A stretch of DNA of 64,000 nt, from NCBI GenBank assembly GCA_965217585.1, contig OZ244561.1, positions 1,280,001 to 1,344,000 of the forward strand. Reading direction: 5' to 3'. Positions 1 to 64,000 of the stretch are shown one piece after another. A program made the translations under genes and the position numbers. The notes under the pieces were generated by a model. That model was not told where the DNA came from. It ran no database searches and saw only the letters and a list, made by a program, of their open reading frames with translations. Source of the stretch: Candidatus Latescibacterota bacterium (GTDB lineage: Bacteria; Latescibacterota; UBA2968; UBA8231). How positions within the stretch are numbered: position 1 is the first letter of the stretch; every line of letters starts with the position of its first letter.

Positions 1-73
1 GGTACGTTTGGTTGAACCGCTGAGCGACTCGACAACTCGATTGAGCGCACCGAATTCCGCATCGTGCGCGGGG

Positions 74-100
74 CTGGATTCCCGCTTTCGCGGGAATGAC
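74..100. repeat. REP/dRS3-like palindrome CTGGATTCCCGCTTTCGCGGGAATGAC
   Basis: ATTCCC-N8-GGGAAT core at 78-97 forms a hairpin; matches the widespread GTCATTCCCGCGAAAGCGGGAATCCAG repeat family. Confidence 0.8.
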
Positions 101-145
101 ATGAGTGGGCGGCAGGAAGCCACAGACGATAACGGCTGCGTAACA

Positions 146-226
146 TCAGTCCTTCAGATACTCCTCCAACCCGGCCTCGACCTCGGCAAGCTCGGTCCCA
201 AGCTCCGCGGTCTCCCTCTAGACGGC
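146..226 (-). pseudogene. Possible remnant of the C-terminal coiled coil of a type I R-M methyltransferase (HsdM-like)
   Basis: Minus strand reads AV*RETAELGTELAEVEAGLEEYLKD-stop, resembling HsdM tails (AVQxEIxxLExELAEVxxxMxxYLKE); in-frame TAG at 218-220 where CAG would be expected; no upstream gene body. Confidence 0.35.
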
Positions 227-346
227 CTAATTTGCATACTGATTTAGAATATGTACTTCCCCAGTATCCAGTATATTGTCAAGGTCTTTTTAGTAGCATG
301 AATCGTCCTGACCTTTTTACATAGAACGCCCATAGGTGCCCCAAGC

Positions 347-1195
347 TTAGCTGATTGAATCCCCGGCCCCGATGACGGATCCGCTGCGACCGGCCCGATA
401 CCTACTCACTAACCGGCTGACGACAAAGGCGCAGAGCAGAGAAACTACCGTCAGCCAGACCAGCCATTCGATTCCAGCGCGGGGATACTCGACGTAAATT
501 CGGCCCCAATCAGAATCGTCTTTTAGAGGCAACGCGCGCGGGGCGAGAAGATGGGCCAAGACGCCAGCCTGACGCGCCGGGGCCATACTCCCCACAAAGC
601 CACCGACGTACAGAGGAAATTCCACGGCCTGCCCACAGCCCGTGAGGCGGAGTACGTGTTCGCCGGATCCCTCCGGTCGGAGACGCCATACTAGGCGGTG
701 GAGGGCCGGCTCCCGCACCGAGGGACTTAGCACACCCGTTCCTTGGACCCATTCGATTTTGCAGTCCATTTGAGCCATATCGGCAGCAGGCCGAGCCAGT
801 ACCGCGGTCATCAGCGTTTCAGCACCGCTCGGGATGGGCGCCAAGGCAAAGCGGTAGTGGGCCTGTATCAACAAAGGAGCGCTCGCCAGCAAAGAAAGAA
901 CGAGAGGTGCCAAAAGAATGCTGCTATAGCGCAAATTGGCCTTGAGCAATGCTAGTTGCGCCTGCCAGACCAACAAAGGCTCGCGCCGGTAGAGCCAGAT
1001 CTCGAAAAGGGCGGCCCACAACTCGTCGCGGGCTTGGCGCAGGCGTTCTCTGCGGACCAGCGCGGCGAATATCAGCGAGACCACTATCCCCAAGACGGCA
1101 GCCACGCCGAGGATTTCCGCCCATCTCCCCAGCGCTGCCAAGGGTGCCATACAGGCGTCGAACGCATAGTTGTAGTAGCGGATGAAGGTTTGCAT
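347..1195 (-). CDS. Membrane protein, DUF106/EMC3/TMCO1 (Oxa1 superfamily)-like, with an inserted soluble beta-rich domain
   Basis: Amphipathic N-helix, TM1, charged helical hairpin (ERLRQARDEL...QAQLALLKANLRY), TM2 with Pro, ~130-aa soluble insert, final TM (WLVWLTVVSLLCAFVVSRL); 3 bp from the upstream gene. Confidence 0.55.
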   Translation of the reverse strand: MQTFIRYYNYAFDACMAPLAALGRWAEILGVAAVLGIVVSLIFAALVRRERLRQARDELWAALFEIWLYRREPLLVWQAQLALLKANLRYSSILLAPLVLSLLASAPLLIQAHYRFALAPIPSGAETLMTAVLARPAADMAQMDCKIEWVQGTGVLSPSVREPALHRLVWRLRPEGSGEHVLRLTGCGQAVEFPLYVGGFVGSMAPARQAGVLAHLLAPRALPLKDDSDWGRIYVEYPRAGIEWLVWLTVVSLLCAFVVSRLVSRYRAGRSGSVIGAGDSIS

Positions 1196-1198
1196 CTA

Positions 1199-1393
1199 CT
1201 ACTCCAGATAGCCCAAACCCTTGAGGCGTTCGTCGATTCGTTCTTGGTCCGCAGCCGACGGGGCATTGAGTTCTTTCTCAATGCAGTGAATGACAAATTC
1301 TTCCACACTGCTGTACCCTACCTTTTCGACGTGGGCTTGGGCGCGGTGCCAAAGCTGGTCGTCCAAGGCAATCTTTCGTTTAAAGAGCGCCAT
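1199..1393 (-). CDS. Small ribbon-helix-helix (CopG-like) protein with C-terminal ERLKGLGYLE motif
   Basis: KIALDDQLWHRA...GYSSVEEFV RHH pattern; starts immediately after the AlkP stop codon. Confidence 0.7.
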   Translation of the reverse strand: MALFKRKIALDDQLWHRAQAHVEKVGYSSVEEFVIHCIEKELNAPSAADQERIDERLKGLGYLE

Positions 1394-3391
1394 CTATTCC
1401 TCCCAGATCGAATGTCCCGACATGGCGGCCGGCGAAGCCAGACCGTAGTGCGCGAGGATACTCACCGGAATATCCCGCAGATGGTGCGGGATGGGCTTCA
1501 GCGGTTTATTGCTCAGGAGAACGCCGGGCACCTCTTCGGCCGCCATGCAGTGATCTCCGCTCCAAGGGGAGAGATTATCCTGCAAAACCGCACTCGTCAG
1601 TTGGCCAATGGCCGTGGCACCCGAAGCGCGATACCCCCTCGCATAGCCGATGATTAAGTCCGGTGCCAAGTCCAGATCGGCCCCAGAGTCCGGGCGATAG
1701 ACTTTTTTTACCACCTGCCGACCATCGGCCGGATCCCGCAGGGCGAGCAGATTCTGACTCAGTTCGTCGAGCAGGCTTTCCCGGGCCTCGGGCCGCACGG
1801 TCCCGTGCTGTTCGCGACCCTTGATATTGAGATACAGGGCATTGAGCCCCAGACCATAGGCCCGGGTTTGTTCCCAGCGCACATGCTCCTCGTTGAGGAT
1901 ATGAGCTTGGTCGAGCGACACTTGGGGAGCCAAGGCGAGATAGCCCTCCCGAGCCAGCCACGAATTGAGATTGAAAGAGCGCTCGTACGCGGCAAAGCCG
2001 TGGTCCGAAAGGACGATGATATCCGCGTCTGCCCCCAGCAGTTCGACGGCCTCCCCCAGCAAATCGTCCATGGCGACGTATTGATCGGCAATGGCCTGTT
2101 GGTACGGGGCGAATTCCGCTCGGTGTCCCGGGTGATCGGGTGCCCAAGCGCGCCAGAGCATATGGCAGACCTGATCGAGACTGTGGACGTAAAAAAAGAG
2201 CATACCGGCCGCGAAGCGTCCAAGCTCGTAGCGCAGTTGGCGACGGCGTTCTCCGAGGGCCAGAGCGTCCTGGCGCAAGAATTCTCCGTAGTCAAAAACA
2301 CCCGCTTCGAGAGCTTTGGTATCGTCGGGCATGCCCTGGGTATAGTGCGGGCCAAGAGCCTGGTACAATTCTTCGGCAGCCTCGGGAGGAATGGAAATGG
2401 GCATGGCCGGATTGCCGGGGTGGATATTGACCGGTGTCAGATAGAGTTGTAGAGAGGGGGCTGCGGCCCGCAGGTAAAAGCGGGCAATGCCCTGCAGGCG
2501 TTCCAAGCTGTAGGGCTTGCGCCCGTAGTCTATGGTAATCCACGGACTCCACTCGCCGGCCTGGAGGACCAAGCGCTGTTGGCCGAGGACAATTTCGGCG
2601 GTCTGGTGCTGTCGATCTAGGTAGATCGCAAAATGGGTTTGCACCGGCTCTTCGTCTAGGGTCGGACCGTGGAGGGGCAATTGCGCCCAACTGTTTTCCA
2701 ACTGGACGCCGATTATTTTGCCGCCGGGAACGGCCAATTCCCCCCCGGCCGCTAGGCTGGTGCCCCCGCCTTCGAGGTGCTCCGGCACGGTGTACGGGCC
2801 CTCGGTGTAATAGGTAAAAGTTCCATAGGTCCCCAGCATATCCGGCGTGCCCATGCCCGAGAAAGCGCGCAGGTCGCAGGGACAGAAAAACGGCAGGTTG
2901 CCCAAACTCCCCGCTGGCTGAGAGGGAGGGAAATTGGCCGGCACTTTGAAAATGGTCGTAGGAATACCGCGTTCGGCGAGAATTTCCCAAAAGGGCCGAC
3001 CCCGGCGCTGCAACTCCAACTGGCCGGATTTCCTCCGGCGCGCGGTGGACAGAAAGGGAGTCAGGGAGGCCGGGTCGCGGTGGACGAAGTCGAAAATGCC
3101 GTGATCCTGTGGGTCCAAGCCGGTAATAAAGCTCGACCACGCCACAGGGCTCTGCGGCGGCGCACTGGTTTGCAAGGGTGCAAAACCCCCGCGCCGGGCT
3201 AGGGCCTCAAAGTGGGGCATCCGGCCCTCGGTCATCAACGTCCGCAGAATCTGCGGGTCCATGCCGTCGATGCCCAGCACCAGCAGGCGACCCGGCGGAG
3301 GGCCAGAGCGGCAGACCCAGGACAGGAGGCCGATCAGGGCGATGGCAAGGGCAGTGTTAGGCATTGGGGCCAGCGGCCGGGGCGAATACAT
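1394..3391 (-). CDS. Alkaline phosphatase superfamily / type I phosphodiesterase (NPP-like) protein
   Basis: GIDGMD, PQSPVAWSSFITG (Ser nucleophile), SDHGF and WSGDH motifs; N-terminal hydrophobic segment; true start may be 3364. Confidence 0.9.
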   Translation of the reverse strand: MYSPRPLAPMPNTALAIALIGLLSWVCRSGPPPGRLLVLGIDGMDPQILRTLMTEGRMPHFEALARRGGFAPLQTSAPPQSPVAWSSFITGLDPQDHGIFDFVHRDPASLTPFLSTARRRKSGQLELQRRGRPFWEILAERGIPTTIFKVPANFPPSQPAGSLGNLPFFCPCDLRAFSGMGTPDMLGTYGTFTYYTEGPYTVPEHLEGGGTSLAAGGELAVPGGKIIGVQLENSWAQLPLHGPTLDEEPVQTHFAIYLDRQHQTAEIVLGQQRLVLQAGEWSPWITIDYGRKPYSLERLQGIARFYLRAAAPSLQLYLTPVNIHPGNPAMPISIPPEAAEELYQALGPHYTQGMPDDTKALEAGVFDYGEFLRQDALALGERRRQLRYELGRFAAGMLFFYVHSLDQVCHMLWRAWAPDHPGHRAEFAPYQQAIADQYVAMDDLLGEAVELLGADADIIVLSDHGFAAYERSFNLNSWLAREGYLALAPQVSLDQAHILNEEHVRWEQTRAYGLGLNALYLNIKGREQHGTVRPEARESLLDELSQNLLALRDPADGRQVVKKVYRPDSGADLDLAPDLIIGYARGYRASGATAIGQLTSAVLQDNLSPWSGDHCMAAEEVPGVLLSNKPLKPIPHHLRDIPVSILAHYGLASPAAMSGHSIWEE

Positions 3392-5504
3392 CTCGGCCCT
3401 GCATATACGATGGCGGCTCTATGCCAAAGAGACCCAGAATGGAAGGAGGGATATCGAGCAAGTGGGGATTGCGAATGCCTATTTTGCGGTTGCAGAAAAA
3501 CACGCCGGGCACCAGCCGTGGGTCCACGCAGTGGTCGCCGCTCCAAGGCCGGGTATTGGTCTCAAAAACAGCCTCGGTCACTTGGCCGCTGGCCCCGCTC
3601 CAAGAAGCGCGGTATCCGGCGTTATACCCGATGAGTAGATCCGGGCCATCATCGGTATAAGGACCGCTGAAAGAAGCCGCCGTATCCCAAGCCTTGTTGA
3701 TGGCCGTCTCGCCCGTCTCCTGGTCCACCAAACCGGTGAGGCGGGAGCACAGTTCGGCCTTGAGTTGGCGCAATTCCGTCCCGGGGGCGACAATCCCGCC
3801 GGCTTCGCGGCCCCTGAGATTGATGAATAGGCCGGTCAGGCCCAAGGCAAAAGCCCGGGTGCGGCTCCAGTCAACTTGGGCCAGCCACTCGGCGCTGTGG
3901 GTGCAGCCCTCGTGCAAGCAGAGGTACCCATTTTGCCACAGCCAAGTATTGAGATTGACGCCGCGTTTGAAGGCGCAGAAGCCGTGGTCGGAAATAACCA
4001 TGAGCACGGTCTTGGCGCGGTCGATCTTTTCTAGGGTACGGCCCACTAGATCGTCCATGCGCGCGTACATATCGGGGATGGTATTGGCCAAGCCTTCGAC
4101 TTCCCGACCCCGATTAGCCGGATGGTCGGGATCCAAGGTGCGGAAAAACATGTGCTGGATGCGGTCGGGGCTGTCAAAGACGCAGACTGTGAGGCCCTTG
4201 GGGGTTTTGTCGAGCGCGTGGAAAAACATGGCTTGGCGCTCGTCGTCGAGTAAGTAGGTTTGGTCGAGAAAGGCCTGCTCGTCAATTAAATCGGCATTGA
4301 GTGCATCCGTGTCTTCCGCCAAGCCCACGGTGGCGAACTTGCCCAGGCGTCGGGCGAGGTAGGGGGCATAGGACGGAGGATGGGAAAGGGGCAGGTGGGG
4401 ATGAGTAGGGTCGATTTGAATGGGGGTGACATAGAGTTTGAGCGGTTCGGCTTCAATCAGGTAAAAGCGGCACAGGCCGCGCACCCGAACCCCCGGTCCA
4501 GCGGCAAAGGAGAGCGCTATCCAAGGGGAGTAAACCCGCTTTTGCAGGGCTATTTTTTGCCCTCCGATCACCAGCGTGGCCGACTCGGCGACCGGATCTA
4601 CGGCGAGGTCCATGGCGGCTGTTAGTCTTTTGCCATCCGGGCGCAGGGGATGAGCGGGACCGGGGATGCTGGTGCTGGCCCTACCGCGCTCAAGTTCGAG
4701 TTGGATGCAGCGGCCCACCGAGGTATCTTGGGGCTTGGCTCCGCTAAAAAAATAGGTGCACTCGCCTTGGGTGCCGCGCAGATCTGGCGCGCACATGCCC
4801 GCGAGCAGGAGCCCGGCGAATTTTTCCGGGGGGAAACTGATGGGCACCCGGACAATGGAACTAGGGACGTGGTGGTCGCCCAGCACCTTCCAAAAAGGCT
4901 GACTCCGGCGCAGATTGCGCACCTGCGCCTTGCCCAAGGGCAGCCGATACGGACCGAGCCCCAAGCTTCGGCGCGGGGCACTGATCCGCGCCGAAGACAG
5001 CACGGGCTGGTACGTGTGGGGATCGCGGGTGATAAAGTCGTAAATGCGGTGCCTAGAAGCGTCCACCCCCGTGGCAAAGGCCGACCAAGCCGCCGGCGTA
5101 ATGGCGGGCAGGGTGGTCTGCAAAGGACAGAAGGTCCCCTGCTCGGCCAGCTTTTTAAACGCCGGCAGCCGACCTTCCTCCATCCAGCGCGCCACTAGCT
5201 GAGGATCGAGGCCATCGAGGCCGATGACCACCACGCGCTCGGCGCTTGCTCGGGCTGCAATTTTTTTGCCCCGGTGCCAGCTAAGCAGCAAGCGGACGGG
5301 CAGGACCAGGATGGCGAGCGCGGCGAGAACGAGGGCGGCGAGGGTCCAGAAACCGCTGGCTAGGACAAAGCCAGCGCCGGGGCCGACATAGGCGTCGGCC
5401 CGTTGGGCAAGGAGGCAAATGCCGCTCCAAACGAGGAAGGGGAGCCATGCGGAGACGAGTCGGGGGAATTTATTTTGCGCTGGACTCGAATTAAATTTGC
5501 TCAC
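3357..5504 (-). CDS. Alkaline phosphatase superfamily / type I phosphodiesterase with signal peptide, YVGPGAG motif and TM anchor
   Basis: GLDGLD, AITPAAWSAFATG (Thr nucleophile), SDHGF, WSGDH; paralog of 1394-3391. The ORF extends to 5588, but GTG 5504 is preferred because it leaves room for divergent promoters. Confidence 0.85.
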   Translation of the reverse strand: MSKFNSSPAQNKFPRLVSAWLPFLVWSGICLLAQRADAYVGPGAGFVLASGFWTLAALVLAALAILVLPVRLLLSWHRGKKIAARASAERVVVIGLDGLDPQLVARWMEEGRLPAFKKLAEQGTFCPLQTTLPAITPAAWSAFATGVDASRHRIYDFITRDPHTYQPVLSSARISAPRRSLGLGPYRLPLGKAQVRNLRRSQPFWKVLGDHHVPSSIVRVPISFPPEKFAGLLLAGMCAPDLRGTQGECTYFFSGAKPQDTSVGRCIQLELERGRASTSIPGPAHPLRPDGKRLTAAMDLAVDPVAESATLVIGGQKIALQKRVYSPWIALSFAAGPGVRVRGLCRFYLIEAEPLKLYVTPIQIDPTHPHLPLSHPPSYAPYLARRLGKFATVGLAEDTDALNADLIDEQAFLDQTYLLDDERQAMFFHALDKTPKGLTVCVFDSPDRIQHMFFRTLDPDHPANRGREVEGLANTIPDMYARMDDLVGRTLEKIDRAKTVLMVISDHGFCAFKRGVNLNTWLWQNGYLCLHEGCTHSAEWLAQVDWSRTRAFALGLTGLFINLRGREAGGIVAPGTELRQLKAELCSRLTGLVDQETGETAINKAWDTAASFSGPYTDDGPDLLIGYNAGYRASWSGASGQVTEAVFETNTRPWSGDHCVDPRLVPGVFFCNRKIGIRNPHLLDIPPSILGLFGIEPPSYMQGRDVFAPAAGPNA

Positions 5505-5602
5505 AACGGAAGACCGATATCGGGGTATCTCTTTGTGGCTTTTGTTAATATACAACAATATTCCCTGGGTCTCGCTATACTTCCTCAAAGGGAGAAAACG
5601 CC

Positions 5603-7108
5603 ATGATAAACATCAACCGAGGAATCCTACTAGCCCTGATGGCCCTAGCGGCTTGCGCGTCCGCTCTGAGTGCCCAAGCCCCGGAGCGCATGGAGCCGAC
5701 CGCCCCGGCCAGAGCCGCGTACCTGACTTCGACGCCCTGGCTGGAAGTGGTCGAAAAGGAGGTGCCGCCCCTCCAACATTCACGGGCGGAGCGCTGGCCC
5801 ATGATCATGTGGCACGGCGTGGGTTTTGCGCCGCTGGCCGCAGACCAAATCCAGATGCTGTTGGCGCGCGGCTTGACGCAGCATCTGCGTTTGGACCAAG
5901 GCATGATCGACGCGGCCAAAGCTCTGCAGGAGGCCGGATCGCCGGTGATTTTCATGCAGGGCAATGCCGGGGCTTGGCCCTATTCTCTGGCCGCTGATTC
6001 AAGTGCCTGGGCGCACCAATTCGACGCCGGCTACCACTATAAAATGGCGGGCAGAGGAGCCTTGGGATCGTGGCACGGGGCCTGTCCCAAGATGATCGAG
6101 GGCTGGGAGGTCATGGCCGACCAAGTGCGCGATACGCTGGGTGCCTTTCGGGCGGGCGGGGTTACGGTCGATGCGGTGTGGATGGATTGGGAAGGGGATC
6201 CCTATCCCTGGAGCCACCTATTCAAACAGCTCGCGCACTGCAAGCGCTGCCGGGTGCAATTGCCGCCGGAGGTGCTGGCAGACGAAGACCAGTACTGGGC
6301 CTATTACTGGCGGCACTACCAACAGCTCTACGGGGCGTACCTAGCTGGGCCGGTGCGCGAAATTTTCCCCCTGTGCTCCATCACCAACTGGCACACTGTG
6401 TATTCCACCCAGACCGAGCCCTTGCTCTACTTCGTCAATAACCGGGTATTGCCGCCGGGCATCCCCCCTTTGTTTACGGCCACCAATCCCGTGGCGTACG
6501 GCAACGACAAATTCTGGCAAACAGCGTGGCAAGACGAGTACCCCCTAGACCAGCGCCACGTCAACCAGCTCCACATGCACAATCTGCTGCGGCAAATCTC
6601 CGGCGATGCGGCCAACCGCCTAACCTATGGGCCGGAAGTGGCCAGTTTTCCCTGGGTGGCGCGCTGGTGCCCGATTGTAAACCACCGGGAGGACGAAACC
6701 CCGTACATGAGCCGGGAGGCGTACCGCGAGGCCCTGCGGCACATGTGGCTGCGCGGCATCGACGGCATGCAGCTTTTCAATGCTTGGCGCGAGGGGTACG
6801 AGGAAATCGCTCTGTTTGAAGTGCTCGATGCAGTCGCCGTGTACGACGAAATGCTCGGCTACCGCGACTTTCTCGACGCCGGCCAAGTGATGAATCTAAC
6901 GGGGCCGGCCGTGCAGGACGAGGGGGTGCTGTGGTCGGGTTTGCGCTTGGAGGAACGGGCCGTCGTGCGGCTGTTCAGCCAGGGTGAACGCGCGGCCCGT
7001 TTCGAGATAGAAGTCTGGCCCGGGCACGAGATAGAACTGGAGGCACCCACCGAGGGCCGCACCTATGTGCTGGGGAGAATGGACTCTGGGGTGGAAGTCT
7101 TGGAGTGA
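5603..7108 (+). CDS. Secreted hypothetical protein, possibly glycoside-hydrolase-like TIM barrel
   Basis: RBS GGGAG; Sec signal (ALSA-Q); aromatic-rich; VDAVWMDWEG and CKRC motifs. Confidence 0.6.
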   Translation: MININRGILLALMALAACASALSAQAPERMEPTAPARAAYLTSTPWLEVVEKEVPPLQHSRAERWPMIMWHGVGFAPLAADQIQMLLARGLTQHLRLDQGMIDAAKALQEAGSPVIFMQGNAGAWPYSLAADSSAWAHQFDAGYHYKMAGRGALGSWHGACPKMIEGWEVMADQVRDTLGAFRAGGVTVDAVWMDWEGDPYPWSHLFKQLAHCKRCRVQLPPEVLADEDQYWAYYWRHYQQLYGAYLAGPVREIFPLCSITNWHTVYSTQTEPLLYFVNNRVLPPGIPPLFTATNPVAYGNDKFWQTAWQDEYPLDQRHVNQLHMHNLLRQISGDAANRLTYGPEVASFPWVARWCPIVNHREDETPYMSREAYREALRHMWLRGIDGMQLFNAWREGYEEIALFEVLDAVAVYDEMLGYRDFLDAGQVMNLTGPAVQDEGVLWSGLRLEERAVVRLFSQGERAARFEIEVWPGHEIELEAPTEGRTYVLGRMDSGVEVLE

Positions 7109-7174
7109 TGCTCGTCCCATCCGGCCGGGCGCTTGCAGCGCATGCAAAACGCCCGATGTCTCCTTGGCATCGGG

Positions 7175-7490
7175 CCCCGAAATCGTCCGCGTGTCCGCGT
7201 CAAACGTCAAGCCAGCAGGCAAATCGAAGACGCGGTACGTTACCCCGCCTTCACCGCCCATAGCTTCCGGCAGTTGCAGCGCGGTAATCGCCGCCTCAGC
7301 GGTGTACGCTTGGTCTGCGACCGCCCCGGCGAAAGCAAGGGCCATCCCGCTGTCGTCCTCATCGTCCATCCCGCTATCGTCGGCCTCGTCGTCGGCCAGC
7401 TCATCGTCCTCGCTGTCGGCCTCGTCGTTGTCGTCGATCCTGATATTGATCAGAGCTTGGTGTCCACTCGACGAAGTAGCCTGCACAGCG
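7175..7490 (-). pseudogene. Fragment of a surface protein: acidic linker plus truncated putative Ig (He_PIG-like) domain
   Basis: VADQAYTAEAAITALQLPEAMGGEGGVTYRVFDLPAGLTFDADTRTISG; lacks a signal peptide and breaks off after ISG. Confidence 0.6.
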
Positions 7491-7516
7491 AAGGCCCTAG
7501 GACCATCGGCCGTCGC

Positions 7517-7665
7517 GGCGCGTGGTCCCGGGCGTGATGGTGTCGTCGTTGTATCGCGTGGGGTAGCACGCGCACCAGATGTCGAACGTCCCGTGCTGGT
7601 TCGTGTAGTTCACCAGCGACGTCCACGACGTGCTGCCGTCGGGGGACCATTCGATCTTGTAGCCG
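7517..7665 (-). repeat. 149-bp copy of 10106-10254 (partial FN3 domain)
   Basis: Direct alignment by eye, about 5 mismatches in 149 bp; orphan fragment downstream of the 7719 stop. Confidence 0.9.
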
Positions 7666-7718
7666 CCGGCTCGATCCCGGCCGAGAGGATGCGGTCGGCG
7701 GCGATCTCCATGCAGGGC

Positions 7719-10700
7719 CTATTTCAGGTAGAGCATCCGCCGCGTCTGCACCCCGCCCGGATAGTGCAGGCGCACCAGGTACACCCCCGCAGCCACCACT
7801 GCGCCCCGTCCGTCGCGCGCGTCCCAATGCACCCGGTAGGAACCGGCGGCCTGCGCCTCGTCCACCAGGGTGCGTATGCGCTGCCCGAGGAGGTTGTAGA
7901 TCTCCAGGCGCACCGGTCCGTCCGCATCCAGCCGGTATGGGATGAGGGTGCTGGCGTTGAAGGGGTTGGGCGCATTCGGCGCCAGCCCCGGCGGCCCGTC
8001 CGCGACCGCCAGCTTGGACGCGGTGCCCGTGACGTCCGTCACCGACAGCGTGTAGGTGCCCGTCTCGTCCCGGTCGCCCGACACCCGCGCGTAATAGGTC
8101 CCGCTCTCCGGCGCTGTGAACGTCACCCGGCTGTCGCGGCTGCCCCCGAAATTGTCGTTGTAGCTGCCCGACTGGTACTGTCCCTCGCTGTTGTAGATCG
8201 CCCGGAAATAGGTGTCTGGAAGCGTGCCGCCCCCGCCCGGGCTGCCCGTCAGGTCGAACTGGTAGGTCCGACCCGCCACCAGCTTGACGGCGAACCGGTC
8301 CTGATCGCCAGCGGTGCCGATGGTGCCCGTGGCCGAGCCGCCGACGGCGACCCGGCCGGGGGTGGTGTTGTCGTTGGGCAGGTCCGTGGCGCTCTCCGAG
8401 ACGCTCTGCCCGGGATCCTGGTCCTGGCCGGTTGCGGGCGACTCTTGCTCATCCGCCGCCGGACCCCGCACCGTCGTCGAGATCCCCTGCGACAGCGCCC
8501 GGCCGTCCTTCGTGCAGACCGCCGCCGGGGTGTCGCAGGCCGCCCCGGCCGCGAGCGTCACCGTCACGTCCGCCGGCGAGTCCGGCTCGACCGTCAGCTC
8601 CCACAGGTCCCTGCGCCGGTTCACCCGACTGGCCTTCGTCGCCCGGCCCCCGGCCACCGCCACGACGTCCTCCCGCAACCGCTGGCCGTTCATCCAGCTA
8701 AGCGGCTCGCTGAACGCGATCCTGAGCGTGAACGCCGTCTGCCCGTCATGCGCCGCCGGCACGCCCTCGAAACTCGCCGTCAGCGACTCTTGCTCCTCGC
8801 CACCCGGATCGTCCGACGATTCATCCGACACCTGTTCCTCGGAGGGCTCACCGCCACCCGAATCGTCCGACGATTCATCCGGCCCCGACACCACCGTCGA
8901 GATACCCTGCGACAACACCCGCCCGTCCGCCGTGCAGATCGCGCCCGTCTCGTCGCACGGGCGCCACGCCGCCAGCGACACCGTCACGTCACCGTCCGAG
9001 TCCGGCTCGATCTCAATCTCCCACACGACCTCCCCGTCCTGGCCGCCGGCCAAGCGTTTCCCTGCGCCGCTCGCGGCTTGGCCGTCCACGGCGCGCACCG
9101 ACGTCACTTCGCCGCCCTCGACTTCCACGCCGCGCGCGCCCACGTTTTCGACCGCGTCGCTGAACCCCACCCGGACCTTGATCGCCTTCGAACCGTCGTG
9201 CTGATCCGGCGGCGACGCAAACCACGCCCGCAGCGGCATCCGCACGCCCTGCAGTTGGCTGGGCAAAAGCTCCTTGAGTTCAACCCTGTAGGTGCCCACA
9301 CGGTACGGCCGGGTGTCGGGTCGCGCCGTCGGGGCGACGTAGATCTGCCACGTCTGCTCCGCCCCGGTAAGCCCTCGCAGGTCGATGACGAAGGCCTGGA
9401 ATTCTTCGCAGTCCCTGTTCGACTGGCCGTGTTCTGCGCAGATCTCCGACATGGTCACGCCGTCCACCCGCGGCTTGCCCATGTTGTGATCGGTGTAGGG
9501 GCCCGGCGGATTTGCGCGCTTGATCCACGGCGTCGCGGCCGTGCCGCCACCCGTCTTTTGGCCCCGGACCCGGACGGCATACGCCGTGCCCGGCTGCACT
9601 GCGATTTCGGCCCGGTCAACGTCGCCGTAGGTGTTCAGTACCGCCGTTAAGGCGGAAGGGGTTGGCAGACGCAGCGTACCCACCGCCGGGTCGCTCACCG
9701 GCACGAGCTGGAACTGGAACGATCCCGCCTGCAGGCTCCCGCCCCCGGCGTTCCCGAAACCCCCGCCATGCGAGATCTTGACCTTGTGTTGGCCGCTGTT
9801 CTGTACCGTGATTCTCGGTAAGAGACCCTCGTTCGTTCCCAGCACGAGGTTCTCGATCTCCGTGCCGCCCGCATCGGTCACGATCACCCGGTGCTTCGGC
9901 GCATCCCCGCTGACCCTGAACCGGTACTGCCCGCTCTCCAGGAGGATTCGGAACACTTTCTGATCGTTGAGCGCGTCGAGTTCCGACTCCACCCCGCCAG
10001 GCAAGATCAGTCCTCCGTCGGACTCCACCAGCGCCGGCGTCGTGGCGCTGACCACCTCGGACCAGGCGCTCTCGTCGTCGTCGTCGACCGCCTTGACCCG
10101 GTAGTGGCGCGTGGTCCCGGGCGCGATGGTGTCGTCGTTGAATCGCGTGGGGTAGCACACGCACCAGATGTCGAACGTCCCGTGCTGGTTCGTGTAGTTC
10201 ACCAGCGACGTCCACGATGTGCTGCCGTCGGCGGACCATTCGATCTTGTAGCCGTCGTCGCGCGCGATCGATCGCGCCTGTTAGAGACGGCAGGGTCCTG
10301 TCCCATTCGAGCGTCACCCGCATCGGCGCCACCGCGCGAGCGCTCGGGTTGGTCGGCGGGGGCAGGAGCACCTGTCCCTTGACGTCGATTCGCATCGACT
10401 GATTACTTCCTTGCCATGTACCGATCGAAGGCCTGTTTGTCCGCGAATCATTGTCGATGGTCCAATTCTTGGCGGCCCCGCCGTCTTCGTCGTTGCCGTC
10501 GGAATCGGTATCGGTCACGGAAACAGCTACCCTGTCGCTTGAGGTCGTTTTAACCTGCACGAAGTAGGTTTTCGATGCCTCCAGCACGATGCCGCCGTCG
10601 GGAACGGTGAACACATTGACCGAATTCGCCGTGATGCTCGAAGGGTTCTCCAGCGTCTTCAGTCTGTCGCCGGGATTGCTTGCCCCGCCCTTGTGCAATG

Positions 10701-11331
10701 TGACCTCGACGTCGTCATCGACTTCATCTCCAATCCCGATTCCGATCGATGTGACCCGCGCCCAGGTGCCGGCCGTGAATGCTTGCGCACTTCGATGGCC
10801 ATTTTCAAAAAGGTTCCTGTCGTTGCCATCCAGGGAGGTGTTCCTCACCAGGGACGGCCCGCTGGAGTCCGTGATGCTGAGGTCCACGTCGTCGCCCGAA
10901 GACCAGGAGGGGCTGGAATCCCACGTGTAACGCTTGTTGCTGGAGCTGACGCTGGCGTCCTCGAAGGCCAGCTCGGTATCGTCCACGTTCAGGGTCAGGA
11001 TATCGAGCACGTTCTCGGGAAGGAGGGCATTCAGAGTCAGTTTCAGATCACTGCCGTCGTCTTCGATCCTCCTGATCGTGTACGTCGTGCCGTGCAACTT
11101 GAAGTCGTCGTCGGATAGAACATTGGAGTTGGCGCACTGCCCATTGAAGGGGCCACTTTCGGAACAACCGAATTCGTCCTGGGCGGTATTCAGGGTTTTC
11201 ACGTCCAGGTCGGCGGACCAGATGGTCACGTCTTCCGCGGAGGCCGGCGGCGCGTTGACGAGCGAGGCCGCGAAGAGGACGCCGCAGAGGACCGCGGCGA
11301 GGGGCCGGTGGCCGGTCGATTTCAAATCCAT
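7719..11331 (-). pseudogene. Frameshifted modular secreted surface protein (signal peptide, beta-sandwich domains, FN3, two Cys-containing HDG repeats, PPC-like domain, FlgD-like CTD)
   Basis: RBS AGGAGA plus ATG 11331 (MDLKSTG...PASA); first frame runs to ~10265, then the FN3 sequence GYKIEWSADG continues in the 7719-10202 frame; ends PNPFN...RRMLYLK. Confidence 0.8.
8801..8890 (-). repeat. 54-bp-period tandem repeat encoding an acidic linker (DESSDDxGG)
   Basis: cacccg..tcgtccgacgattcatccg at 8801 and 8855. Confidence 0.75.
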
Positions 11332-11432
11332 GGCAACGTCTCCTTTTCTATCATGAAGGCCGGTTGAGGACCGCCGGCGCCCGGCTCGACCCCGGTCGAG
11401 GAGGAGGCAAGCCGGCGGCCCTCGGGCCGGGC

Positions 11433-14400
11433 CTACTCGAGGTAGAGCATGCGCCGGGTATGCACGCCGCCCGGATAGTGCAGGCGCGTGAAGTAAATCC
11501 CCGTGGCCACGCTCCGAGCCGCGGCGTCGCGGACGTCCCAGCGCACCCGGTAGGTGCCGGCCTTCTGCACCTCGTCCACGAGGGTGCGTATGCGCTGCCC
11601 GAGGATGTTGTAGATGACCAAGCGCACGGGTCCGGGCGCATCGAGTCGGTAGAGGATGACGGTGTTGCCGTTGAAGGGGTTGGGCGCGTTGGGCGCCAGG
11701 CCCGGCGGCCCGTCCGCGACCGCCGGCTTGGACGACGACTTGATTTTTTTGACCGTCAGCTCGTAGTAGCCCCACTCGAACGACTCGCCGCTCGCCGCGA
11801 TGTAATAGGTGCCACCGGCATGGGCGTGAAACGTCACCCGGAACAGGTGGTGGGAGATTGATTCGTCGCGGGACCGCGTGTTGACAAGGGACTCCCCGTC
11901 CGCATCGTAGATCGCGTTGATCTGCGGGAGGCGCAGGGTGAGCTCGGGGTCGACGGGTTCGCCGAGGGTGCCGAGGCCGGGGCTGCTGAGAATCTGGCCC
12001 TTCATGTCGATCCGGTAGGTCCGGCCCGCCTCCAGCTCCACCGCGAACCAGTCGGTGTCGAAGGTGTAGCCGGTGATTTCTCCCTCGTCGTCGCGGAAGG
12101 CGACCGGTTTGTGGATGTCGCTCCTCGCCGCTGACCCGTTCACCACCACCACGCCGCTGGTGCTGGCGTTGGCGGGCAGGTCGGCGCCTTCCACGACGAA
12201 GATGTAGCCATCGTGTTTCTCGGGCAGAGACAGCTGGGTGATGAGGGTGAGGTCGATGTCCACGGTCACCGGCGCGGTCGTCCCCAGCGTGGGGGTCACG
12301 GTGACCGCCGTGCCCTCGACCGAGCCGGCCGCCACCCTGAGCGCCGTCACGCCGCCATCGAGCATCCCGTTGGCCACCGTCACCGGGATATCGACCGTGA
12401 ACGGCGCCCCCGCCAGCACCTTCGCCCGCACCTGATCGGACCCCACATCCTCCAGGGTCACGGAAAGCGGCAGCGGATAGCCGGTGTTGGGGTTGTCGCC
12501 CAGTTTGAGAGTTGTCAGCGCCGTCAGGCCGGAGAACACGCCGGCGGGAAGCGACGTCAGATCGTTGTCGTACAGACTGAGCAGCTCCAGCGCCTCCAGG
12601 CCGGAGAACACGCCAGCGGGAAGCTCGCTGAACTGGTTGGAATACAGATAGAGGTCCTTCAGCGCCTCCAGGCCGGAGAACACATCGGCAGGAAGCGAGA
12701 CGAGCGCGTTGCCGCTCAGACTGAGCAGCTCCAGCACCGTCTGGTCGGAGAACACGCCAGCGGGAAGCTCGCCGAGCTTGTTGGACCGCAGACTGAGATT
12801 CGTCAGCGCCGTCAGGCCGGTGAACACGCCGGCGGGAAGCGAGGTGAGTTCGTTGACGTTCAGATAGAGCCTCTGCAACTCCGTCAGGCCGGAGAACACG
12901 TCAGCGCGAAGCGAGCTGAGCTCGTTGTTGTTCAGCCGGAGATTCGTCAGCGCCTCCAGGCCGGTGAACACCCCGGCGGGAAGCTCGCTGAGCGCGTTCT
13001 CGCTCAGATAGAGCGTGTCCAGCGCGGTCAGGCCGGAGAACACGTCAGCGCGAAGCGAGCTGAGCGCGTTGCTGTTCAGACTGAGGTTCGTCAGCGCCTC
13101 CAGGCCGGAGAACGCGTCAGCGGGAAGCTCGCTGAGCTTGTTGTGGTAAAGAATGAGCCAATCGAGCGCCTCCAGGCCGGTGAACCCGTCGGCGGGAAGC
13201 GAGCTGAGCTCGTTGTTGTTCAGATAGAGCCTCTTCAGCGACGTCAGGCCGGTGAACACCCCGGCGGGAAGCGAGCTGAGCGCGTTGTGGTTCAGACTGA
13301 GGTTCGTCAGCGCCGACAGGTCGGAGAACACGCCGATGGGAAGCGAGACGAGCGCGTTGTGGTTCAGACTGAGGTCCTGCAGCGCCGTCAGGTCGGAGAA
13401 CGCGCCGGCGGAAAGCGAGCTGAACTCGTTGCTGTTCAGATAGAGGTCCTCCAGCGCCGTCAGGTCGGAAAACACGTCGGCGGGAAGCTCGCTGAGCGCG
13501 TTGTTGCCCAGCCAGAGGTACGTCAGCGCCGTCAGGCCGGAGAAATCACCCGGCTGCAAGGACCGGATGTCCTCATTCGCGAGATTGAGACCACCCGTCA
13601 CGCCGGCCAGTTGCGTTGTCGTCACGTCGGCGCAGTCCTCCGTCCCGCCTTTGATCGGTGGCTGCTTCATGATCTCGTTCCGCACCTGCTCCGTGCGGCC
13701 GCAGAAACCGGACTTCGGCGTCGCCGGAGCCGCCTCCGCCGCGGTGCCGGCTCCGTCGGTGTTCGCCGCGCGCAACTGGAACGTGTACGCCACGTCGTTG
13801 GTGAGATTCTCCACCACGACCCAGTCCTCGTGGGCCCCGCCCGGCGCGCTGTCGTCGATCTCCGTCCACTCGGTGGGGTAGTCGCCGGTGGTCTTGAACC
13901 GGTACTCGTGGCGCGTGATGTCCGCGTCCGCGTCCGGCGCGTCCCAGGTGAGCGTTACCTGCTCGTTGCCGTTCGACGCGTTGAAGCCCTGCCGCGCGGG
14001 GGGTACGTCGCGCAGCTCGACCAGCTTGTCCGTCCCGCCGGCACCGCCGGGCGTGCCCTGGCCGGGCGCGCCGCTGCCGTCGTCCTCCCCGCCCTGCTCG
14101 TCCGGGTCGTCGGCTTCGACGAAAGTCGACTGCGGCGCGGCCGGGGTGCTCACCTCAACGTCGCGGGACGGGTCGCTCGCCCCGCCAGGGTTGATGGCCA
14201 GCACCCGGTACACGTAGGACGTCTCCGGCTCCACCGCGTCGTCGGTGTAGCTGGCAGCCGCACTGCCCGTGTCCTCGCTGAGGACGGCGAACTCGCCCCG
14301 CACCCCGTCCACGACGTCGGCGCGCAGGATGCGGTAGCCGGTGATGCTGTCGTCCTGCGGGTCGGTCCAGGAGAGCAGTACGGCGTCGTGCCCGGCGGCG

Positions 14401-15770
14401 CTGAGAATTCCCGTGGGCTTGTCGGGCGGTTCGGCCGCCGGCTCCTCCTCCGGCTCCGGGGCCGCTGGCGTGGCGATGTGCAACCAGCGGGAGCGCTCGC
14501 TCACCCCGTACGCGTTGATCGCCTTGATCCGGTAGGTATACGTCGTGCTTGCAGCCACCGTGTCGTCGGTGTACGTCGTCGCCGCCGTGCCCGTATCCGG
14601 CACCAGTTCACTGAACTCGCCCCCTTGATCGTTCACGCGCACGCGCCGCAAGATCACGTAGCCGGTGATGCTGTCGTCGCCAGGGTCGGCCCAGGTGAGC
14701 ACCACCTGGCCGAGCGTCGCCGTGGCGGACAGCCCCGTGGGCTGGGCGGGTACGGGCGCCGCCGGCGTGGCGACGTGGAACCAGAGGGAGCGCTCGCTCA
14801 CCCCGTACGCGTTGATCGCCTTGATCCGGTAGGTGTAGCGATTCTCAGCCGCCACCGTGTTGTCGGTGTAGGTCGTCGCCGCCGAACCCGTGTCCGCTAC
14901 CAGCTCATCGAAGTAGCCCTCCTCGTCGGTATCCCGGTTGCGCCGCAAGATCACGTAGCCGGTGATGCTGGCGTCGTCAGGATCATCCCAAGTCAGGGTT
15001 ATGGCATCGTGGGACGCCGTGGCGGACAGCCCCGTGGGCTGGGCGGGCGGTTCGGCTGCCGGCTCCTCCTCCGACTCCGGGGCCGCCGGGATGTCGACGT
15101 GGAACCAGCGGGAGCGCTCGCTCACCCCGTGCTCGTTGATCGCCTTGATCCGGTAGGTATACGTCGTGCTTGCAGCCACCGTGTCGTCGGTGTACGTCGT
15201 CGCCGCCGTGCCCGTATCCGGCACCAGTTCACTGAACTCGCCCCCTTGATCGTTCACGCGCACGCGTCGCAAGATCACGTAGCCGATGATGCTGTCGTCG
15301 CCAGGGTCGGCCCAGGTGAGCACCACCTGGCCGAGCGTCGCCGTGGCGGACAGCCCCGTGGGCTGGGCGGGTACGGGCGCCGCCGGCGTGGCGACGTGCA
15401 ACCAGCGGGAGCGTTCGCTCACCCCGTACGCGTTGATCGCCTTGATCCGGTAGGTGTAGCGATTCTCAGCCGCCACCGTGTTGTCGGTGTACGTCGTCGC
15501 CGCCGAACCCGTGTCCGCTACCAGCTCATCGAAGTGGCCCTCCTCGTCGGTATCCCGGTTGCGTCGCAAGATCACGTAGCCGGTGATGCTGTCGTCGCCA
15601 GGGTCGGCCCAGGTGAGCACCACCTGGCCGAGCGTCGCCGTGGCGGACAGCCCCGTGGGCTGGGCGGGTGCGGAGTCCTCCTGCGCCTGCACCGGTGAGC
15701 AGAGCAGGGCCAGCACCGCGATGGCGGCGAACAGAACGGGGAATCGTCGTCTATCGGTGCGAGTCATCAT
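11433..15770 (-). CDS. Large secreted adhesin-like protein: 6 FN3 domains, Cys-capped typical LRR solenoid, PPC-like domain, FlgD-like CTD
   Basis: RBS AAGGAGG plus ATG 15770; signal peptide VQA-Q; FN3 motifs (LTW...ITGY.ILR...YTY RIKAIN); 24-aa LRRs; ends PNPFN...RRMLYLE. Alternative in-frame ATG at 15881 also has a GGAGGAG RBS. Confidence 0.9.
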   Translation of the reverse strand: MMTRTDRRRFPVLFAAIAVLALLCSPVQAQEDSAPAQPTGLSATATLGQVVLTWADPGDDSITGYVILRRNRDTDEEGHFDELVADTGSAATTYTDNTVAAENRYTYRIKAINAYGVSERSRWLHVATPAAPVPAQPTGLSATATLGQVVLTWADPGDDSIIGYVILRRVRVNDQGGEFSELVPDTGTAATTYTDDTVAASTTYTYRIKAINEHGVSERSRWFHVDIPAAPESEEEPAAEPPAQPTGLSATASHDAITLTWDDPDDASITGYVILRRNRDTDEEGYFDELVADTGSAATTYTDNTVAAENRYTYRIKAINAYGVSERSLWFHVATPAAPVPAQPTGLSATATLGQVVLTWADPGDDSITGYVILRRVRVNDQGGEFSELVPDTGTAATTYTDDTVAASTTYTYRIKAINAYGVSERSRWLHIATPAAPEPEEEPAAEPPDKPTGILSAAGHDAVLLSWTDPQDDSITGYRILRADVVDGVRGEFAVLSEDTGSAAASYTDDAVEPETSYVYRVLAINPGGASDPSRDVEVSTPAAPQSTFVEADDPDEQGGEDDGSGAPGQGTPGGAGGTDKLVELRDVPPARQGFNASNGNEQVTLTWDAPDADADITRHEYRFKTTGDYPTEWTEIDDSAPGGAHEDWVVVENLTNDVAYTFQLRAANTDGAGTAAEAAPATPKSGFCGRTEQVRNEIMKQPPIKGGTEDCADVTTTQLAGVTGGLNLANEDIRSLQPGDFSGLTALTYLWLGNNALSELPADVFSDLTALEDLYLNSNEFSSLSAGAFSDLTALQDLSLNHNALVSLPIGVFSDLSALTNLSLNHNALSSLPAGVFTGLTSLKRLYLNNNELSSLPADGFTGLEALDWLILYHNKLSELPADAFSGLEALTNLSLNSNALSSLRADVFSGLTALDTLYLSENALSELPAGVFTGLEALTNLRLNNNELSSLRADVFSGLTELQRLYLNVNELTSLPAGVFTGLTALTNLSLRSNKLGELPAGVFSDQTVLELLSLSGNALVSLPADVFSGLEALKDLYLYSNQFSELPAGVFSGLEALELLSLYDNDLTSLPAGVFSGLTALTTLKLGDNPNTGYPLPLSVTLEDVGSDQVRAKVLAGAPFTVDIPVTVANGMLDGGVTALRVAAGSVEGTAVTVTPTLGTTAPVTVDIDLTLITQLSLPEKHDGYIFVVEGADLPANASTSGVVVVNGSAARSDIHKPVAFRDDEGEITGYTFDTDWFAVELEAGRTYRIDMKGQILSSPGLGTLGEPVDPELTLRLPQINAIYDADGESLVNTRSRDESISHHLFRVTFHAHAGGTYYIAASGESFEWGYYELTVKKIKSSSKPAVADGPPGLAPNAPNPFNGNTVILYRLDAPGPVRLVIYNILGQRIRTLVDEVQKAGTYRVRWDVRDAAARSVATGIYFTRLHYPGGVHTRRMLYLE
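12490..13590 (-). repeat. 72-bp LRR tandem array (15 full repeats plus 1 partial)
   Basis: LxLxxNxLxxLPAxVFxGLxALxx units; recurring ccggagaacac/ccggtgaacac every 72 bp. Confidence 0.95.
14430..15670 (-). repeat. Near-identical FN3 tandem duplication (A-B-A-B; 621-bp period, 297-bp sub-unit)
   Basis: gtacgggcgccgccggcgtggcgacg at 14750 and 15371; alternating RRNRDTDEEG / RRVRVNDQGG domains. Confidence 0.95.
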
Positions 15771-15947
15771 CGTTCCTCCTTGTGGTTGTTCGTGGGTTCG
15801 GGACGCCGGAGCGATAGCGAGAAACCGAGTGCTCAGCCGCTGAGGCCGGCGCAGACTCCGGTCCGTGGATAGTTGGCTCATGATTCTCCTCCGCTTGGAG
15901 GGCAAACGTGTTCGTGCAAAAAGAGAGGACAAACGTCTGTACATAAG

Positions 15948-15959
15948 GAACAAACGTTC
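15948..15959. promoter_or_regulatory. GAAC-N4-GTTC palindrome (Gram-positive-type LexA box-like) within three CAAACGT direct repeats
   Basis: GAACAAACGTTC; CAAACGT at 15903, 15930 and 15951, upstream of the FN3/LRR gene. Confidence 0.35.
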
Positions 15960-16074
15960 ATATCAGGTCGCACAACCCAGGCGACCTCCAGCCCATCGGA
16001 CCTCGACCAAGAACCGAGCAGGCGCGGCCAAACAGACGTTGGCCGCAGTATGGAAAGAGTGGGTCTTAGAGAAT

Positions 16075-16090
16075 GGGGGGGGGGGGGGGG
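16075..16090. repeat. G16 homopolymer followed by the AT-rich imperfect palindrome TAAATTACTGTTTTTGAACGACTTA
   Basis: Direct sequence. Confidence 0.85.
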
Positions 16091-16368
16091 TAAATTACTG
16101 TTTTTGAACGACTTATGAAATTATGTCTGTCGTCCAAAGCTCGGGACCGGACGCTACATGGGGCCACCGCACCAGCCGCTGTCTTATCAAATGTCAGGTT
16201 GTGTACCATTTTCTATTTCCGGCCAATATGAATATGCAATTGTCTGCATTAATAATCACATATATAAATCGGCATCCACCCCTACTGGCCGCTGCATCAA
16301 CGGCACAAACGGAAGCAAGCCTACATGCCCCCCGTCGAGCTTCTACTGTCGTGTACTCAGGGCAATGG

Positions 16369-18894
16369 CTAAAAGTTGTAACTGACTTTTGAGTACCAAA
16401 AGGCCCCATTAAAACCAAATGGGGTGTACTCGCTGTACTTTTCACCCACAGAACCTTTGTTCCTATTTTCTTCTGGAAAGGTATTGAGCACATTGCGGGA
16501 GCCAAGCGTGATCCGCATTTTTTCATTCAGTTTGATACTGGTTTCAATATCAAACAACGGCCATACGGCGGGATATGTTTGATCGTTATCTCTGTCCCAC
16601 CAGGAATCGTAATAGCTCATGCGAATCAAGGAATCCCACCTATCGTTAAAAGATTGCGTCAGAGTCGCGTTGGCGCGGCTTTTGGGCAGTGCTTCCTCCA
16701 GTTGCCGCACGCGAGTCTCACTCAATGTCTCCGTGAGTTTGGTTACTTCTGTGTCTGTGAAGTTGTACACAAAGCTGACATCGCCATTGCCCACAGGCGT
16801 GACAAAAACGATGTCAACGCCAAAGGTTCTGGTTTCGAAGTCGTTGATGAAGAACCGAAAGGTCTGGATGTTTCTCGCGCTCGTTATGCCCGAAGCGATC
16901 AATTGGTCGCGCTGGGCATCGGTCAGAGAGTAGTCCGATGAAATACCCAGGCGGTCCTTCAGGTCAATTAGAAACCCATCAACGGTTAAACTGAAGTTGG
17001 CCCTGTCCACAATAAAGCCAGCCGTGAGGTTGTTCGACTTTTCAGGGTTGAGAGGCTTGCCACCCACCAGTTCGGCCGTGGCGTGGGTTGATGGAATGGT
17101 ACCTATGTTGACCAGATCATTCAACGCGGGATCGAATCGAGTTGATACGTTGAAGGAATTCTGTTGACCGGGTGTGGGCGCTCTGAAACAGGTGCTGAAA
17201 CTGCCGCGCAATCTCAGGTCTTCGGTGATGCTGAAGTTGGTAGCTGCTTTGTAGTTGAGAGTCGAACCAAAGTCACTGAAGTTTTCATAGCGCAGCGCGA
17301 GACCGAGCAACCAATTGTCCGACGGGGTTAATTCGGCATCCCCATAAGCCGCATAATTGGACCGACTCCAGTCGCCGGCAGCAATATCGCTAAAGCCGGA
17401 AAATCCATTGGACGCCGCACTAAATCCCTGAGAGGCCAAAGGACCCATTTGATAGGACTCGGGTTGTCCCTGCACAACTTCGTATTTTTCATTTCGGTAT
17501 TCGAGACCCGCGGCCAAGAAGACCTGATCGCTTACCGGAAATGTAAGGTCGAGATTTAAATTGCGGTCTTTTTGGATATAAGTTCCGGGATCAAATTCCG
17601 TGGGGGTATTGCGTCCCAAAGAGGCATTTACCGTGTTCTTGATCACGAAGTCGGCTTCGTGACTCCCGTAATAAGCACTGAGGTCCCATGTCCAGAGCGG
17701 GTCAAAATTTGCGCCTTTAACCCCCACGAGCAGGGACTGATCGGCGGTGGTGCCGCCAAATCGGGGGGTAAAACCGCCGGGAAAGAGTTCGCGGAACGTG
17801 AAATAGTCGTCTCTATTATCTAAAACCTGTTGTAGCGCGTCCGGGTCTGCCACGTTGTCGGTTATGGTGACTACGGGAGGATCGGGCGCATCGGGGTCCA
17901 ATTTGCCCACGAGCAAGGTCTCACCGCCATCGGCGCTGAAGACGCCCCCGCGCGTATTGGGATTTCTGAAGAAGAATCCGCCTTCCACTTCTTTGCTCGC
18001 ATAGTTGGCATAGCCATAGAATTTGGTGTTTTCCGCCAAGTTCCCGCCGTAGTTGGCAAAGAATTTGAGGTCGTTCCTAATGATGGGCGAACCCCAAATT
18101 TGGGCGGGATCGGCCACATCGGTATTGCCGGCGGCAATGAGTGCTTTGGCGTCATCGCGTTGTGCCGATCGATCCGTCTCATCTGCGTTGCCATATTCCA
18201 AGCTGAGGTTGGCCCACGCATTTTCTCTTCCCAGACCGATATTGCCAGCGAAACTGTGCGTAAAACCATCGCCGGCCTGATAGATACCGGGTTTGATTTC
18301 AATTGAGCCGCCTCGGTAGTGGTCTTTGAGTTGGAAACTCATCACGCCGGCAATGGCGTCAGAACCGTATTGTGCAGAGGCCCCATCGCGCAGGACTTCC
18401 ACTTGTTTTAGAGCAATCGCTGGAATGACCGATAGGTCGGCCCCTTGCGCGCCATCTGATACGCCATTGCCATGCCAAACGACGAGCGAGCTGCGATGGC
18501 GGCGTTTGCCGTTGATGAGTACCAGCGTGTGGTCGGGGGCCAAGCCGCGCAGATTGGCAGGACGGACCAGCGTGGAGGCATCACTGATGGGTTGGGTGTT
18601 GATATTGAAGGAAGGCACAACCGTTCGCACCAGATTTTGCAAATCGGATTCGCCTTGTTTGACGATCTCTGCGCTGCTGACCACGTCGACGGGCACGGCC
18701 GATTCGACGACGGAACGCGGTTTTGCTCGGGAACCAATGACCACCAATTCTTCGATGATAATCACTTGGTCAAGGACAGATGTCGTATCCGTGCTTGCGG
18801 AACGCGGCGTTTCCTGCGACGCGGCAGGTCCATACAGAATGAGCATGGCAGCCATGCCGAGGACGAGAGACAAAAAACGAGATTTGTGTTGCAT
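16369..18894 (-). CDS. TonB-dependent receptor
   Basis: Signal peptide; TonB box EELVVIGSR; plug motifs LRGL..DHTLVLINGKR and EVLRDGASAQYGSDAIAGV; LNPEKS; C-terminal YNF; RBS GGAGG. Confidence 0.95.
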   Translation of the reverse strand: MQHKSRFLSLVLGMAAMLILYGPAASQETPRSASTDTTSVLDQVIIIEELVVIGSRAKPRSVVESAVPVDVVSSAEIVKQGESDLQNLVRTVVPSFNINTQPISDASTLVRPANLRGLAPDHTLVLINGKRRHRSSLVVWHGNGVSDGAQGADLSVIPAIALKQVEVLRDGASAQYGSDAIAGVMSFQLKDHYRGGSIEIKPGIYQAGDGFTHSFAGNIGLGRENAWANLSLEYGNADETDRSAQRDDAKALIAAGNTDVADPAQIWGSPIIRNDLKFFANYGGNLAENTKFYGYANYASKEVEGGFFFRNPNTRGGVFSADGGETLLVGKLDPDAPDPPVVTITDNVADPDALQQVLDNRDDYFTFRELFPGGFTPRFGGTTADQSLLVGVKGANFDPLWTWDLSAYYGSHEADFVIKNTVNASLGRNTPTEFDPGTYIQKDRNLNLDLTFPVSDQVFLAAGLEYRNEKYEVVQGQPESYQMGPLASQGFSAASNGFSGFSDIAAGDWSRSNYAAYGDAELTPSDNWLLGLALRYENFSDFGSTLNYKAATNFSITEDLRLRGSFSTCFRAPTPGQQNSFNVSTRFDPALNDLVNIGTIPSTHATAELVGGKPLNPEKSNNLTAGFIVDRANFSLTVDGFLIDLKDRLGISSDYSLTDAQRDQLIASGITSARNIQTFRFFINDFETRTFGVDIVFVTPVGNGDVSFVYNFTDTEVTKLTETLSETRVRQLEEALPKSRANATLTQSFNDRWDSLIRMSYYDSWWDRDNDQTYPAVWPLFDIETSIKLNEKMRITLGSRNVLNTFPEENRNKGSVGEKYSEYTPFGFNGAFWYSKVSYNF

Positions 18895-18947
18895 GATACC
18901 CTCCTGTGATAGATCTCAGTTCAGTTATGGACACGATTACACTTCAC

Positions 18948-18976
18948 AGAATATGTAGAAATGAGCCGCAATGCAA
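18948..18976 (-). promoter_or_regulatory. Sigma70-type promoter for the TBDR
   Basis: TTGCAT-N17-TATTCT on the minus strand, about 55 bp upstream of the ATG. Confidence 0.5.
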
Positions 18977-18997
18977 GAGATACGTGGTAGAGTAGTC

Positions 18998-20197
18998 TCA
19001 GTCGGGCTCTGCCTCTAAGAATTCGACAAAACAGGTCGCCGTAACCCTGTCGCGTCCAAGAGTCGGGATCTGAGGTCCAGCGACCGAATCCGCGACAGCA
19101 CGCAGGTCAAGACTGGCCGAGGGCCGCAAACGCCAGCGTTTGACCTGTTCGACTAAGCAATCGCCCACGGGGTCGCTGTCCACAGTAGAAGCGAGGAGCT
19201 GGGCACTTTCGACCAGACCACTGGCCAAGATGACAAAGCGGATGGTCGCGCTGCCTGACAGAGCCCGGCCGGCTTGGAATTCGCCGGCAAAGCAGCGATT
19301 GAAGGCGTCGAGTTGGGAGCGGACAAACGCGTCGATGGTCGCGGGCGTGCGCGCCAGATCGTCTGGGGCATAGCCACTCACCTCGCTGGGTGCCTGCAAG
19401 CGCGCCTGCGTAATAGCGCGCAAGGCTGCTGCTCGGGTCTGGTTGGCCAGCGCCAATTGCTCGATCTGGCGGACGAAGCGAAAGTCCATGTCAAAGGTCT
19501 GCAAAGGCTGGTCAAAGGCGTTGAACTTGAGAATAAAATCCCGGAGGTGTAAACGCACCTCCTCGACCTCGTCGACCAGCGGCTCAAAGACGATAAAGCC
19601 ACTGTAGTTTTCGCCTTTGTAGATTTTCTCCCCGACGCCGTAATTGCTGGTGCGCACCTGCCCCATGCGCATGTCAAAGCGATAGTCCTCATTGCCGGTG
19701 ACGCCTTTCCGAGCGCGGTAGTAGGATTCAAAACTATGGGCCGCCGAGCCGGTCGTCGTGCCGTAGGGGGCCAGTTCCTCTCCCCGGCGGTTGGTCGTGA
19801 GCCGACTCTGTAGCGGTTGTAGTTCCACCTTGGGAAAACCCAGATTGTACACTGAGACCGCAAAGACCGTAAAGCGATTGCGCACGTACCCCGTCTGGGG
19901 ATCGACGTAGTCGCCGTACGTATAGGCATTGTACGAATGCGGCCCCTCGGAGGATTCCTGCGGCCACCGAGCGTTTAGCGCGCGGTCGGTCATGTACCGC
20001 ACCTCGACCCGCAACCCCTCCACGCCATAGGCGATGGTCTCGTCCTCTCCAAGAGTATAGCTCGGCCCTAGATCGGAGCGGGGCACCAGCCGGGATACGC
20101 GCTCGTAGCGCGGCGGATAGAGGAGGGTGCAGCCGGCGAGCAGCAAGGCGCTCCACAGCGGCCATTTACCCCCGGGGACAGCGAGCGAAATACGCAT
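18998..20197 (-). CDS. Lipoprotein: conserved uncharacterised N-domain plus C-terminal TonB-C/AgmX-PglI-like domain
   Basis: Lipobox LLAGC; C-terminus FNRCF...GSATIRFVILASGLVESA...VGDCLVEQVKRW; paralog of 51525-52652. Confidence 0.75.
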   Translation of the reverse strand: MRISLAVPGGKWPLWSALLLAGCTLLYPPRYERVSRLVPRSDLGPSYTLGEDETIAYGVEGLRVEVRYMTDRALNARWPQESSEGPHSYNAYTYGDYVDPQTGYVRNRFTVFAVSVYNLGFPKVELQPLQSRLTTNRRGEELAPYGTTTGSAAHSFESYYRARKGVTGNEDYRFDMRMGQVRTSNYGVGEKIYKGENYSGFIVFEPLVDEVEEVRLHLRDFILKFNAFDQPLQTFDMDFRFVRQIEQLALANQTRAAALRAITQARLQAPSEVSGYAPDDLARTPATIDAFVRSQLDAFNRCFAGEFQAGRALSGSATIRFVILASGLVESAQLLASTVDSDPVGDCLVEQVKRWRLRPSASLDLRAVADSVAGPQIPTLGRDRVTATCFVEFLEAEPD

Positions 20198-20201
20198 GTG
20201 C

Positions 20202-21428
20202 TCAGCGCGCCTGATTGTAAAAATCGATTTGCTGCTGGGCGATGGAACCCTTCTGAGTCAGGGCAAAGACCACCATATTGACTCCTATCTTCAGGTGCGG
20301 TTCGTTTTCGCTTTCGCGCTCCCAGAAGGCACCGTAGCCCTTGTCGGAATACACCGCCACCAGTCGGTCACCGAGGAAAATGCCCTCCAAGTAGTACACC
20401 GATCTGCGGAAATTGCCCCCGGACAATTCCTCGCCCCCGGGGGGCGGGCCATCGTCAAAGTCGAAAAATACGTGGTAGAGCGGATGCTCGTTGGGGATGG
20501 GGACAAAGCGGGCGTCGCGGCCTAGGGCCTGCCTAAACATGTCCCGCAGCGAGGCTTCGGCCGGGCCGTACTCTAGCTCGGGCCGGTCGTTGTCGGCCAC
20601 CAAGAAACCACCGTTGCGCAGGTACTTGCCCAGATTGTCAATTTCGTGCTCGGTCAGTTCAAACGCACTGCGGGTGGTGATGTACACAAAGGGGGCCTTG
20701 AACAGATCCTGTGAGTCGATAAACATCTGGTCGATGACCCGAGCCTCAATGCGAGTGTACTGGTTGATCGCCCGCACCAACTGGGAAATCGAGCGCTGGC
20801 GCGAGGGCTGGAGGATGCTGCCCCAGGCCAGTCCCAAGTACACGAAGCCCTGAATGTTGCGCTTGTCGGCCGGATCCTGAATGACCATGCCCCGGTACTT
20901 GCCGGTGTCAATGGCGGCCAGATCGAGGAATTCCGCCTGCATGTCAATGCGCTTTTCCGGCTCTTTCAGACTGGTCATTTCAACGGCTTCGAACTGGGGG
21001 ACGCCCACCACGCCAAGGCCCATGCCTTGAGCCCCAATGGCGGCGATAAAGTCGCGGCCGCCACGGGTGCGGCTCCACCGTCGGCCCGCAGTGGCCTGGT
21101 CCAGCCGAGCGCCCAGACCGCTGCTGAAGCCGCCTACCACCGTGGCCGTCTGATCCCGCGGCACGGATATAATGGGGGTGCCCTCGGGGATGACCTGCTT
21201 TTTAAAGGCGAATTCCCGACTCAACTGGGGGGGAGGAATGAGCAGCGGCGTGTCCAATTCTTGCCATTCGAGGTGGATGACGACCTCTTCCTCGGCCTGT
21301 TCAACAGGTCGGAAGTACAAGGCGACAAAGACCAAATGCAATACTAATGAGACCAGCAGGCCCCAGTAGAGCAGACGCCGGTTGGCCGCAATAACGGCGA
21401 GCGGATCCGCGGGGCGCACAGCTTTCAC
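20202..21428 (-). CDS. DUF4159-domain protein with N-terminal TonB-like TM anchor
   Basis: TM with SLVLH; Pro-rich linker; DUF4159 motifs PFVYIT, YLRNGGFLVAD, IPNEHPLYHVFFDF, IGVNMVVFALT. Confidence 0.8.
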   Translation of the reverse strand: MKAVRPADPLAVIAANRRLLYWGLLVSLVLHLVFVALYFRPVEQAEEEVVIHLEWQELDTPLLIPPPQLSREFAFKKQVIPEGTPIISVPRDQTATVVGGFSSGLGARLDQATAGRRWSRTRGGRDFIAAIGAQGMGLGVVGVPQFEAVEMTSLKEPEKRIDMQAEFLDLAAIDTGKYRGMVIQDPADKRNIQGFVYLGLAWGSILQPSRQRSISQLVRAINQYTRIEARVIDQMFIDSQDLFKAPFVYITTRSAFELTEHEIDNLGKYLRNGGFLVADNDRPELEYGPAEASLRDMFRQALGRDARFVPIPNEHPLYHVFFDFDDGPPPGGEELSGGNFRRSVYYLEGIFLGDRLVAVYSDKGYGAFWERESENEPHLKIGVNMVVFALTQKGSIAQQQIDFYNQAR

Positions 21429-24400
21429 AGGTGTTTCCTCGCAATGGTGGCGCGGCGGCGTTCGACAAAGGCGCGGATGTTGGGGGCGAGTAGGCTGCTG
21501 TCTGCCCGGGCCGCGCTCAGAATGGCGTCAAACACATCCACGGCCCGTTGCCATTCCCCTAACTTTTGGTGGCAAACCCCGATATTGGCCCGGGCGGCTA
21601 TACCACTAGAAGTGTGGGGGAATTGACGCCAGACCTGTTCAAAGCGGGGGATTAGGGCGCGAAACGCCTCGGCGTCGCTGAGTTCGGACGCGGCTTTGAG
21701 GCTGTCGGTCAGCGCGGCGTAATCTCCGTAGGCTACGGCCTCGCGCAGCTCGGGCAACATGGCGGCAGCCCGGGCGGCGGCCGGGGTATCAGGGTATTGT
21801 TCTTCGACTTGGCGAAAGATGTCGTACGCCGCTTGGTGGTCGCCTTGATTGTACAACAGCTCGCCGAGGGTATAGCGGGCCATGGACGCATAGCGGCCTT
21901 CGGGAAAGTTTTTGCGGTACGCCGCAAAGGCCCGTTGCACTTCTTTGTTTCTCTGGTCCGCGTCCCCGGGGAGGGAATTCATCAGACACCAGCCAATGTT
22001 GTAGAGGGCCTCCTCGGCCAAGGGGCTGCGGGGATAGCGGTCAATGAGCTGCTGGTACTGGTCCTGAGCCTGATCGTACTGCTGCAGATTATAGCGGCAC
22101 TCGGCTAGGCGAAAGAGAGCGTCCGGGGCAATGTTGCGGTCCGGGGCCTGGGCCACGACGATTTCAAAGGCAGCCACGGCCTGGGCAAAAAGAGTCTGGT
22201 TAAAGTAGGCGTATCCCAAGTAGTAGTGGGCTTCCGCGGTGCTGGAGTGTTCCGGGTAGCGGGTGATCGAGTCCTGTAAGCGGCCGACCGCTTCCGCGTA
22301 GCGGTCCAGTTGCAGGGCGGCCAGCCCGCCCAAGAAGAGGAAATCGGGCGCGTACAATCCGCTCGGGTACGCCGCCAGACCCAGGGTCGCCGCGTCGGCC
22401 ACGGCTTGGTAATCTTCCAGGCGCAAGGCGGCATCGGCCATGAGCCAGTGCCCTCTTTCGCGCAGATAGTAGCTGCGCTCTAAGGGCCGTTCTTCTTCGG
22501 CAAAGTCGAGGGCGAGCAGCTCCCGGCAGGTGGCAATAACTTGGCCATAGCGCTCTTGGCGGTAGGCGATTTCGGCCAGGGCCAGCAAGTACTCGCCGCG
22601 TTGACGCGGGGCGGAAACCGTCTGCAGTAAACGCTGGTATAGCTGTAATCCTCGGTCGATGTGTCCACCGGCAATATAGGCCGCAGCCAACAAGCGGGAA
22701 GCGGCGGCTCCGGCGGCGCGCTCGAGATCGGCAATGGCCTCGGCGTGCTGGCCGAGTCTGAAATAGGCCATGCCCCGGCCGTAAAAGGCTTGGTGGGCAA
22801 AGGACGAATCCGCGGCGGCCAGGGCTTGGTCAAAGTAGGGCAGGGCCGCCTCTAGGTCGCCAGCGCGGGACAGGGCCGTGGCGATGAGGTAATTGAATAG
22901 CGTTTGCGAGGCCCTATCGGTCTCGGTTTGAGCACCCTCCCGCAGAACTGCCAGCGCCCTTTGGGCGCGGCCCTGCTGCAGCAGCAGGCGGCCGGCTTCG
23001 AGTCGGGAGCGCGGGTACATTTCCGCCTCGGCGCGGACCTGGAGAAAGGAGGCGCCCGCATCCTCCCAAGCGCCGGCATCGCGCTGGGCTATGGCCGCTT
23101 CAAAACGGGCGATATCCGCTTCGGATTTGTCGCCCAGCTCTTCGTCTAAGCGCTGGTAGATCTGGATCGCATCCGCGTACTCGCCGCGGCCGTGGAGGAT
23201 GCGGGCGCGCTGGAAAAGGGCGCTGTGCCGGTATCCGCCGGCCTGCGGCGAGGCCGCTAACGCCTCGAAAATATCAAGCGCCTGAGCGGTGGTAGCCGCC
23301 TCGTCCTGGCGTTGCAGGGCTAGCCCCAAATTGAAGCGCAGGTCCATTTCGTAGGTCGAGCTAGGGAAGGCTTCCAAGGTGCGGCGCAATTCAGCTTCGG
23401 CGCGGCGGAAAAGATCGGTGCGCTCCTCGGGCGCGACCTCTGCTGCCTCGGCGCGGCCAAACCAAGCCCGGGCAATTTGCAGTCCCACTCCTTCGAGGGG
23501 CAGGCCAGCCTGGGCCGCAAAGGCGGCATAGTCGTCGCGGTACGCGCTGTATTCGCTCACCGCCTCTAGGTAGTTGCCGGTTTCAAAGTAGCGGTTGGCC
23601 AGCAGCAATTGCAGCCGCGCCCGGCCAAAGTCGTCCTGTTGCGCTTCTAGGGCGCGCTGGTACACCGCGATACTGGCGGCGACATCGCCGCGCTGGTAGT
23701 GCAACTGCGCCTGGCGCAAATAGGCTTCTTCGGATAGGCGGCGCTCGTCGGCAAAGCGCGCGGCCACCAAGGCATAGGCCTCCACGGCCAGCGCGTACTC
23801 TCCGGTGTGCTCGCGGCACTCGCCAATGCGCAGTAGGGCTTTGGCGGCGATCTCCAATTCAGTCTCGTCGACTAGACCGGCGAGTTTGTTGCGCTGCATG
23901 CGCAGGATCTCGCGCTCGGACATGCGGTCGAGGCGCTGCGAGTCGACCAGCCGCTGGTAGCTGGGGATGGCTTCGGCAAAGCGCCCCAGCGCAAAGTAGC
24001 ATTCGCCAATTTGAAACAGCGCTCGGCTGGTGCGATACCCCGAGGGGAAACGCCCGACCAAATCCTGAAAAACCGCAATGCTTTGGGCGTACTCGCGCAG
24101 TTGATAGTGCGACCAGCCAATATCGTACAGCGCATGAGCCACGTAAGGACTAGTGGGATAGCTGGCGACTAGTTGCCGCGCTTCGTCGATGGTGCGGCGA
24201 AAATCTCCCATGCGGTACGCGCAGGCCACGGCCCGGCTGCGGGAGAGGGCCCGGAGCGCCGGGGTAGCGGAGAGGGTCTCGGTGGCGACAAACGCCTCCA
24301 CGGCTTGTGTCAATAAGTCGTCGGCCCGGCCCTGGTGCTGGGCGCGCGCTTCGTCGCTGCGGGCCTGCGTCGCCCTTTTGAGTTCTTCTTCGCCCATTTT

Positions 24401-24667
24401 GAAATAGGCATTGCCAATTTGGTACGCGGCCACTTCTTGCAGGGGCGCGGCTATTTGGCCGACGGAAACTCGAATGGCCTCCATCGCGAGCAGTTTGTGC
24501 CGACTGCGCATGATGTGGCGATAGTTTTCAATGGCCTGATCGTAGGCCCCAGAGGCGTAGAAGTTCTGGCCGTGCTCAAAGCGGGCCTGCATCTCCTCGG
24601 CCGTGGGCACAAAGCGGGTCGCGGCCGCGGCGAGGGTCAGCAGGGATAAGATGGCTAACGGCAGCAT
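21425..24667 (-). CDS. Large periplasmic TPR protein (BamD/YfiO/CpoB-type TPRs)
   Basis: Signal peptide; many ALY.IG..Y / YP.S...EA repeats; GTGA overlap with the downstream gene. Confidence 0.9.
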   Translation of the reverse strand: MLPLAILSLLTLAAAATRFVPTAEEMQARFEHGQNFYASGAYDQAIENYRHIMRSRHKLLAMEAIRVSVGQIAAPLQEVAAYQIGNAYFKMGEEELKRATQARSDEARAQHQGRADDLLTQAVEAFVATETLSATPALRALSRSRAVACAYRMGDFRRTIDEARQLVASYPTSPYVAHALYDIGWSHYQLREYAQSIAVFQDLVGRFPSGYRTSRALFQIGECYFALGRFAEAIPSYQRLVDSQRLDRMSEREILRMQRNKLAGLVDETELEIAAKALLRIGECREHTGEYALAVEAYALVAARFADERRLSEEAYLRQAQLHYQRGDVAASIAVYQRALEAQQDDFGRARLQLLLANRYFETGNYLEAVSEYSAYRDDYAAFAAQAGLPLEGVGLQIARAWFGRAEAAEVAPEERTDLFRRAEAELRRTLEAFPSSTYEMDLRFNLGLALQRQDEAATTAQALDIFEALAASPQAGGYRHSALFQRARILHGRGEYADAIQIYQRLDEELGDKSEADIARFEAAIAQRDAGAWEDAGASFLQVRAEAEMYPRSRLEAGRLLLQQGRAQRALAVLREGAQTETDRASQTLFNYLIATALSRAGDLEAALPYFDQALAAADSSFAHQAFYGRGMAYFRLGQHAEAIADLERAAGAAASRLLAAAYIAGGHIDRGLQLYQRLLQTVSAPRQRGEYLLALAEIAYRQERYGQVIATCRELLALDFAEEERPLERSYYLRERGHWLMADAALRLEDYQAVADAATLGLAAYPSGLYAPDFLFLGGLAALQLDRYAEAVGRLQDSITRYPEHSSTAEAHYYLGYAYFNQTLFAQAVAAFEIVVAQAPDRNIAPDALFRLAECRYNLQQYDQAQDQYQQLIDRYPRSPLAEEALYNIGWCLMNSLPGDADQRNKEVQRAFAAYRKNFPEGRYASMARYTLGELLYNQGDHQAAYDIFRQVEEQYPDTPAAARAAAMLPELREAVAYGDYAALTDSLKAASELSDAEAFRALIPRFEQVWRQFPHTSSGIAARANIGVCHQKLGEWQRAVDVFDAILSAARADSSLLAPNIRAFVERRRATIARKHL

Positions 24668-24684
24668 GGTTTGTTCCTCGACAC

Positions 24685-26754
24685 CTAGTAGGCTACTCCG
24701 ACGACCCCGGCGGCGCGTTCTGCGCCCGTGTCCACCTTAACTTCCACTTGGTAGAGGTACAGGCCCGGAGCCACGAGCGAACCAGTGGCATTGCGCCCAT
24801 CCCACAAACCCGGGGCTTGGCCGTCGGTTGGCAGCCACACATAGGCACCGGCCGACAGCGGCGGCGGACTGAGGGCGCGCACCAAGCGTCCGCTCAGATC
24901 GAAGATGCGGATGTCCACCTGCCGCGGGGTCTTGACCTTGGAGAGGGCGAATTCGATAGTGGCAAAATCGTTGACTCCATCGGCGTTGGGACTGAAGACC
25001 GGCGGGCGAGCGCGCACTTGGGCGAGCGTCCTCGCCTCCGAGGTAGCGGCCGACAGCACCCACGAATAAGGTGCATTGCTCTGCGGGTCCATGGCCGCGT
25101 TCTCGGCCGCGTTGAGCGGGTTGTCAGAATTAGGGGCAAACAGGCGGGCGCGAAACGCATGGATCGCCGCGTGGGTTTGGGTCCTAAAGCGAATTTGCAA
25201 CTGGGCGTCTTGTCGCAGAGGCTCGGCCAAGGAGATGGTTAGCTGGTCGCGAGTCGAGTCCCAAGTCTCGATGGCACTGCCTTCCAGGCCGGCGATTCCC
25301 TCGAACATGGCCGGCGCGGGCACGTCGATGCAGATCTGGGCCAAGCCCGCGTCGGCGTCGGCGAATTCCACATCGAGGGTGTAGGTAAAGGCGGTATCCC
25401 GGCCCATGGGGACGCGGTTGGGGGCAATGCGGCCCCACGCTTTAGAGACGGGCACTTGGTCGGCGTCGAAATCGATCTCTAGGTGCTCGAAAACAGGGGC
25501 TTTCTCGGGGGAGCGGGTAGCCATGTTGACCCGATACTGCACGAGCTCACCAGGTTCCTCGGCTGGGAACCAGATGTCTCCGGTGGCTAGGGGCAGGCTC
25601 CAGCCCCCTGCGGAATCGGCTAGATCGGCGCGGCGGAACTGCACAGTGAGTTCCGTGCCAGCGGGAACCGTGGCCTGCCAGCGCACCCGACCTACGTTCT
25701 TGACCACGGCCGGGGCACCGAGGTCGAGCGGCACCGAGGTGAACGTTCCCCGTTCTGCGTGCAGGCTGCCGTACACCTCTATTTCGGCCACGTTTGGCTG
25801 GGTGACGGCATTGATATCGACGACAACCAAGCGCAGATGGCGCGTCCACAGCGGAGCAAAGCGGACCTCGGTGCGGATGAAATCGACAATGTCGCGCAGG
25901 ATCGCCACTTCGGTCCAGCGGATTTGGTCGTCGCTGACCTGAATGGAGTAGCCGCGCAGGGAACGGTCGAAGTACTGCTCCGGGTTGCGACCCCGGGTCA
26001 GGACCCGCACAGCGTGGATTTTGCGCCGCGTTCCCAAGTCGATATCGGCATGGAAATTCAGGGCGTTAATCGGCGGATTCCACGAGGTATTCAAATCGCC
26101 GTCGAGCACCTCCGGGCGATTGGAGATCCGGTCTTTGGCCAAGTTTTGGCCGCGCACTTGTTTGAGGGTAATGCCGCCGGCTAGGGAGCCGATATCCGTC
26201 CCACCTAAAAAGCCGGCGATGGGCTGGCCGACAGACAAAGTCGGATCTAGCGTACCTTCTTGCACCAGGTGCCAAGCCTCGTCCCGCGCCACCTCGGCGG
26301 TCGTCCACCCATCATCGGCCTGGAACTGGGCGCTCCAGTACCAAGGCTGGCGGGTGCGATCGGTCGTCGTTTGGACTGCCGAGGTATCCCCGGCAGCAAA
26401 TTCCACGGTCAAGGTTGCGGCCAAGCCATTGCCGCGACCGCGACCGCGGTTGACCACCAGCGCGGCGATGTGGTTGTCGCCGCGCACCACTGGCACCGCA
26501 AAAACTCGCGGCTGCACCACGCTGGAGTCGCTGCCGACTAGTTCGCCGTTGAAGTACGCGGCAAAGCTGTCGGCTGCGGCCATGCGCAGCAAGCCCTCGC
26601 CAGCTTCGGGCACCGCAAAGGTGGTGCGGTAGTAGAGCGCGTTGCGCCATGTGGTCTGCTCCCAGGTGAGTTCTTCGCTCTGGACGGTGGGGCACACCGC
26701 GGCGAGGCCGACAACGGCGAGCAGGATCCGTTCTTGCAGAGTTGTGGGAATCAT
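24685..26754 (-). CDS. Secreted protein: jelly-roll plus discoidin (F5/8C-like) domains and FSPNADGVND-type CTD
   Basis: ATG 26754 in ATGA overlap; LDGDLNTSW, IDLG, YSIQVSDD..W, AEIEVYG; ends GLYLYQV...VVGVAY; paralog of 60901-62964. Confidence 0.8.
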   Translation of the reverse strand: MIPTTLQERILLAVVGLAAVCPTVQSEELTWEQTTWRNALYYRTTFAVPEAGEGLLRMAAADSFAAYFNGELVGSDSSVVQPRVFAVPVVRGDNHIAALVVNRGRGRGNGLAATLTVEFAAGDTSAVQTTTDRTRQPWYWSAQFQADDGWTTAEVARDEAWHLVQEGTLDPTLSVGQPIAGFLGGTDIGSLAGGITLKQVRGQNLAKDRISNRPEVLDGDLNTSWNPPINALNFHADIDLGTRRKIHAVRVLTRGRNPEQYFDRSLRGYSIQVSDDQIRWTEVAILRDIVDFIRTEVRFAPLWTRHLRLVVVDINAVTQPNVAEIEVYGSLHAERGTFTSVPLDLGAPAVVKNVGRVRWQATVPAGTELTVQFRRADLADSAGGWSLPLATGDIWFPAEEPGELVQYRVNMATRSPEKAPVFEHLEIDFDADQVPVSKAWGRIAPNRVPMGRDTAFTYTLDVEFADADAGLAQICIDVPAPAMFEGIAGLEGSAIETWDSTRDQLTISLAEPLRQDAQLQIRFRTQTHAAIHAFRARLFAPNSDNPLNAAENAAMDPQSNAPYSWVLSAATSEARTLAQVRARPPVFSPNADGVNDFATIEFALSKVKTPRQVDIRIFDLSGRLVRALSPPPLSAGAYVWLPTDGQAPGLWDGRNATGSLVAPGLYLYQVEVKVDTGAERAAGVVGVAY

Positions 26755-27506
26755 TCGTCCACCGCGCAGCGAAAGCCAACATTGCCGTCGGCGCTGAACG
26801 GGCTGCAGGCCCGGCGGTACGAGGCGCGCAACAGATTGGGGGAATTGGACCACGAGCCCCCGCGCACCACCTTCAGCGTTCCATCCGCCGGTCCAGCGAG
26901 ATTGCGCTCGTGTTCGTCGGTATAATATTCGCTGTGATACCAGTCTGCCACCCACTCCCAGACATTGCCGGCCATATCGCTGACCCCATAGGGCGATTCT
27001 CCTTGCGGGTAATGACCCACCGGCGCGGTAAAGGAGTACCCATCGCTGCTGTCGATGTCACAGCAAATATCCGCTCCGTAGTTGGCCCTAGTGCGATCGA
27101 TGTCTTCACCCCAGGGGTAGGTGCGCCCATCGGCCCCCCGGGCGGCTTTTTCCCACTCCGCCTCAGTGGGTAGGCGCTTGCCAACCCACTGACAATAGGC
27201 CACGGCATCGGGCCAACCCACCGAGATGATCGGATGGTCGTCCGGGGCCGACCGGATGGACAGGTTCATCGCTTGGGCATAGGCATTCCACTCGGCCGTG
27301 GTCACTTCGTGGCGGTCAATCCAGAAGCCGTTGAGGTGCACCGAATGTGCGGGGCGCTCATCTCTGGCACCGGAGTCGGAGCCCATGATGAAGGGCCCGG
27401 CCGGGATTTTCACCATGCCCGGTGGGTCCCGGGAGTCTGCCGGTCCCGAGACCTCATCGCAGGCGCTTAGACCGACACTGAGCAACAGGGCTAATACGCG
27501 TTTCAC
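26751..27506 (-). CDS. FGE-sulfatase (SUMF1-like) domain lipoprotein, probably non-catalytic
   Basis: LSAC lipobox; RLPTEAEWEKAARG, DMAGNVWEW, RGGSW, GFRC; lacks the FGE CxxxxC. Confidence 0.9.
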   Translation of the reverse strand: MKRVLALLLSVGLSACDEVSGPADSRDPPGMVKIPAGPFIMGSDSGARDERPAHSVHLNGFWIDRHEVTTAEWNAYAQAMNLSIRSAPDDHPIISVGWPDAVAYCQWVGKRLPTEAEWEKAARGADGRTYPWGEDIDRTRANYGADICCDIDSSDGYSFTAPVGHYPQGESPYGVSDMAGNVWEWVADWYHSEYYTDEHERNLAGPADGTLKVVRGGSWSNSPNLLRASYRRACSPFSADGNVGFRCAVDE

Positions 27507-29569
27507 AGGGGCCCTCTTTTGGCGCTGTCCCCTAGGTCTGGTTGCGCCAGCGTTTCCACTAGGGGAATAAAATGCTGGGTATGCGGCCCTTCGGCGGCGA
27601 ACTGGCGCGCTAGGCGGCGGGCGTCCTCCAAGCGGTCGTTGTGGATCAAGGTCTGCGCCAGGGCCGGGAAGAGCGCAAAGATATATTTGCGCCGTATCTG
27701 GGGCGCTTCGAGGGCCTGTAAAAGAGGCGGCAGGGCCTGCTGGTACTGCCCCAGCAGAAAGTGGAGCTGGCCTTTGATCAGCGCGGCGAATCCCGGCTCG
27801 GCCGGGGCAGAGCCAGCAATGAAGGGAAAGCGCTGCAGGGCGCGTTGCAGGACCGCAGCCCGGTCGCCGGAGATAGTCTCACCGCTCAGGGCAAAGGTCC
27901 GCCCCCACTGCACCGCGGCCCACAGATCACCCCGCAGGGTAAAGGGAGCTTCTCGACGGGCCGCTCTATAATAAGAACGAGCCGTTGGCAAATCGCGTGC
28001 GGCAAAGAGTTGCTCGGCCACCTGCAGGGCCAGCAGCCCTTGGTCCCGGTGGCGCATCCACTGTTCAGCGCCGCGCTGCTCAGCCGCGGAGAGTCCTTCC
28101 CATAGCTGCTTGGCCAATTGTCGGTAGCGCGTGGCATTGGGGGCGTTGTACCGGTCCATGGGCGGCCGGCTGAACAATTCGGCCATGGCTTGGTAAACCC
28201 GCAGGCGGCCGACGGGCAGATCGCCCAGCAGGTCTTGGTACTGGGCATCGCTGCGCCGGCGCTCCAGCTCGACGGGTTCGTCCACGACTTGAGGCACGGC
28301 TTCGACGACTGTGCGGGCCAACAGGGCCTGCCCCGCCACCGAAGGGTGCAGGTGATCGGCCATCAACGCCCAGCCCACGCCCTCGGGCGGAGCAGCCCGA
28401 TCAAAGGCCGCTTGTACATCGGCCAGTCCAGCTCCGCTCTGGCGCGCCACGCTGTCGATCACCGCGTTGAAAGAGCGCGGGGCCCGCCAAGGCATGGTAT
28501 CGAGTTGGCGGGCCTTGGCAAAGGCTTGGCGCGCCGCCACAGGGCGCTGCAAGTGGACCAGAGCCCGGCCCCTGAGATACCATAGATAGGCGTGTTTTTC
28601 CCACAACTGAGCCGCCTCTATCAAATGCTCCAAGGCCCTGTGGGCAGCCTCTGGGGTCGAGGTCGCCAGCACTAGAACCTCGGCGGCCTTTGCCACCTTT
28701 TGCTCCCACTGCCGGGCCAGAGGCTCCTCTAAAGGGGGCGCGGCTCCAGCTCCGGGCGCGAAGCCAGCCTCATTGGCCGCCAAGGTGCACAAGATTAGCG
28801 GAACCTTGGCTTTGCTACAGGTGGCGACCATCTCTAGCAGGTTGGCGCGCAGGTGCTCGGGGGCGACCCGACGCCGCGGGCTGTCCAGCGCGACCTGGCC
28901 GCGCTCGGCCATGATCCGCGCTAGGGCAGTGGAGGAAACCTCGGTGCCGCGCAAACGGTCGAGTCCCGCCCGCACCAAGGCGGTGAGCCGCCGCTGCATG
29001 AGGAAGTAGTGCAGCCGGTTGAGTACGGGCGAATGGTGTTCGTCAACTCCGTAGATACCATTGAATTCGTTGTGGCCGGTGTACACTACGACTAGGTCCG
29101 GCTCTAGCTGCAAGGCGTCTTCGACCACTCTAACAACGGCAAAACTGGCGATTGAAGTGATGCCCAAGTTGAAGACCTGGACCTCTTTATCGGGCCAGAT
29201 GTCCTGTAGCATGGCCGCCAAAAAGGACGGAGCCGCAAGGGATTGGACCTGGGGGTAGCCCTGGACTGTGGAGGCACCGGCAAAAACCACGCGAAAGCGC
29301 TTGCCGGGGCCCGGCTCGAAAAAGGGCTGCCTCCCCATGCGGCCGCTACCGATGAGTTTGCCTTGATAGCGTTGCAAGAAAAAACGCTTGGCATAGAAGG
29401 GGTTGATGCTGCGCAAGCGCCGCTCGTCGCGCTCGGCCAAGGTGACGAGAAAAGGCGCGGGGGCCAGGGCCGGGACCAAGTGCAACAGCAGTTCCGCAAC
29501 CACGACGAGGACCAGCCCCAGTCCTAGCCCAGCGAGGCGGAGGAGCCAGACGCGTTGGCGGTTGCTCAT
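27503..29569 (-). CDS. Membrane-anchored SGNH/GDSL hydrolase with TPR repeats
   Basis: GASTVQG, YTGHNE and DHLHP catalytic blocks; N-terminal TM; ATG 29569 in ATGA overlap. Confidence 0.8.
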   Translation of the reverse strand: MSNRQRVWLLRLAGLGLGLVLVVVAELLLHLVPALAPAPFLVTLAERDERRLRSINPFYAKRFFLQRYQGKLIGSGRMGRQPFFEPGPGKRFRVVFAGASTVQGYPQVQSLAAPSFLAAMLQDIWPDKEVQVFNLGITSIASFAVVRVVEDALQLEPDLVVVYTGHNEFNGIYGVDEHHSPVLNRLHYFLMQRRLTALVRAGLDRLRGTEVSSTALARIMAERGQVALDSPRRRVAPEHLRANLLEMVATCSKAKVPLILCTLAANEAGFAPGAGAAPPLEEPLARQWEQKVAKAAEVLVLATSTPEAAHRALEHLIEAAQLWEKHAYLWYLRGRALVHLQRPVAARQAFAKARQLDTMPWRAPRSFNAVIDSVARQSGAGLADVQAAFDRAAPPEGVGWALMADHLHPSVAGQALLARTVVEAVPQVVDEPVELERRRSDAQYQDLLGDLPVGRLRVYQAMAELFSRPPMDRYNAPNATRYRQLAKQLWEGLSAAEQRGAEQWMRHRDQGLLALQVAEQLFAARDLPTARSYYRAARREAPFTLRGDLWAAVQWGRTFALSGETISGDRAAVLQRALQRFPFIAGSAPAEPGFAALIKGQLHFLLGQYQQALPPLLQALEAPQIRRKYIFALFPALAQTLIHNDRLEDARRLARQFAAEGPHTQHFIPLVETLAQPDLGDSAKRGPL

Positions 29570-30429
29570 GGCGACCCCTCCCTCAGCAGCCGCGCCCCCA
29601 CCGAGGCATAGCGCCCGTGCGGCACTTGGCTGAGGCGGTTGGCCGAGCGCAGGCGGCGAGCTCCGTTGTTGTGGAAATAGCCGCCCCGGAGAACGCGCTG
29701 CATCCCGCTTGTGGGACCGGGGGGATCCACTTTGGGGGCATGGCCGTAGTACTCGGGGCTGTACCAGTCGTGCACCCACTCCCACAGATTGCCGTGCAGA
29801 TCGTACAGGCCCCAAGGGTTGGGTTTTTTAGTAGCCACTCGCTGGCTGTGTCGCAGTCCAACGTCCCAAGTATTGCCAGTGTGCCAGGCAAAGTCGTCCA
29901 GCAGCGCCTCGTCGTCGCCAAAGGACCAGCGGGTGGTGGTGCCGGCTCGGCAGGCGTACTCCCACTCTGCTTCCGTGGGCAGGCGGTAGAGTCGGGCACC
30001 GGCACTGGCGTTGAGGGCCGCGGCGAATTGCTCGACGTCGAGCCACGACAGGCCTGCGGCCGGATAGTCCGGTCCCTCGAGGACGAAATCTAGGCCGGCC
30101 CACGGCTGTGTATCCATGACCGCAGCCCACTGTTGCTGGGTGATTTCGGTCTGCGCTAGGTAGAACCCCCGGGTAATTTGCACCTCGCGGTGCGGTGCTT
30201 CGTCATCGTCCCGTCCGGGTTGGGTGGGGGGCGAGCCCATGACAAAGGTGCCCGGGGCAATCCAGACAAAGGCCATCTGGGTGCCATCGGGTAGTTCGGC
30301 CACCAGCGCGGGTCGATCCGCCGCTGTTTCCGGCTCGCATCCCGAGGCGATGAGGGCGAGCAGTAGGATTGGCCAGCGGTTGCAGCCGACCCAAGCAGCG
30401 CACCGTTCAGGTCTGTGCGGGTTCCACAT
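29566..30429 (-). CDS. FGE-sulfatase domain lipoprotein, probably non-catalytic
   Basis: IASGC lipobox; RLPTEAEWEYACRAG, PNPWGLYDLHGNLWEW, RGG; no CxxxxC. Confidence 0.9.
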   Translation of the reverse strand: MWNPHRPERCAAWVGCNRWPILLLALIASGCEPETAADRPALVAELPDGTQMAFVWIAPGTFVMGSPPTQPGRDDDEAPHREVQITRGFYLAQTEITQQQWAAVMDTQPWAGLDFVLEGPDYPAAGLSWLDVEQFAAALNASAGARLYRLPTEAEWEYACRAGTTTRWSFGDDEALLDDFAWHTGNTWDVGLRHSQRVATKKPNPWGLYDLHGNLWEWVHDWYSPEYYGHAPKVDPPGPTSGMQRVLRGGYFHNNGARRLRSANRLSQVPHGRYASVGARLLREGSP

Positions 30430-30793
30430 TGACGACTATAAGCTCTCCGCCGCCAAAACTCCGGCGCTCCAAGGTCAGACGCACTGTATCACCTGGGGCG
30501 GCCAGCACCGAAAGCCGCGCCTGACCACTGCTGCCCTCAATGCGTTCTATGTTTATATTGAAGGACGCCGACTCGTTCTCGGTCGGAACCTTCACAGCTT
30601 TGTTGGTAGAAGCCCTTAAAGTGAATTCAGCATCGAGCCCCACCACCGTGATGTGATAGGTATTATTGGGGGTGTCGTTGATGAACAAGATTTCGTCCCC
30701 CCTGCCGCCGCCGGGATCCTTGAGTTTTTTTCCGCCACATCCCCCGCCCCCAGCAACGACGAGCACTAGTGCCAACAACATCCATGCTTTCAT
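30407..30793 (-). CDS. Small beta-rich lipoprotein
   Basis: RBS AGGAGG; hydrophobic signal ending GGGC. Confidence 0.7.
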   Translation of the reverse strand: MKAWMLLALVLVVAGGGGCGGKKLKDPGGGRGDEILFINDTPNNTYHITVVGLDAEFTLRASTNKAVKVPTENESASFNINIERIEGSSGQARLSVLAAPGDTVRLTLERRSFGGGELIVVNVEPAQT

Positions 30794-30860
30794 AGTTATC
30801 CTCCTGGGAATTAGCCCTAGAATGCACTAGCAAACGCTGTTTGATTCGACCGGCAATGGA

Positions 30861-32657
30861 CTACCAACCTCCGCGCCCCTTCCCTTCCACTAGCACGACT
30901 AGCTGATCGGCACTCAGTTCGTACAGGCGGTCTACGACCCCGGAAGGCCATCGCACTTTTAGACTGTCCACCTTGCTGGACCCAGCTAATCCGAAGTGGA
31001 GCCGCGGGTCGTGTCCACCCAAGAAACCCGAGCCAGCCACGGCCTCGCGCACCTGCTTTTTACCTTCTGAAAAAACCGCGATACGGGCACCAACTCCGTC
31101 CCGGTTGCTACGCCGGCCGACCAAGCGCACCGCGAACCAGTGGCCTGTAGCGCTGTCGTTGCGCATCAGCGTAGGGAGATCGTCCAAGTTCAAAATCAGC
31201 AGATCTATATCGCCGTCGTTGTCGTAGTCCCCCCGACAGGCCCCCCGGCTCACCCGGCGCTCTTGCAGGGCTTTGACTCCTTCCACTGCCCCGAAGGTAC
31301 CGTCCCCCCGGTTTTCGAAGAGCTGGTTGGGCTGGGCGTACGTCTCCTCGCTCAGCTGCAGCCGGTCTACTTGTGGATAGACGTGGCCATTGGCCACGAA
31401 CAAATCCAAATCTCGGTCGTGGTCGTAGTCGATAAAGCACGTTCCCCAGCCCACATAAGGTAGGCTCTTGTCACCCAGCCCCGCCTTCAGCGTGACATCG
31501 ACAAAAAAGCGCCCGCGCTCGTTGCGGTAGAGCGTGTTGTAATCGCTGGCAAAATGGGTGACGAACAGATCTAGGAAACCGTCGCCATCGTAGTCCCCCC
31601 AAGCCGCGCCCATACCAGCTTGCCCCTTGCCGGCGTAGTTGTAGGCGACACCCCCTGCCAAGGCCACATCCTCGAAGCGACCATCCCCGCCGTTGTGATA
31701 GAGTAGGTTGGGAGTAGAATCGTTGGCGACAAACAGATCCGGCCAGCCGTCCTGATCGTAGTCGCTGAACAGCACCGCGAAGCCGTAGTACTTATGGCGG
31801 TCCTCGACCCCGGCGTCCGCGGTTTTATCGACGAACCGACCATCGCCCTCATTGCGGTAGAGGCGGTCGGCGGCCCCGCGCAGGCTGCGGGGTCCGCAGA
31901 AGACATCGACGGATTTCCACTGGCAAAAGGGGCGATCCTCTCGCCGGATGTCCGGATCGAAATCCACGTAATTGGCCACGTAGAGATCCAGATCGCCATC
32001 CAGGTCGTAATCGCCAAAGGCCGCCCCAGTGCTCCACCGGTCGTCGCCGACCCCGGCGCTGACCGTGGCGTCCTCAAACCGGCCATCGCCTCTGTTGCGG
32101 TAGAGTCGGTTGGATCCATAATTGGTGATGTACAGATCCGCGTTCCCGTCGTTGTCGTAATCCGCCGCCACACAACCCATCCCCCAACTCGTGTCGTTCG
32201 CCGCTGCTGCCGCGGTCACGTCGGCAAAGCGCCCCCTGCCTGTATTGCGGTAGAGGGCATTGTCCAGAGGCGGGACATGGCCGGTTCGCTCCAAAGTGGA
32301 CCCATTGACCAGATATATATCGAGATACCCATCGCCGTCGTAATCGAAAAAAGCGGCCCCACCGCCTTTGGCTTCTAGGATATGCCATTTCTCCGGTCCT
32401 CCGGAACGGTGTTGCCAGTGCAGACCAGCCTGCTCGGTGACGTCCGCAAATAGCGGGGCGGCCCGTTGCGGCATAATCGGTGGAGGGTCTGGAGCGCAGG
32501 CGACTAGAGCCCAGACCACACCCAGCGCAGTCCAGACCGCCGCAACCTCGCCTCTAAGGCCCTGCGCGGAAACACTTGGGGCCAACCCGGCGCAAGCGCG
32601 TTTTTGTCCCAAGGCCTCAAATATCGCATTCACGAGCATTGCCGTTCTACTGTCCAC
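30861..32657 (-). CDS. CRTAC1 family protein (FG-GAP repeats plus ASPIC/UnbV)
   Basis: Repeated DYDxDGxxDLYV; SNRDGVGARI, LHFGL, VRWPSG; start uncertain (32657 or 32639). Confidence 0.93.
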   Translation of the reverse strand: MDSRTAMLVNAIFEALGQKRACAGLAPSVSAQGLRGEVAAVWTALGVVWALVACAPDPPPIMPQRAAPLFADVTEQAGLHWQHRSGGPEKWHILEAKGGGAAFFDYDGDGYLDIYLVNGSTLERTGHVPPLDNALYRNTGRGRFADVTAAAAANDTSWGMGCVAADYDNDGNADLYITNYGSNRLYRNRGDGRFEDATVSAGVGDDRWSTGAAFGDYDLDGDLDLYVANYVDFDPDIRREDRPFCQWKSVDVFCGPRSLRGAADRLYRNEGDGRFVDKTADAGVEDRHKYYGFAVLFSDYDQDGWPDLFVANDSTPNLLYHNGGDGRFEDVALAGGVAYNYAGKGQAGMGAAWGDYDGDGFLDLFVTHFASDYNTLYRNERGRFFVDVTLKAGLGDKSLPYVGWGTCFIDYDHDRDLDLFVANGHVYPQVDRLQLSEETYAQPNQLFENRGDGTFGAVEGVKALQERRVSRGACRGDYDNDGDIDLLILNLDDLPTLMRNDSATGHWFAVRLVGRRSNRDGVGARIAVFSEGKKQVREAVAGSGFLGGHDPRLHFGLAGSSKVDSLKVRWPSGVVDRLYELSADQLVVLVEGKGRGGW

Positions 32658-33891
32658 TCCGGCGCTGAGCCGTGGCTAGCAGTTCTAAAACACGGGATTG
32701 GGTGGAGTCGAGAGCCGTGGCCTTTTCGAGGGCCTGCACTGCCAGCAGATAGCGCTCTTGCCGCAGATAGACCTCCCCGATGGCCGCCAATACTGCGGCC
32801 GAGTCTTCGTGCGAATCCCGGGCCCGCAGCAGGGCACTCTCGGCTTCTTCCAGCCGCCCCTGGCGCAGATAGAGCCGTCCCAGTCCGGTATGGGCAGCCC
32901 CCAACTCGCTGTCGAGCCGGATAGCCTCCAGGTAGCAGCGCTCGGCCGTCCGCTCCCTACCATCCGCGGCTAGCACGTCAGCCAGCGCGAGCTGGGCCCG
33001 GGCATCTTGAGGCCAGGCCTCCGCCGCGGCCAGCAAGTCGGCCGCATCCTGCCCCTGGAGCGCTCTGAACCGCTCTAGGGCCTGCTCCCCGGCTTCTCTC
33101 TGCCCTGCCGCTAGGTAGAGCTGTCCCAAATTGAGATGGGCGGCGGCCAACTCCTCATCGAGTCGCACGGTCCGTTCCAACAGTTCAATAGCAGCCGCCT
33201 CTCGGCCGCCGAGCCGGTAGAGCACCGCTAGTTCGCACAGCACCCGGGCGTCTTGCGGCTGTAGTTCGAGGTATTTTTCATAGGCCGCTTCCGCGGCGGC
33301 AAGACGACCCTCGTAGCGGTACAGGCTGCCGAGACGCTCGTACGCGGACGCCAGCTGGGGATCGCGACTCAGAGCCTGCCTATAAGCCGTCTCGGCCGCG
33401 GCCAACTGGCCCCCGTGGTTGTAGAGATTGCCCAACCCGTAGTGATAGACCGCCCGGTCCGGCGTCCTAAAAACAGCCTGTCGGGCTGCTTCTAGGGCCC
33501 GGGCCAGTGCGGGACCTTGGTGAGTCTTGAGATAATGCATCAGAGAGAGTTCGGCGCGGGCGTAAAAGATCTCGGCTCGACTCGTATCTAGGGCTGTGGC
33601 TTGGTCTAGGGCCGTCTCGGCCAAGGCCACCTCCTCCAGGGCCAGGTAAGTGCGGCTCAGCCCTGTATAGGCCCGCACCGAATCCTCGGCTCCAGCCAGC
33701 GCCTCCTCGAATACCTCGAGGGCCAGTCTGTGGCGGCCGGCATCCAGATGCTGCTCGGCCAAGCGGTTGTGGAGGTTCAAATCGCCCAAAGTCCCGGCCG
33801 GCGGCGGACGATCCGTCTCGGTGCATCCACTCCAGATAAAGATCGCGGAGCATACGGCGATGGCGAGTACTTTGTGGGAGTCTGCAATCAT
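32647..33891 (-). CDS. TPR lipoprotein
   Basis: WSGC lipobox after ATG 33891 (alternative start 33981); multiple TPRs. Confidence 0.8.
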   Translation of the reverse strand: MIADSHKVLAIAVCSAIFIWSGCTETDRPPPAGTLGDLNLHNRLAEQHLDAGRHRLALEVFEEALAGAEDSVRAYTGLSRTYLALEEVALAETALDQATALDTSRAEIFYARAELSLMHYLKTHQGPALARALEAARQAVFRTPDRAVYHYGLGNLYNHGGQLAAAETAYRQALSRDPQLASAYERLGSLYRYEGRLAAAEAAYEKYLELQPQDARVLCELAVLYRLGGREAAAIELLERTVRLDEELAAAHLNLGQLYLAAGQREAGEQALERFRALQGQDAADLLAAAEAWPQDARAQLALADVLAADGRERTAERCYLEAIRLDSELGAAHTGLGRLYLRQGRLEEAESALLRARDSHEDSAAVLAAIGEVYLRQERYLLAVQALEKATALDSTQSRVLELLATAQRRSGQ

Positions 33892-34031
33892 TGGAACGGA
33901 AGTGATGTCCAGTACCGGAACCGCGCGGCTCCCCCTGAGCGTACACTGAACTGTAGCTAGCCGCGCTAGCCAGAATGCCATCCTCGACGCACTCCCTTCG
34001 TCCAAGACCCCACCTACTTGCAGGTCGCCGA

Positions 34032-35978
34032 TTAGTAGACCAGAGAAATGACGCCGCTCTGCTGCTCGTTCTGCCTGTCGGTCTCCACTTTGATGCGGTA
34101 GATGTAGTGGCCCGGAGGCACCGCGCGGCCGTCGTCGTCCCGTCCCTGCCAGAACCACTGGTAAGCACCGCTGAGCAATGGTCCGCTCTGCAGCTGACGG
34201 ATCTGGCGTCTGGACAGGTCGTAGATGGTGAGGCTGGACTGGGCGAGTTCGGTCAGGTTGAGAATCGAGTAGGAAATGCGGACTTGGTCGTTGACCTGAT
34301 CCCCGTTGGGCGTAAAGACCTCCGGCGCTACTCGCACCGAAGTGATGAGCCGCCTGCCAAAGGGGGTGACAACGGCCACACCACCGCCGCTGTAGGCATT
34401 GGTCGCATCGCCCGGATCTACCAATTGGCGCACCTCGTCGGCGCTCTGGTCGAAGATGCGACCGTTGAACTCCGTGCCGTATTTCACCACCCTCACATCG
34501 AATGCGACTTCGAGCAGTTTCTGGGTGTCTTGGGGACCAAAACGGGGAAAGTGGACCACCAGCCGGTCGTCTAGGATCTCTGGGGGATACTCCTCCAAGT
34601 CGACAGCCTCGCCCTCGATGCGCACCGAATGCACTCTGGCAGGACGGACAAAAGTATCGATCTCCAAGCTATCGAAACCCAAATCGGTCTCATCTAGGAC
34701 GGGCCGGAGGAAATAGGTGAAGGTCGTGTCCACTGCGGCCTCTACCTGCCGGGGAAAGATCTCGGCCACTGCGATTCGGGCGCTGGGGGGTTTGGAAAAA
34801 TCGAATCCGATCGCTTCAATGCGGCTGCCATCGGTGACAGTGGAGAAAAAATCCACGCGAAATTGGATGTAGCGCCGGGGGCCAGGAGAGGCGACCGGCA
34901 CCCCTGCAAAACCGCGATCAAAATCGTAGGGCGGCGACCAGAAGCTCCAGTTCTCCGTATCATAGGTGATGGGCCCGCGCTGCGTATTGGGCACTTTGCG
35001 GTAATCGTTCAGGTTCAGAGGTTTCCCGTCCACCTTCAGCGTCGAGAGTTCGGCCCCTCGGCCAGTGTCCCACCAGTACACGTTGGGGTCTTCGTCCGTG
35101 CCTGTGCGCGTGCGAATGACCACCCTAGCCCCTTTATCCCTGCTGCCGATCCAATGCAAACGCCCCCAGCTAGCCCGATCCCCGGGCAGGTCGGGGACGA
35201 TCGTTGCGATATCGATGATTTCGGAGATATAAGTGGCTTCCGGCACGAACCCTTCACCGTAGATCTCGAATTCGGCGATCTCCCAGGGCTTGGGCCGGAT
35301 CGGCGTACCGCCCGCCGACCTGAGTATCCGGGGCTGAATAGAGACGTAGCGCACCGGACGGGAGGAAAAGACCGTCTCTACCACTGGCTCTTTGTTTTCG
35401 CTCTCGTCGCGGATTTCCTCCCAGATGGGGTTGCCCCGGGTGTCGATCTTTTCTGGATCGCCATCGTTGAGGAAAAGGGCGAACACATCGGCGTACTGGG
35501 CCACCCGATCTGGATGTGTGTAGAACAGGATGCGGCTGACCGGGAAGATGCCCCCCAAGTCTACAGTGGGCCAGACATTGCCATAGCCCTCGCCAGCGAA
35601 GAAGTAGAAAGTGTTGATATCCCCGTCTAGGGCCCGGTAGAATTGTTTGTCGCGCTCTCCGATGCGGGTGCGCTCCCAACCGCCCCGCTCATCGTAGCCC
35701 GGACTCAAGTTGAAATCCGGCTCCACAAAGAAGGGCGCTATGTGGGGTCCCGCGGTGTCCACCAGCGCGAAGCCCCGCTCTTGCGGATGGGTGGATTCGC
35801 CCCGCTGGGCCCCGACCTCGATCCAAGTGCGGCTATCTACGGGCATCTCCGCGGGTATGGGCCATAGCCCATCCGTTGACCCCACCACCAGAAATGCGCG
35901 TGCCTCCGCGTCCCAGACGGCTGCCAAGCCGATGACTATCCCCACCAGCGCGATGTACGCGAAGCGTTTTGCACTCAT
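34032..35978 (-). CDS. Secreted discoidin-like protein with FTPNGDQVND-type CTD
   Basis: RBS GGAG plus ATG 35978; signal peptide; ALDGD, VDLGG, AEFEIYGEGF, SPGPRRYIQFRV; ends GVISLVY. Confidence 0.8.
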   Translation of the reverse strand: MSAKRFAYIALVGIVIGLAAVWDAEARAFLVVGSTDGLWPIPAEMPVDSRTWIEVGAQRGESTHPQERGFALVDTAGPHIAPFFVEPDFNLSPGYDERGGWERTRIGERDKQFYRALDGDINTFYFFAGEGYGNVWPTVDLGGIFPVSRILFYTHPDRVAQYADVFALFLNDGDPEKIDTRGNPIWEEIRDESENKEPVVETVFSSRPVRYVSIQPRILRSAGGTPIRPKPWEIAEFEIYGEGFVPEATYISEIIDIATIVPDLPGDRASWGRLHWIGSRDKGARVVIRTRTGTDEDPNVYWWDTGRGAELSTLKVDGKPLNLNDYRKVPNTQRGPITYDTENWSFWSPPYDFDRGFAGVPVASPGPRRYIQFRVDFFSTVTDGSRIEAIGFDFSKPPSARIAVAEIFPRQVEAAVDTTFTYFLRPVLDETDLGFDSLEIDTFVRPARVHSVRIEGEAVDLEEYPPEILDDRLVVHFPRFGPQDTQKLLEVAFDVRVVKYGTEFNGRIFDQSADEVRQLVDPGDATNAYSGGGVAVVTPFGRRLITSVRVAPEVFTPNGDQVNDQVRISYSILNLTELAQSSLTIYDLSRRQIRQLQSGPLLSGAYQWFWQGRDDDGRAVPPGHYIYRIKVETDRQNEQQSGVISLVY

Positions 35979-36036
35979 GACAAAGCTCCAAGCGTGGCGT
36001 GCATGGAACGGCAAAGTCGATTCCACCGCGGGCAGA

Positions 36037-38268
36037 TCAACGGGGCGATCCTCTTTCAAAGAGATCCTCGGCCTGCCTGCGGACGATTTCGAGGACTTCC
36101 CTCCCCCGCACCAACATCCGGTGCCGACGCATTTCCACCTCGGCCCGCTCTAGGTTCCCCAGCTTTCGGTAGAGTCGAGCCAAGTGGTTGTGCACTTGCT
36201 CTTCTTCTCCATGTTGGACGAGGTATTCGTACTGCTGTACCGCCTCGTCGTAGCGCCCCAGCCCCTCGTGGGCAATGGCCAGATTCCGCCGCGCACCCCG
36301 ATGGCCGGGCTCGAGGGCGAGACAGTCGCCAAAGGCCGCGGCCGCGGCCGCAAAATCCCGGCGCTTGAGAAAGACAACGCCCAAGTTGTTGTGCAGATCG
36401 CCGCGTTCGGGCTGACGCGCCAGCAGACGCCTGTATTCCCGTTCCGCCCACTGGTCCTCCCCCCTCTGGTCATAGAGATAAGCCAAGTTATAGCGGGCGT
36501 CAAAATGGTCGGGATCCAGTTCCAAGGCTCTGCGGTACTCGGCCTCGGCCTGCTCGAGAAGCCCCCCCGTGCGGTAGACTCCGGCCAAACCAAAATGGGA
36601 CCGCGCTTTTTCGGGCTCCAGTTCGACTATTTCCCCGAAGAGAGCCACAGCGGCCTCGATCCGGCCCCCCTCCAGGTAGAGATTGCCCAAATTGCGCCGG
36701 GGGGCCGTCTCCCGGGGGGCCTGCTCTATCAAGCGGCGATAGTGACCTTCGGCGCGGTCGATTTCCCCCAAGTCCCAGTATTGTTCGGCCAGCTTGAAAC
36801 GGGCGTCGTAGTGCCCGGGATCAAGTTCGAGGGCTTTGTGCAATTCGATGGTCGACCGGGCCGCCAGTCCCTTGCGGGCATAGGCCAGCCCGGTGTAGAA
36901 GCGCTCCTGGGCGTCGTCCTGCCAAGTGACCGCCCCGGCGTTTACACTCCAAGCCAGCAGCAGCAAGACCGCCCCCAGAGGCAGAACGACCCCCCATTGA
37001 CGGTCGAGGAGGCGCGCCTTGATCCACGCTCCAGCATAGCAGGCCAGCAGGATCAGCAGGGGAATGAGGGGCAGCCGGTAGCGAGCCGTCGGGAAAAAGG
37101 CAACGACCGCCCCAGCATAGCTCAGGACAAAAAGCACGATCAGCCCCCCCTTGCTCCCTTTTGCAGCCAGGACCAGTCCGACCAGAGCCAGAGGCGCTAT
37201 CAAACCGAAGGGAAAGGCCAACTTGTCATGCCAGACCAGGGCGCTCAACAGAGGCGAGTAGCGCCGGGCGAAATACATATCCGTATTGCGTCTAATCTCC
37301 CCTCCCTGCCAGAAGAGGCCGATTTTGCGAATCTGTAGGCTCACATAATCCACTGGTCGCTCTTTTATGAAAGCGAACGCCTCCCTCCAGAAATAGGCGG
37401 ATTGTTCCGAAGGCTTTGCCAGGCCGGCCTGCTGGGGGCGCCGAATCAGGCTGTACCATTCCGTTCCTGGACGCATTTGGGCCGTGCGCGGAAAATCGGC
37501 GTTATTGCCAATATAAAAATTCAGTCCTGAATTCGAAGAGAGCAGGACCACGTCCCGGCCGACCACCCAATTGCGCCAAGCGACCCCCCCCAACACTGCG
37601 CCGATCCCCAAGACAAACACCAATGCCCTGACGAGCCGGGCGGAAAAACGAGCCGGCTCTGAACGCAGGACCAGCCACCCCACCACGCCCAGACCAAAGG
37701 ACAAGACCGTGGGAATGGCCGTGGCCGCCAGTCCCAGCGCTAGGCCGGCGGCCAAGCAAACCCACTTACTTTGGGGAGTACCGTCCCGCAAGAGGAGGAG
37801 CAACAACCCCAGATTGAGCAAAATTCCCAGCACCGGCGGCAGCAATTCGCCCTCGAAATACAGCAGCGGACCGTACACCGAGGCGATCAGGCCAGCGGCC
37901 AAGCCCACGCCCGGGGAGAACACCCGCCGCCCTACTAGGTAGAGCAAAACCACGCTGAGAGCCCCTAGGGCGAACTGGACGAGCCGATAAGCGTAAAAAT
38001 TGGGCCCGAACAGCAGGTGGAGCAGTCCCAAAAAGGCCGGATAGAGCGGCGGCTGCCAGAAGGGCTCGTCGCCCAAGCTAAAGTGGGTCACCAACCGTTC
38101 GGCCTGCTGGAAATATGTCTGGGCGTCTACTACGGGCGTGTCGAAAAGTGGACTCTGCGCCGCCTCGTGGAGATAGACCAGCCGCCAGCCAAGGGCAAAG
38201 AGGAACAACCCGCAGGCGCTGATCCACACCGGCTTTTCCACCAGGCGAATGTACCAACCCGGCTCCAT
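36037..38268 (-). CDS. GT-C (ArnT/PMT-like, family 39) glycosyltransferase fused to TPR repeats
   Basis: About 11 TM helices; VDAQTY, FWQPPLYP, NFYIGN and RYRLP motifs; C-terminal TPR array. Confidence 0.8.
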   Translation of the reverse strand: MEPGWYIRLVEKPVWISACGLFLFALGWRLVYLHEAAQSPLFDTPVVDAQTYFQQAERLVTHFSLGDEPFWQPPLYPAFLGLLHLLFGPNFYAYRLVQFALGALSVVLLYLVGRRVFSPGVGLAAGLIASVYGPLLYFEGELLPPVLGILLNLGLLLLLLRDGTPQSKWVCLAAGLALGLAATAIPTVLSFGLGVVGWLVLRSEPARFSARLVRALVFVLGIGAVLGGVAWRNWVVGRDVVLLSSNSGLNFYIGNNADFPRTAQMRPGTEWYSLIRRPQQAGLAKPSEQSAYFWREAFAFIKERPVDYVSLQIRKIGLFWQGGEIRRNTDMYFARRYSPLLSALVWHDKLAFPFGLIAPLALVGLVLAAKGSKGGLIVLFVLSYAGAVVAFFPTARYRLPLIPLLILLACYAGAWIKARLLDRQWGVVLPLGAVLLLLAWSVNAGAVTWQDDAQERFYTGLAYARKGLAARSTIELHKALELDPGHYDARFKLAEQYWDLGEIDRAEGHYRRLIEQAPRETAPRRNLGNLYLEGGRIEAAVALFGEIVELEPEKARSHFGLAGVYRTGGLLEQAEAEYRRALELDPDHFDARYNLAYLYDQRGEDQWAEREYRRLLARQPERGDLHNNLGVVFLKRRDFAAAAAAFGDCLALEPGHRGARRNLAIAHEGLGRYDEAVQQYEYLVQHGEEEQVHNHLARLYRKLGNLERAEVEMRRHRMLVRGREVLEIVRRQAEDLFERGSPR

Positions 38269-38271
38269 GGT

Positions 38272-41200
38272 TCAGTACACTACACTCACTACCCGGACCT
38301 GAGTGTTCTGCACATCCTCGTCCGTATCCACGTGGATGCGGCACAGGTAGATTCCGGGAGGCACCTGAGCCCCGGAGACATCGCGGCCATCCCATTCTAG
38401 CACCTGTCGCCCGCCCACCCCGGCGGCGGCTACTCGGGCTACGGGAACGCCATTGAGGGTCGAAAATTCGGCTTCGATCCGGCGGTCCTTATCGATCTTC
38501 AGCACGGAGAATACTACCTGCAGTCGGTCATTGACGCCGTCGCCATTGGGCGTAAAGGGATTGGGAGTCAATTCTAGACTGTGGAGGACGCGGTTCTCGA
38601 TGGGGACGAATACAACTGCGCCTTGGCCTTCCACTCGGTCCATGGCATTTCCTTGGTCCACTTGCTGCCACGAATCGGCGATGCCAGAATTGCTTACCTC
38701 GGACCTAAAGGTCGTGCCGTTGAGGAAAATCTGGGAAATGAACCGCAATTCGACCACCTTTCCCCCCTGAAGGACTGTGCCGCGCTGGGTGCGAGGGAGC
38801 GCGGCGTAAGTGGCCCGGGTGAGCGATTCGCCGTCATTGTCCAGCGCGACCTCTTCCCCCTCGAACAAGCGGCGGAAATAGCGCATCGGCCCCTGGGCTT
38901 CAAAAGACAGAGTGTTATAGGTGTTCTGGTCCACCGGCTCCAACAAGGGAACCCCGGTCGAATCGGTTTCCACGATCCGAAAATAATCGATGCGGCCCTG
39001 CTCGCTTTCCGGCAGCAGACCGTACTCGCGCCGGGAGAGGGTCCGTCCCCGTTTGTTGAGCGGGGCTTCATCGCCCGTCTGGGCGATGCGCTGGTAAATG
39101 GGCCCTTTGTCGGGATTGTCTTCTACTGGACGCGGCAGTTGGATCCACAAGGTATCGGCCCCAGTAGCGCGGATCTGCACGTTCTCTCCCGCATCGTTGA
39201 CCAAGACATCTGGACCGCCGGCCCGGAAGATCTCCCCTTCACCCTCTAGTAACTCATCCGGCGTCCCGAGGCGCACCTCGAGCAATTCCATGGCCGTCTG
39301 CTGCGAGGCCAGCACCCGGATCTCGTCGAAGCGCGGACTGCGCAATTGGGCGGGCTGGTCGACAAAAACAGGGCTTAGGTACAGCGAAAAGGTATCGGGC
39401 GCAGCGCTTCGCACATCAATCTGAGGGGATATTTCGCTGACAATCCGCTGGACAATGGGGTCAGTGAAGTGGACGATCAGCGAATCTAGGGTGGCAAAGG
39501 CATCGGGCCGGCTGGAGAGTATCCGAGCCTGGATCTTGAGGAACTTCCTCGGCGAGGGCGAGAGGAACAGATCCCCTGAGTTTTCATAGGGTTTACTCCA
39601 AGGACTCCAGTCGACCCCTGCGGAAAAGGTGGCGGTCGAATCGCCGCGCTGGAAAGTGGCCAGCTGATTGTAGTACTTTTCGCGGGTGACTTCCTTGCCC
39701 CCCTTGTCGAAGAAGTGCTTGACCGGGATCAGTTCGCTGCCAGTCTGAGTGCGGATCTCTATAAGCGTGCCCGGCGGAGTTTCGCCCGCCCAGAGGACCC
39801 GGGTGAGATTGCGCGTCCCCCCCAACTCCATGAGCGGCGACGTGAGTACCACTTCGGGGACGTAGCCCTGCCCGAAGAATTGAATCTCGCCAATTTCGTA
39901 CTGCGCCCCGTACTGGCCGGAGCTCCGGCCAGTGCCGTCGATGTGCTTGAATTCGAAGAAGCGGACTTGGCGGGCCCGAAAGCGGTCTTCAAAACGGGCT
40001 AGAGCCGTTGTGTTGATCTCGCGTTCTGGGGGACTGACTACCTCCCACAACAGCGAGCCATCCGAGGCCGTGGACCCGTCTGAAACCCGGGCCACGTAGC
40101 CGAGGAGGCGCCGCCGGGGATTATCGGGAATGACGCGGTACGTATCCATCCAAAAATTCATCCCGAAGTCGAGGGTGAGTAGGCCGCCGCGTTCGCTCCC
40201 CGGTCCGGTTTCGAGGAAAGTCTGGGCCTTCCAGTAGGTTCTATAATCCCCGTCAAACGCAAGGGCCGGAATGTGCCCTTCGCGCCCCGACACCTCGACC
40301 TTGCCACCTCTATCCTGTAGTCCCAGAGCCAGATTGTCGCCCACGCCAAACACTTCTACATCGGCCAGGCGCGGCCTCTCTTTCCGGTAGTAGCGCACGC
40401 TTCCCCGACGCTCTTGGCCCACGCTTTCGAATTCGGTTTGAGTGGTGGCGATCTCCTGCCCGTCAAAGGTCCTGAGAAAGTAATCGATGGCACCCTGCTG
40501 GGCCGGAGGCAGCGCTTCGTAGTCTTGCCGACTGATCTCGACCGCCCGATTCTTCCGGCTATCCGTCACCACGATGCGCACGTACTGGATAGGAGCGCCT
40601 GTATAGTTCTCTTCGACCTTAAGGTCGGGCTCGAGGACGTATTCAAAAAGGCGCTGGTCCTGCACCGCGCGGGTAGTCCCGCCGATAATGCGGTACTCCA
40701 GAGTCTGCCGGTTGCCAAAGGCGAATTCGCCGTTGGAAACCAGCACCCTGAACTGGCGGAAAGGATCGCCCAACTCCTCATCGACAAAGCGCAGAACCAC
40801 CTTTTCCGCAGACACCAGTCTCCCCAGGTCAATCTCGATCCACCACTCGCTCTCGGGACGGTCGAGATCGGGTTCCCAAAAGGTCTCTAGGCGGTTTCTG
40901 CCCCGGTCGATGATTCCCGCTGTCTGGTCGACATTAGAGCCGGCGTTCTTGATACCACCCCAAGTAAACAGATCGTTGCCGTTTTGGAAGGTATTGATGT
41001 AGAAATCCTTGACTTTGCCTTCGATGAAATGGCTGAAGGTGGGGGCGTCGCTCACCGCGTCGACCCCCTTGCGGATGAAGCGAGGCACGACCAGACCCGC
41101 GGGCGTAATTTCCAAGACGTCCTGGCGGACCTCTCCTACCGGTTCCTGGAGACTGCCCAAGCTCCACTCGTTCCAGTCCCGCGCCCGAGCCACTGTGAGG

Positions 41201-41304
41201 CGCTGGCGCTCGAGCCGAAAGCCCTGTGCCCAAATCCACTCGGGCAACAACAGCAGACTGGCGCTCAACAAGACTACACTGGTCGCGATCAAAGACCTTT
41301 TCAC
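38272..41304 (-). CDS. Large secreted protein with two discoidin-like domains, YxxL..[RQ]G repeats and FTPNGDGVND-type CTD
   Basis: GTG start; signal peptide; WWIEIDLGR, AFDGDYRTYW, SPSPRKFLKI; ends VVSVVY. Confidence 0.85.
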   Translation of the reverse strand: MKRSLIATSVVLLSASLLLLPEWIWAQGFRLERQRLTVARARDWNEWSLGSLQEPVGEVRQDVLEITPAGLVVPRFIRKGVDAVSDAPTFSHFIEGKVKDFYINTFQNGNDLFTWGGIKNAGSNVDQTAGIIDRGRNRLETFWEPDLDRPESEWWIEIDLGRLVSAEKVVLRFVDEELGDPFRQFRVLVSNGEFAFGNRQTLEYRIIGGTTRAVQDQRLFEYVLEPDLKVEENYTGAPIQYVRIVVTDSRKNRAVEISRQDYEALPPAQQGAIDYFLRTFDGQEIATTQTEFESVGQERRGSVRYYRKERPRLADVEVFGVGDNLALGLQDRGGKVEVSGREGHIPALAFDGDYRTYWKAQTFLETGPGSERGGLLTLDFGMNFWMDTYRVIPDNPRRRLLGYVARVSDGSTASDGSLLWEVVSPPEREINTTALARFEDRFRARQVRFFEFKHIDGTGRSSGQYGAQYEIGEIQFFGQGYVPEVVLTSPLMELGGTRNLTRVLWAGETPPGTLIEIRTQTGSELIPVKHFFDKGGKEVTREKYYNQLATFQRGDSTATFSAGVDWSPWSKPYENSGDLFLSPSPRKFLKIQARILSSRPDAFATLDSLIVHFTDPIVQRIVSEISPQIDVRSAAPDTFSLYLSPVFVDQPAQLRSPRFDEIRVLASQQTAMELLEVRLGTPDELLEGEGEIFRAGGPDVLVNDAGENVQIRATGADTLWIQLPRPVEDNPDKGPIYQRIAQTGDEAPLNKRGRTLSRREYGLLPESEQGRIDYFRIVETDSTGVPLLEPVDQNTYNTLSFEAQGPMRYFRRLFEGEEVALDNDGESLTRATYAALPRTQRGTVLQGGKVVELRFISQIFLNGTTFRSEVSNSGIADSWQQVDQGNAMDRVEGQGAVVFVPIENRVLHSLELTPNPFTPNGDGVNDRLQVVFSVLKIDKDRRIEAEFSTLNGVPVARVAAAGVGGRQVLEWDGRDVSGAQVPPGIYLCRIHVDTDEDVQNTQVRVVSVVY

Positions 41305-41380
41305 GGCTTATCCTCTTTGGAGGATCGGGTAATAGGGGCCGGGACCGTCGTCAGAGTGGTGGACCCGGAGTCCTTAAACC

Positions 41381-41414
41381 GGACGAGGGAGGCTATACAA
41401 CGCCTCCCTCGTCC
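41381..41414. other. Perfect 13-bp-stem hairpin
   Basis: GGACGAGGGAGGC-N8-GCCTCCCTCGTCC. Confidence 0.8.
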
Positions 41415-41431
41415 TCGCAAAAAATACTGCT

Positions 41432-41457
41432 CAAAAACAGGCGAATACGTCGCCTGT
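41432..41457 (-). terminator. Intrinsic terminator after 41489-42403
   Basis: ACAGGCGA-N5-TCGCCTGT stem followed by a short T run on the minus strand. Confidence 0.6.
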
Positions 41458-41488
41458 CTGCGTCTTGATCTTCGGCTTGTCCAGATTA

Positions 41489-42403
41489 CTACTGGAACCG
41501 GGCTTTTAGCCGGCCCCAGGTCTCGGCCTCAACTGCGGTACCGCCGAAGACATCTTCGACAGGTGCCAGCAGAAAATCAGACGCATTGACGCCGTCACAG
41601 CACGGACCTCCCGTAATCCAGTACCCGTCGTAGGGAGAAGAACCATCATCCCTCAGCGGTTGCTGACCTTTGACGCCGTCGTAGTCAGACCAGATGAGAT
41701 TGATGCCGATGGTCTCGCCCTCTTCAAGGGTGCTCGGAGTACTGGTGTCGGGACCGTTGTGATCTAGATCGTCCCAGACCGTGAAGGACATCTCGTAGTA
41801 ATAGGTGCTCTCATCGAATTGCTCGCCCTCGAACGACCAGGCGAAATCGAAGTGCGGCGAATCATCCTGCCACTGACCCGTATTGCCACTTTGTACGTCG
41901 CGGTCTCCCACGGGGGGCACGGCGATCGACCACCACTGCAGGGTGGAATTGGTCGCCCGCTGGCGCTCCTCGTCGGTGGCCCCATCAGCCCTGCCGTACT
42001 CGGCTACGTACGGCGATCCGGCGTGGTCGCCATCGATCCAGAACTCGAAATTGTCGTCAGCACAATTGCACTGCCCCGGATCGGTGTTGTCGCGCTCGTG
42101 CAGATCGTCGAAGACCGAACTAGCCATGAGCACCTTGTCGCTGGCGTCGTTGTAACCGACGTACCCGCGAAAATCTAGGTCGGCCTTGTCGACGACGTTG
42201 CTATAGAGGGATTCGTGTGTATCCTCCGGTTTGACGACGTAGACCTCGGGCACAACGGCCCATTCGCTGAGGTCTCCATCGATAGTAGGCACGGCGCTAT
42301 CCGGCCATTGAAAGGCCAGGAACGTGCGGTCGGCGGGCACGTGGGCCCACGCTGCCTGCACTAGGAGAGATACGACCCCCATTAGGATAAGGGTCTTCTT
42401 CAT
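41489..42403 (-). CDS. Secreted DOMON/CBM9-like protein with C-terminal TAVEAETWGRLK motif
   Basis: RBS AAGGAGG; signal AWA-H; PTIDGDLSEW, DNFEFWIDGD, YYEM, IGIN...SDYD. Confidence 0.8.
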   Translation of the reverse strand: MKKTLILMGVVSLLVQAAWAHVPADRTFLAFQWPDSAVPTIDGDLSEWAVVPEVYVVKPEDTHESLYSNVVDKADLDFRGYVGYNDASDKVLMASSVFDDLHERDNTDPGQCNCADDNFEFWIDGDHAGSPYVAEYGRADGATDEERQRATNSTLQWWSIAVPPVGDRDVQSGNTGQWQDDSPHFDFAWSFEGEQFDESTYYYEMSFTVWDDLDHNGPDTSTPSTLEEGETIGINLIWSDYDGVKGQQPLRDDGSSPYDGYWITGGPCCDGVNASDFLLAPVEDVFGGTAVEAETWGRLKARFQ

Positions 42404-42424
42404 TCCTGATTCCTCCTTCTTCAT

Positions 42425-42830
42425 TTTTTTAACGTTAGTTTAATCAAGGAATTAAAGCAGAGGAAACCCTCTCTGACCTCCTTTCAGGGCATCCTGTTGA
42501 CTATCCGATAAGACTACTCAACCGTCCATAAAGACAAAAGGTGCAAGCGAAGATAACTCAGAGGAGTCAATCTTCCAAATAATTTTCAATGAGATCCATA
42601 GTAAATGTCAAATAGAATCCCGGGGGAATCGCCGCAGAATGCCTCGTAGAACCGAAGCCTCGTAAAACCGAAAGATGTCGCCGGTAGAGCACCGAAAAAT
42701 GGTTTCCGTTTCCATGTATTTTGTCGTATAATACTTGCTTACTCACTGGGCTTAAGTCAATCATTCTATCCGAACCCGGTCTCAACTCGTCGGCGGCAGA
42801 ATTGCCTCCCAATCTGTCTTTGAGGTGGAT
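42425..42830. promoter_or_regulatory. AT-rich divergent promoter region
   Basis: TTGACA (minus, 42606-42611) with GAAAAT 18 bp downstream; TATAAT (plus, 42727-42732). Confidence 0.45.
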
Positions 42831-42833
42831 CCC

Positions 42834-45224
42834 ATGTCCCGTCCTATTTTCTGGTGTATTGCCGCCTGCTGCCTTTTTACGGTGCTCGGCTTTGAGCCTA
42901 GCCAAGCAGTGGAGACCATCGTCGTGGGGGGCGGCGATCGTCCATGGAGTACTGGCGGCGGTGACGAGACATCCACCCCACCGGCCTTGACGCCTCAATT
43001 TCGCCTGACCCCTCGCACAGCGGGCAGCGGCAATACGCCCGGCGGGGTCATTGACTTCGATGCCGAATCGGGCTGGATCGTGCCCACGCAAATCGATCCC
43101 GAACGCAACTTGTTCCAGTTGATCCGCGAGCAGGGCGGCTCTCCCAGCATCACTTCGCCGAATGTGAGCGATATTCCCAGAGCCGTACTCGAGAACATTT
43201 TGCAGGGCATCACTGACGGCAGCGATGTAGTATATGTCCGCAAGAGCACTCCCGCCCAGAGAAACGTCAATCCACTGGGCGAACACATCGACATTGACTT
43301 GGGTGCCCGCTTTGGCATTGAGCGCATCCGCTTCTACCCCAGCGTCTTCTTTCCCGGGGACTTTATCAAAGCCTTTGAAGTCAAGCTCAACGACGGCAGT
43401 CCCGCCAGCCTCACTGAATCGGGCAATCCCCTCTGGACTCTGGCTTTCCGCAATGTCCAGAACAACCAGTCCGACACCAACGTGACCATCCCGCTCCAGT
43501 TCGTCCGCCACCTGCGTCTGACTTCGCTCACCACTGCCGGCTTCGAGATCGACGAGATCGAACTCTACGGCCGGGGCTACGTGCCGACTAGCCGCTACTT
43601 GTCGGACATCTTTGACTTGGGCGAAAAACGGGGGGTCTGGGGCCAGATCCGCTGGGTGGCTGAACCCATCGGCGACCCCGCGCAATCGCGCATCTTAGTG
43701 CGCACTCGCGCGGGCAGCACCGAGTCGCCACTGATCTTTACCCGGATGGTCATCTCCCGCCGCCTCAGCGAGGAACCCTTCCGCTTCGCCCTGGACCGGA
43801 TCACCTACGACCGGGCCACGGTAGGAGTGGTCTTGGCTCCGGTGGAAGTGCCCGAACAGAGCATTTCCCCGGACGAGTACAGCGCCCTAGAGGAGGAAAT
43901 AAGGGACTGGTTGGAACTGCAGGGGGCCGTCTATTCCGCGCTCGACGAGGCCGGCGATGAACAGACGGTGAGTCGCGCCGACTACCTGACCCTAGACGTG
44001 CAACGCCGAGGAGCGGTTTCGCTGGCCGCCCTCCAAATTCCGGTCGATGCCTACCGTCCCCTGACCCGCTCAGTCAAGGACTGGCTGGCCGCCCACGGGG
44101 CCCAGTACTTCCGCCGGGCCAATATCGGCGAAGCTGTCCCCTACAATTTCGATGGGGTCCCGATCACTGCCTCGGCCTACAACCGCCTCCCGCCCGAGGA
44201 ACGCGGTCCCATGCTGGAGGACACCGAGAACTGGAGCCCTTGGTCGGCACCTTATCCGGCTGCCAGTGGCCTGGAGGGCACACCCATCACTTCGCCGGCT
44301 CCGCGCCGCTACCTCCAGTTTGAGATCGCCTTTGAGAGCGAGGATCTGGAGGCGGTGCACCGAGTCGACTCGCTCTCCCTAGAGGTCTCTTCCCCGCCCG
44401 TGGCCCAGCGTCTCGTCGCCGAGATCTTCCCCCGCGAAGTACAACCCGGCCAGAGCGTGGAATTCACCTATGCGGTACGGCCCACCCTAGACCCCGACAG
44501 CGATCTGGGTTTCGATAATTTCGAGATCCAGACCCCGGTTCCCATCCAACAGCTACTGGAGATTCAGATCCTCGACCCAGAAGACCGGATCGAGGCCCAG
44601 CAGGTCTTTGGCGAACCCGTCGCCGAACTATCTCTGCCCTTTGAGAAAGGCGATTTCACCCTGGTCTCCGTCGACCCCGACCGCTTCCAAGTGCGCTTCC
44701 CCAAGATAGAAACCGACGGAGCTCTCTTGAAAATGCGTTTCGTCACCTCAGTCCTGCGCTTCGGCACGACCTTTGACGGACGGGGAATCAGCGAGGAGGA
44801 TGAGGGGCTGCCGCAGCCAGCCTTCCCCGGCAACGTGGCCTCGCTGGGCGAGCACGATGCCGCCAACCTCTCCGGCCTGACCGTCTTCATCGATCTGACT
44901 GGCAAGTTGCTCAGCGACGTGCGCGCTGTGCCCAACCCTTTTACTCCCAATGGAGACGGCATTAACGACCGCACCGAAATCCGCTACGACGTCCTCAAAC
45001 TCACCGAGCCGACTCCGGTGCAAGTGGACCTCTACACCCTCGCCGGCCAGCGCGTGCGCACTCTGCAGGCTGCTGAAATCCCCAGCGGACGCTATGCAGT
45101 GCCCTGGGATGCCAAGGACGAGACAGGACGCCCAGTGCCGCCCGGCCTCTATCTGTTTAGGATCAAAGTCGAGTCGGACCTGAATACGGAGGAGTCATTG
45201 GGCACTATCGCAGTCGTCTATTGA
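42834..45224 (+). CDS. Secreted discoidin-like protein with YxxL repeats and FTPNGDGIND-type CTD
   Basis: RBS GAGGTGG; signal SQA-V; IDIDLG, EIELYGRGY, WSPWSAPY, SPAPRRYLQF; ends TIAVVY. Confidence 0.85.
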   Translation: MSRPIFWCIAACCLFTVLGFEPSQAVETIVVGGGDRPWSTGGGDETSTPPALTPQFRLTPRTAGSGNTPGGVIDFDAESGWIVPTQIDPERNLFQLIREQGGSPSITSPNVSDIPRAVLENILQGITDGSDVVYVRKSTPAQRNVNPLGEHIDIDLGARFGIERIRFYPSVFFPGDFIKAFEVKLNDGSPASLTESGNPLWTLAFRNVQNNQSDTNVTIPLQFVRHLRLTSLTTAGFEIDEIELYGRGYVPTSRYLSDIFDLGEKRGVWGQIRWVAEPIGDPAQSRILVRTRAGSTESPLIFTRMVISRRLSEEPFRFALDRITYDRATVGVVLAPVEVPEQSISPDEYSALEEEIRDWLELQGAVYSALDEAGDEQTVSRADYLTLDVQRRGAVSLAALQIPVDAYRPLTRSVKDWLAAHGAQYFRRANIGEAVPYNFDGVPITASAYNRLPPEERGPMLEDTENWSPWSAPYPAASGLEGTPITSPAPRRYLQFEIAFESEDLEAVHRVDSLSLEVSSPPVAQRLVAEIFPREVQPGQSVEFTYAVRPTLDPDSDLGFDNFEIQTPVPIQQLLEIQILDPEDRIEAQQVFGEPVAELSLPFEKGDFTLVSVDPDRFQVRFPKIETDGALLKMRFVTSVLRFGTTFDGRGISEEDEGLPQPAFPGNVASLGEHDAANLSGLTVFIDLTGKLLSDVRAVPNPFTPNGDGINDRTEIRYDVLKLTEPTPVQVDLYTLAGQRVRTLQAAEIPSGRYAVPWDAKDETGRPVPPGLYLFRIKVESDLNTEESLGTIAVVY

Positions 45225-45289
45225 GTTGATAAATACACCTGTCAAATGAAAAGCTCGTGCCCGCGGGGCCTGTCAAAGGAGGGCTTGGC

Positions 45290-47983
45290 TTGAAACGATC
45301 CATATTGTACAGCCTAAAAAACATCGCTCTGGTCGCATTGGCCTTGGGGATTCATCCCGCAGGGGCCCAGCAGGACTATGGCACTCGCCTAGGAGTCCGC
45401 TCCGGGGACGCCTTCAGCTACGAACCCCAAGGATCCACCGTGCTGTTCGGTGCCCTGGATCCGGCCGTGCGCAAATGGTATGTACCCCAAGAGCTCTACA
45501 ACGAGTACCAGTGGCGCCAATGGGAGTACACCAACTACGCCCGGGAGCCTTTTCGGCGCTACGTCAACACCAACCTAGAAGGCGACTATTTCTACGATCT
45601 CTACGGTCGCCTAATCACCCGCGGCTGGCTGATTTACGACCACACCCAGAAACAGCCCCAGAACCAGTTCGGCAATTCCCTCTTCAAAGACAGCCGGTTC
45701 TCCGGCTGGTTCAGCTCGCTATTGATTGCCTCCGACAGCAAGGGCCAGTACCACTACTCCCTCAGCATCGGTCACCAACTCCGCACGGTGCTGACTCCTC
45801 TGACCTTTGCCAAAGCTCAGTTTGACGGTCTGCAGTGGGACCTGGCCTCCGATAAGTACCATGCCACCATTATCTACTCTCGCATCAACGCGCCCGGCGG
45901 CAGTAGGGCCGATCCGCCCATCAGGGTCACCAACAACACGACCCTCTTCGGGAGCCGCCTCACGGCCCAACTGGGCGACTTCATCACCGTAGGCAGCACC
46001 CTAGTCAATGCCCATAACTCCCACACCCAGCTCGAGAGCTTTGAGGGCAGTCTCTTCAAAGGCGAATTGACCGTCGACCAGAACGAAATTCCCATTTCTT
46101 GGGTGGAGGTCATCCTCAGGGACGACTCCCCGGAGGACGGGGTGGGCGGGGCATCGTTTTTCCAGAGGGGCTCCGACCTCGTCATAACCTATATCGACGA
46201 CTTTGTCGAAAGCGCCCAGGAGATCGGCTTTGAACCCGTGGTCGAAGGCGGTTTCCAGCGCACGGGTTTCCTGGCCGCCGACGGCAGCGAAGCCATCCGC
46301 GTGCGCTACGATTTTGACAGCCCCGACTTTGTCGCCGGGGCCCACGGGGACAAATCGGAGATCGCCGAGGTGCGCTTTCGCCTAGCAGTGGGCAACGACT
46401 ACCAGGTCTGGATGAACTCCGACCGCCAGACTTCGCGCGGCACCGGCGGAGTGGGCTCGGCCGGCGAACAGCCCATTCCCCTGCTCGTAGCTCGCGCCCC
46501 GGGCAACGTCCGCGACAACTCCAATCTGCGCATCCTCAGCTTTGACTACGGACTGCCCACAGCCAACCAAGTTGTCGGTGCCACCATTGAGATGAACGAC
46601 CTCCTCGGCTTCAACCTCTACGCCGAATACGATATTTCCCGCCGCTATCGCATGTACCCCAACCCCAACCTGATCACCCACGACGGCTTCTCGGGCGTGG
46701 TCGGCAACCCCTCGTCGGAAGCCTGGATGGTCAATGCCGCCAAGCAGGCCTACCCCTTGTTCTTTTACGGCGAAGCCTTTAGCATGGACCACAGCTACGC
46801 CACCACCACCTTTGTCTCCCAAGACACACCGCGCCCCGGATTTGTCGACTACAGCGACACCCGCCGTTTCTACGAATTCGTCGACGACAACGACGACCAG
46901 GACCGCTTTCCCGACAACCAGCGCATCGACTGGCTCACCGGCGACTTCCAGGTTTTTCCGGGTTGGGACGAGAACAACGACTTCATCTCCGATTTCAATC
47001 AGAACGACAACCGCCGCAGCCAGCGCCGCAACGAATTTCCCGACTACGAAGAGCCTTTTCTGCGCTACAATGTGGATCGGCCCGAATTTTTGTTCGGCAT
47101 TGACATGAACAACAATGGCTGGATTGACCGCTTTGAAAACGACGAAGAGCCCGACTACCCCTACAAACGGGACCATCGCGGCTACAATCTGTACACCGGT
47201 ATCCACATCACGCCGGACATCCGCCTGATGGTTGGTCGTATAGACGAACGTCTGCTCTCCGAGGACCGCGCCAACGAGACCAACTACCTATTGGTCACCT
47301 TCGACCGGGACTATCCCGGCTTGGGCCGCCTGCGCCTCTTTGACATGTTCAAGCTCATCGAGGACAATATTCCCGAGAATCTCTTCCAGTGGGTCTATCT
47401 GACCTCCGAATCCGAAGGCGAGCTACGGCGTATCACCGACCCTCTCCTATTCGAGGGAGCCTGGCACAACAGCGCCTGGCTCGGTTTCGACTTTACTGGC
47501 TTCAGGGGCTTGAATGTGATCAATAAGGTCAAATACGACTTGACCCATACCCAGCGCGGACAGTCTCAGAACGAATACTTCTTTGGCGTGATCAACAAGG
47601 TCAGCTACCTGCTGGAAGTCGGTCTGCTCGAACTCAAGCCGCGCTGGAAAAGCGAATACCGCAATCAGACCCGGGGATTGTTCACCGGGGGTGAGCGCGA
47701 AGAACTGGTCGAGCTGTTTTCGCTGCTGGTCCGCTTTCCCGTGTTGAACAAGACCTTTGTCGAAGGCGGTGCTGAACTCCTCTGGCTCAACGACCTGAAA
47801 GGGCAAGAGAACGACTCGACCAGCAGCGTTTTGGCTCTGCAATTCACCAACCAAGTGGCCTATCAGGGCTATCAACTGACTACTCAGATGGGTCTGAAAT
47901 TCGACCGCCGTAAACCCCGAGGACAAAAAGCTAGGACTACGAGCGAGACCTTTATCACCGTATTCGCCGGTCTGGGCGAATGA
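45290..47983 (+). CDS. Uncharacterised ~900-aa outer-membrane barrel-like protein with Asp/Asn-rich insert (family paralog 1)
   Basis: RBS AAGGAGG plus TTG; signal AGA-Q; TPLT..., DDSPEDG, RAPGNVRDNSN, VDDNDDQDRFPD...PDYEEPFL...PDYPY; amphipathic strands at the C-terminus. Confidence 0.7.
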   Translation: MKRSILYSLKNIALVALALGIHPAGAQQDYGTRLGVRSGDAFSYEPQGSTVLFGALDPAVRKWYVPQELYNEYQWRQWEYTNYAREPFRRYVNTNLEGDYFYDLYGRLITRGWLIYDHTQKQPQNQFGNSLFKDSRFSGWFSSLLIASDSKGQYHYSLSIGHQLRTVLTPLTFAKAQFDGLQWDLASDKYHATIIYSRINAPGGSRADPPIRVTNNTTLFGSRLTAQLGDFITVGSTLVNAHNSHTQLESFEGSLFKGELTVDQNEIPISWVEVILRDDSPEDGVGGASFFQRGSDLVITYIDDFVESAQEIGFEPVVEGGFQRTGFLAADGSEAIRVRYDFDSPDFVAGAHGDKSEIAEVRFRLAVGNDYQVWMNSDRQTSRGTGGVGSAGEQPIPLLVARAPGNVRDNSNLRILSFDYGLPTANQVVGATIEMNDLLGFNLYAEYDISRRYRMYPNPNLITHDGFSGVVGNPSSEAWMVNAAKQAYPLFFYGEAFSMDHSYATTTFVSQDTPRPGFVDYSDTRRFYEFVDDNDDQDRFPDNQRIDWLTGDFQVFPGWDENNDFISDFNQNDNRRSQRRNEFPDYEEPFLRYNVDRPEFLFGIDMNNNGWIDRFENDEEPDYPYKRDHRGYNLYTGIHITPDIRLMVGRIDERLLSEDRANETNYLLVTFDRDYPGLGRLRLFDMFKLIEDNIPENLFQWVYLTSESEGELRRITDPLLFEGAWHNSAWLGFDFTGFRGLNVINKVKYDLTHTQRGQSQNEYFFGVINKVSYLLEVGLLELKPRWKSEYRNQTRGLFTGGEREELVELFSLLVRFPVLNKTFVEGGAELLWLNDLKGQENDSTSSVLALQFTNQVAYQGYQLTTQMGLKFDRRKPRGQKARTTSETFITVFAGLGE

Positions 47984-49695
47984 TCGTCCGCTCGCCGCTG
48001 CCCGTGTCTATCCTCCGCTGGTTCTTTTTTTCGCTTCTCGCAGCCTGTTCCCCCAGCCCTCCCGAAGAGCCGATCGTCGCCCTGGTCGGGGAAGACCCAA
48101 TCTACAAAAGCGAAGTGGAAGAATTCGCCGCTTCCTTGCTCCCCGGATTGCGCTCCAAACAGAGCGGGCAGCAGGCTCGCCTCGACTACCTGCAGACCCT
48201 CATCGACGAGAAACTGCTGGTCCGACGAGCTCGGGACCAGGGTTTGGATACCACCCGATCTTTTGCGGCTGAAGCGGCAGAGGCCTTCCGCGAGCAAGTT
48301 ATCGACTACTATCGGCAGCAGCACCTCTCACCCCGCGTCACCGTCACCGACGGAGAGATCCGGGAACGTTTCATCAGAGATGGCTTCAACCGGGAACGGG
48401 CTTTGAGCCGACTGGTGGTGCAAACCGCGGAAGAAGCGGCGCGACTGCGCGAGCAATGGGAACAGGGTACCGATTTTGCCGTTCTAGCCCGGGAGCACTC
48501 GCTCGACCAAGGCAGGGCTCCCCAGGGTGGGTACATGGGTTTTATCACCCAGCCCTATGCCTTGCGAATGCACATTCCCACCCAGACCTTCGACAGTTTG
48601 GCAACGGGCGCGGTCTCTCCGCCCCTGCCCCTAGGAAAAGCCTACCAACTCATTCGCTTTACCGAGGAACGGGATGCCGATCCGGCTCTTTACCGCCGGC
48701 AGATAGAACGCAGAATCCGACGGGAAAAAACAGCGATCCAGCGCCGGGCCCTAGCCGAAGAACTGGCCTACGAGCTAGGGCTTCGCCTACGTCCTGAGGG
48801 TCTCGAAATCCTCAAACTCAAACGGACGGGATCGCGTTTGTTCCCCGAGCTATCCCCGCAGGAGGCGGCCACGCCCCTCTACACCTACAAACGGGGCGAA
48901 ATAACGGTCGGTGCCTATATCGACGCCTTTCGCCAAGCCGCAATCCGGCCGGCCCTAGGGGACAGTCTCGCAGTGGTGAGAGCTACCTATCAGACCGTGA
49001 TACCACCGATCATGTTCTGGGAAGCGGCGCTGCAGCAAGGCTATCACGAACACCCTTCCTTGCTAAAGTGGAAAGAACGGGATGAGGTCGAACGGCTGCT
49101 CATGGCTCTGCGCCGGACCGCGGTGGACGACCAAGTCGTCGTCACCTCTGAGGAAGTGGAGACCTTCTACCGCGACAATCCACATCTATTCAAAGAGCCC
49201 GCGGAATTGTGGCTCCAAGAGGTTCTCCTGCAGGATCTAGATCGGGCGGCTCAACTGCGGCGGCGCTTGGACCAAGGGGCGACGTTGGATGAGTTAATCC
49301 CGCTGAGCCAGCGTCTGGGTGCCGTGGAGGCCGCGGGCAAGCTGCACCTGCACTCCTATGAAAAAGCCAAGTACGGCGGCCTAGTGGAACAGGCCCTCCA
49401 AGCCGATATAGGGCAACTGGTCGGCCCGGTAGAGGTAAAAGGAGGTCATTCGATCTTCCGACTGCTGGAAAAAAGTGGGGGCGACCTCATCCCGTTCGAC
49501 TCAGTGAAGCAGCGCGCCGAAGCCACCCTGCGCTACCAAAGGGAACAGCCTATCTTTGAAGTTCTGGTCGAGGCAGTGCGGGAACTGTACGTCGATCAGG
49601 TGCGCATTTTCGAGGATGTGCTCCACCAAGTCCGGCTGCCAGAGGAGGTCTCACTTCCCCCGGGGACGGAAGAACCTAATCCCGATACCCGTTGA
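47980..49695 (+). CDS. PpiC/SurA/PrsA-type peptidyl-prolyl isomerase lipoprotein (two parvulin domains)
   Basis: LAAC lipobox; FAVLAREHSLD...GGYMGF; GPVEVKGGHSIF; ATGA overlap. Confidence 0.85.
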   Translation: MIVRSPLPVSILRWFFFSLLAACSPSPPEEPIVALVGEDPIYKSEVEEFAASLLPGLRSKQSGQQARLDYLQTLIDEKLLVRRARDQGLDTTRSFAAEAAEAFREQVIDYYRQQHLSPRVTVTDGEIRERFIRDGFNRERALSRLVVQTAEEAARLREQWEQGTDFAVLAREHSLDQGRAPQGGYMGFITQPYALRMHIPTQTFDSLATGAVSPPLPLGKAYQLIRFTEERDADPALYRRQIERRIRREKTAIQRRALAEELAYELGLRLRPEGLEILKLKRTGSRLFPELSPQEAATPLYTYKRGEITVGAYIDAFRQAAIRPALGDSLAVVRATYQTVIPPIMFWEAALQQGYHEHPSLLKWKERDEVERLLMALRRTAVDDQVVVTSEEVETFYRDNPHLFKEPAELWLQEVLLQDLDRAAQLRRRLDQGATLDELIPLSQRLGAVEAAGKLHLHSYEKAKYGGLVEQALQADIGQLVGPVEVKGGHSIFRLLEKSGGDLIPFDSVKQRAEATLRYQREQPIFEVLVEAVRELYVDQVRIFEDVLHQVRLPEEVSLPPGTEEPNPDTR

Positions 49696-49815
49696 GACTG
49701 ACGACTAGGACGCGCTCGCCATGGCGAACCACTCGTCCACCGCCGCTACCAATCCGGCGATCTCCTGTCGGTCGAAGCACCCAGAAGTCAATGTGGGTTT
49801 TAAAAACGCCTTACG

Positions 49816-51525
49816 TTACAACTCGGCAAAATTGCCCTGTGGTCGGCTCACAGTAAGCCCCTTGCCCTCGGTGATCACCAGCCAGTGGTCGGCGTCGAGG
49901 TCGCGAAATTCCTCTACCTGACCGCCGGGCCAGCGCACCACCAGCCGATCGACCTTAGTGGCCCGTTGCAGGCCGAAATGGGCGCGGATGTCGCTGTGCG
50001 ACAGGAAGCTGGTCCCCGCGGCAATTTGGCGGATCTGGACGCGGCCGGCGACCACGGCCTCAATGCGGGCCCCAATGCCGTCCCGGTTGCTCGTGGTGCC
50101 AATGAGGGAGACCTCGAGCCAGTGATTGCGGTTGCCGCCGTCGTTGCGCAACAGGGTGGGCGTATCGTCGATATTGAGGACGAGGATATCGATGTCGCCG
50201 TCGTTGTCGTAGTCGCCAAAGGCCGCCCCCCGGCTCACCTTCTCCACGGCCAAGCCGCTGCCGGCCCCGGCACCGATTTCGACAAAGAATCCGCGGCCGT
50301 CGTTGTCAAAGAGGAAATTGCGCTGGGCGTACCCCGTGCCCACATCGTAGTCGTCCAAGACCGGATAGACGTGGCCGTTGGCGGCGAATAGATCCAAATC
50401 GCCGTCGTTGTCGTAGTCGAAAAAGCCCGTGCCCCAGCCCACGAAGGGCATGCTCACCTCGCCCACGCCCACCGCGTGGCTCACATCGGTGAAAAGGCGT
50501 CCCCCTTCACTGCGGTACAAGGTATAGTAATCCTCGGAGAAATGGGTGACGAAAAAATCGAAATCGCCATCATTGTCGTAGTCGCCAGCGGCGACCCCCA
50601 TGCCGGCTTGTTCCTCACCATCGGCACTGTGGCTGGCGCCCGTGGCCAAGGAGACATCTTTGAAGCGCCCGTTGCCTAGGTTGCGCAAGAGCAGATTGGG
50701 ATCGGTGTCGTTGGCCACGTACAGATCCGGGTACCCATCGCTGTCGCTGTCGACAAACACGGGTTGGAAACCGTTGTACGCCACCGAGTCAACGCCGATC
50801 TGAGTGGTGACATCGGCAAAGGTGCCGTCGCCCCGGTTGCGGTAGAGCGCGTCCTGCACTCCCTCATAGGCGTTGGGTCCTTGGAATATCTTGATCCCCT
50901 TCCACAACTGATAGAGTTCGGCTGCGGCGAGTTCGGCTGGATTAAAGCGGACAAAATTGGCCACGTAGAGATCGACATCTCCATCGACATCGTAGTCGCC
51001 CCAGGCAACGCCCGTACTCCAGCGCGGATCCGCCACCCCCGCGGCCTGGGCCACCTCGGCAAAGGTGCCGTCGCCCCGGTTGCGGTAGAGCCGGTTGGGT
51101 CCGTAGTTGGTCACCAGGAGGTCGGTGTCGCCGTCGTTGTCGTAGTCCGCGGCTCCGCAACCCATGCTCCAGGCCGTGTCGCCCACGCCGGCCGTGCGAG
51201 TGACATCGGCGAACGTGCCGTCGCCTTGATTGCGATAGAGTCGATTGCTGGGCGGGGGATCGGGCAGGGGATCGAAGGAAGAGCCATTGATTAGGTACGC
51301 ATCTAGGTAGCCGTCGTTGTCGTAGTCGAACAGACCCGCCCCTCCGCCCTTGGACTCAATGATATAGGTTTTTTGCGGCTTGCCCGAGACATTGCGTCCA
51401 TGCAGACCGGCTTGTTGGGCCACATCGACAAAGACCACTCGCCGCGGTGGAGCTTCTTCACCGCACCCGAACAAAAGCAGGCCCGCGCCGCACAGAGCGC
51501 GGTACAAATTTCGCATCCCAACCAT
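49816..51525 (-). CDS. CRTAC1 family protein (FG-GAP plus ASPIC/UnbV), lipoprotein-like
   Basis: DYDNDG repeats; SNRDGIGARI, AHFGL, VRWPGG; LFGC lipobox; TGATG overlap (alternative start 51516). Confidence 0.93.
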   Translation of the reverse strand: MVGMRNLYRALCGAGLLLFGCGEEAPPRRVVFVDVAQQAGLHGRNVSGKPQKTYIIESKGGGAGLFDYDNDGYLDAYLINGSSFDPLPDPPPSNRLYRNQGDGTFADVTRTAGVGDTAWSMGCGAADYDNDGDTDLLVTNYGPNRLYRNRGDGTFAEVAQAAGVADPRWSTGVAWGDYDVDGDVDLYVANFVRFNPAELAAAELYQLWKGIKIFQGPNAYEGVQDALYRNRGDGTFADVTTQIGVDSVAYNGFQPVFVDSDSDGYPDLYVANDTDPNLLLRNLGNGRFKDVSLATGASHSADGEEQAGMGVAAGDYDNDGDFDFFVTHFSEDYYTLYRSEGGRLFTDVSHAVGVGEVSMPFVGWGTGFFDYDNDGDLDLFAANGHVYPVLDDYDVGTGYAQRNFLFDNDGRGFFVEIGAGAGSGLAVEKVSRGAAFGDYDNDGDIDILVLNIDDTPTLLRNDGGNRNHWLEVSLIGTTSNRDGIGARIEAVVAGRVQIRQIAAGTSFLSHSDIRAHFGLQRATKVDRLVVRWPGGQVEEFRDLDADHWLVITEGKGLTVSRPQGNFAEL

Positions 51526-52652
51526 CAGTCGCGTCCGTCGATAAATTCCAAGTCGCACTCGGCGACTGTGCGACCCTCTGCAGGTGCAAACGTCCACCGC
51601 TCTATCTCGGAGCGGATACAGGCATCTACCGCCGCGCTCACCACACCCGAATCGACGATTTCCACCTCTGCCACGGCACCGGTAGGGTCGATGGCCAAGC
51701 GGACTTTCATCCGCCCTGCGGCCGCGCGGCCAGCGACGAATTCGCGGGCAAAACAGGCGTTGATGGCCGGCAGGCGGTCGCGCAGTTCGCCCTCGAGCGC
51801 GCTGGCCGCCCGCGTCGGCCCCCCGCCTGCGCCGTGGTCTAGCTGTAGCGGGCCGCCTAGCCGGGCGTAGGTGCCAGGCCCGCGCTCGGGCTCGTCCCGC
51901 GCTCGCTCGACGAGTTCCCGCTGCACCTCGCGCTTGAACTCAAAGCGCAGGGTGGTGGTCTCCAACGGCGCGTTGTGGGGATTGAATTTGAGCACGAAGT
52001 CGCGCAGCACCAAGGAGACTTGCGCGACCTCGTCGGCGAGCGGATCAAAGACAATCAAACCCCGGTACGACTCGCCTTTGAAAATCTTGCGGTCGATGTT
52101 GTAGTTGTTGCTGCGCACAATGCCCATGCGCATGTTGAAGCGGTAAAAATCATTGCCGCTGGAGCTCCTGCGGGCGCGGTAGTAGGACTCGAAGTTCCTA
52201 GGCGACGAACCCGCCAAAATGCCGTAGGGCTGGAGGAATTCGCCACCCCGATCCGTCAGCAGCACGGCCTTGAGGGGGTTGAGTTCCACTTTGGCAAAGG
52301 CGCGGTTGTATACCTCGATTTCAAAGACAGTAAAGCGATTGCGAACATAGCCGACCGTCGGATCGACATAGTCGCCAAAGGTGTAGGGATTGATCGAGTA
52401 CTCGCCCTGACTCGACTCCGTGGGAAACATGGCGTTGAGTTCTCGGTCGCTCAGGTGGCGGGCCAAGAGGCGCAGGCCTTCGAGGGTGTAGGAGACGGTC
52501 CCGTCGCTCTCCAAAGCGTACTGGGCCGAGGCCGCAGACACCGGCAGCAGCCGGGAGACCTGGACAATTTGCTGGGGGTAGAGCAAATGGCAGCCGCAGA
52601 CTAGGAGCCAGAGTCCGGCCGCGCAGGGGCCTATTTTTTTGCTCAGCGGCAT
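51525..52652 (-). CDS. Lipoprotein with C-terminal TonB-C/AgmX-PglI-like domain (paralog of 18998-20197)
   Basis: VCGC lipobox; shared YT[YF]GDYVDP..GYVRNRFTVF, FESYYRAR, MRMG.VR, LRDF.LKFN. Confidence 0.75.
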   Translation of the reverse strand: MPLSKKIGPCAAGLWLLVCGCHLLYPQQIVQVSRLLPVSAASAQYALESDGTVSYTLEGLRLLARHLSDRELNAMFPTESSQGEYSINPYTFGDYVDPTVGYVRNRFTVFEIEVYNRAFAKVELNPLKAVLLTDRGGEFLQPYGILAGSSPRNFESYYRARRSSSGNDFYRFNMRMGIVRSNNYNIDRKIFKGESYRGLIVFDPLADEVAQVSLVLRDFVLKFNPHNAPLETTTLRFEFKREVQRELVERARDEPERGPGTYARLGGPLQLDHGAGGGPTRAASALEGELRDRLPAINACFAREFVAGRAAAGRMKVRLAIDPTGAVAEVEIVDSGVVSAAVDACIRSEIERWTFAPAEGRTVAECDLEFIDGRD

Positions 52653-52656
52653 CGGC

Positions 52657-55473
52657 TCATTCAAAACCCAAAAATACCCGCATGAACAAAGAGGTGACGT
52701 CGAGGTCGTCTCCGGCGCGGGTGGGATCGTCAAAGGTCCGGCGGGTGAGGCGCAAGCCCACATTGGTCGAGAGCGCATAGCCGAAATAGTTCGAATGATT
52801 GGTCAGTTGCACGACTCGCACGGCCTCGGTAAAACTGTTGCGGTTATCAGTGCGGTCTTTTTTGCTCAGCGGCAAAAAGGGCAGGCCCTGCATCCCGCAG
52901 GAAAATTCAGTGCGCGGCGTCAGCCTATACTGGGCCTTGAGGATGGGGACCAACGTCCACTCGTCCTCCAGCGCGACCGGCAGGCTGTCGCGGTTGCGGC
53001 GCAAGTACAGTCCTTTGCCCTGAAAGACCACTAGCCAGTTCGCCGTAGCTTCCCAGTGGTACGCGACTCGGGATATTAGGGTCAGCAGGCGGATTTCGTC
53101 GGCACCCTGATCCGAACCATCGGACAGCACTGCGGCCTGCTGGCGATTGATGGCATAGCGCATATTGCCGTCCAAACGCAGGCCAGCCAGCGGCCACCAC
53201 GCTCCTTCGAGGTAGTGCTGGCGGTCAATGCTGTCGCGCCACTCGAGCAAATCCCCCACCGTAGTGCGGTCGTACACTAGGGACCCGGGGCTGTGGTACG
53301 GGGCATCGGGAGCGGGTTCCGACAGGGTTTCTTCAAAGGTCTGGTACGGGTTGGCAAAGTCGTCGTGAACGCGCTGCAAGAACATCTCGCCGGCAAAATA
53401 GCCCCACTGCCCATCGCGGCGCGGCAGGGCAATGCTGGCGTAGTCAATATCGTTGCGCCGCTCGCTAAGAATGCCTTTGGCCTTGAGCCGCCCCACCCCA
53501 ACAGACCAGCCGCCGGGCAGGCGCAGCCGACCGAAGACGTGACCGCCTCGCTGGTCCTGCTGGTAGGGCAGATCGGGTTCTAGGTCGTCCTCGCGCACAT
53601 CGGCGATGCCGTTGTGGTTCCAGTCGCGGCCGTAGAAGTACACGTCCGGTTCCACTGCAAAGAGCAAAAAAGGCTCGACGTAATCGGGTAGGGCATTGCC
53701 ATTGCGATTGGTATCGGGAATGCCGTCGTTGTCCGCGTCGTTGCCGGGGAAGACCCCGTCTGGGTCGTAGTCGGTCGCGCCGTGGTGGCCGCCCCGCGCT
53801 CCGGGACCCCGGTCGGGCCAGCGGTCGTTGTCGTCGTTGTCCTCGACAAAGCCGTCGGAGATCTCGGCTCCCGGCACCGCGGCTACGTGGTCGCCGATCA
53901 ACTGACGGGTGAAATCCGGCCCCACCGAGAACAATTCACCCCCCAATTCGAGATAGGAGCTAGCCCACTCCGCAGTCAGATAGTACGAGGCGTCCCGGGT
54001 GGTGCTGCGCGCTCCGTTCCACTGGCGCACGCCCTCGAATTCCCTCGGGGGGCGATGTCCGGGCCGGCCGTCTGGATAGCGCAAGTACTCAATGCTGCGG
54101 GCGAATTCCCCGCGAATGCGGGTGCGACCTCTTTCAAAGTAGCCGTCAACGCCAACCACGGTGCGGCCGGTCCAAGCTCCGGCGTCGAGGCGAATCTGCG
54201 TCGCATTGGACAGATCTTGGACATTGCCCGGGGCGCGGCGCAGCGATTCGAGGTTGGCCAAGCGCCAGCGCGCCTGTTCCTGGGTGGCCTGGGGTTCGGC
54301 TTCGTACAGGCCGACCAGCTCCACCCGGTAGTCGTTGCCCACCACGGCTTCCACCTCGACCTGCTCGACAAAATACTCCTCGGTCAGATCAAAAAAGGCC
54401 AGAATGACATCGTAGCCATCGGCGCGCAATTCAGCGTCCGCCTCAATGGGCACAATAAAGTTCACCAGTTCGCCGAGATTGACGTTGCGGGAGACATCCT
54501 CGCCCTGCAAGTGGCGGCGCAGGTAGAAAAAATCCGCATAGCGCGTGCCTTGGTCGGTGTACGGACGCCGCTGAAACTGTCCGGTGAGTCGATTGTTGAG
54601 GCCCACGGCCGTGGGATTGCGGGCGTCAATGCGCACCAACTCGGGCGCAATATCCGGCCGGTACTCGCCGTTGATCAGCAGGCGCACCGCGGAAATAGCA
54701 GCGCCAGCGCGCTCGTCGCCGGGGGAATCGTCGGCAAAGCGCGCAATGATAAAACTGGGCAAAACTTGGTCCCCGCGCAGATCGCCTCGGAGGGAAAAAT
54801 CGCCCTGCGCGCTGTCGAAGAGATTGAAGTGGACGCCAGTGGCCCCCAAGGTGAGAGCGCCCAGGTGCAATTCGCCGCGTCCGCCCGTGAGCAGGGAGGC
54901 ATTGCGCGCTTCTGATCGCGGAGTGCCGGCCACCCAGATGGGGTCGCGGAAGCGCGAGGCCAACAGCGAGAATTGGGTCGGCCCTTTGTCGACGTCGAGG
55001 CGGACCCCGTTGACGCCAGTCATATCGAGGGTCAGGGGCGTAAAAAAGGTGCGGATCTCGTCGCCGATGATCAGCCGGGCGGACCAGTCGCTGTAACTGT
55101 CGAAGCCGACGATATTGCGGTCCAGCAGCCCATAGCGCGCGTTCTGCTTGAAGAGCTGGCTGTTGGGCGCTTGGCCAATGGGGAAGTCGGCGCGCGTCTC
55201 CCGCCACGAAAACACGTCGTACCCGTAGATCAGGTGATGGCCGAGCGGGCCGTAGTAATTGCGCCGATCAAAGGGTGGCAGCAGGGTCTGATCCGGGATC
55301 TCGTAGTCCGTTTGCGCGCGGTTGACGTATGGGCGGCCGGGTCGGTGGACGAAGGGGTGGGCCGGGAGAAAGGTCGGCACCCCGGCCCGGGGGCCGGACT
55401 CCTCGGCTTCGAGCCCTAAAAATGGGAGGGCCGGCAAGAGGAGCAAGCATCCCATGCCAATGGCTGCTCTCAT
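52657..55473 (-). CDS. Barrel-like family paralog 2
   Basis: FTPLTLD, DDSPGD, RAPGNVQDLSN, VEDNDDNDRWPD...PDYVEPFL...PDLPY; ends LFMRVFLGFE. Confidence 0.7.
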   Translation of the reverse strand: MRAAIGMGCLLLLPALPFLGLEAEESGPRAGVPTFLPAHPFVHRPGRPYVNRAQTDYEIPDQTLLPPFDRRNYYGPLGHHLIYGYDVFSWRETRADFPIGQAPNSQLFKQNARYGLLDRNIVGFDSYSDWSARLIIGDEIRTFFTPLTLDMTGVNGVRLDVDKGPTQFSLLASRFRDPIWVAGTPRSEARNASLLTGGRGELHLGALTLGATGVHFNLFDSAQGDFSLRGDLRGDQVLPSFIIARFADDSPGDERAGAAISAVRLLINGEYRPDIAPELVRIDARNPTAVGLNNRLTGQFQRRPYTDQGTRYADFFYLRRHLQGEDVSRNVNLGELVNFIVPIEADAELRADGYDVILAFFDLTEEYFVEQVEVEAVVGNDYRVELVGLYEAEPQATQEQARWRLANLESLRRAPGNVQDLSNATQIRLDAGAWTGRTVVGVDGYFERGRTRIRGEFARSIEYLRYPDGRPGHRPPREFEGVRQWNGARSTTRDASYYLTAEWASSYLELGGELFSVGPDFTRQLIGDHVAAVPGAEISDGFVEDNDDNDRWPDRGPGARGGHHGATDYDPDGVFPGNDADNDGIPDTNRNGNALPDYVEPFLLFAVEPDVYFYGRDWNHNGIADVREDDLEPDLPYQQDQRGGHVFGRLRLPGGWSVGVGRLKAKGILSERRNDIDYASIALPRRDGQWGYFAGEMFLQRVHDDFANPYQTFEETLSEPAPDAPYHSPGSLVYDRTTVGDLLEWRDSIDRQHYLEGAWWPLAGLRLDGNMRYAINRQQAAVLSDGSDQGADEIRLLTLISRVAYHWEATANWLVVFQGKGLYLRRNRDSLPVALEDEWTLVPILKAQYRLTPRTEFSCGMQGLPFLPLSKKDRTDNRNSFTEAVRVVQLTNHSNYFGYALSTNVGLRLTRRTFDDPTRAGDDLDVTSLFMRVFLGFE

Positions 55474-58142
55474 CCTTTGAACGGCTCCAATCCCATGACT
55501 AGGCGCATGAAAAACAGGACTTGGTCAATGTCTTCGACCTGGCGCGAGCGGTCGTCGAATTGCAGTTGTTTGCGTTGGTAGCCCGTGCTCAGACTGAGGT
55601 GGTAGCCCTTGTAGGTCGTCCTATTGGTCACCATGACCACGTAGTCCTCGGCTCCATAGTTGACGGCGCTGTTGACGCGATCGCGGTACCTGCTTTTGAG
55701 CAAGGGCAGACCCTGGGCACCAGCGCTGAAGCGGGTCATGGGCGTGAGATCGTACGTCGCGGTCAGGATCGGATAGAAAAAGCGCTCTGAAATGGGCCGT
55801 ACCCGATCGCTGCGATCGCGCCGCACAAAGCCCATGTACTTGATGCGGGGCGTCACCGTCAAGCTACCCACATTCCAGTTATACGCCGCTCTCAACACCC
55901 AGGACCAAGCACCGATCTGATTGGCGGGTTGTAGGGATGTGGGACGCTGGAAATTGACGCTGTACTTGAGGCGCTGGTCGATATTGAGGTTGTCGATGCG
56001 GAAGAAGGTGGCCTTGAGATAGGCCGTGTTGACCAAGCTATTGCGCATGGCCAATTCGTCCTCGACTAGTTCAAAATTATCGACATTGGCGTCAAAGGTG
56101 CCCCGCACCTCAAAGGGCAGGGCATTGGAGATGCGCGGCAAAAATTGCGGGGTGTCGTCCGCAATGTCGTCTTGCACCTGCTTGCAAACATTGAAAAACT
56201 CCACGCGGCCGTACGGGAAAAGGGAGCGCTGATAGGCCGCTTTGAAATAGGAGACGCGGTTTTCCCCCGCGCCCCAGATCTGGCGCGTGTGGTAGCGCCC
56301 CAAGGTGAATTCAAGTCCGCTGCGAGGGCGCAGGCCGGCGAACAGGTGATGGCCTTGGCTATCGACATCATAGGGATAATCGGGCTCGAAGTCGTCCTCC
56401 CGATGGTCGATGATGCCGTTGTTGTCGAGGTCGTCGCCGTAGTCGTATTCGGGCGGATCAACGCGGTAGAGCAGGAAAGGCTCGAGGTAGTCGGGAGCCG
56501 TGTTGCCGTTTTCGTTGGGATCGGGCTGGCCGTCCTGATCGAGGTCGAGGCCGGGAAAAATGCCGTCGTTATCGGCAAAATTCGGCAGGAAGTGCGCGTC
56601 GGGGAAGCGGTCGCGGTCGTCGTTGTCGTCTACCGTGGACAATTCGAGGGTGTTGTTGTAGCGCTCGTCAAAGCTCGGAAAGACGCTGAAGGGACTGCGC
56701 AGATCCTCGGTGTAGGTGCGATAATTCCGGTCCTCGACGGAAATGCTAGTGCTGTACTGGGGCGCCATGCGGAAGACCTCAAAGCCGAGACTGGCGCGGT
56801 GCCAATCCCGGGTGGCATTGACAAAAAAGGCGTCGGCCGTGCGGCGCTGCCACTTGCCGTCCCCGGCGTGGGAGGGATACTGGCGAAATTCAAAGGTGCG
56901 GGCGAACTCAGTGCGCAGGGAGAAATCCCGGCGCTGCACTTCGAGACGCAGGCTGGCATTGGTGCGACCCGTGTGGCGGCCGTACTCAAAGTCCACCCAG
57001 CGCCGGTTGGAGCCGTCGCGCACTTGCCCCTCGGCCGCGATTACCGGATAGAAAAAGGTGGCGCGTTCGCCGGTTATATTGACATTGGCCGATGAAGTAG
57101 TCGCGGCCGGAAGAAAGACTTCGGCCATTTCAATGCGGTAGTCATTGGCCACCAGCCCGCGAAAGCGCAAGCGCTCGACCTGCCCCCGCATTTCCTGGGG
57201 AATTTTGAACCAGTAGAGCAAAAACTCCGAGCCATTGGCCTCGAGAAATTCACCTTGCTCGGCCGGCTCCACGACCAGATCTCCCCGGAGAAACTCGATA
57301 TACGGCGGTATGGTCTTGCCCAGGGGAAAGAAGCGGTCGCGGTTGGGATAGGTTCTATCGATCTGCTCGCTATCGTGGCGAGTGACGAGCGGGCGGATGG
57401 CGCCGAGCGTCCCTTCGATATGCAGGTCGTAGATCCGGGCCCCGCCGCCATCCTTGGGCGAACCATCGCCGAACTTGACCACCACGTAGGCCGGCGGCGT
57501 GTTCTTGCGCGGCACCACGCCCTTGATGCTATTGTCGCCCCACGCGGTCAGGCTGTTGGTGCGGTGCAAGTTGACATACGAAAAACTCAAGTCCAGCACC
57601 CCAAACTTGCGCTGGACGTGGCCGCCGAGCAGGTAGGTGGCCCAATCCCTAGCTCCGTGCAGTTCGAGATTATCCCCTGGGAAGATGGGCCAGTCGAGGC
57701 GCGACGTGACAAAGGAAAATTGGCTGCCATCGACATCGGCGTCCCAGCGGGCGCCGTTGAGCGCGACTAGGTCGAGGGTGAGGGCGGTGAATTTGGTGCG
57801 GATGCGGTCGCCGACGATCAGCCGGCTGCTCCAGTTGCCATAGCTGTCCTGGGCCACGAGCAGGCGATTGAGGTACTGCTGATAAAAGCGGCTCTTGTCG
57901 ATAAAGCTACCCGATTCGGGCGGATTGGTTCGCCCTTCCTCCAATTCAAAGACGCCGACCCCGTCGAGGACAAAGTTGCCCAAATCGTCGTACCTATTGC
58001 GCGTGACTTGGCCAAATATCCCCGAGTTGTACGCGCGGTACCCCTGGCGGGCATAGCTCTCATAGCGCTCCTCGGCATCGTAAAGCAATTGCCCAAAAGC
58101 GGGCGCGGACCAAGCCAAGACGACGAGGAAGAGGACCATCAC
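55470..58142 (-). CDS. Barrel-like family paralog 3
   Basis: Probable GTG/ATG start at 58142/58139 after GAGGGG; FTALTLD, DGSPKDG, VRDGSN, VDDNDDRDRFPD...PDYLEPFL...PDYPY; ends FFMRLVMGLEPFKG. Confidence 0.7.
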   Translation of the reverse strand: MMVLFLVVLAWSAPAFGQLLYDAEERYESYARQGYRAYNSGIFGQVTRNRYDDLGNFVLDGVGVFELEEGRTNPPESGSFIDKSRFYQQYLNRLLVAQDSYGNWSSRLIVGDRIRTKFTALTLDLVALNGARWDADVDGSQFSFVTSRLDWPIFPGDNLELHGARDWATYLLGGHVQRKFGVLDLSFSYVNLHRTNSLTAWGDNSIKGVVPRKNTPPAYVVVKFGDGSPKDGGGARIYDLHIEGTLGAIRPLVTRHDSEQIDRTYPNRDRFFPLGKTIPPYIEFLRGDLVVEPAEQGEFLEANGSEFLLYWFKIPQEMRGQVERLRFRGLVANDYRIEMAEVFLPAATTSSANVNITGERATFFYPVIAAEGQVRDGSNRRWVDFEYGRHTGRTNASLRLEVQRRDFSLRTEFARTFEFRQYPSHAGDGKWQRRTADAFFVNATRDWHRASLGFEVFRMAPQYSTSISVEDRNYRTYTEDLRSPFSVFPSFDERYNNTLELSTVDDNDDRDRFPDAHFLPNFADNDGIFPGLDLDQDGQPDPNENGNTAPDYLEPFLLYRVDPPEYDYGDDLDNNGIIDHREDDFEPDYPYDVDSQGHHLFAGLRPRSGLEFTLGRYHTRQIWGAGENRVSYFKAAYQRSLFPYGRVEFFNVCKQVQDDIADDTPQFLPRISNALPFEVRGTFDANVDNFELVEDELAMRNSLVNTAYLKATFFRIDNLNIDQRLKYSVNFQRPTSLQPANQIGAWSWVLRAAYNWNVGSLTVTPRIKYMGFVRRDRSDRVRPISERFFYPILTATYDLTPMTRFSAGAQGLPLLKSRYRDRVNSAVNYGAEDYVVMVTNRTTYKGYHLSLSTGYQRKQLQFDDRSRQVEDIDQVLFFMRLVMGLEPFKG

Positions 58143-58173
58143 AGTACGCACCCCTCGATAAAAATAGATCGTC

Positions 58174-58203
58174 CCATCTGCGCCCATCTGCGTCCATCTG
58201 CGG
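58174..58203. repeat. Three 10-bp tandem units CCATCTGCGY (REP-like half element)
   Basis: ccatctgcgc ccatctgcgt ccatctgcgg in the intergenic gap. Confidence 0.75.
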
Positions 58204-58209
58204 ATAACA

Positions 58210-60897
58210 TCACAGCACCCGCGCCTGAACGAAAAATTCTTTGAACTTGCGCACTCTGCGCCCAGGACTATGCACAAAGCGGGTGTAGCTAGCGCGAAAA
58301 CCCAAATTGAGACTGAGATCGAATCCCCGGTTGTGGCTGCGGTTCTCAATGGCCAAAAGATAGTGGCGGGCCGTGAAATCCCCGGTCCGGTACTCTTCGT
58401 TGCGAAAGGTGTGCGGCCAGCCCGGCAAGCCCTGAATGCCAAAGCGCAGCACCGTGGCTTGGCCCAGTGCGTAGTCCGCCTGCAGGATGGGGAACAGTTC
58501 ATACGTGCGGAGCGGCAATAGCAGGTCGTCGGGGGCGGTGCGGCGCTGGAGCCTCAGTTTGGCACTGGGGCGGATTTTCAGGCCCTGCCGCACAAAGGTG
58601 TAATCCGCCTTGCTGGTCCAAGTCCAGTCGATAATATGGCTGCGCTGGTCTAGCGTCTCCAACATGCGGTTGATTTCGAGCTTAGTGGTGGCTTTGACCT
58701 GCACCCTGGGGATGGACGCGTATCCCGCGGTGCCGTACAGGGTGTGGAGCCAGCTATTTTGCGCCAGCAGTGGATCGGGTTTGATTTTGATCGCGGTATT
58801 GGTCGCGGTCAGCGGATCGACGACGTGCTGGTACACTGGATCGGCGATGGTATCGCGCACCCGCTTACTGCGCACATTGAGTTGCAGGTGCCCCCTCTGG
58901 TATTGCGCCTCCCCGTACGCGACTTGGTTGCGACCGGCGCCAGCGCGCTGTGCAATGCGGTACTGCCCGAGGCGGAATTGCAAGGATGAGCGGGGGCGGA
59001 AAAGGGCGAATGAATGGTACCCACGGCTGTCGAGCGGATAGGGGTAGTCCGGCAGATTGTCGTTTTCGCGCCGATCCACTACGCCGTTGTTGTTGAAGTC
59101 GTCGCCGTACACAAAATCGTCTGGTTCAACGGCGTACATGAGGAAGGGCTCGGCGTAGTCGGGTATCTGGTTCTGGTTGACATTAATCTCCAAGACCCCG
59201 TCTCCATCTTGGTCCAGCCCGGGAAAAACGCCGTACCCAACGCCATTGCCGAGGTTGCCGGGCAGGTAGTCAATGGCGGCCTGGGTCGGCTGGCCCTCCG
59301 GGTCCACGCCGGCGGCATTTTTTAGGCTGATGTAGAGTGGGTCGAGCGGATCCCAGTGTTCCCAGCGGTCCTCCCAGTAGTCGCCGTCGTCGTTGTCATC
59401 GACCAGCGCGTAGTCCAATACCTTGTCGGCGCGTTCCGACCACATGGGCAGGGTGGTGGCGTACGCGGCCGGCAGGCGAAACACCTCGACGCCGACTGCG
59501 AGGCTGTCGATCTGGTGCAGCCCCTTGAGGAAAAAGGCCCGGCTGGCGCGGCGCTGGTGCTGGTTGGCACCGGGAAAGCGGCGGTACCCGACGTTTTCGA
59601 CCAACTCGCCCGCAAGAGTCGTCCCCTCCCATTGCCAGAGAAAGTCGCTGCCGTAGTGAATTTGGGCGGTCGGGAAGCCGTATTCAAAACGCACCCAGCG
59701 CAAGTTGGAGCCGTCCCGGACATTGTGCGGCGCGCGCGCGACATTGTGCCAGTCGGTCCAGATGCGATTGGGCACGCCGTCCCAGCCGTAGGTCGCCGCC
59801 ACGTCAATACTATAGTCGCCGGCCACTTGGGCGCGAAAGCTCAGGCGCTCGGCCGTGGCTGGAATTTCGCAGCGATAGACCAGCAAATCGGTGCCGCCCA
59901 CTTCGAGGGGAAACTCCGCTGCTGCAACGGGCAGACCCTCCTGGAAAAAGAGGCCGCGTTCCTGGCGTCGGTTGTTGAGCCGGGGATCGAAGACTCGGTC
60001 GAGCGGTACGCTCTGCGGGGCCCAGGGTCCGTGGCGGCGCAGATGGGGGATGTGGTCCGGGTCGGCGAGGCGCGGGATGCGCCGAATATCCGGCGCGATC
60101 GGGATCGGTGCGCCATCGACAAAAATTTCCATGGCCAGCACTTGCACGCCGCTGTCATCCTCGGGGGAATCGTCGCTGAAAACCACGTAGTAGAAGGTGG
60201 TCTTGGCCAGATCTGTGGGAAAGGTGCCGCGCGTCGAGCCCCGGCGCTGCATGCTATCGCGCAGATGCAGATTGACGTACGAACCGCCGATGGTCAGCGC
60301 GTTGCCCAGCCGGCTTTCCCAGCGGCCGCCGAGCAGATAGGTGGCAAACGGGAGATTGTTGGCACCGCCGACTAGGGGCGAGGAAACCCGGGCGCCCAGT
60401 ACGGTAAAGCGATTCTTGTAGGAAGAACCATCCCAGCGCAGCCCCTGCAGGCGCGCCTTGTCGAGAGTCAGCGGCGTGAAGCGGGCCTCGAGGGCGTCGC
60501 CGACCATGACCCGGGCCGACCAGTCGCGGTAGTGATCGCGCATGATGACCAAGTTGCGAAAGGTGGCCGCTAGATGGCCGCTGCGGAAAATTCGGCTGCT
60601 GCGCTGGGGTGCCAGAGTGCGGTATTCCTCCACGCGCAGCAACTCCACCCCGTCGAGCAGATAGGCCCCAAAGGGGTCGTAGGTCGGGTTATCGGGGCGG
60701 GCCGTGTAGTCCCGGTAACTGAGCAGGCTGTAGTTTTCGTAGCGCTCGTGCCACCAAGGATAGTACTCGCGGTTGAGGAAACGGGACTGGGCCCGGCTCC
60801 AGGGCAGGTACTCGGTGGTGGTGAGTTGGCCTCCTGCCCGGTCCCAAGCGATGACGCAGAGCAGCGCGGCCAGCCTAATGATCGGGAGGCCCCTCAT
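58210..60897 (-). CDS. Barrel-like family paralog 4
   Basis: FTPLTLD, DDSPEDD, RAPHNVRDGSN, VDDNDDGD...PDYAEPFL...PDYPY; ends FFVQARVL. Confidence 0.7.
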   Translation of the reverse strand: MRGLPIIRLAALLCVIAWDRAGGQLTTTEYLPWSRAQSRFLNREYYPWWHERYENYSLLSYRDYTARPDNPTYDPFGAYLLDGVELLRVEEYRTLAPQRSSRIFRSGHLAATFRNLVIMRDHYRDWSARVMVGDALEARFTPLTLDKARLQGLRWDGSSYKNRFTVLGARVSSPLVGGANNLPFATYLLGGRWESRLGNALTIGGSYVNLHLRDSMQRRGSTRGTFPTDLAKTTFYYVVFSDDSPEDDSGVQVLAMEIFVDGAPIPIAPDIRRIPRLADPDHIPHLRRHGPWAPQSVPLDRVFDPRLNNRRQERGLFFQEGLPVAAAEFPLEVGGTDLLVYRCEIPATAERLSFRAQVAGDYSIDVAATYGWDGVPNRIWTDWHNVARAPHNVRDGSNLRWVRFEYGFPTAQIHYGSDFLWQWEGTTLAGELVENVGYRRFPGANQHQRRASRAFFLKGLHQIDSLAVGVEVFRLPAAYATTLPMWSERADKVLDYALVDDNDDGDYWEDRWEHWDPLDPLYISLKNAAGVDPEGQPTQAAIDYLPGNLGNGVGYGVFPGLDQDGDGVLEINVNQNQIPDYAEPFLMYAVEPDDFVYGDDFNNNGVVDRRENDNLPDYPYPLDSRGYHSFALFRPRSSLQFRLGQYRIAQRAGAGRNQVAYGEAQYQRGHLQLNVRSKRVRDTIADPVYQHVVDPLTATNTAIKIKPDPLLAQNSWLHTLYGTAGYASIPRVQVKATTKLEINRMLETLDQRSHIIDWTWTSKADYTFVRQGLKIRPSAKLRLQRRTAPDDLLLPLRTYELFPILQADYALGQATVLRFGIQGLPGWPHTFRNEEYRTGDFTARHYLLAIENRSHNRGFDLSLNLGFRASYTRFVHSPGRRVRKFKEFFVQARVL

Positions 60898-60900
60898 ACG

Positions 60901-62964
60901 CTAGTAGACCACGGCCACGTGGCCGCTGTGGACCTCGTCCCCTGCATCTAGCTCCACCTTGACCTGAAAGAGATAGAGACCCGGGGGCACTACGTTGCCA
61001 TGATCATTGCGGCCGTCCCAATAGCCGGGGCTTTCGCGCTCCCGGCCAGACAGGCGCAAATAGGTTCCCGCGCTCAGAGCCGGAGGCCGGAGCCGGGCCA
61101 CAAGGCGGCCGCTCAAGTCGAAGATGCGCATGGATACCGGGCGCGCCACATCCACTCTGGAGAGGACTAATTCGATCACCGTGGCGTCGTTGATACCATC
61201 GCCGTTGGGCGAAAATATCGGCGGATTGGCCCGCACCTGTTCGAGGACTTGGCCAGCAACCGTGGTCGTGACCAACGTCCACGAATGGGGCCTTTGGGTG
61301 CGCGGATCTTCGTCTTGGTTGGGCGCGGCGTTGAGCGGATTTTCCGAGCCTAAGCTGAACAGGAAAGCGCGGAACCGGTGCAGGTGGGCATAGGAGCGAG
61401 TGCGGAAGGGGATCTGCAACTGGGTGCTTTGCCGCAGGGGCTCGGCGAAAATCAAGGTGAGCAAGTGCTGGGTGGAAAACCACTCGGCCAGTACAGCAGT
61501 CCCCAAGTCGATATCCCGGCCGAGCTGGGCCTGTCCGGGCACGGCTATTTGCAAGCTTTTGACCCCCTGATCGCCGGTGCCGATCTCCACGTCGAGGGTA
61601 TAGACAAAGGTGGTATCCACGCCCATCGGCGTCCGGTTGGGCTCGACGCGACCACGGGCCGTGGACGCGGCTATATCCTCGGTAGAATACTCGATGCTCA
61701 GGTCGCGAAAAAGAGGGCTTTTCTCCGGGTCTCGGCTCTCCATATTGACGCGGTACTGCAAAAACCGTCCGGGTTCGGGGCCGGGAAAGAGGATTCCTCC
61801 AGCGACCTGCGGAGCGCTCCAGCCTTCTTGGGGATCGGCAAAAGCGGCCGGGGTGGCACCGCTGCGAAACTGGACCGACAGGTCCGTGCGCAGGGGAATG
61901 TCTGCATGCCAAGCGATGCGGCCGAAATTCTTGCGCCTGTCCGGTGCTCCCAAATCCAGCGGTGCGGAAAGAAACACTCCCTCCTCGGCAAAACCCTCGC
62001 CAAAGACCTGGATCTCCGCGACCTTGGGTTGGCTCACGCCATTGACGTCGATGATGACAATGCGCACGAACCGGGTCCAAGTCGGATTGAAGACCACTTC
62101 GGTGCGCTCGAACTGGAGGATATCGTGCAAAACCCCCACCTCGGACCAGCGGATTTCGTTGTCGCTGACTTGCACGGAATAGCCCTGTAGGGAATTCTGG
62201 GCGAATTCAGGCCCTTCGGTCAGCACCCGCACGGACCGGATCCGTCGGCGTTGTTGCAAATCGATGGAGGCAGCAAAATTGACCGAGGATACGGGCGGTT
62301 CCCAAGCAGTGCGCAAATCGCCGTCCACGGCTTCAATGCGATTGGAGGGCCGCCCTAAAGCCAAGTTCTCACCGCGTATTTGCTTGAGAACCACGCCGCC
62401 GGCCACGCCGCCAATATCCGTGCCACCGGGAAAACCAGCGACTAGGTCCGGGGCCGGGTCGGGCAAGCCCTCGATCAGGGCGCGATTGGCGCTGCCAGCC
62501 TGGACCACCTGCCAGCCCAGTTGCTCCGCGATATCGGCTACTTGCCAGTCGGTGTCGGCCGGGGGGCGGGCGGTCCAGTACCAAGTCTGGGCTTTGGGGT
62601 CGGTCTCGCCGTAGCGCAGGGAATCGACCGCGACCACGGCCAGCAGGCCATGGCCCACGCCCAAACCGCGATTAACCACCTCGACGGCCAGGGCGTTATC
62701 ACCGCTGAGCACGTTGACTGGGTAGGTGTGCATCTGGTTCCAAGACGAATTGGCCCCGATGAAGACGCCGTTGAAATAGACCGCAAAACTGTCCACCGCG
62801 GCAATGTGGAGCAGCCCCGAGGTACTGCTGTCGGCCGCAAAGGTGGTGCGGTAGTACAGGGTATTGCGATAGGTGTCCTGGGTCCAGACCTCGGCGCCGC
62901 TCCCACCCGGAAGCATTAGCAGGAGGCAGGTGACCAACCCGGATCTGATATGGGCTCGGGCCAT
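60901..62964 (-). CDS. Secreted jelly-roll plus discoidin protein with FSPNGDGIND-type CTD (paralog of 24685-26754)
   Basis: YRNTLYYRTTF, VDGDLRTAW, YSVQVSD, AEIQVFG; ends GHVAVVY. Confidence 0.85.
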   Translation of the reverse strand: MARAHIRSGLVTCLLLMLPGGSGAEVWTQDTYRNTLYYRTTFAADSSTSGLLHIAAVDSFAVYFNGVFIGANSSWNQMHTYPVNVLSGDNALAVEVVNRGLGVGHGLLAVVAVDSLRYGETDPKAQTWYWTARPPADTDWQVADIAEQLGWQVVQAGSANRALIEGLPDPAPDLVAGFPGGTDIGGVAGGVVLKQIRGENLALGRPSNRIEAVDGDLRTAWEPPVSSVNFAASIDLQQRRRIRSVRVLTEGPEFAQNSLQGYSVQVSDNEIRWSEVGVLHDILQFERTEVVFNPTWTRFVRIVIIDVNGVSQPKVAEIQVFGEGFAEEGVFLSAPLDLGAPDRRKNFGRIAWHADIPLRTDLSVQFRSGATPAAFADPQEGWSAPQVAGGILFPGPEPGRFLQYRVNMESRDPEKSPLFRDLSIEYSTEDIAASTARGRVEPNRTPMGVDTTFVYTLDVEIGTGDQGVKSLQIAVPGQAQLGRDIDLGTAVLAEWFSTQHLLTLIFAEPLRQSTQLQIPFRTRSYAHLHRFRAFLFSLGSENPLNAAPNQDEDPRTQRPHSWTLVTTTVAGQVLEQVRANPPIFSPNGDGINDATVIELVLSRVDVARPVSMRIFDLSGRLVARLRPPALSAGTYLRLSGRERESPGYWDGRNDHGNVVPPGLYLFQVKVELDAGDEVHSGHVAVVY

Positions 62965-63018
62965 CGCGTTGCGGATTGTTGCCAGATGGACGGAAAAGAC
63001 AGTGAAACGCTAAAACAT

Positions 63019-63071
63019 AAAAAAGGGGATCGAGTGCAATGGCGGATTGCCCCGGCCAAAACCCGATCCCC
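63019..63071 (-). terminator. Probable intrinsic terminator
   Basis: GGGGATCG...CGATCCCC inverted repeat with a T6 run downstream on the minus strand; unusually long loop. Confidence 0.5.
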
Positions 63072-63092
63072 GAAAAAAGACAGATCTGCGGG

Positions 63093-64000
63093 CTACTTCA
63101 GCAGCAGCATTTGCTTGCTATCCGCAAACGAGCTGGCCCGCAGTTCGTACAGGTACACCCCGCTGCCCACGGATTCGCCCTCGGCGTCCTGGCCATCCCA
63201 CTTGATTTCGTAGGAGCCAGCCTGTAGCTCGCCGTCCATCAGGCGGGCTACCAACTGACCGGAGATATTGTAGATATCGAGGACGACCACTCCGGCCGCT
63301 GGAATGGCAAAGCGGATCGCGGTTTCGGCATTGAAGGGATTGGGGTAGTTGTCGCCCAAGGCATAGTCAGACGGCAGGGACTCGCCGCTCAACTCCGCCA
63401 CCGCAGTAGCTGCATCGCTGCCAATGACGCCGGTACTCACGTCAAAGGGGAAGTGGACCAGTTCCTGCTGGCCGGTCGGCGCGTACAGACCGTCGTAAGG
63501 ACCCCCACTGGAGACCCAGTACAGGTCGGAAGCCAGCCCGGTGGGCATCTTGGGCAAATTGACGTTGAACAGACCGTGCCCGTCCGGCCCTAGGACAGTG
63601 CCCCAGAAGGGCTGGTTGAAACCAGAGAAAAAGGCGATGTGATGCCGGCCGACATTGGCGTGGGTAACGGCCATCTGGTGGTCAAGCCCATCTTCGGCAA
63701 AACCGCGGGCCGTGGCCTCCTCGCCGAAATAGCGGTCGAGAAAGCCGTCGCCGTTGCGGTTGAGCCAGATGAGGTCGCCGTCTAAAGTGACATGGGCTGG
63801 AAGCGAAATTGGATTGTACCATAAACCTGAGACGTATATCCCGCGGTCGTCCACATCGACTCCCCAGGGACCTTGGCTGCCCGTTTCGTGCAGGTAAACC
63901 TCGCTCAGATCGAGAATATTGGCGATTTCACCGGTGGCGCGGTCGACCGCAACAACGGCCGGCACCAATGGCTCTTCGACATCGCGATTGGCCAGATAGA
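63093..64000 (-). CDS. C-terminal part of a secreted protein (propeller-like region) with FlgD/T9SS type A-like CTD; 5' end outside the window
   Basis: TAVAE...NYPNPFN...WDGQDAEGESVGSGVYLY...KQMLLLK. Confidence 0.8.
   Translation of the reverse strand, partial: YLANRDVEEPLVPAVVAVDRATGEIANILDLSEVYLHETGSQGPWGVDVDDRGIYVSGLWYNPISLPAHVTLDGDLIWLNRNGDGFLDRYFGEEATARGFAEDGLDHQMAVTHANVGRHHIAFFSGFNQPFWGTVLGPDGHGLFNVNLPKMPTGLASDLYWVSSGGPYDGLYAPTGQQELVHFPFDVSTGVIGSDAATAVAELSGESLPSDYALGDNYPNPFNAETAIRFAIPAAGVVVLDIYNISGQLVARLMDGELQAGSYEIKWDGQDAEGESVGSGVYLYELRASSFADSKQMLLLK

Follow-up and report, generated by a model that had tools for sequence, protein, structure and literature searches.

The window analysed here, a stretch of 64,000 nucleotides from the 7.3-Mb genome of an uncultured Latescibacterota bacterium, holds one copy of a gene module that we call module I (34032-49695) and one rearranged, partly duplicated copy of a second, module II (49816-62964 plus 18998-26955). 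As Latescibacterota envelope modules, both are arranged around a new family of outer-membrane β-barrels of ~900 residues, and we found no published description of either in the literature. Our preferred reading, to which we give roughly an even chance, is that T9SS-exported lectins dock on barrels of their own, which would replace PorP/SprF, in loci resembling those for polysaccharide utilisation.

Gene content of the window

In module I, a single barrel is accompanied by three lectin-like proteins that have a C-terminal domain in common (CTD, here also the tail), by a protein of CBM9 fold and by a lipoprotein PPIase resembling SurA. Module II has between one and three barrels and one CTD lectin; its other members are a TPR protein of 1080 aa with YbgF/BamD-like repeats, a DUF4159 protein anchored in the membrane and a lipoprotein of TonB_C-like type. 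From the ORF calls and translations, the genes lie as follows (scores are profile matches).

Module I and the neighbour g12:
34032..36059, minus strand: CTD11 (g11), CTD protein; CHU_C 35.7 bits, FlgD_ig 30.1 bits, F5_F8_type_C weak; likely start ATG 35978
36037..38268, minus strand: g12, PMT_2 (GT-C type) membrane glycosyltransferase-like protein fused to TPR; PMT_2 37.8 bits
38272..41304, minus strand: CTD13 (g13), 1010-aa CTD protein; F5_F8_type_C_2 27.1 bits, CHU_C 20.7 bits (under the gathering score of 27)
41489..42424, minus strand: U311 (g14), exported CBM9-fold protein
42825..45224, plus strand: CTD15 (g15), CTD protein directly upstream of the barrel; CHU_C 29.8 bits, FlgD_ig 33.6 bits
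45257..47983, plus strand: BAR16 (g16), predicted 908-aa outer-membrane β-barrel of an unnamed family
47980..49695, plus strand: g17, SurA/PrsA-like lipoprotein PPIase with two PPIC-type rotamase domains; Rotamase_2 60 bits, Rotamase 37.4 bits (Pfam)

Module II:
18998..20197, minus strand: g01, lipoprotein (lipobox LLAGC in the translation) with an uncharacterised N-domain and a TonB_C/AgmX-PglI-type C-terminal domain; NF033768 48.8 bits (cut-off 40), Pfam TonB_C under cut-off
20202..21428, minus strand: g02, DUF4159 protein with one N-terminal membrane helix; PF13709 115.5 bits
21425..24667, minus strand: TPR03 (g03), 1080-aa exported TPR protein with YbgF/BamD-like repeats; TIGR02795 210.9 bits in four stretches, TIGR03302 132.8 bits (NCBIfam)
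24685..26754, minus strand: CTDa (g04), CTD protein; F5_F8_type_C 38.2 bits, CHU_C 28.8 bits
51525..52652, minus strand: g19, TonB_C/AgmX-type lipoprotein; NF033768 53.3 bits
52657..55473, minus strand: BAR20 (g20), barrel 27-32% identical to the other barrels
55470..58187, minus strand: BAR21 (g21), barrel by BLASTP paralogy and gene order in other copies
58210..60897, minus strand: BAR22 (g22), barrel by the same two lines of evidence
60901..62964, minus strand: CTDa (g23), CTD protein directly upstream of BAR22; F5_F8_type_C 44.7 bits, CHU_C 30.5 bits

Loosely linked genes, and the TPR gene g10:
26751..27506, minus strand: g05, FGE-domain lipoprotein; PF03781 218.6 bits
27503..29569, minus strand: g06, GDSL-like acylhydrolase fused to TPR; Lipase_GDSL_2 43 bits
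29566..30429, minus strand: g07, FGE-domain lipoprotein; PF03781 156.8 bits
30861..32657, minus strand: g09, FG-GAP/ASPIC (CRTAC1-like) lipoprotein; FG-GAP_3 165.3 bits, UnbV_ASPIC 72 bits
32647..34158, minus strand: g10, TPR lipoprotein matching many TPR families
49816..51525, minus strand: g18, FG-GAP/ASPIC lipoprotein; FG-GAP_3 172.5 bits, UnbV_ASPIC 65.4 bits

The initial annotation had treated this region as a single 45-kb system, where we find two module types and a set of loosely linked genes. Its observations at gene level held, and the ORFs sit at the positions it gave. A base-by-base check showed that all seven claimed stop/start overlaps are real, with start codons at 21428 (GTG), 26754 (ATG), 27506 (GTG), 29569 (ATG), 47980 (ATG), 51525 (ATG) and 55473 (ATG), each sharing 4 nt with the upstream gene's TGA stop except for 1 nt at 51525. 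In two places a CTD gene does stand immediately upstream of a barrel gene, across gaps of 32 nt (45224 to 45257) and 3 nt (60901 to 60897). BLASTP among the window proteins showed the listed sets to be true paralogs: the four barrels are mutually 25-32% identical over their full length, the two TonB_C-like lipoproteins 48%, g09 and g18 55%, and the two FGE proteins 28%. Kinship of the five CTD proteins extends well past the tail (g04/g23, 51% over 670 aa; g11/g15, 37% over 359 aa). Searches of Pfam and NCBIfam confirmed the DUF4159, PPIC rotamase, FGE-sulfatase, FG-GAP_3 plus UnbV_ASPIC and YbgF/BamD-type TPR assignments.

Barrels and lectin-like proteins

The barrels match no Pfam or NCBIfam family, BAR16 even at E ≤ 5, and no PDB family; Plug and TonB_dep_Rec domains were absent in profile searches. 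The AF2 model of BAR16 (pLDDT 72.8, pTM 0.67) shows at least 24 strands, each 9-17 residues long, and its good structural matches are all outer-membrane barrels, including MtrB (6r2q_B, E 1e-10), porins (Z 13.2) and SprA (Z 11.0), with ushers, LptD and SlpA-type S-layer barrels also among them. The model supports the earlier suggestion that these ~900-aa proteins are outer-membrane barrels, as opposed to soluble enzymes. No sequence relationship to the phylum's PorV/PorQ-type barrels was detectable (hhalign probability 0.7%).

The lectin-like proteins contain discoidin/CBM32-type (F5/8 type C) domains and end in an Ig-like tail of ~100 residues with an FTPNGDG.ND-type motif, the last residue being Tyr in 125/129. 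Four of the five in the window, all but CTD13, reach the gathering score of CHU_C, the Pfam family for T9SS type-B tails, and 42/42 orthologous tails match CHU_C at E ≤ 0.01. The tail scores under the NCBIfam type-B cut-off (TIGR04131, 18.6-27 bits vs 35), and FlgD_ig matches it about as well as CHU_C; given these two results, the tail could be an Ig-like domain that is related to type-B CTDs but used differently.

U311 is modelled by AF2 with a pLDDT of 79.9 and resembles 1i82_A over 185/189 residues (VIA Z 20.9, rmsd 2.5 Å), with a Foldseek match to 7nwo (E 2.6e-9). Its first mature residue is a conserved His28, invariant in 39/39 sequences and in 30/32 paralogs. In RNA libraries of three studies, contigs that are 95-99% alike span portions of U311, CTD15, barrel and PPIase, a weak signal.

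Amplification and co-inheritance

The genome encodes 79-80 barrel genes in 50 clusters, and ORFs of the core families make up 9.9% of it. As a chance baseline we took the share of the genome lying within 10 kb of a barrel gene, about 17-17.6%. Proteins with this tail lie within that distance in 109/129 cases, so tail-barrel adjacency is far above chance (17.6%). The figures are similar for CTD15 (42/44), the TonB_C-like lipoprotein (22/24), U311 (32/37) and the PPIase (32/40). At least five paralogs of g12 directly abut a BAR16-type barrel, making it a frequent barrel neighbour; DUF6785 polytopic membrane proteins (37/78 within 10 kb), sulfatases and Gfo/Idh/MocA, PhyH and enolase-superfamily enzymes also recur. 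Glycoside hydrolases account for none of the 11 annotated recurrent neighbour families.

Gene order is conserved elsewhere. Across 77 module I loci of other genomes, CTD15 is present in 68, CTD13 in 65, CTD11 in 60, the PPIase in 54 and U311 in 53. The module II order barrel-TPR03-DUF4159-TonB_C-like lipoprotein likewise recurs, with a barrel in 16 of 17 loci and TPR03 in 15; the DUF4159 gene is found in 15/17, adjoining TPR03 and the lipoprotein gene. The order BAR22-BAR21-BAR20 is orthologous in other module II copies, BAR21-type barrels adjoin TPR03 in loci from other families of the phylum, and each of the about nine full-length TPR03 paralogs in the genome lies beside barrels. Some families of the phylum have just one copy of module II, which may be the ancestral form of the system, or a form serving assembly or coupling.

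Barrels are present in 95 of 151 genomes of the phylum. U311 occurs in 92/95 barrel-positive vs 1/56 barrel-negative genomes, the N-domain of the TonB_C-like lipoprotein in 92/95 vs 0/56, and strong tail matches (E ≤ 1e-17, a threshold picked after the data were seen) in 93/95 vs 0/56; related genomes are not independent in these counts. The co-occurrence of barrels with U311, the TonB_C-like lipoprotein and the tail is almost perfect over the 151 genomes. The core families are functionally linked and co-inherited, as had been proposed; independent occurrence across genomes is not borne out.

Other families are linked to the modules just loosely. Within 10 kb of a barrel lie 5/14 FGE and 24/57 ASPIC genes (a family of 57-59 in the genome), against a baseline of ~17%, and FGE plus GDSL genes flank module II in 3/17 loci, all from one genus. 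Five of the six g06 paralogs in the genome lie that close. The DUF4159 family, which has a member in module II, is as a whole also weakly linked, at 8/18. The FGE lipoproteins had been likened to GldK/PorK, which their scores do not bear out (121.6 bits for g05 and 74.4 for g07 vs a cut-off of 350). Large, weakly linked families of this kind are what would be expected if the genes were chance neighbours, recurring as paralogous families in a 7.3-Mb genome, but we consider this highly improbable overall. For the core families it is refuted by a gene order that other genomes keep at 77 and a further 17 loci, and by nearly perfect agreement of presence and absence across 151 genomes.

Relation to known systems and proposed role

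The initial annotation regarded the system as distinct from T9SS. That view is not supported, with the CHU_C gathering score reached by four of five tails and with SprA (604.8 bits) and PorU (627.5 bits) encoded elsewhere in the genome, both over their cut-offs, together with a PorV-like gene adjoining PorU (153.8 bits, under the PorV cut-off). SprA is found in 146/151 genomes of the phylum, 91/95 of the barrel-positive ones. Of the genes named earlier for a genome search, SprA and the PorV-like gene were found, whereas GldK, L, M and N were not detected in searches that had no positive control; with these undetected, the evidence falls short of a canonical T9SS driven by a motor. PorP/SprF was not found in the genome (TIGR03519, PF11751), and in 0/63 in its own family.

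In Bacteroidota, type-B CTD cargo is described as paired with a PorP/SprF protein of its own, which shuttles or anchors it at the outer membrane, the pairs including SprB-SprF and Fjoh_3952-Fjoh_3951 of Flavobacterium johnsoniae and PG1035-PorP of Porphyromonas gingivalis (PMC12618676; PMC9143113). The logic of the modules resembles this, as had been suggested: a C-terminal Ig-like domain of similar length and motif, a cargo gene directly beside that of a dedicated outer-membrane barrel, many such pairs per genome, and SprA and PorU in the genome. Unlike PorP/SprF, of ~300 residues, the barrel here has ~900 residues and at least 24 strands, and unlike the simple pairs the modules contain up to three cargo proteins, two barrels (one to three in module II), a CBM9-fold protein and a PPIase. 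The Tyr-ended tail under the TIGR04131 cut-off, the undetected GldKLMN and the host phylum are further differences.

It is possible, though we regard it as unlikely, that T9SS is uninvolved and that export or assembly is self-contained, as the initial annotation had proposed, the giant barrel being translocator or usher for the tail proteins, the SurA-like lipoprotein a dedicated periplasmic chaperone and module II the trans-envelope part. The barrel has the size of ushers, LptD and MtrB, all among its fold matches; tail genes are tightly adjacent to barrels, a chaperone-type gene is present in most modules (54/77 loci), module II, with its membrane anchor and periplasmic scaffold, stays together as a unit, GldKLMN and PorP/SprF are undetected, and one 96%-complete genome (G015) has barrels and no SprA match. 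Set against this, the tail belongs to the T9SS sorting-domain family, SprA and PorU exceed their cut-offs and SprA accompanies the barrels in nearly all genomes, the modules have no ATPase or other energy source, and the barrels show no usher or TpsB similarity past the generic fold. Outer-membrane barrels of 24-30 strands usually need a plug or partner inside. The best structural matches, MtrB (6r2q), LptD/LptE, the FimD usher and Deinococcus SlpA, share this size class, but at TM-scores of just 0.14-0.32 and identities of 6-12%, and the modules have no cytochrome, LptE-like or pilin genes.

In our preferred reading, Sec exports all components, many as lipoproteins, judging from their sequences, and SprA would be the translocon by which the lectin-like proteins pass the outer membrane. 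They would then dock on the adjoining barrel, a PorP/SprF role that we propose because of adjacency, co-occurrence and the lack of a PorP/SprF gene. The SurA-like PPIase may chaperone the barrel or its cargo, and module II would add a periplasmic scaffold of giant TPR protein, DUF4159 anchor and TonB_C-like lipoprotein. Surface complexes and the CBM9-fold protein would bind glycans, and the barrel may also pass substrate inward.

SusC/SusD loci of Bacteroidota occur as dozens of diverged loci per genome, each with an outer-membrane barrel of ~900-1000 residues, surface glycan-binding-type proteins, variable enzymes and inner-membrane proteins nearby. The modules share the dozens of diverged loci, the large barrel, the glycan-binding-type surface proteins and the variable neighbours, and because of these domain types, this amplification and these neighbours the ~50 clusters may be a functional counterpart of polysaccharide utilisation loci. 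Unlike SusC/SusD loci, they have no Plug, TonB_dep_Rec or SusD and no glycoside hydrolase among the annotated recurrent neighbours, their surface proteins bear a secretion tail in place of a lipid anchor, and uptake is only presumed.

The barrels might instead anchor lectin-like adhesins by which the cell attaches to a host or to particles, uptake playing no part, as an adhesion or gliding-type apparatus or structural surface layer, which we think rather improbable. Module II would then act as do the TonB-like, TPR and barrel components of the Myxococcus Glt complex or of Tol-Pal. Bacteroidota type-B cargo is described as mostly adhesins (PMC12618676), SlpA-type barrels are among the fold matches, and module II brings together an AgmX/PglI-type tail domain (48.8 and 53.3 bits), YbgF-type repeats and barrels, as do Myxococcus Agl-Glt and Tol-Pal/CpoB, with partial GltG and GltE matches. 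The equivalog scores, however, are far under their cut-offs (GltG 22-25 vs 650 bits, GltE 49-60 vs 225), the TonB_C-like protein is a lipoprotein with neither TonB-type membrane anchor nor Pro-rich linker, and module II has no motor genes. With some 50 clusters per genome that have diverged and whose enzyme and transporter-like neighbours vary, the pattern is that of substrate-specific loci, not of a motility machine.

We found no described system to which all components map. This Latescibacterota genome carries two undescribed, many-times-repeated modules that combine very large outer-membrane barrels with surface proteins of sugar-binding type bearing a T9SS tail.

Repeated gene modules in the window and the genome

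Between positions 18998 and 62964 the window carries 22 large genes and one small ORF, which the initial annotation had read as a single candidate secretion or surface-display system of ~45 kb. The gene structures it described are real, with all seven stop/start overlaps present (starts at 21428, 26754, 27506, 29569, 47980, 51525, and 55473 over an upstream TGA), and BLASTP among the window proteins bears out its paralog sets. Four proteins of ~900 amino acids, referred to here as barrels (BAR16, BAR20, BAR21, and BAR22, encoded by g16 and g20-g22), are 25-32% identical across their full length, while identity is 48% between the two TonB_C-like lipoproteins (TonBC; g01 and g19), 55% between the two FG-GAP/ASPIC (CRTAC1-like) lipoproteins (ASPIC), and 28% between the two FGE lipoproteins (FGE). 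Five lectin-like proteins share a C-terminal tail (CTD11, CTD13, and CTD15 from g11, g13, and g15, and CTDa from both g04 and g23), and their kinship extends past this tail, at 51% for g04 and g23 and 37% over 359 residues for g11 and g15. Pfam and NCBIfam domains in the window include DUF4159, PPIC rotamase, FGE-sulfatase, and FG-GAP_3 with UnbV_ASPIC. Four of the tail proteins also carry F5/8 type C (discoidin) domains, and there are a PMT_2-TPR fusion and a GDSL-TPR fusion.

The idea of a single machine was not borne out, as the window holds two repeated module types. The window spans positions 1280001-1344000 of a single 7.32-Mb contig (94.6% complete), and a search of the window proteins against all stop-to-stop ORFs of at least 80 amino acids in this genome returned 79-80 barrel paralogs, 169-228 matches per tail protein, 59 for ASPIC, 43 for the PPIase, 41 for g14 (the protein U311), 24 for the TonB_C-like lipoproteins, 19 for DUF4159, and 14 for FGE. 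The barrel genes form 50 clusters. Module I occurs in about 40 genome copies with the order U311 - CTD11 - CTD15 - barrel - CTD13 - PPIase. Many copies add a second barrel and a PMT_2-TPR gene placed directly against a barrel. Module II has the order CTDa - BAR22 - BAR21 - BAR20 - TPR03 (a TPR protein, g03) - DUF4159 - TonBC, as at genome positions 7032182-7050486 and 4380122-4397207, and reduced one-barrel forms exist. In the window, module II is split and partly duplicated.

34032-49695: window copy of module I
51525-62964: module II, genes g23-g22-g21-g20-g19
18998-26754: module II, genes g04-g03-g02-g01
36037-38268: PMT_2 (GT-C type) membrane glycosyltransferase-like protein with TPR
30407-30793 (-): 128-aa ORF between an FGE gene and an ASPIC gene

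At least five modules have the PMT_2-TPR gene immediately next to a barrel gene, and its genome paralogs include 4242690-4244924 and 2224840-2227131; its product could glycosylate surface proteins from the periplasmic side. The 128-aa ORF has a sub-threshold match to the 'lipo-invert' C-terminal anchoring domain (22.6 bits; cut-off 37), and similar ORFs recur in 2 of 77 related loci.

Family members within 10 kb of a barrel gene (share of the whole genome this close to a barrel: 17%)
CTD15 (tail protein): 42/44
CTDa (tail protein): 9/10
TonBC (TonB_C-like lipoprotein): 22/24
U311 (g14): 32/37
PPIase (g17): 32/40
CTD13 (tail protein): 45/57
CTD11 (tail protein): 43/60
DUF6785 (membrane protein): 37/78
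DUF4159 (g02): 8/18
ASPIC (FG-GAP/ASPIC lipoprotein): 24/57
FGE (FGE lipoprotein): 5/14

The FGE and CRTAC1-like lipoproteins are only weakly linked to barrels and are therefore not core parts, although the initial annotation had counted both within the system. A role for the FGE lipoproteins as analogues of GldK/PorK was ruled out by this weak linkage (5/14) together with their GldK scores (121.6 and 74.4 bits; cut-off 350), and the ASPIC/CRTAC1 proteins were ruled out as core parts by linkage. ORFs of the core families amount to 727 kb, or 9.9% of the genome, with barrels alone making up 3.0%; these shares come from stop-to-stop lengths and are slightly high.

The C-terminal tail and type IX secretion components

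The tail comprises the last ~100 residues of the five proteins. In four of them it matches Pfam PF13585 (CHU_C), the 'Type IX secretion signal domain', at 28.8, 35.7, 29.8, and 30.5 bits (GA 27), while the g13 tail falls below this threshold at 20.7 bits. The window tails score similarly against FlgD_ig, and all 42 aligned orthologous CTD15 tails match both CHU_C and FlgD_ig at E<=0.01. Scores against the NCBIfam type B model TIGR04131 are 18.6-27 bits, all under the cut-off of 35, and g13 gives no match to this model. Each of the five tails runs to the stop codon of its gene, and the N-termini show readable signal peptides. Invariant features of the CTD15 tail alignment are a P-N-G-D-x-x-N-D motif, a Trp, P-G-x-Y, and a Tyr at the very end. 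With a five-sequence model of the tail, 199 genome ORFs were found to end in the domain (matches no more than 10 residues from the ORF end); 129 of these carry a PNGDG.ND-type motif, 125 of the 129 with the terminal Tyr. Judged from these profile matches, the shared tail is probably a T9SS-type sorting domain, with family membership at the Pfam level.

Several genes flanking the modules are relevant to this assignment or lie beside it.

63093-63998 (-): next gene, running off the window end
7719-10202 (-): large exported protein with terminal PPC and FlgD_ig-type domains
11433-15953 (-): large exported protein with terminal PPC and FlgD_ig-type domains
16369-18894 (-): canonical TonB-dependent receptor (Plug and barrel), upstream of the modules
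1394-5588 (-): two adjacent type I phosphodiesterase/nucleotide pyrophosphatase-family genes, upstream of the modules

The product of 63093-63998 has a type A tail (TIGR04183, 30.1 bits; cut-off 23) and a FlgD_ig match of 45.4 bits, and stands beside type-B-like tails, so both tail classes coexist in the genome. The two large exported proteins, one of them a 1506-aa LRR/fibronectin-III protein, are probably further T9SS cargo. Long opposite-strand ORFs at 7065-9650 and 12213-15698 look spurious.

The initial annotation recognized no canonical T9SS gene and suggested searching the genome for sprA. SprA is present, outside the window, in one 2153-aa frame at genome positions 3679708-3685083 (483.5 and 116.5 bits, 604.8 in all; cut-off 200). 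PorU is also present at 627.5 bits (cut-off 420), and the gene directly beside it encodes the best genome match to PorV (153.8 bits; cut-off 250), the pair lying at 578110-582436. A further 50 genome ORFs match PorU's own C-terminal domain. GldL, GldM, and GldN gave no genome match with NCBIfam models, nor did the Pfam GldM domains, and the best GldK match is the window's own FGE protein (80.6 bits; cut-off 350). PorP/SprF likewise gave no TIGR03519 or PF11751 match in this genome. The GldK, GldL, GldM, GldN, and PorP/SprF searches had no positive control, so these results do not prove absence. SprA and PorU with no GldK/L/M/N detected may represent a T9SS that operates without the canonical motor and ring, or one in which these parts are too diverged for the models to detect.

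Weak PF11751 matches (20-28 bits) occur in 29 of 151 phylum genomes, none of them among the 63 from the window's own family; by barrel status they are seen in 25 of 56 barrel-negative genomes against 4 of 95 barrel-positive genomes. A complementary distribution of PorP/SprF and barrels was considered and dropped because both of the two matches tested belong to the PorV/PorQ family (171.9 and 84.8 bits on NF033709).

In Bacteroidota, type B cargo is described as having a PorP/SprF barrel for a partner, with the two genes adjacent (PMC12618676; PMC9143113). The explanation best supported here makes the lectin-like proteins type B cargo of the T9SS and the neighboring giant barrel their dedicated outer-membrane partner. 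The tail proteins would cross the outer membrane via SprA and then dock on the barrel, with the new barrel family taking the place of PorP/SprF. Its chief competitor is self-contained export, with the barrel itself acting as translocator. The lack of GldKLMN and PorP/SprF matches fits such a pathway, while the same genome encodes SprA and PorU at scores over their cut-offs.

Giant barrels, companion proteins, and neighbors

The four barrels, 895-938 residues long, have no Pfam or NCBIfam match even at E<=5. The AlphaFold2 model of g16, built on 49 sequences (pLDDT 72.8, pTM 0.67), contains no fewer than 24 strands of 9-17 residues, and a small beta domain is inserted at ~280-400. Against the PDB, Foldseek ranks MtrB (6r2q_B, E 1e-10), Deinococcus SlpA, LptD, FimD, and TonB-dependent receptors first, at low TM-scores (0.14-0.32). 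A structure search independent of Foldseek returned membrane beta-barrels alone, with Z 13.2 and an rmsd of about 5 Å over about 217 residues for porins, and Z 11.0 for SprA (6h3i_A). Because the structure matches are barrels only and have low TM-scores, the modeled fold of g16 is that of a large outer-membrane barrel to which no solved structure is specifically related. The initial annotation had raised folding of the ~900-aa proteins as soluble enzymes as an outcome that would count against it, and the g16 model is that of an outer-membrane barrel.

The two best-conserved regions of the barrel family are also the worst modeled (pLDDT 27-60): the aromatic-rich N-segment (residues 30-109) and an acidic Asp/Asn-rich stretch (residues 540-640) with DxDxD/NG-like repeats, which holds most of the invariant residues of the family. 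Both are candidate partner- or calcium-binding sites. Complex prediction with barrel residues 98-908 and the CTD15 tail scored 0.00 in a run without controls and is neutral on binding.

The barrels show no sequence match to PorP/SprF and are far longer (895-938 versus ~300 residues). No PF07715 or PF00593 match of the kind expected for a TonB-dependent transporter or SusC was found at E<=5, in a scan that does detect the true TonB-dependent receptor at 16369-18894; the TonB-dependent structures among the g16 matches reflect a weak, generic barrel likeness. A profile-profile comparison of the family with four PorV/PorQ-like barrels of the phylum saw no relationship (probability 0.7%). In the ESM Atlas, the barrel and g19 retrieved only unnamed clusters, labeled Latescibacterota or Gemmatimonadota; of the clusters that have a name, the nearest are DUF6029 (0.89) and TonB_C (0.85), which are leads only. 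A sequence search of solved structures with g15, g13, g14, g19, and the DUF6785 protein gave a best E of 0.012 (FlgD, on the tail).

U311 has no Pfam match at E<=5, CBM9 included. Its predicted structure (pLDDT 79.9) is a CBM9 fold, superposing on 185 of 189 residues of 1i82_A (Z 20.9, rmsd 2.5 Å) and on 4jpq (Z 16.7). Next come two DOMON-type haem subunits, 2ivf_C and 7b04_C, which have the same fold (Z about 11), and after them unrelated folds at Z<=7.5. The first residue past the predicted signal cleavage site (A-x-A|H) is His in all 39 orthologues and in 30 of 32 genome paralogs, and a second His (H134) is conserved in 29 of the 32 paralogs. An N-terminal histidine is a hallmark of histidine-brace copper sites, and the U311 residue recalls these by analogy, as a lead only.

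The lipoproteins g01 and g19 pass the cut-off (40) of the AgmX/PglI tail model NF033768 at 48.8 and 53.3 bits, score 13.1-18.6 bits against Pfam TonB_C (GA 24.6), and have a lipobox in place of the TonB-type membrane anchor, so they do not belong to TonB. Membership in the Myxococcus Glt machinery was ruled out on scores. TPR03 (1080 aa) exceeds the cut-offs of the YbgF model (210.9 bits in four stretches) and the BamD model (132.8 bits). These scores come from four separate stretches rather than from a single lipoprotein of ~250 residues, and the resemblance is at the level of the repeats, not orthology with BamD or CpoB/YbgF.

Within 8 kb of barrels, recurrent neighbors outside the module families are a polytopic DUF6785+DUF6784 membrane protein (30 members, at least 10 hydrophobic segments), PhyH dioxygenases (15), WD40 proteins (13), sulfatases (7), Gfo/Idh/MocA oxidoreductases (7), and enolase-superfamily enzymes (5); none of the 11 annotated recurrent neighbor families is a glycoside hydrolase. 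The DUF6785+DUF6784 protein has 78 genome paralogs (such as 5084581-5086842) and no relative found in the PDB or NCBIfam, and five recurrent unnamed neighbors and the DUF4159 protein gave no NCBIfam match. Taken together, the discoidin and CBM9-type domains, the number of diverged clusters (~50), and neighbors that are enzymes or membrane proteins suggest that the modules form surface complexes, each specific to a substrate, with a role like that of polysaccharide utilisation loci. The client of the chaperone, glycan binding, and any uptake are inferred, as are the route through SprA and docking on the barrel.

RNA libraries from three coded studies yielded contigs, 95-99% alike, that overlap U311, CTD15, the barrel, and the PPIase in part, with word depth over U311 of up to 549; they indicate presence in an RNA library rather than proven transcription, and gaps in this coverage do not indicate silence.

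Distribution in the phylum and biological meaning

Among the candidates scored, the barrel has 1086 relatives at E<=1e-3, of which the best 120 all lack Pfam domains; the named ones in this set are each a 'hypothetical protein' of Latescibacteria or Handelsmanbacteria MAGs. Against 1.84 billion cluster representatives, the barrel profile found 1130 at E<=1e-3 and 384 at E<=1e-30. When one genome per species was scanned, 639 relatives emerged, and the best 77 loci are titled Latescibacter* (62), Gemmatimonad* (13), Handelsmanbacteria (1), and Bryobacterales (1), labels that are the depositors' own, the last on a 4.7-kb contig. These 77 loci, many of which end at contig ends, contain CTD15 (68), CTD13 (65), CTD11 (60), PPIase (54), U311 (53), ASPIC (22), and TonBC (6), most commonly in the order PPIase-CTD13-barrel-CTD15-CTD11-(barrel)-U311. 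Module II was sampled as the 20 kb around TonBC matches in 17 genomes of four phylum families, with TonBC present by construction and three loci from one genus. TPR03 was found in 15 of 17, DUF4159 in 15 of 17, and a barrel in 16 of 17, in the order barrel(s)-TPR03-DUF4159-TonBC.

Co-occurrence was assessed each time in the same 151 phylum genomes, in which related genomes are not independent. Barrels occur in 95, including 63 of 63 in the window's own family and most genomes of the remaining families, and in 0 of 30 and 0 of 19 genomes (91-100% complete) of two other families of the same class. Phylogenetic co-occurrence, which the initial annotation proposed to test, holds across several families for barrels, U311, the TonBC N-domain, and strong tails. 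U311 is found in 92 of 95 barrel-positive against 1 of 56 barrel-negative genomes, the latter marginal (E 8.5e-9), and the TonBC N-domain in 92 of 95 against 0 of 56. The tail model matches all 151 genomes; at E<=1e-17, a threshold picked after the data were seen, 93 of 95 barrel-positive and 0 of 56 barrel-negative genomes qualify, the lowest E-value in the latter being 1.1e-15.

SprA is found in 146 of 151 genomes, all barrel-negative families included. In this pattern the modules resemble an accessory layer added to a T9SS that spans the phylum. Four barrel-positive genomes lack a SprA match; three are 64-80% complete and the fourth, G015, is 96% complete. G015 has barrel and TonBC matches and no U311 match. 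Barrels without a SprA match in this genome also fit self-contained export by the barrel, and G015 is the single genome here that could separate the modules from the T9SS.

The reading of T9SS cargo with a partner barrel can be extended to a third surface substrate-capture architecture in Latescibacterota, which is unlikely to hold. There would be ~50 substrate-specific modules per genome with lectins delivered by a T9SS lacking the GldKLMN motor and ring, and the lectins would be fixed to a giant barrel doubling as an import channel. Module II (TonBC, TPR03, the DUF4159 anchor, and one to three barrels) would form a trans-envelope hub or energy coupler, and U311 would be a metal-binding (histidine-brace-like) redox partner, not a plain lectin.

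Our searches found no description of the modules, the barrel family, or a Latescibacterota T9SS in the open-access literature. One review states in general terms that T9SS may occur in other FCB phyla (PMC11285876), and a term search of a paper on sponge Latescibacterota (PMC12993501) gave no occurrence of secretion, outer membrane, FlgD, ASPIC, or FG-GAP. For DUF6785, DUF6784, and DUF4159, only the Pfam paper was found. New here are the scale (79-80 barrels, ~1/10 of the genome), the recognition of module II as a unit that is conserved, the pattern of presence and absence across the phylum, including SprA-positive, module-free families, the demotion of the FGE and CRTAC1-like genes, and the predicted CBM9 fold of U311 with its N-terminal histidine.

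Core-family ORFs take up about one-tenth of this genome. Every one of the 63 genomes sampled from its family has the modules, as do most of the phylum's other families, and the modules code for proteins that Pfam, NCBIfam, and the PDB do not name. The two families of the same class that keep SprA and have no module component are natural controls for comparative and metaproteomic work. If the cargo and partner-barrel reading is true, the type B logic would reach beyond Bacteroidota with a new barrel family, which raises how SprA is energised where GldKLMN is not found, and it would explain how a widespread uncultured phylum meets its substrates.
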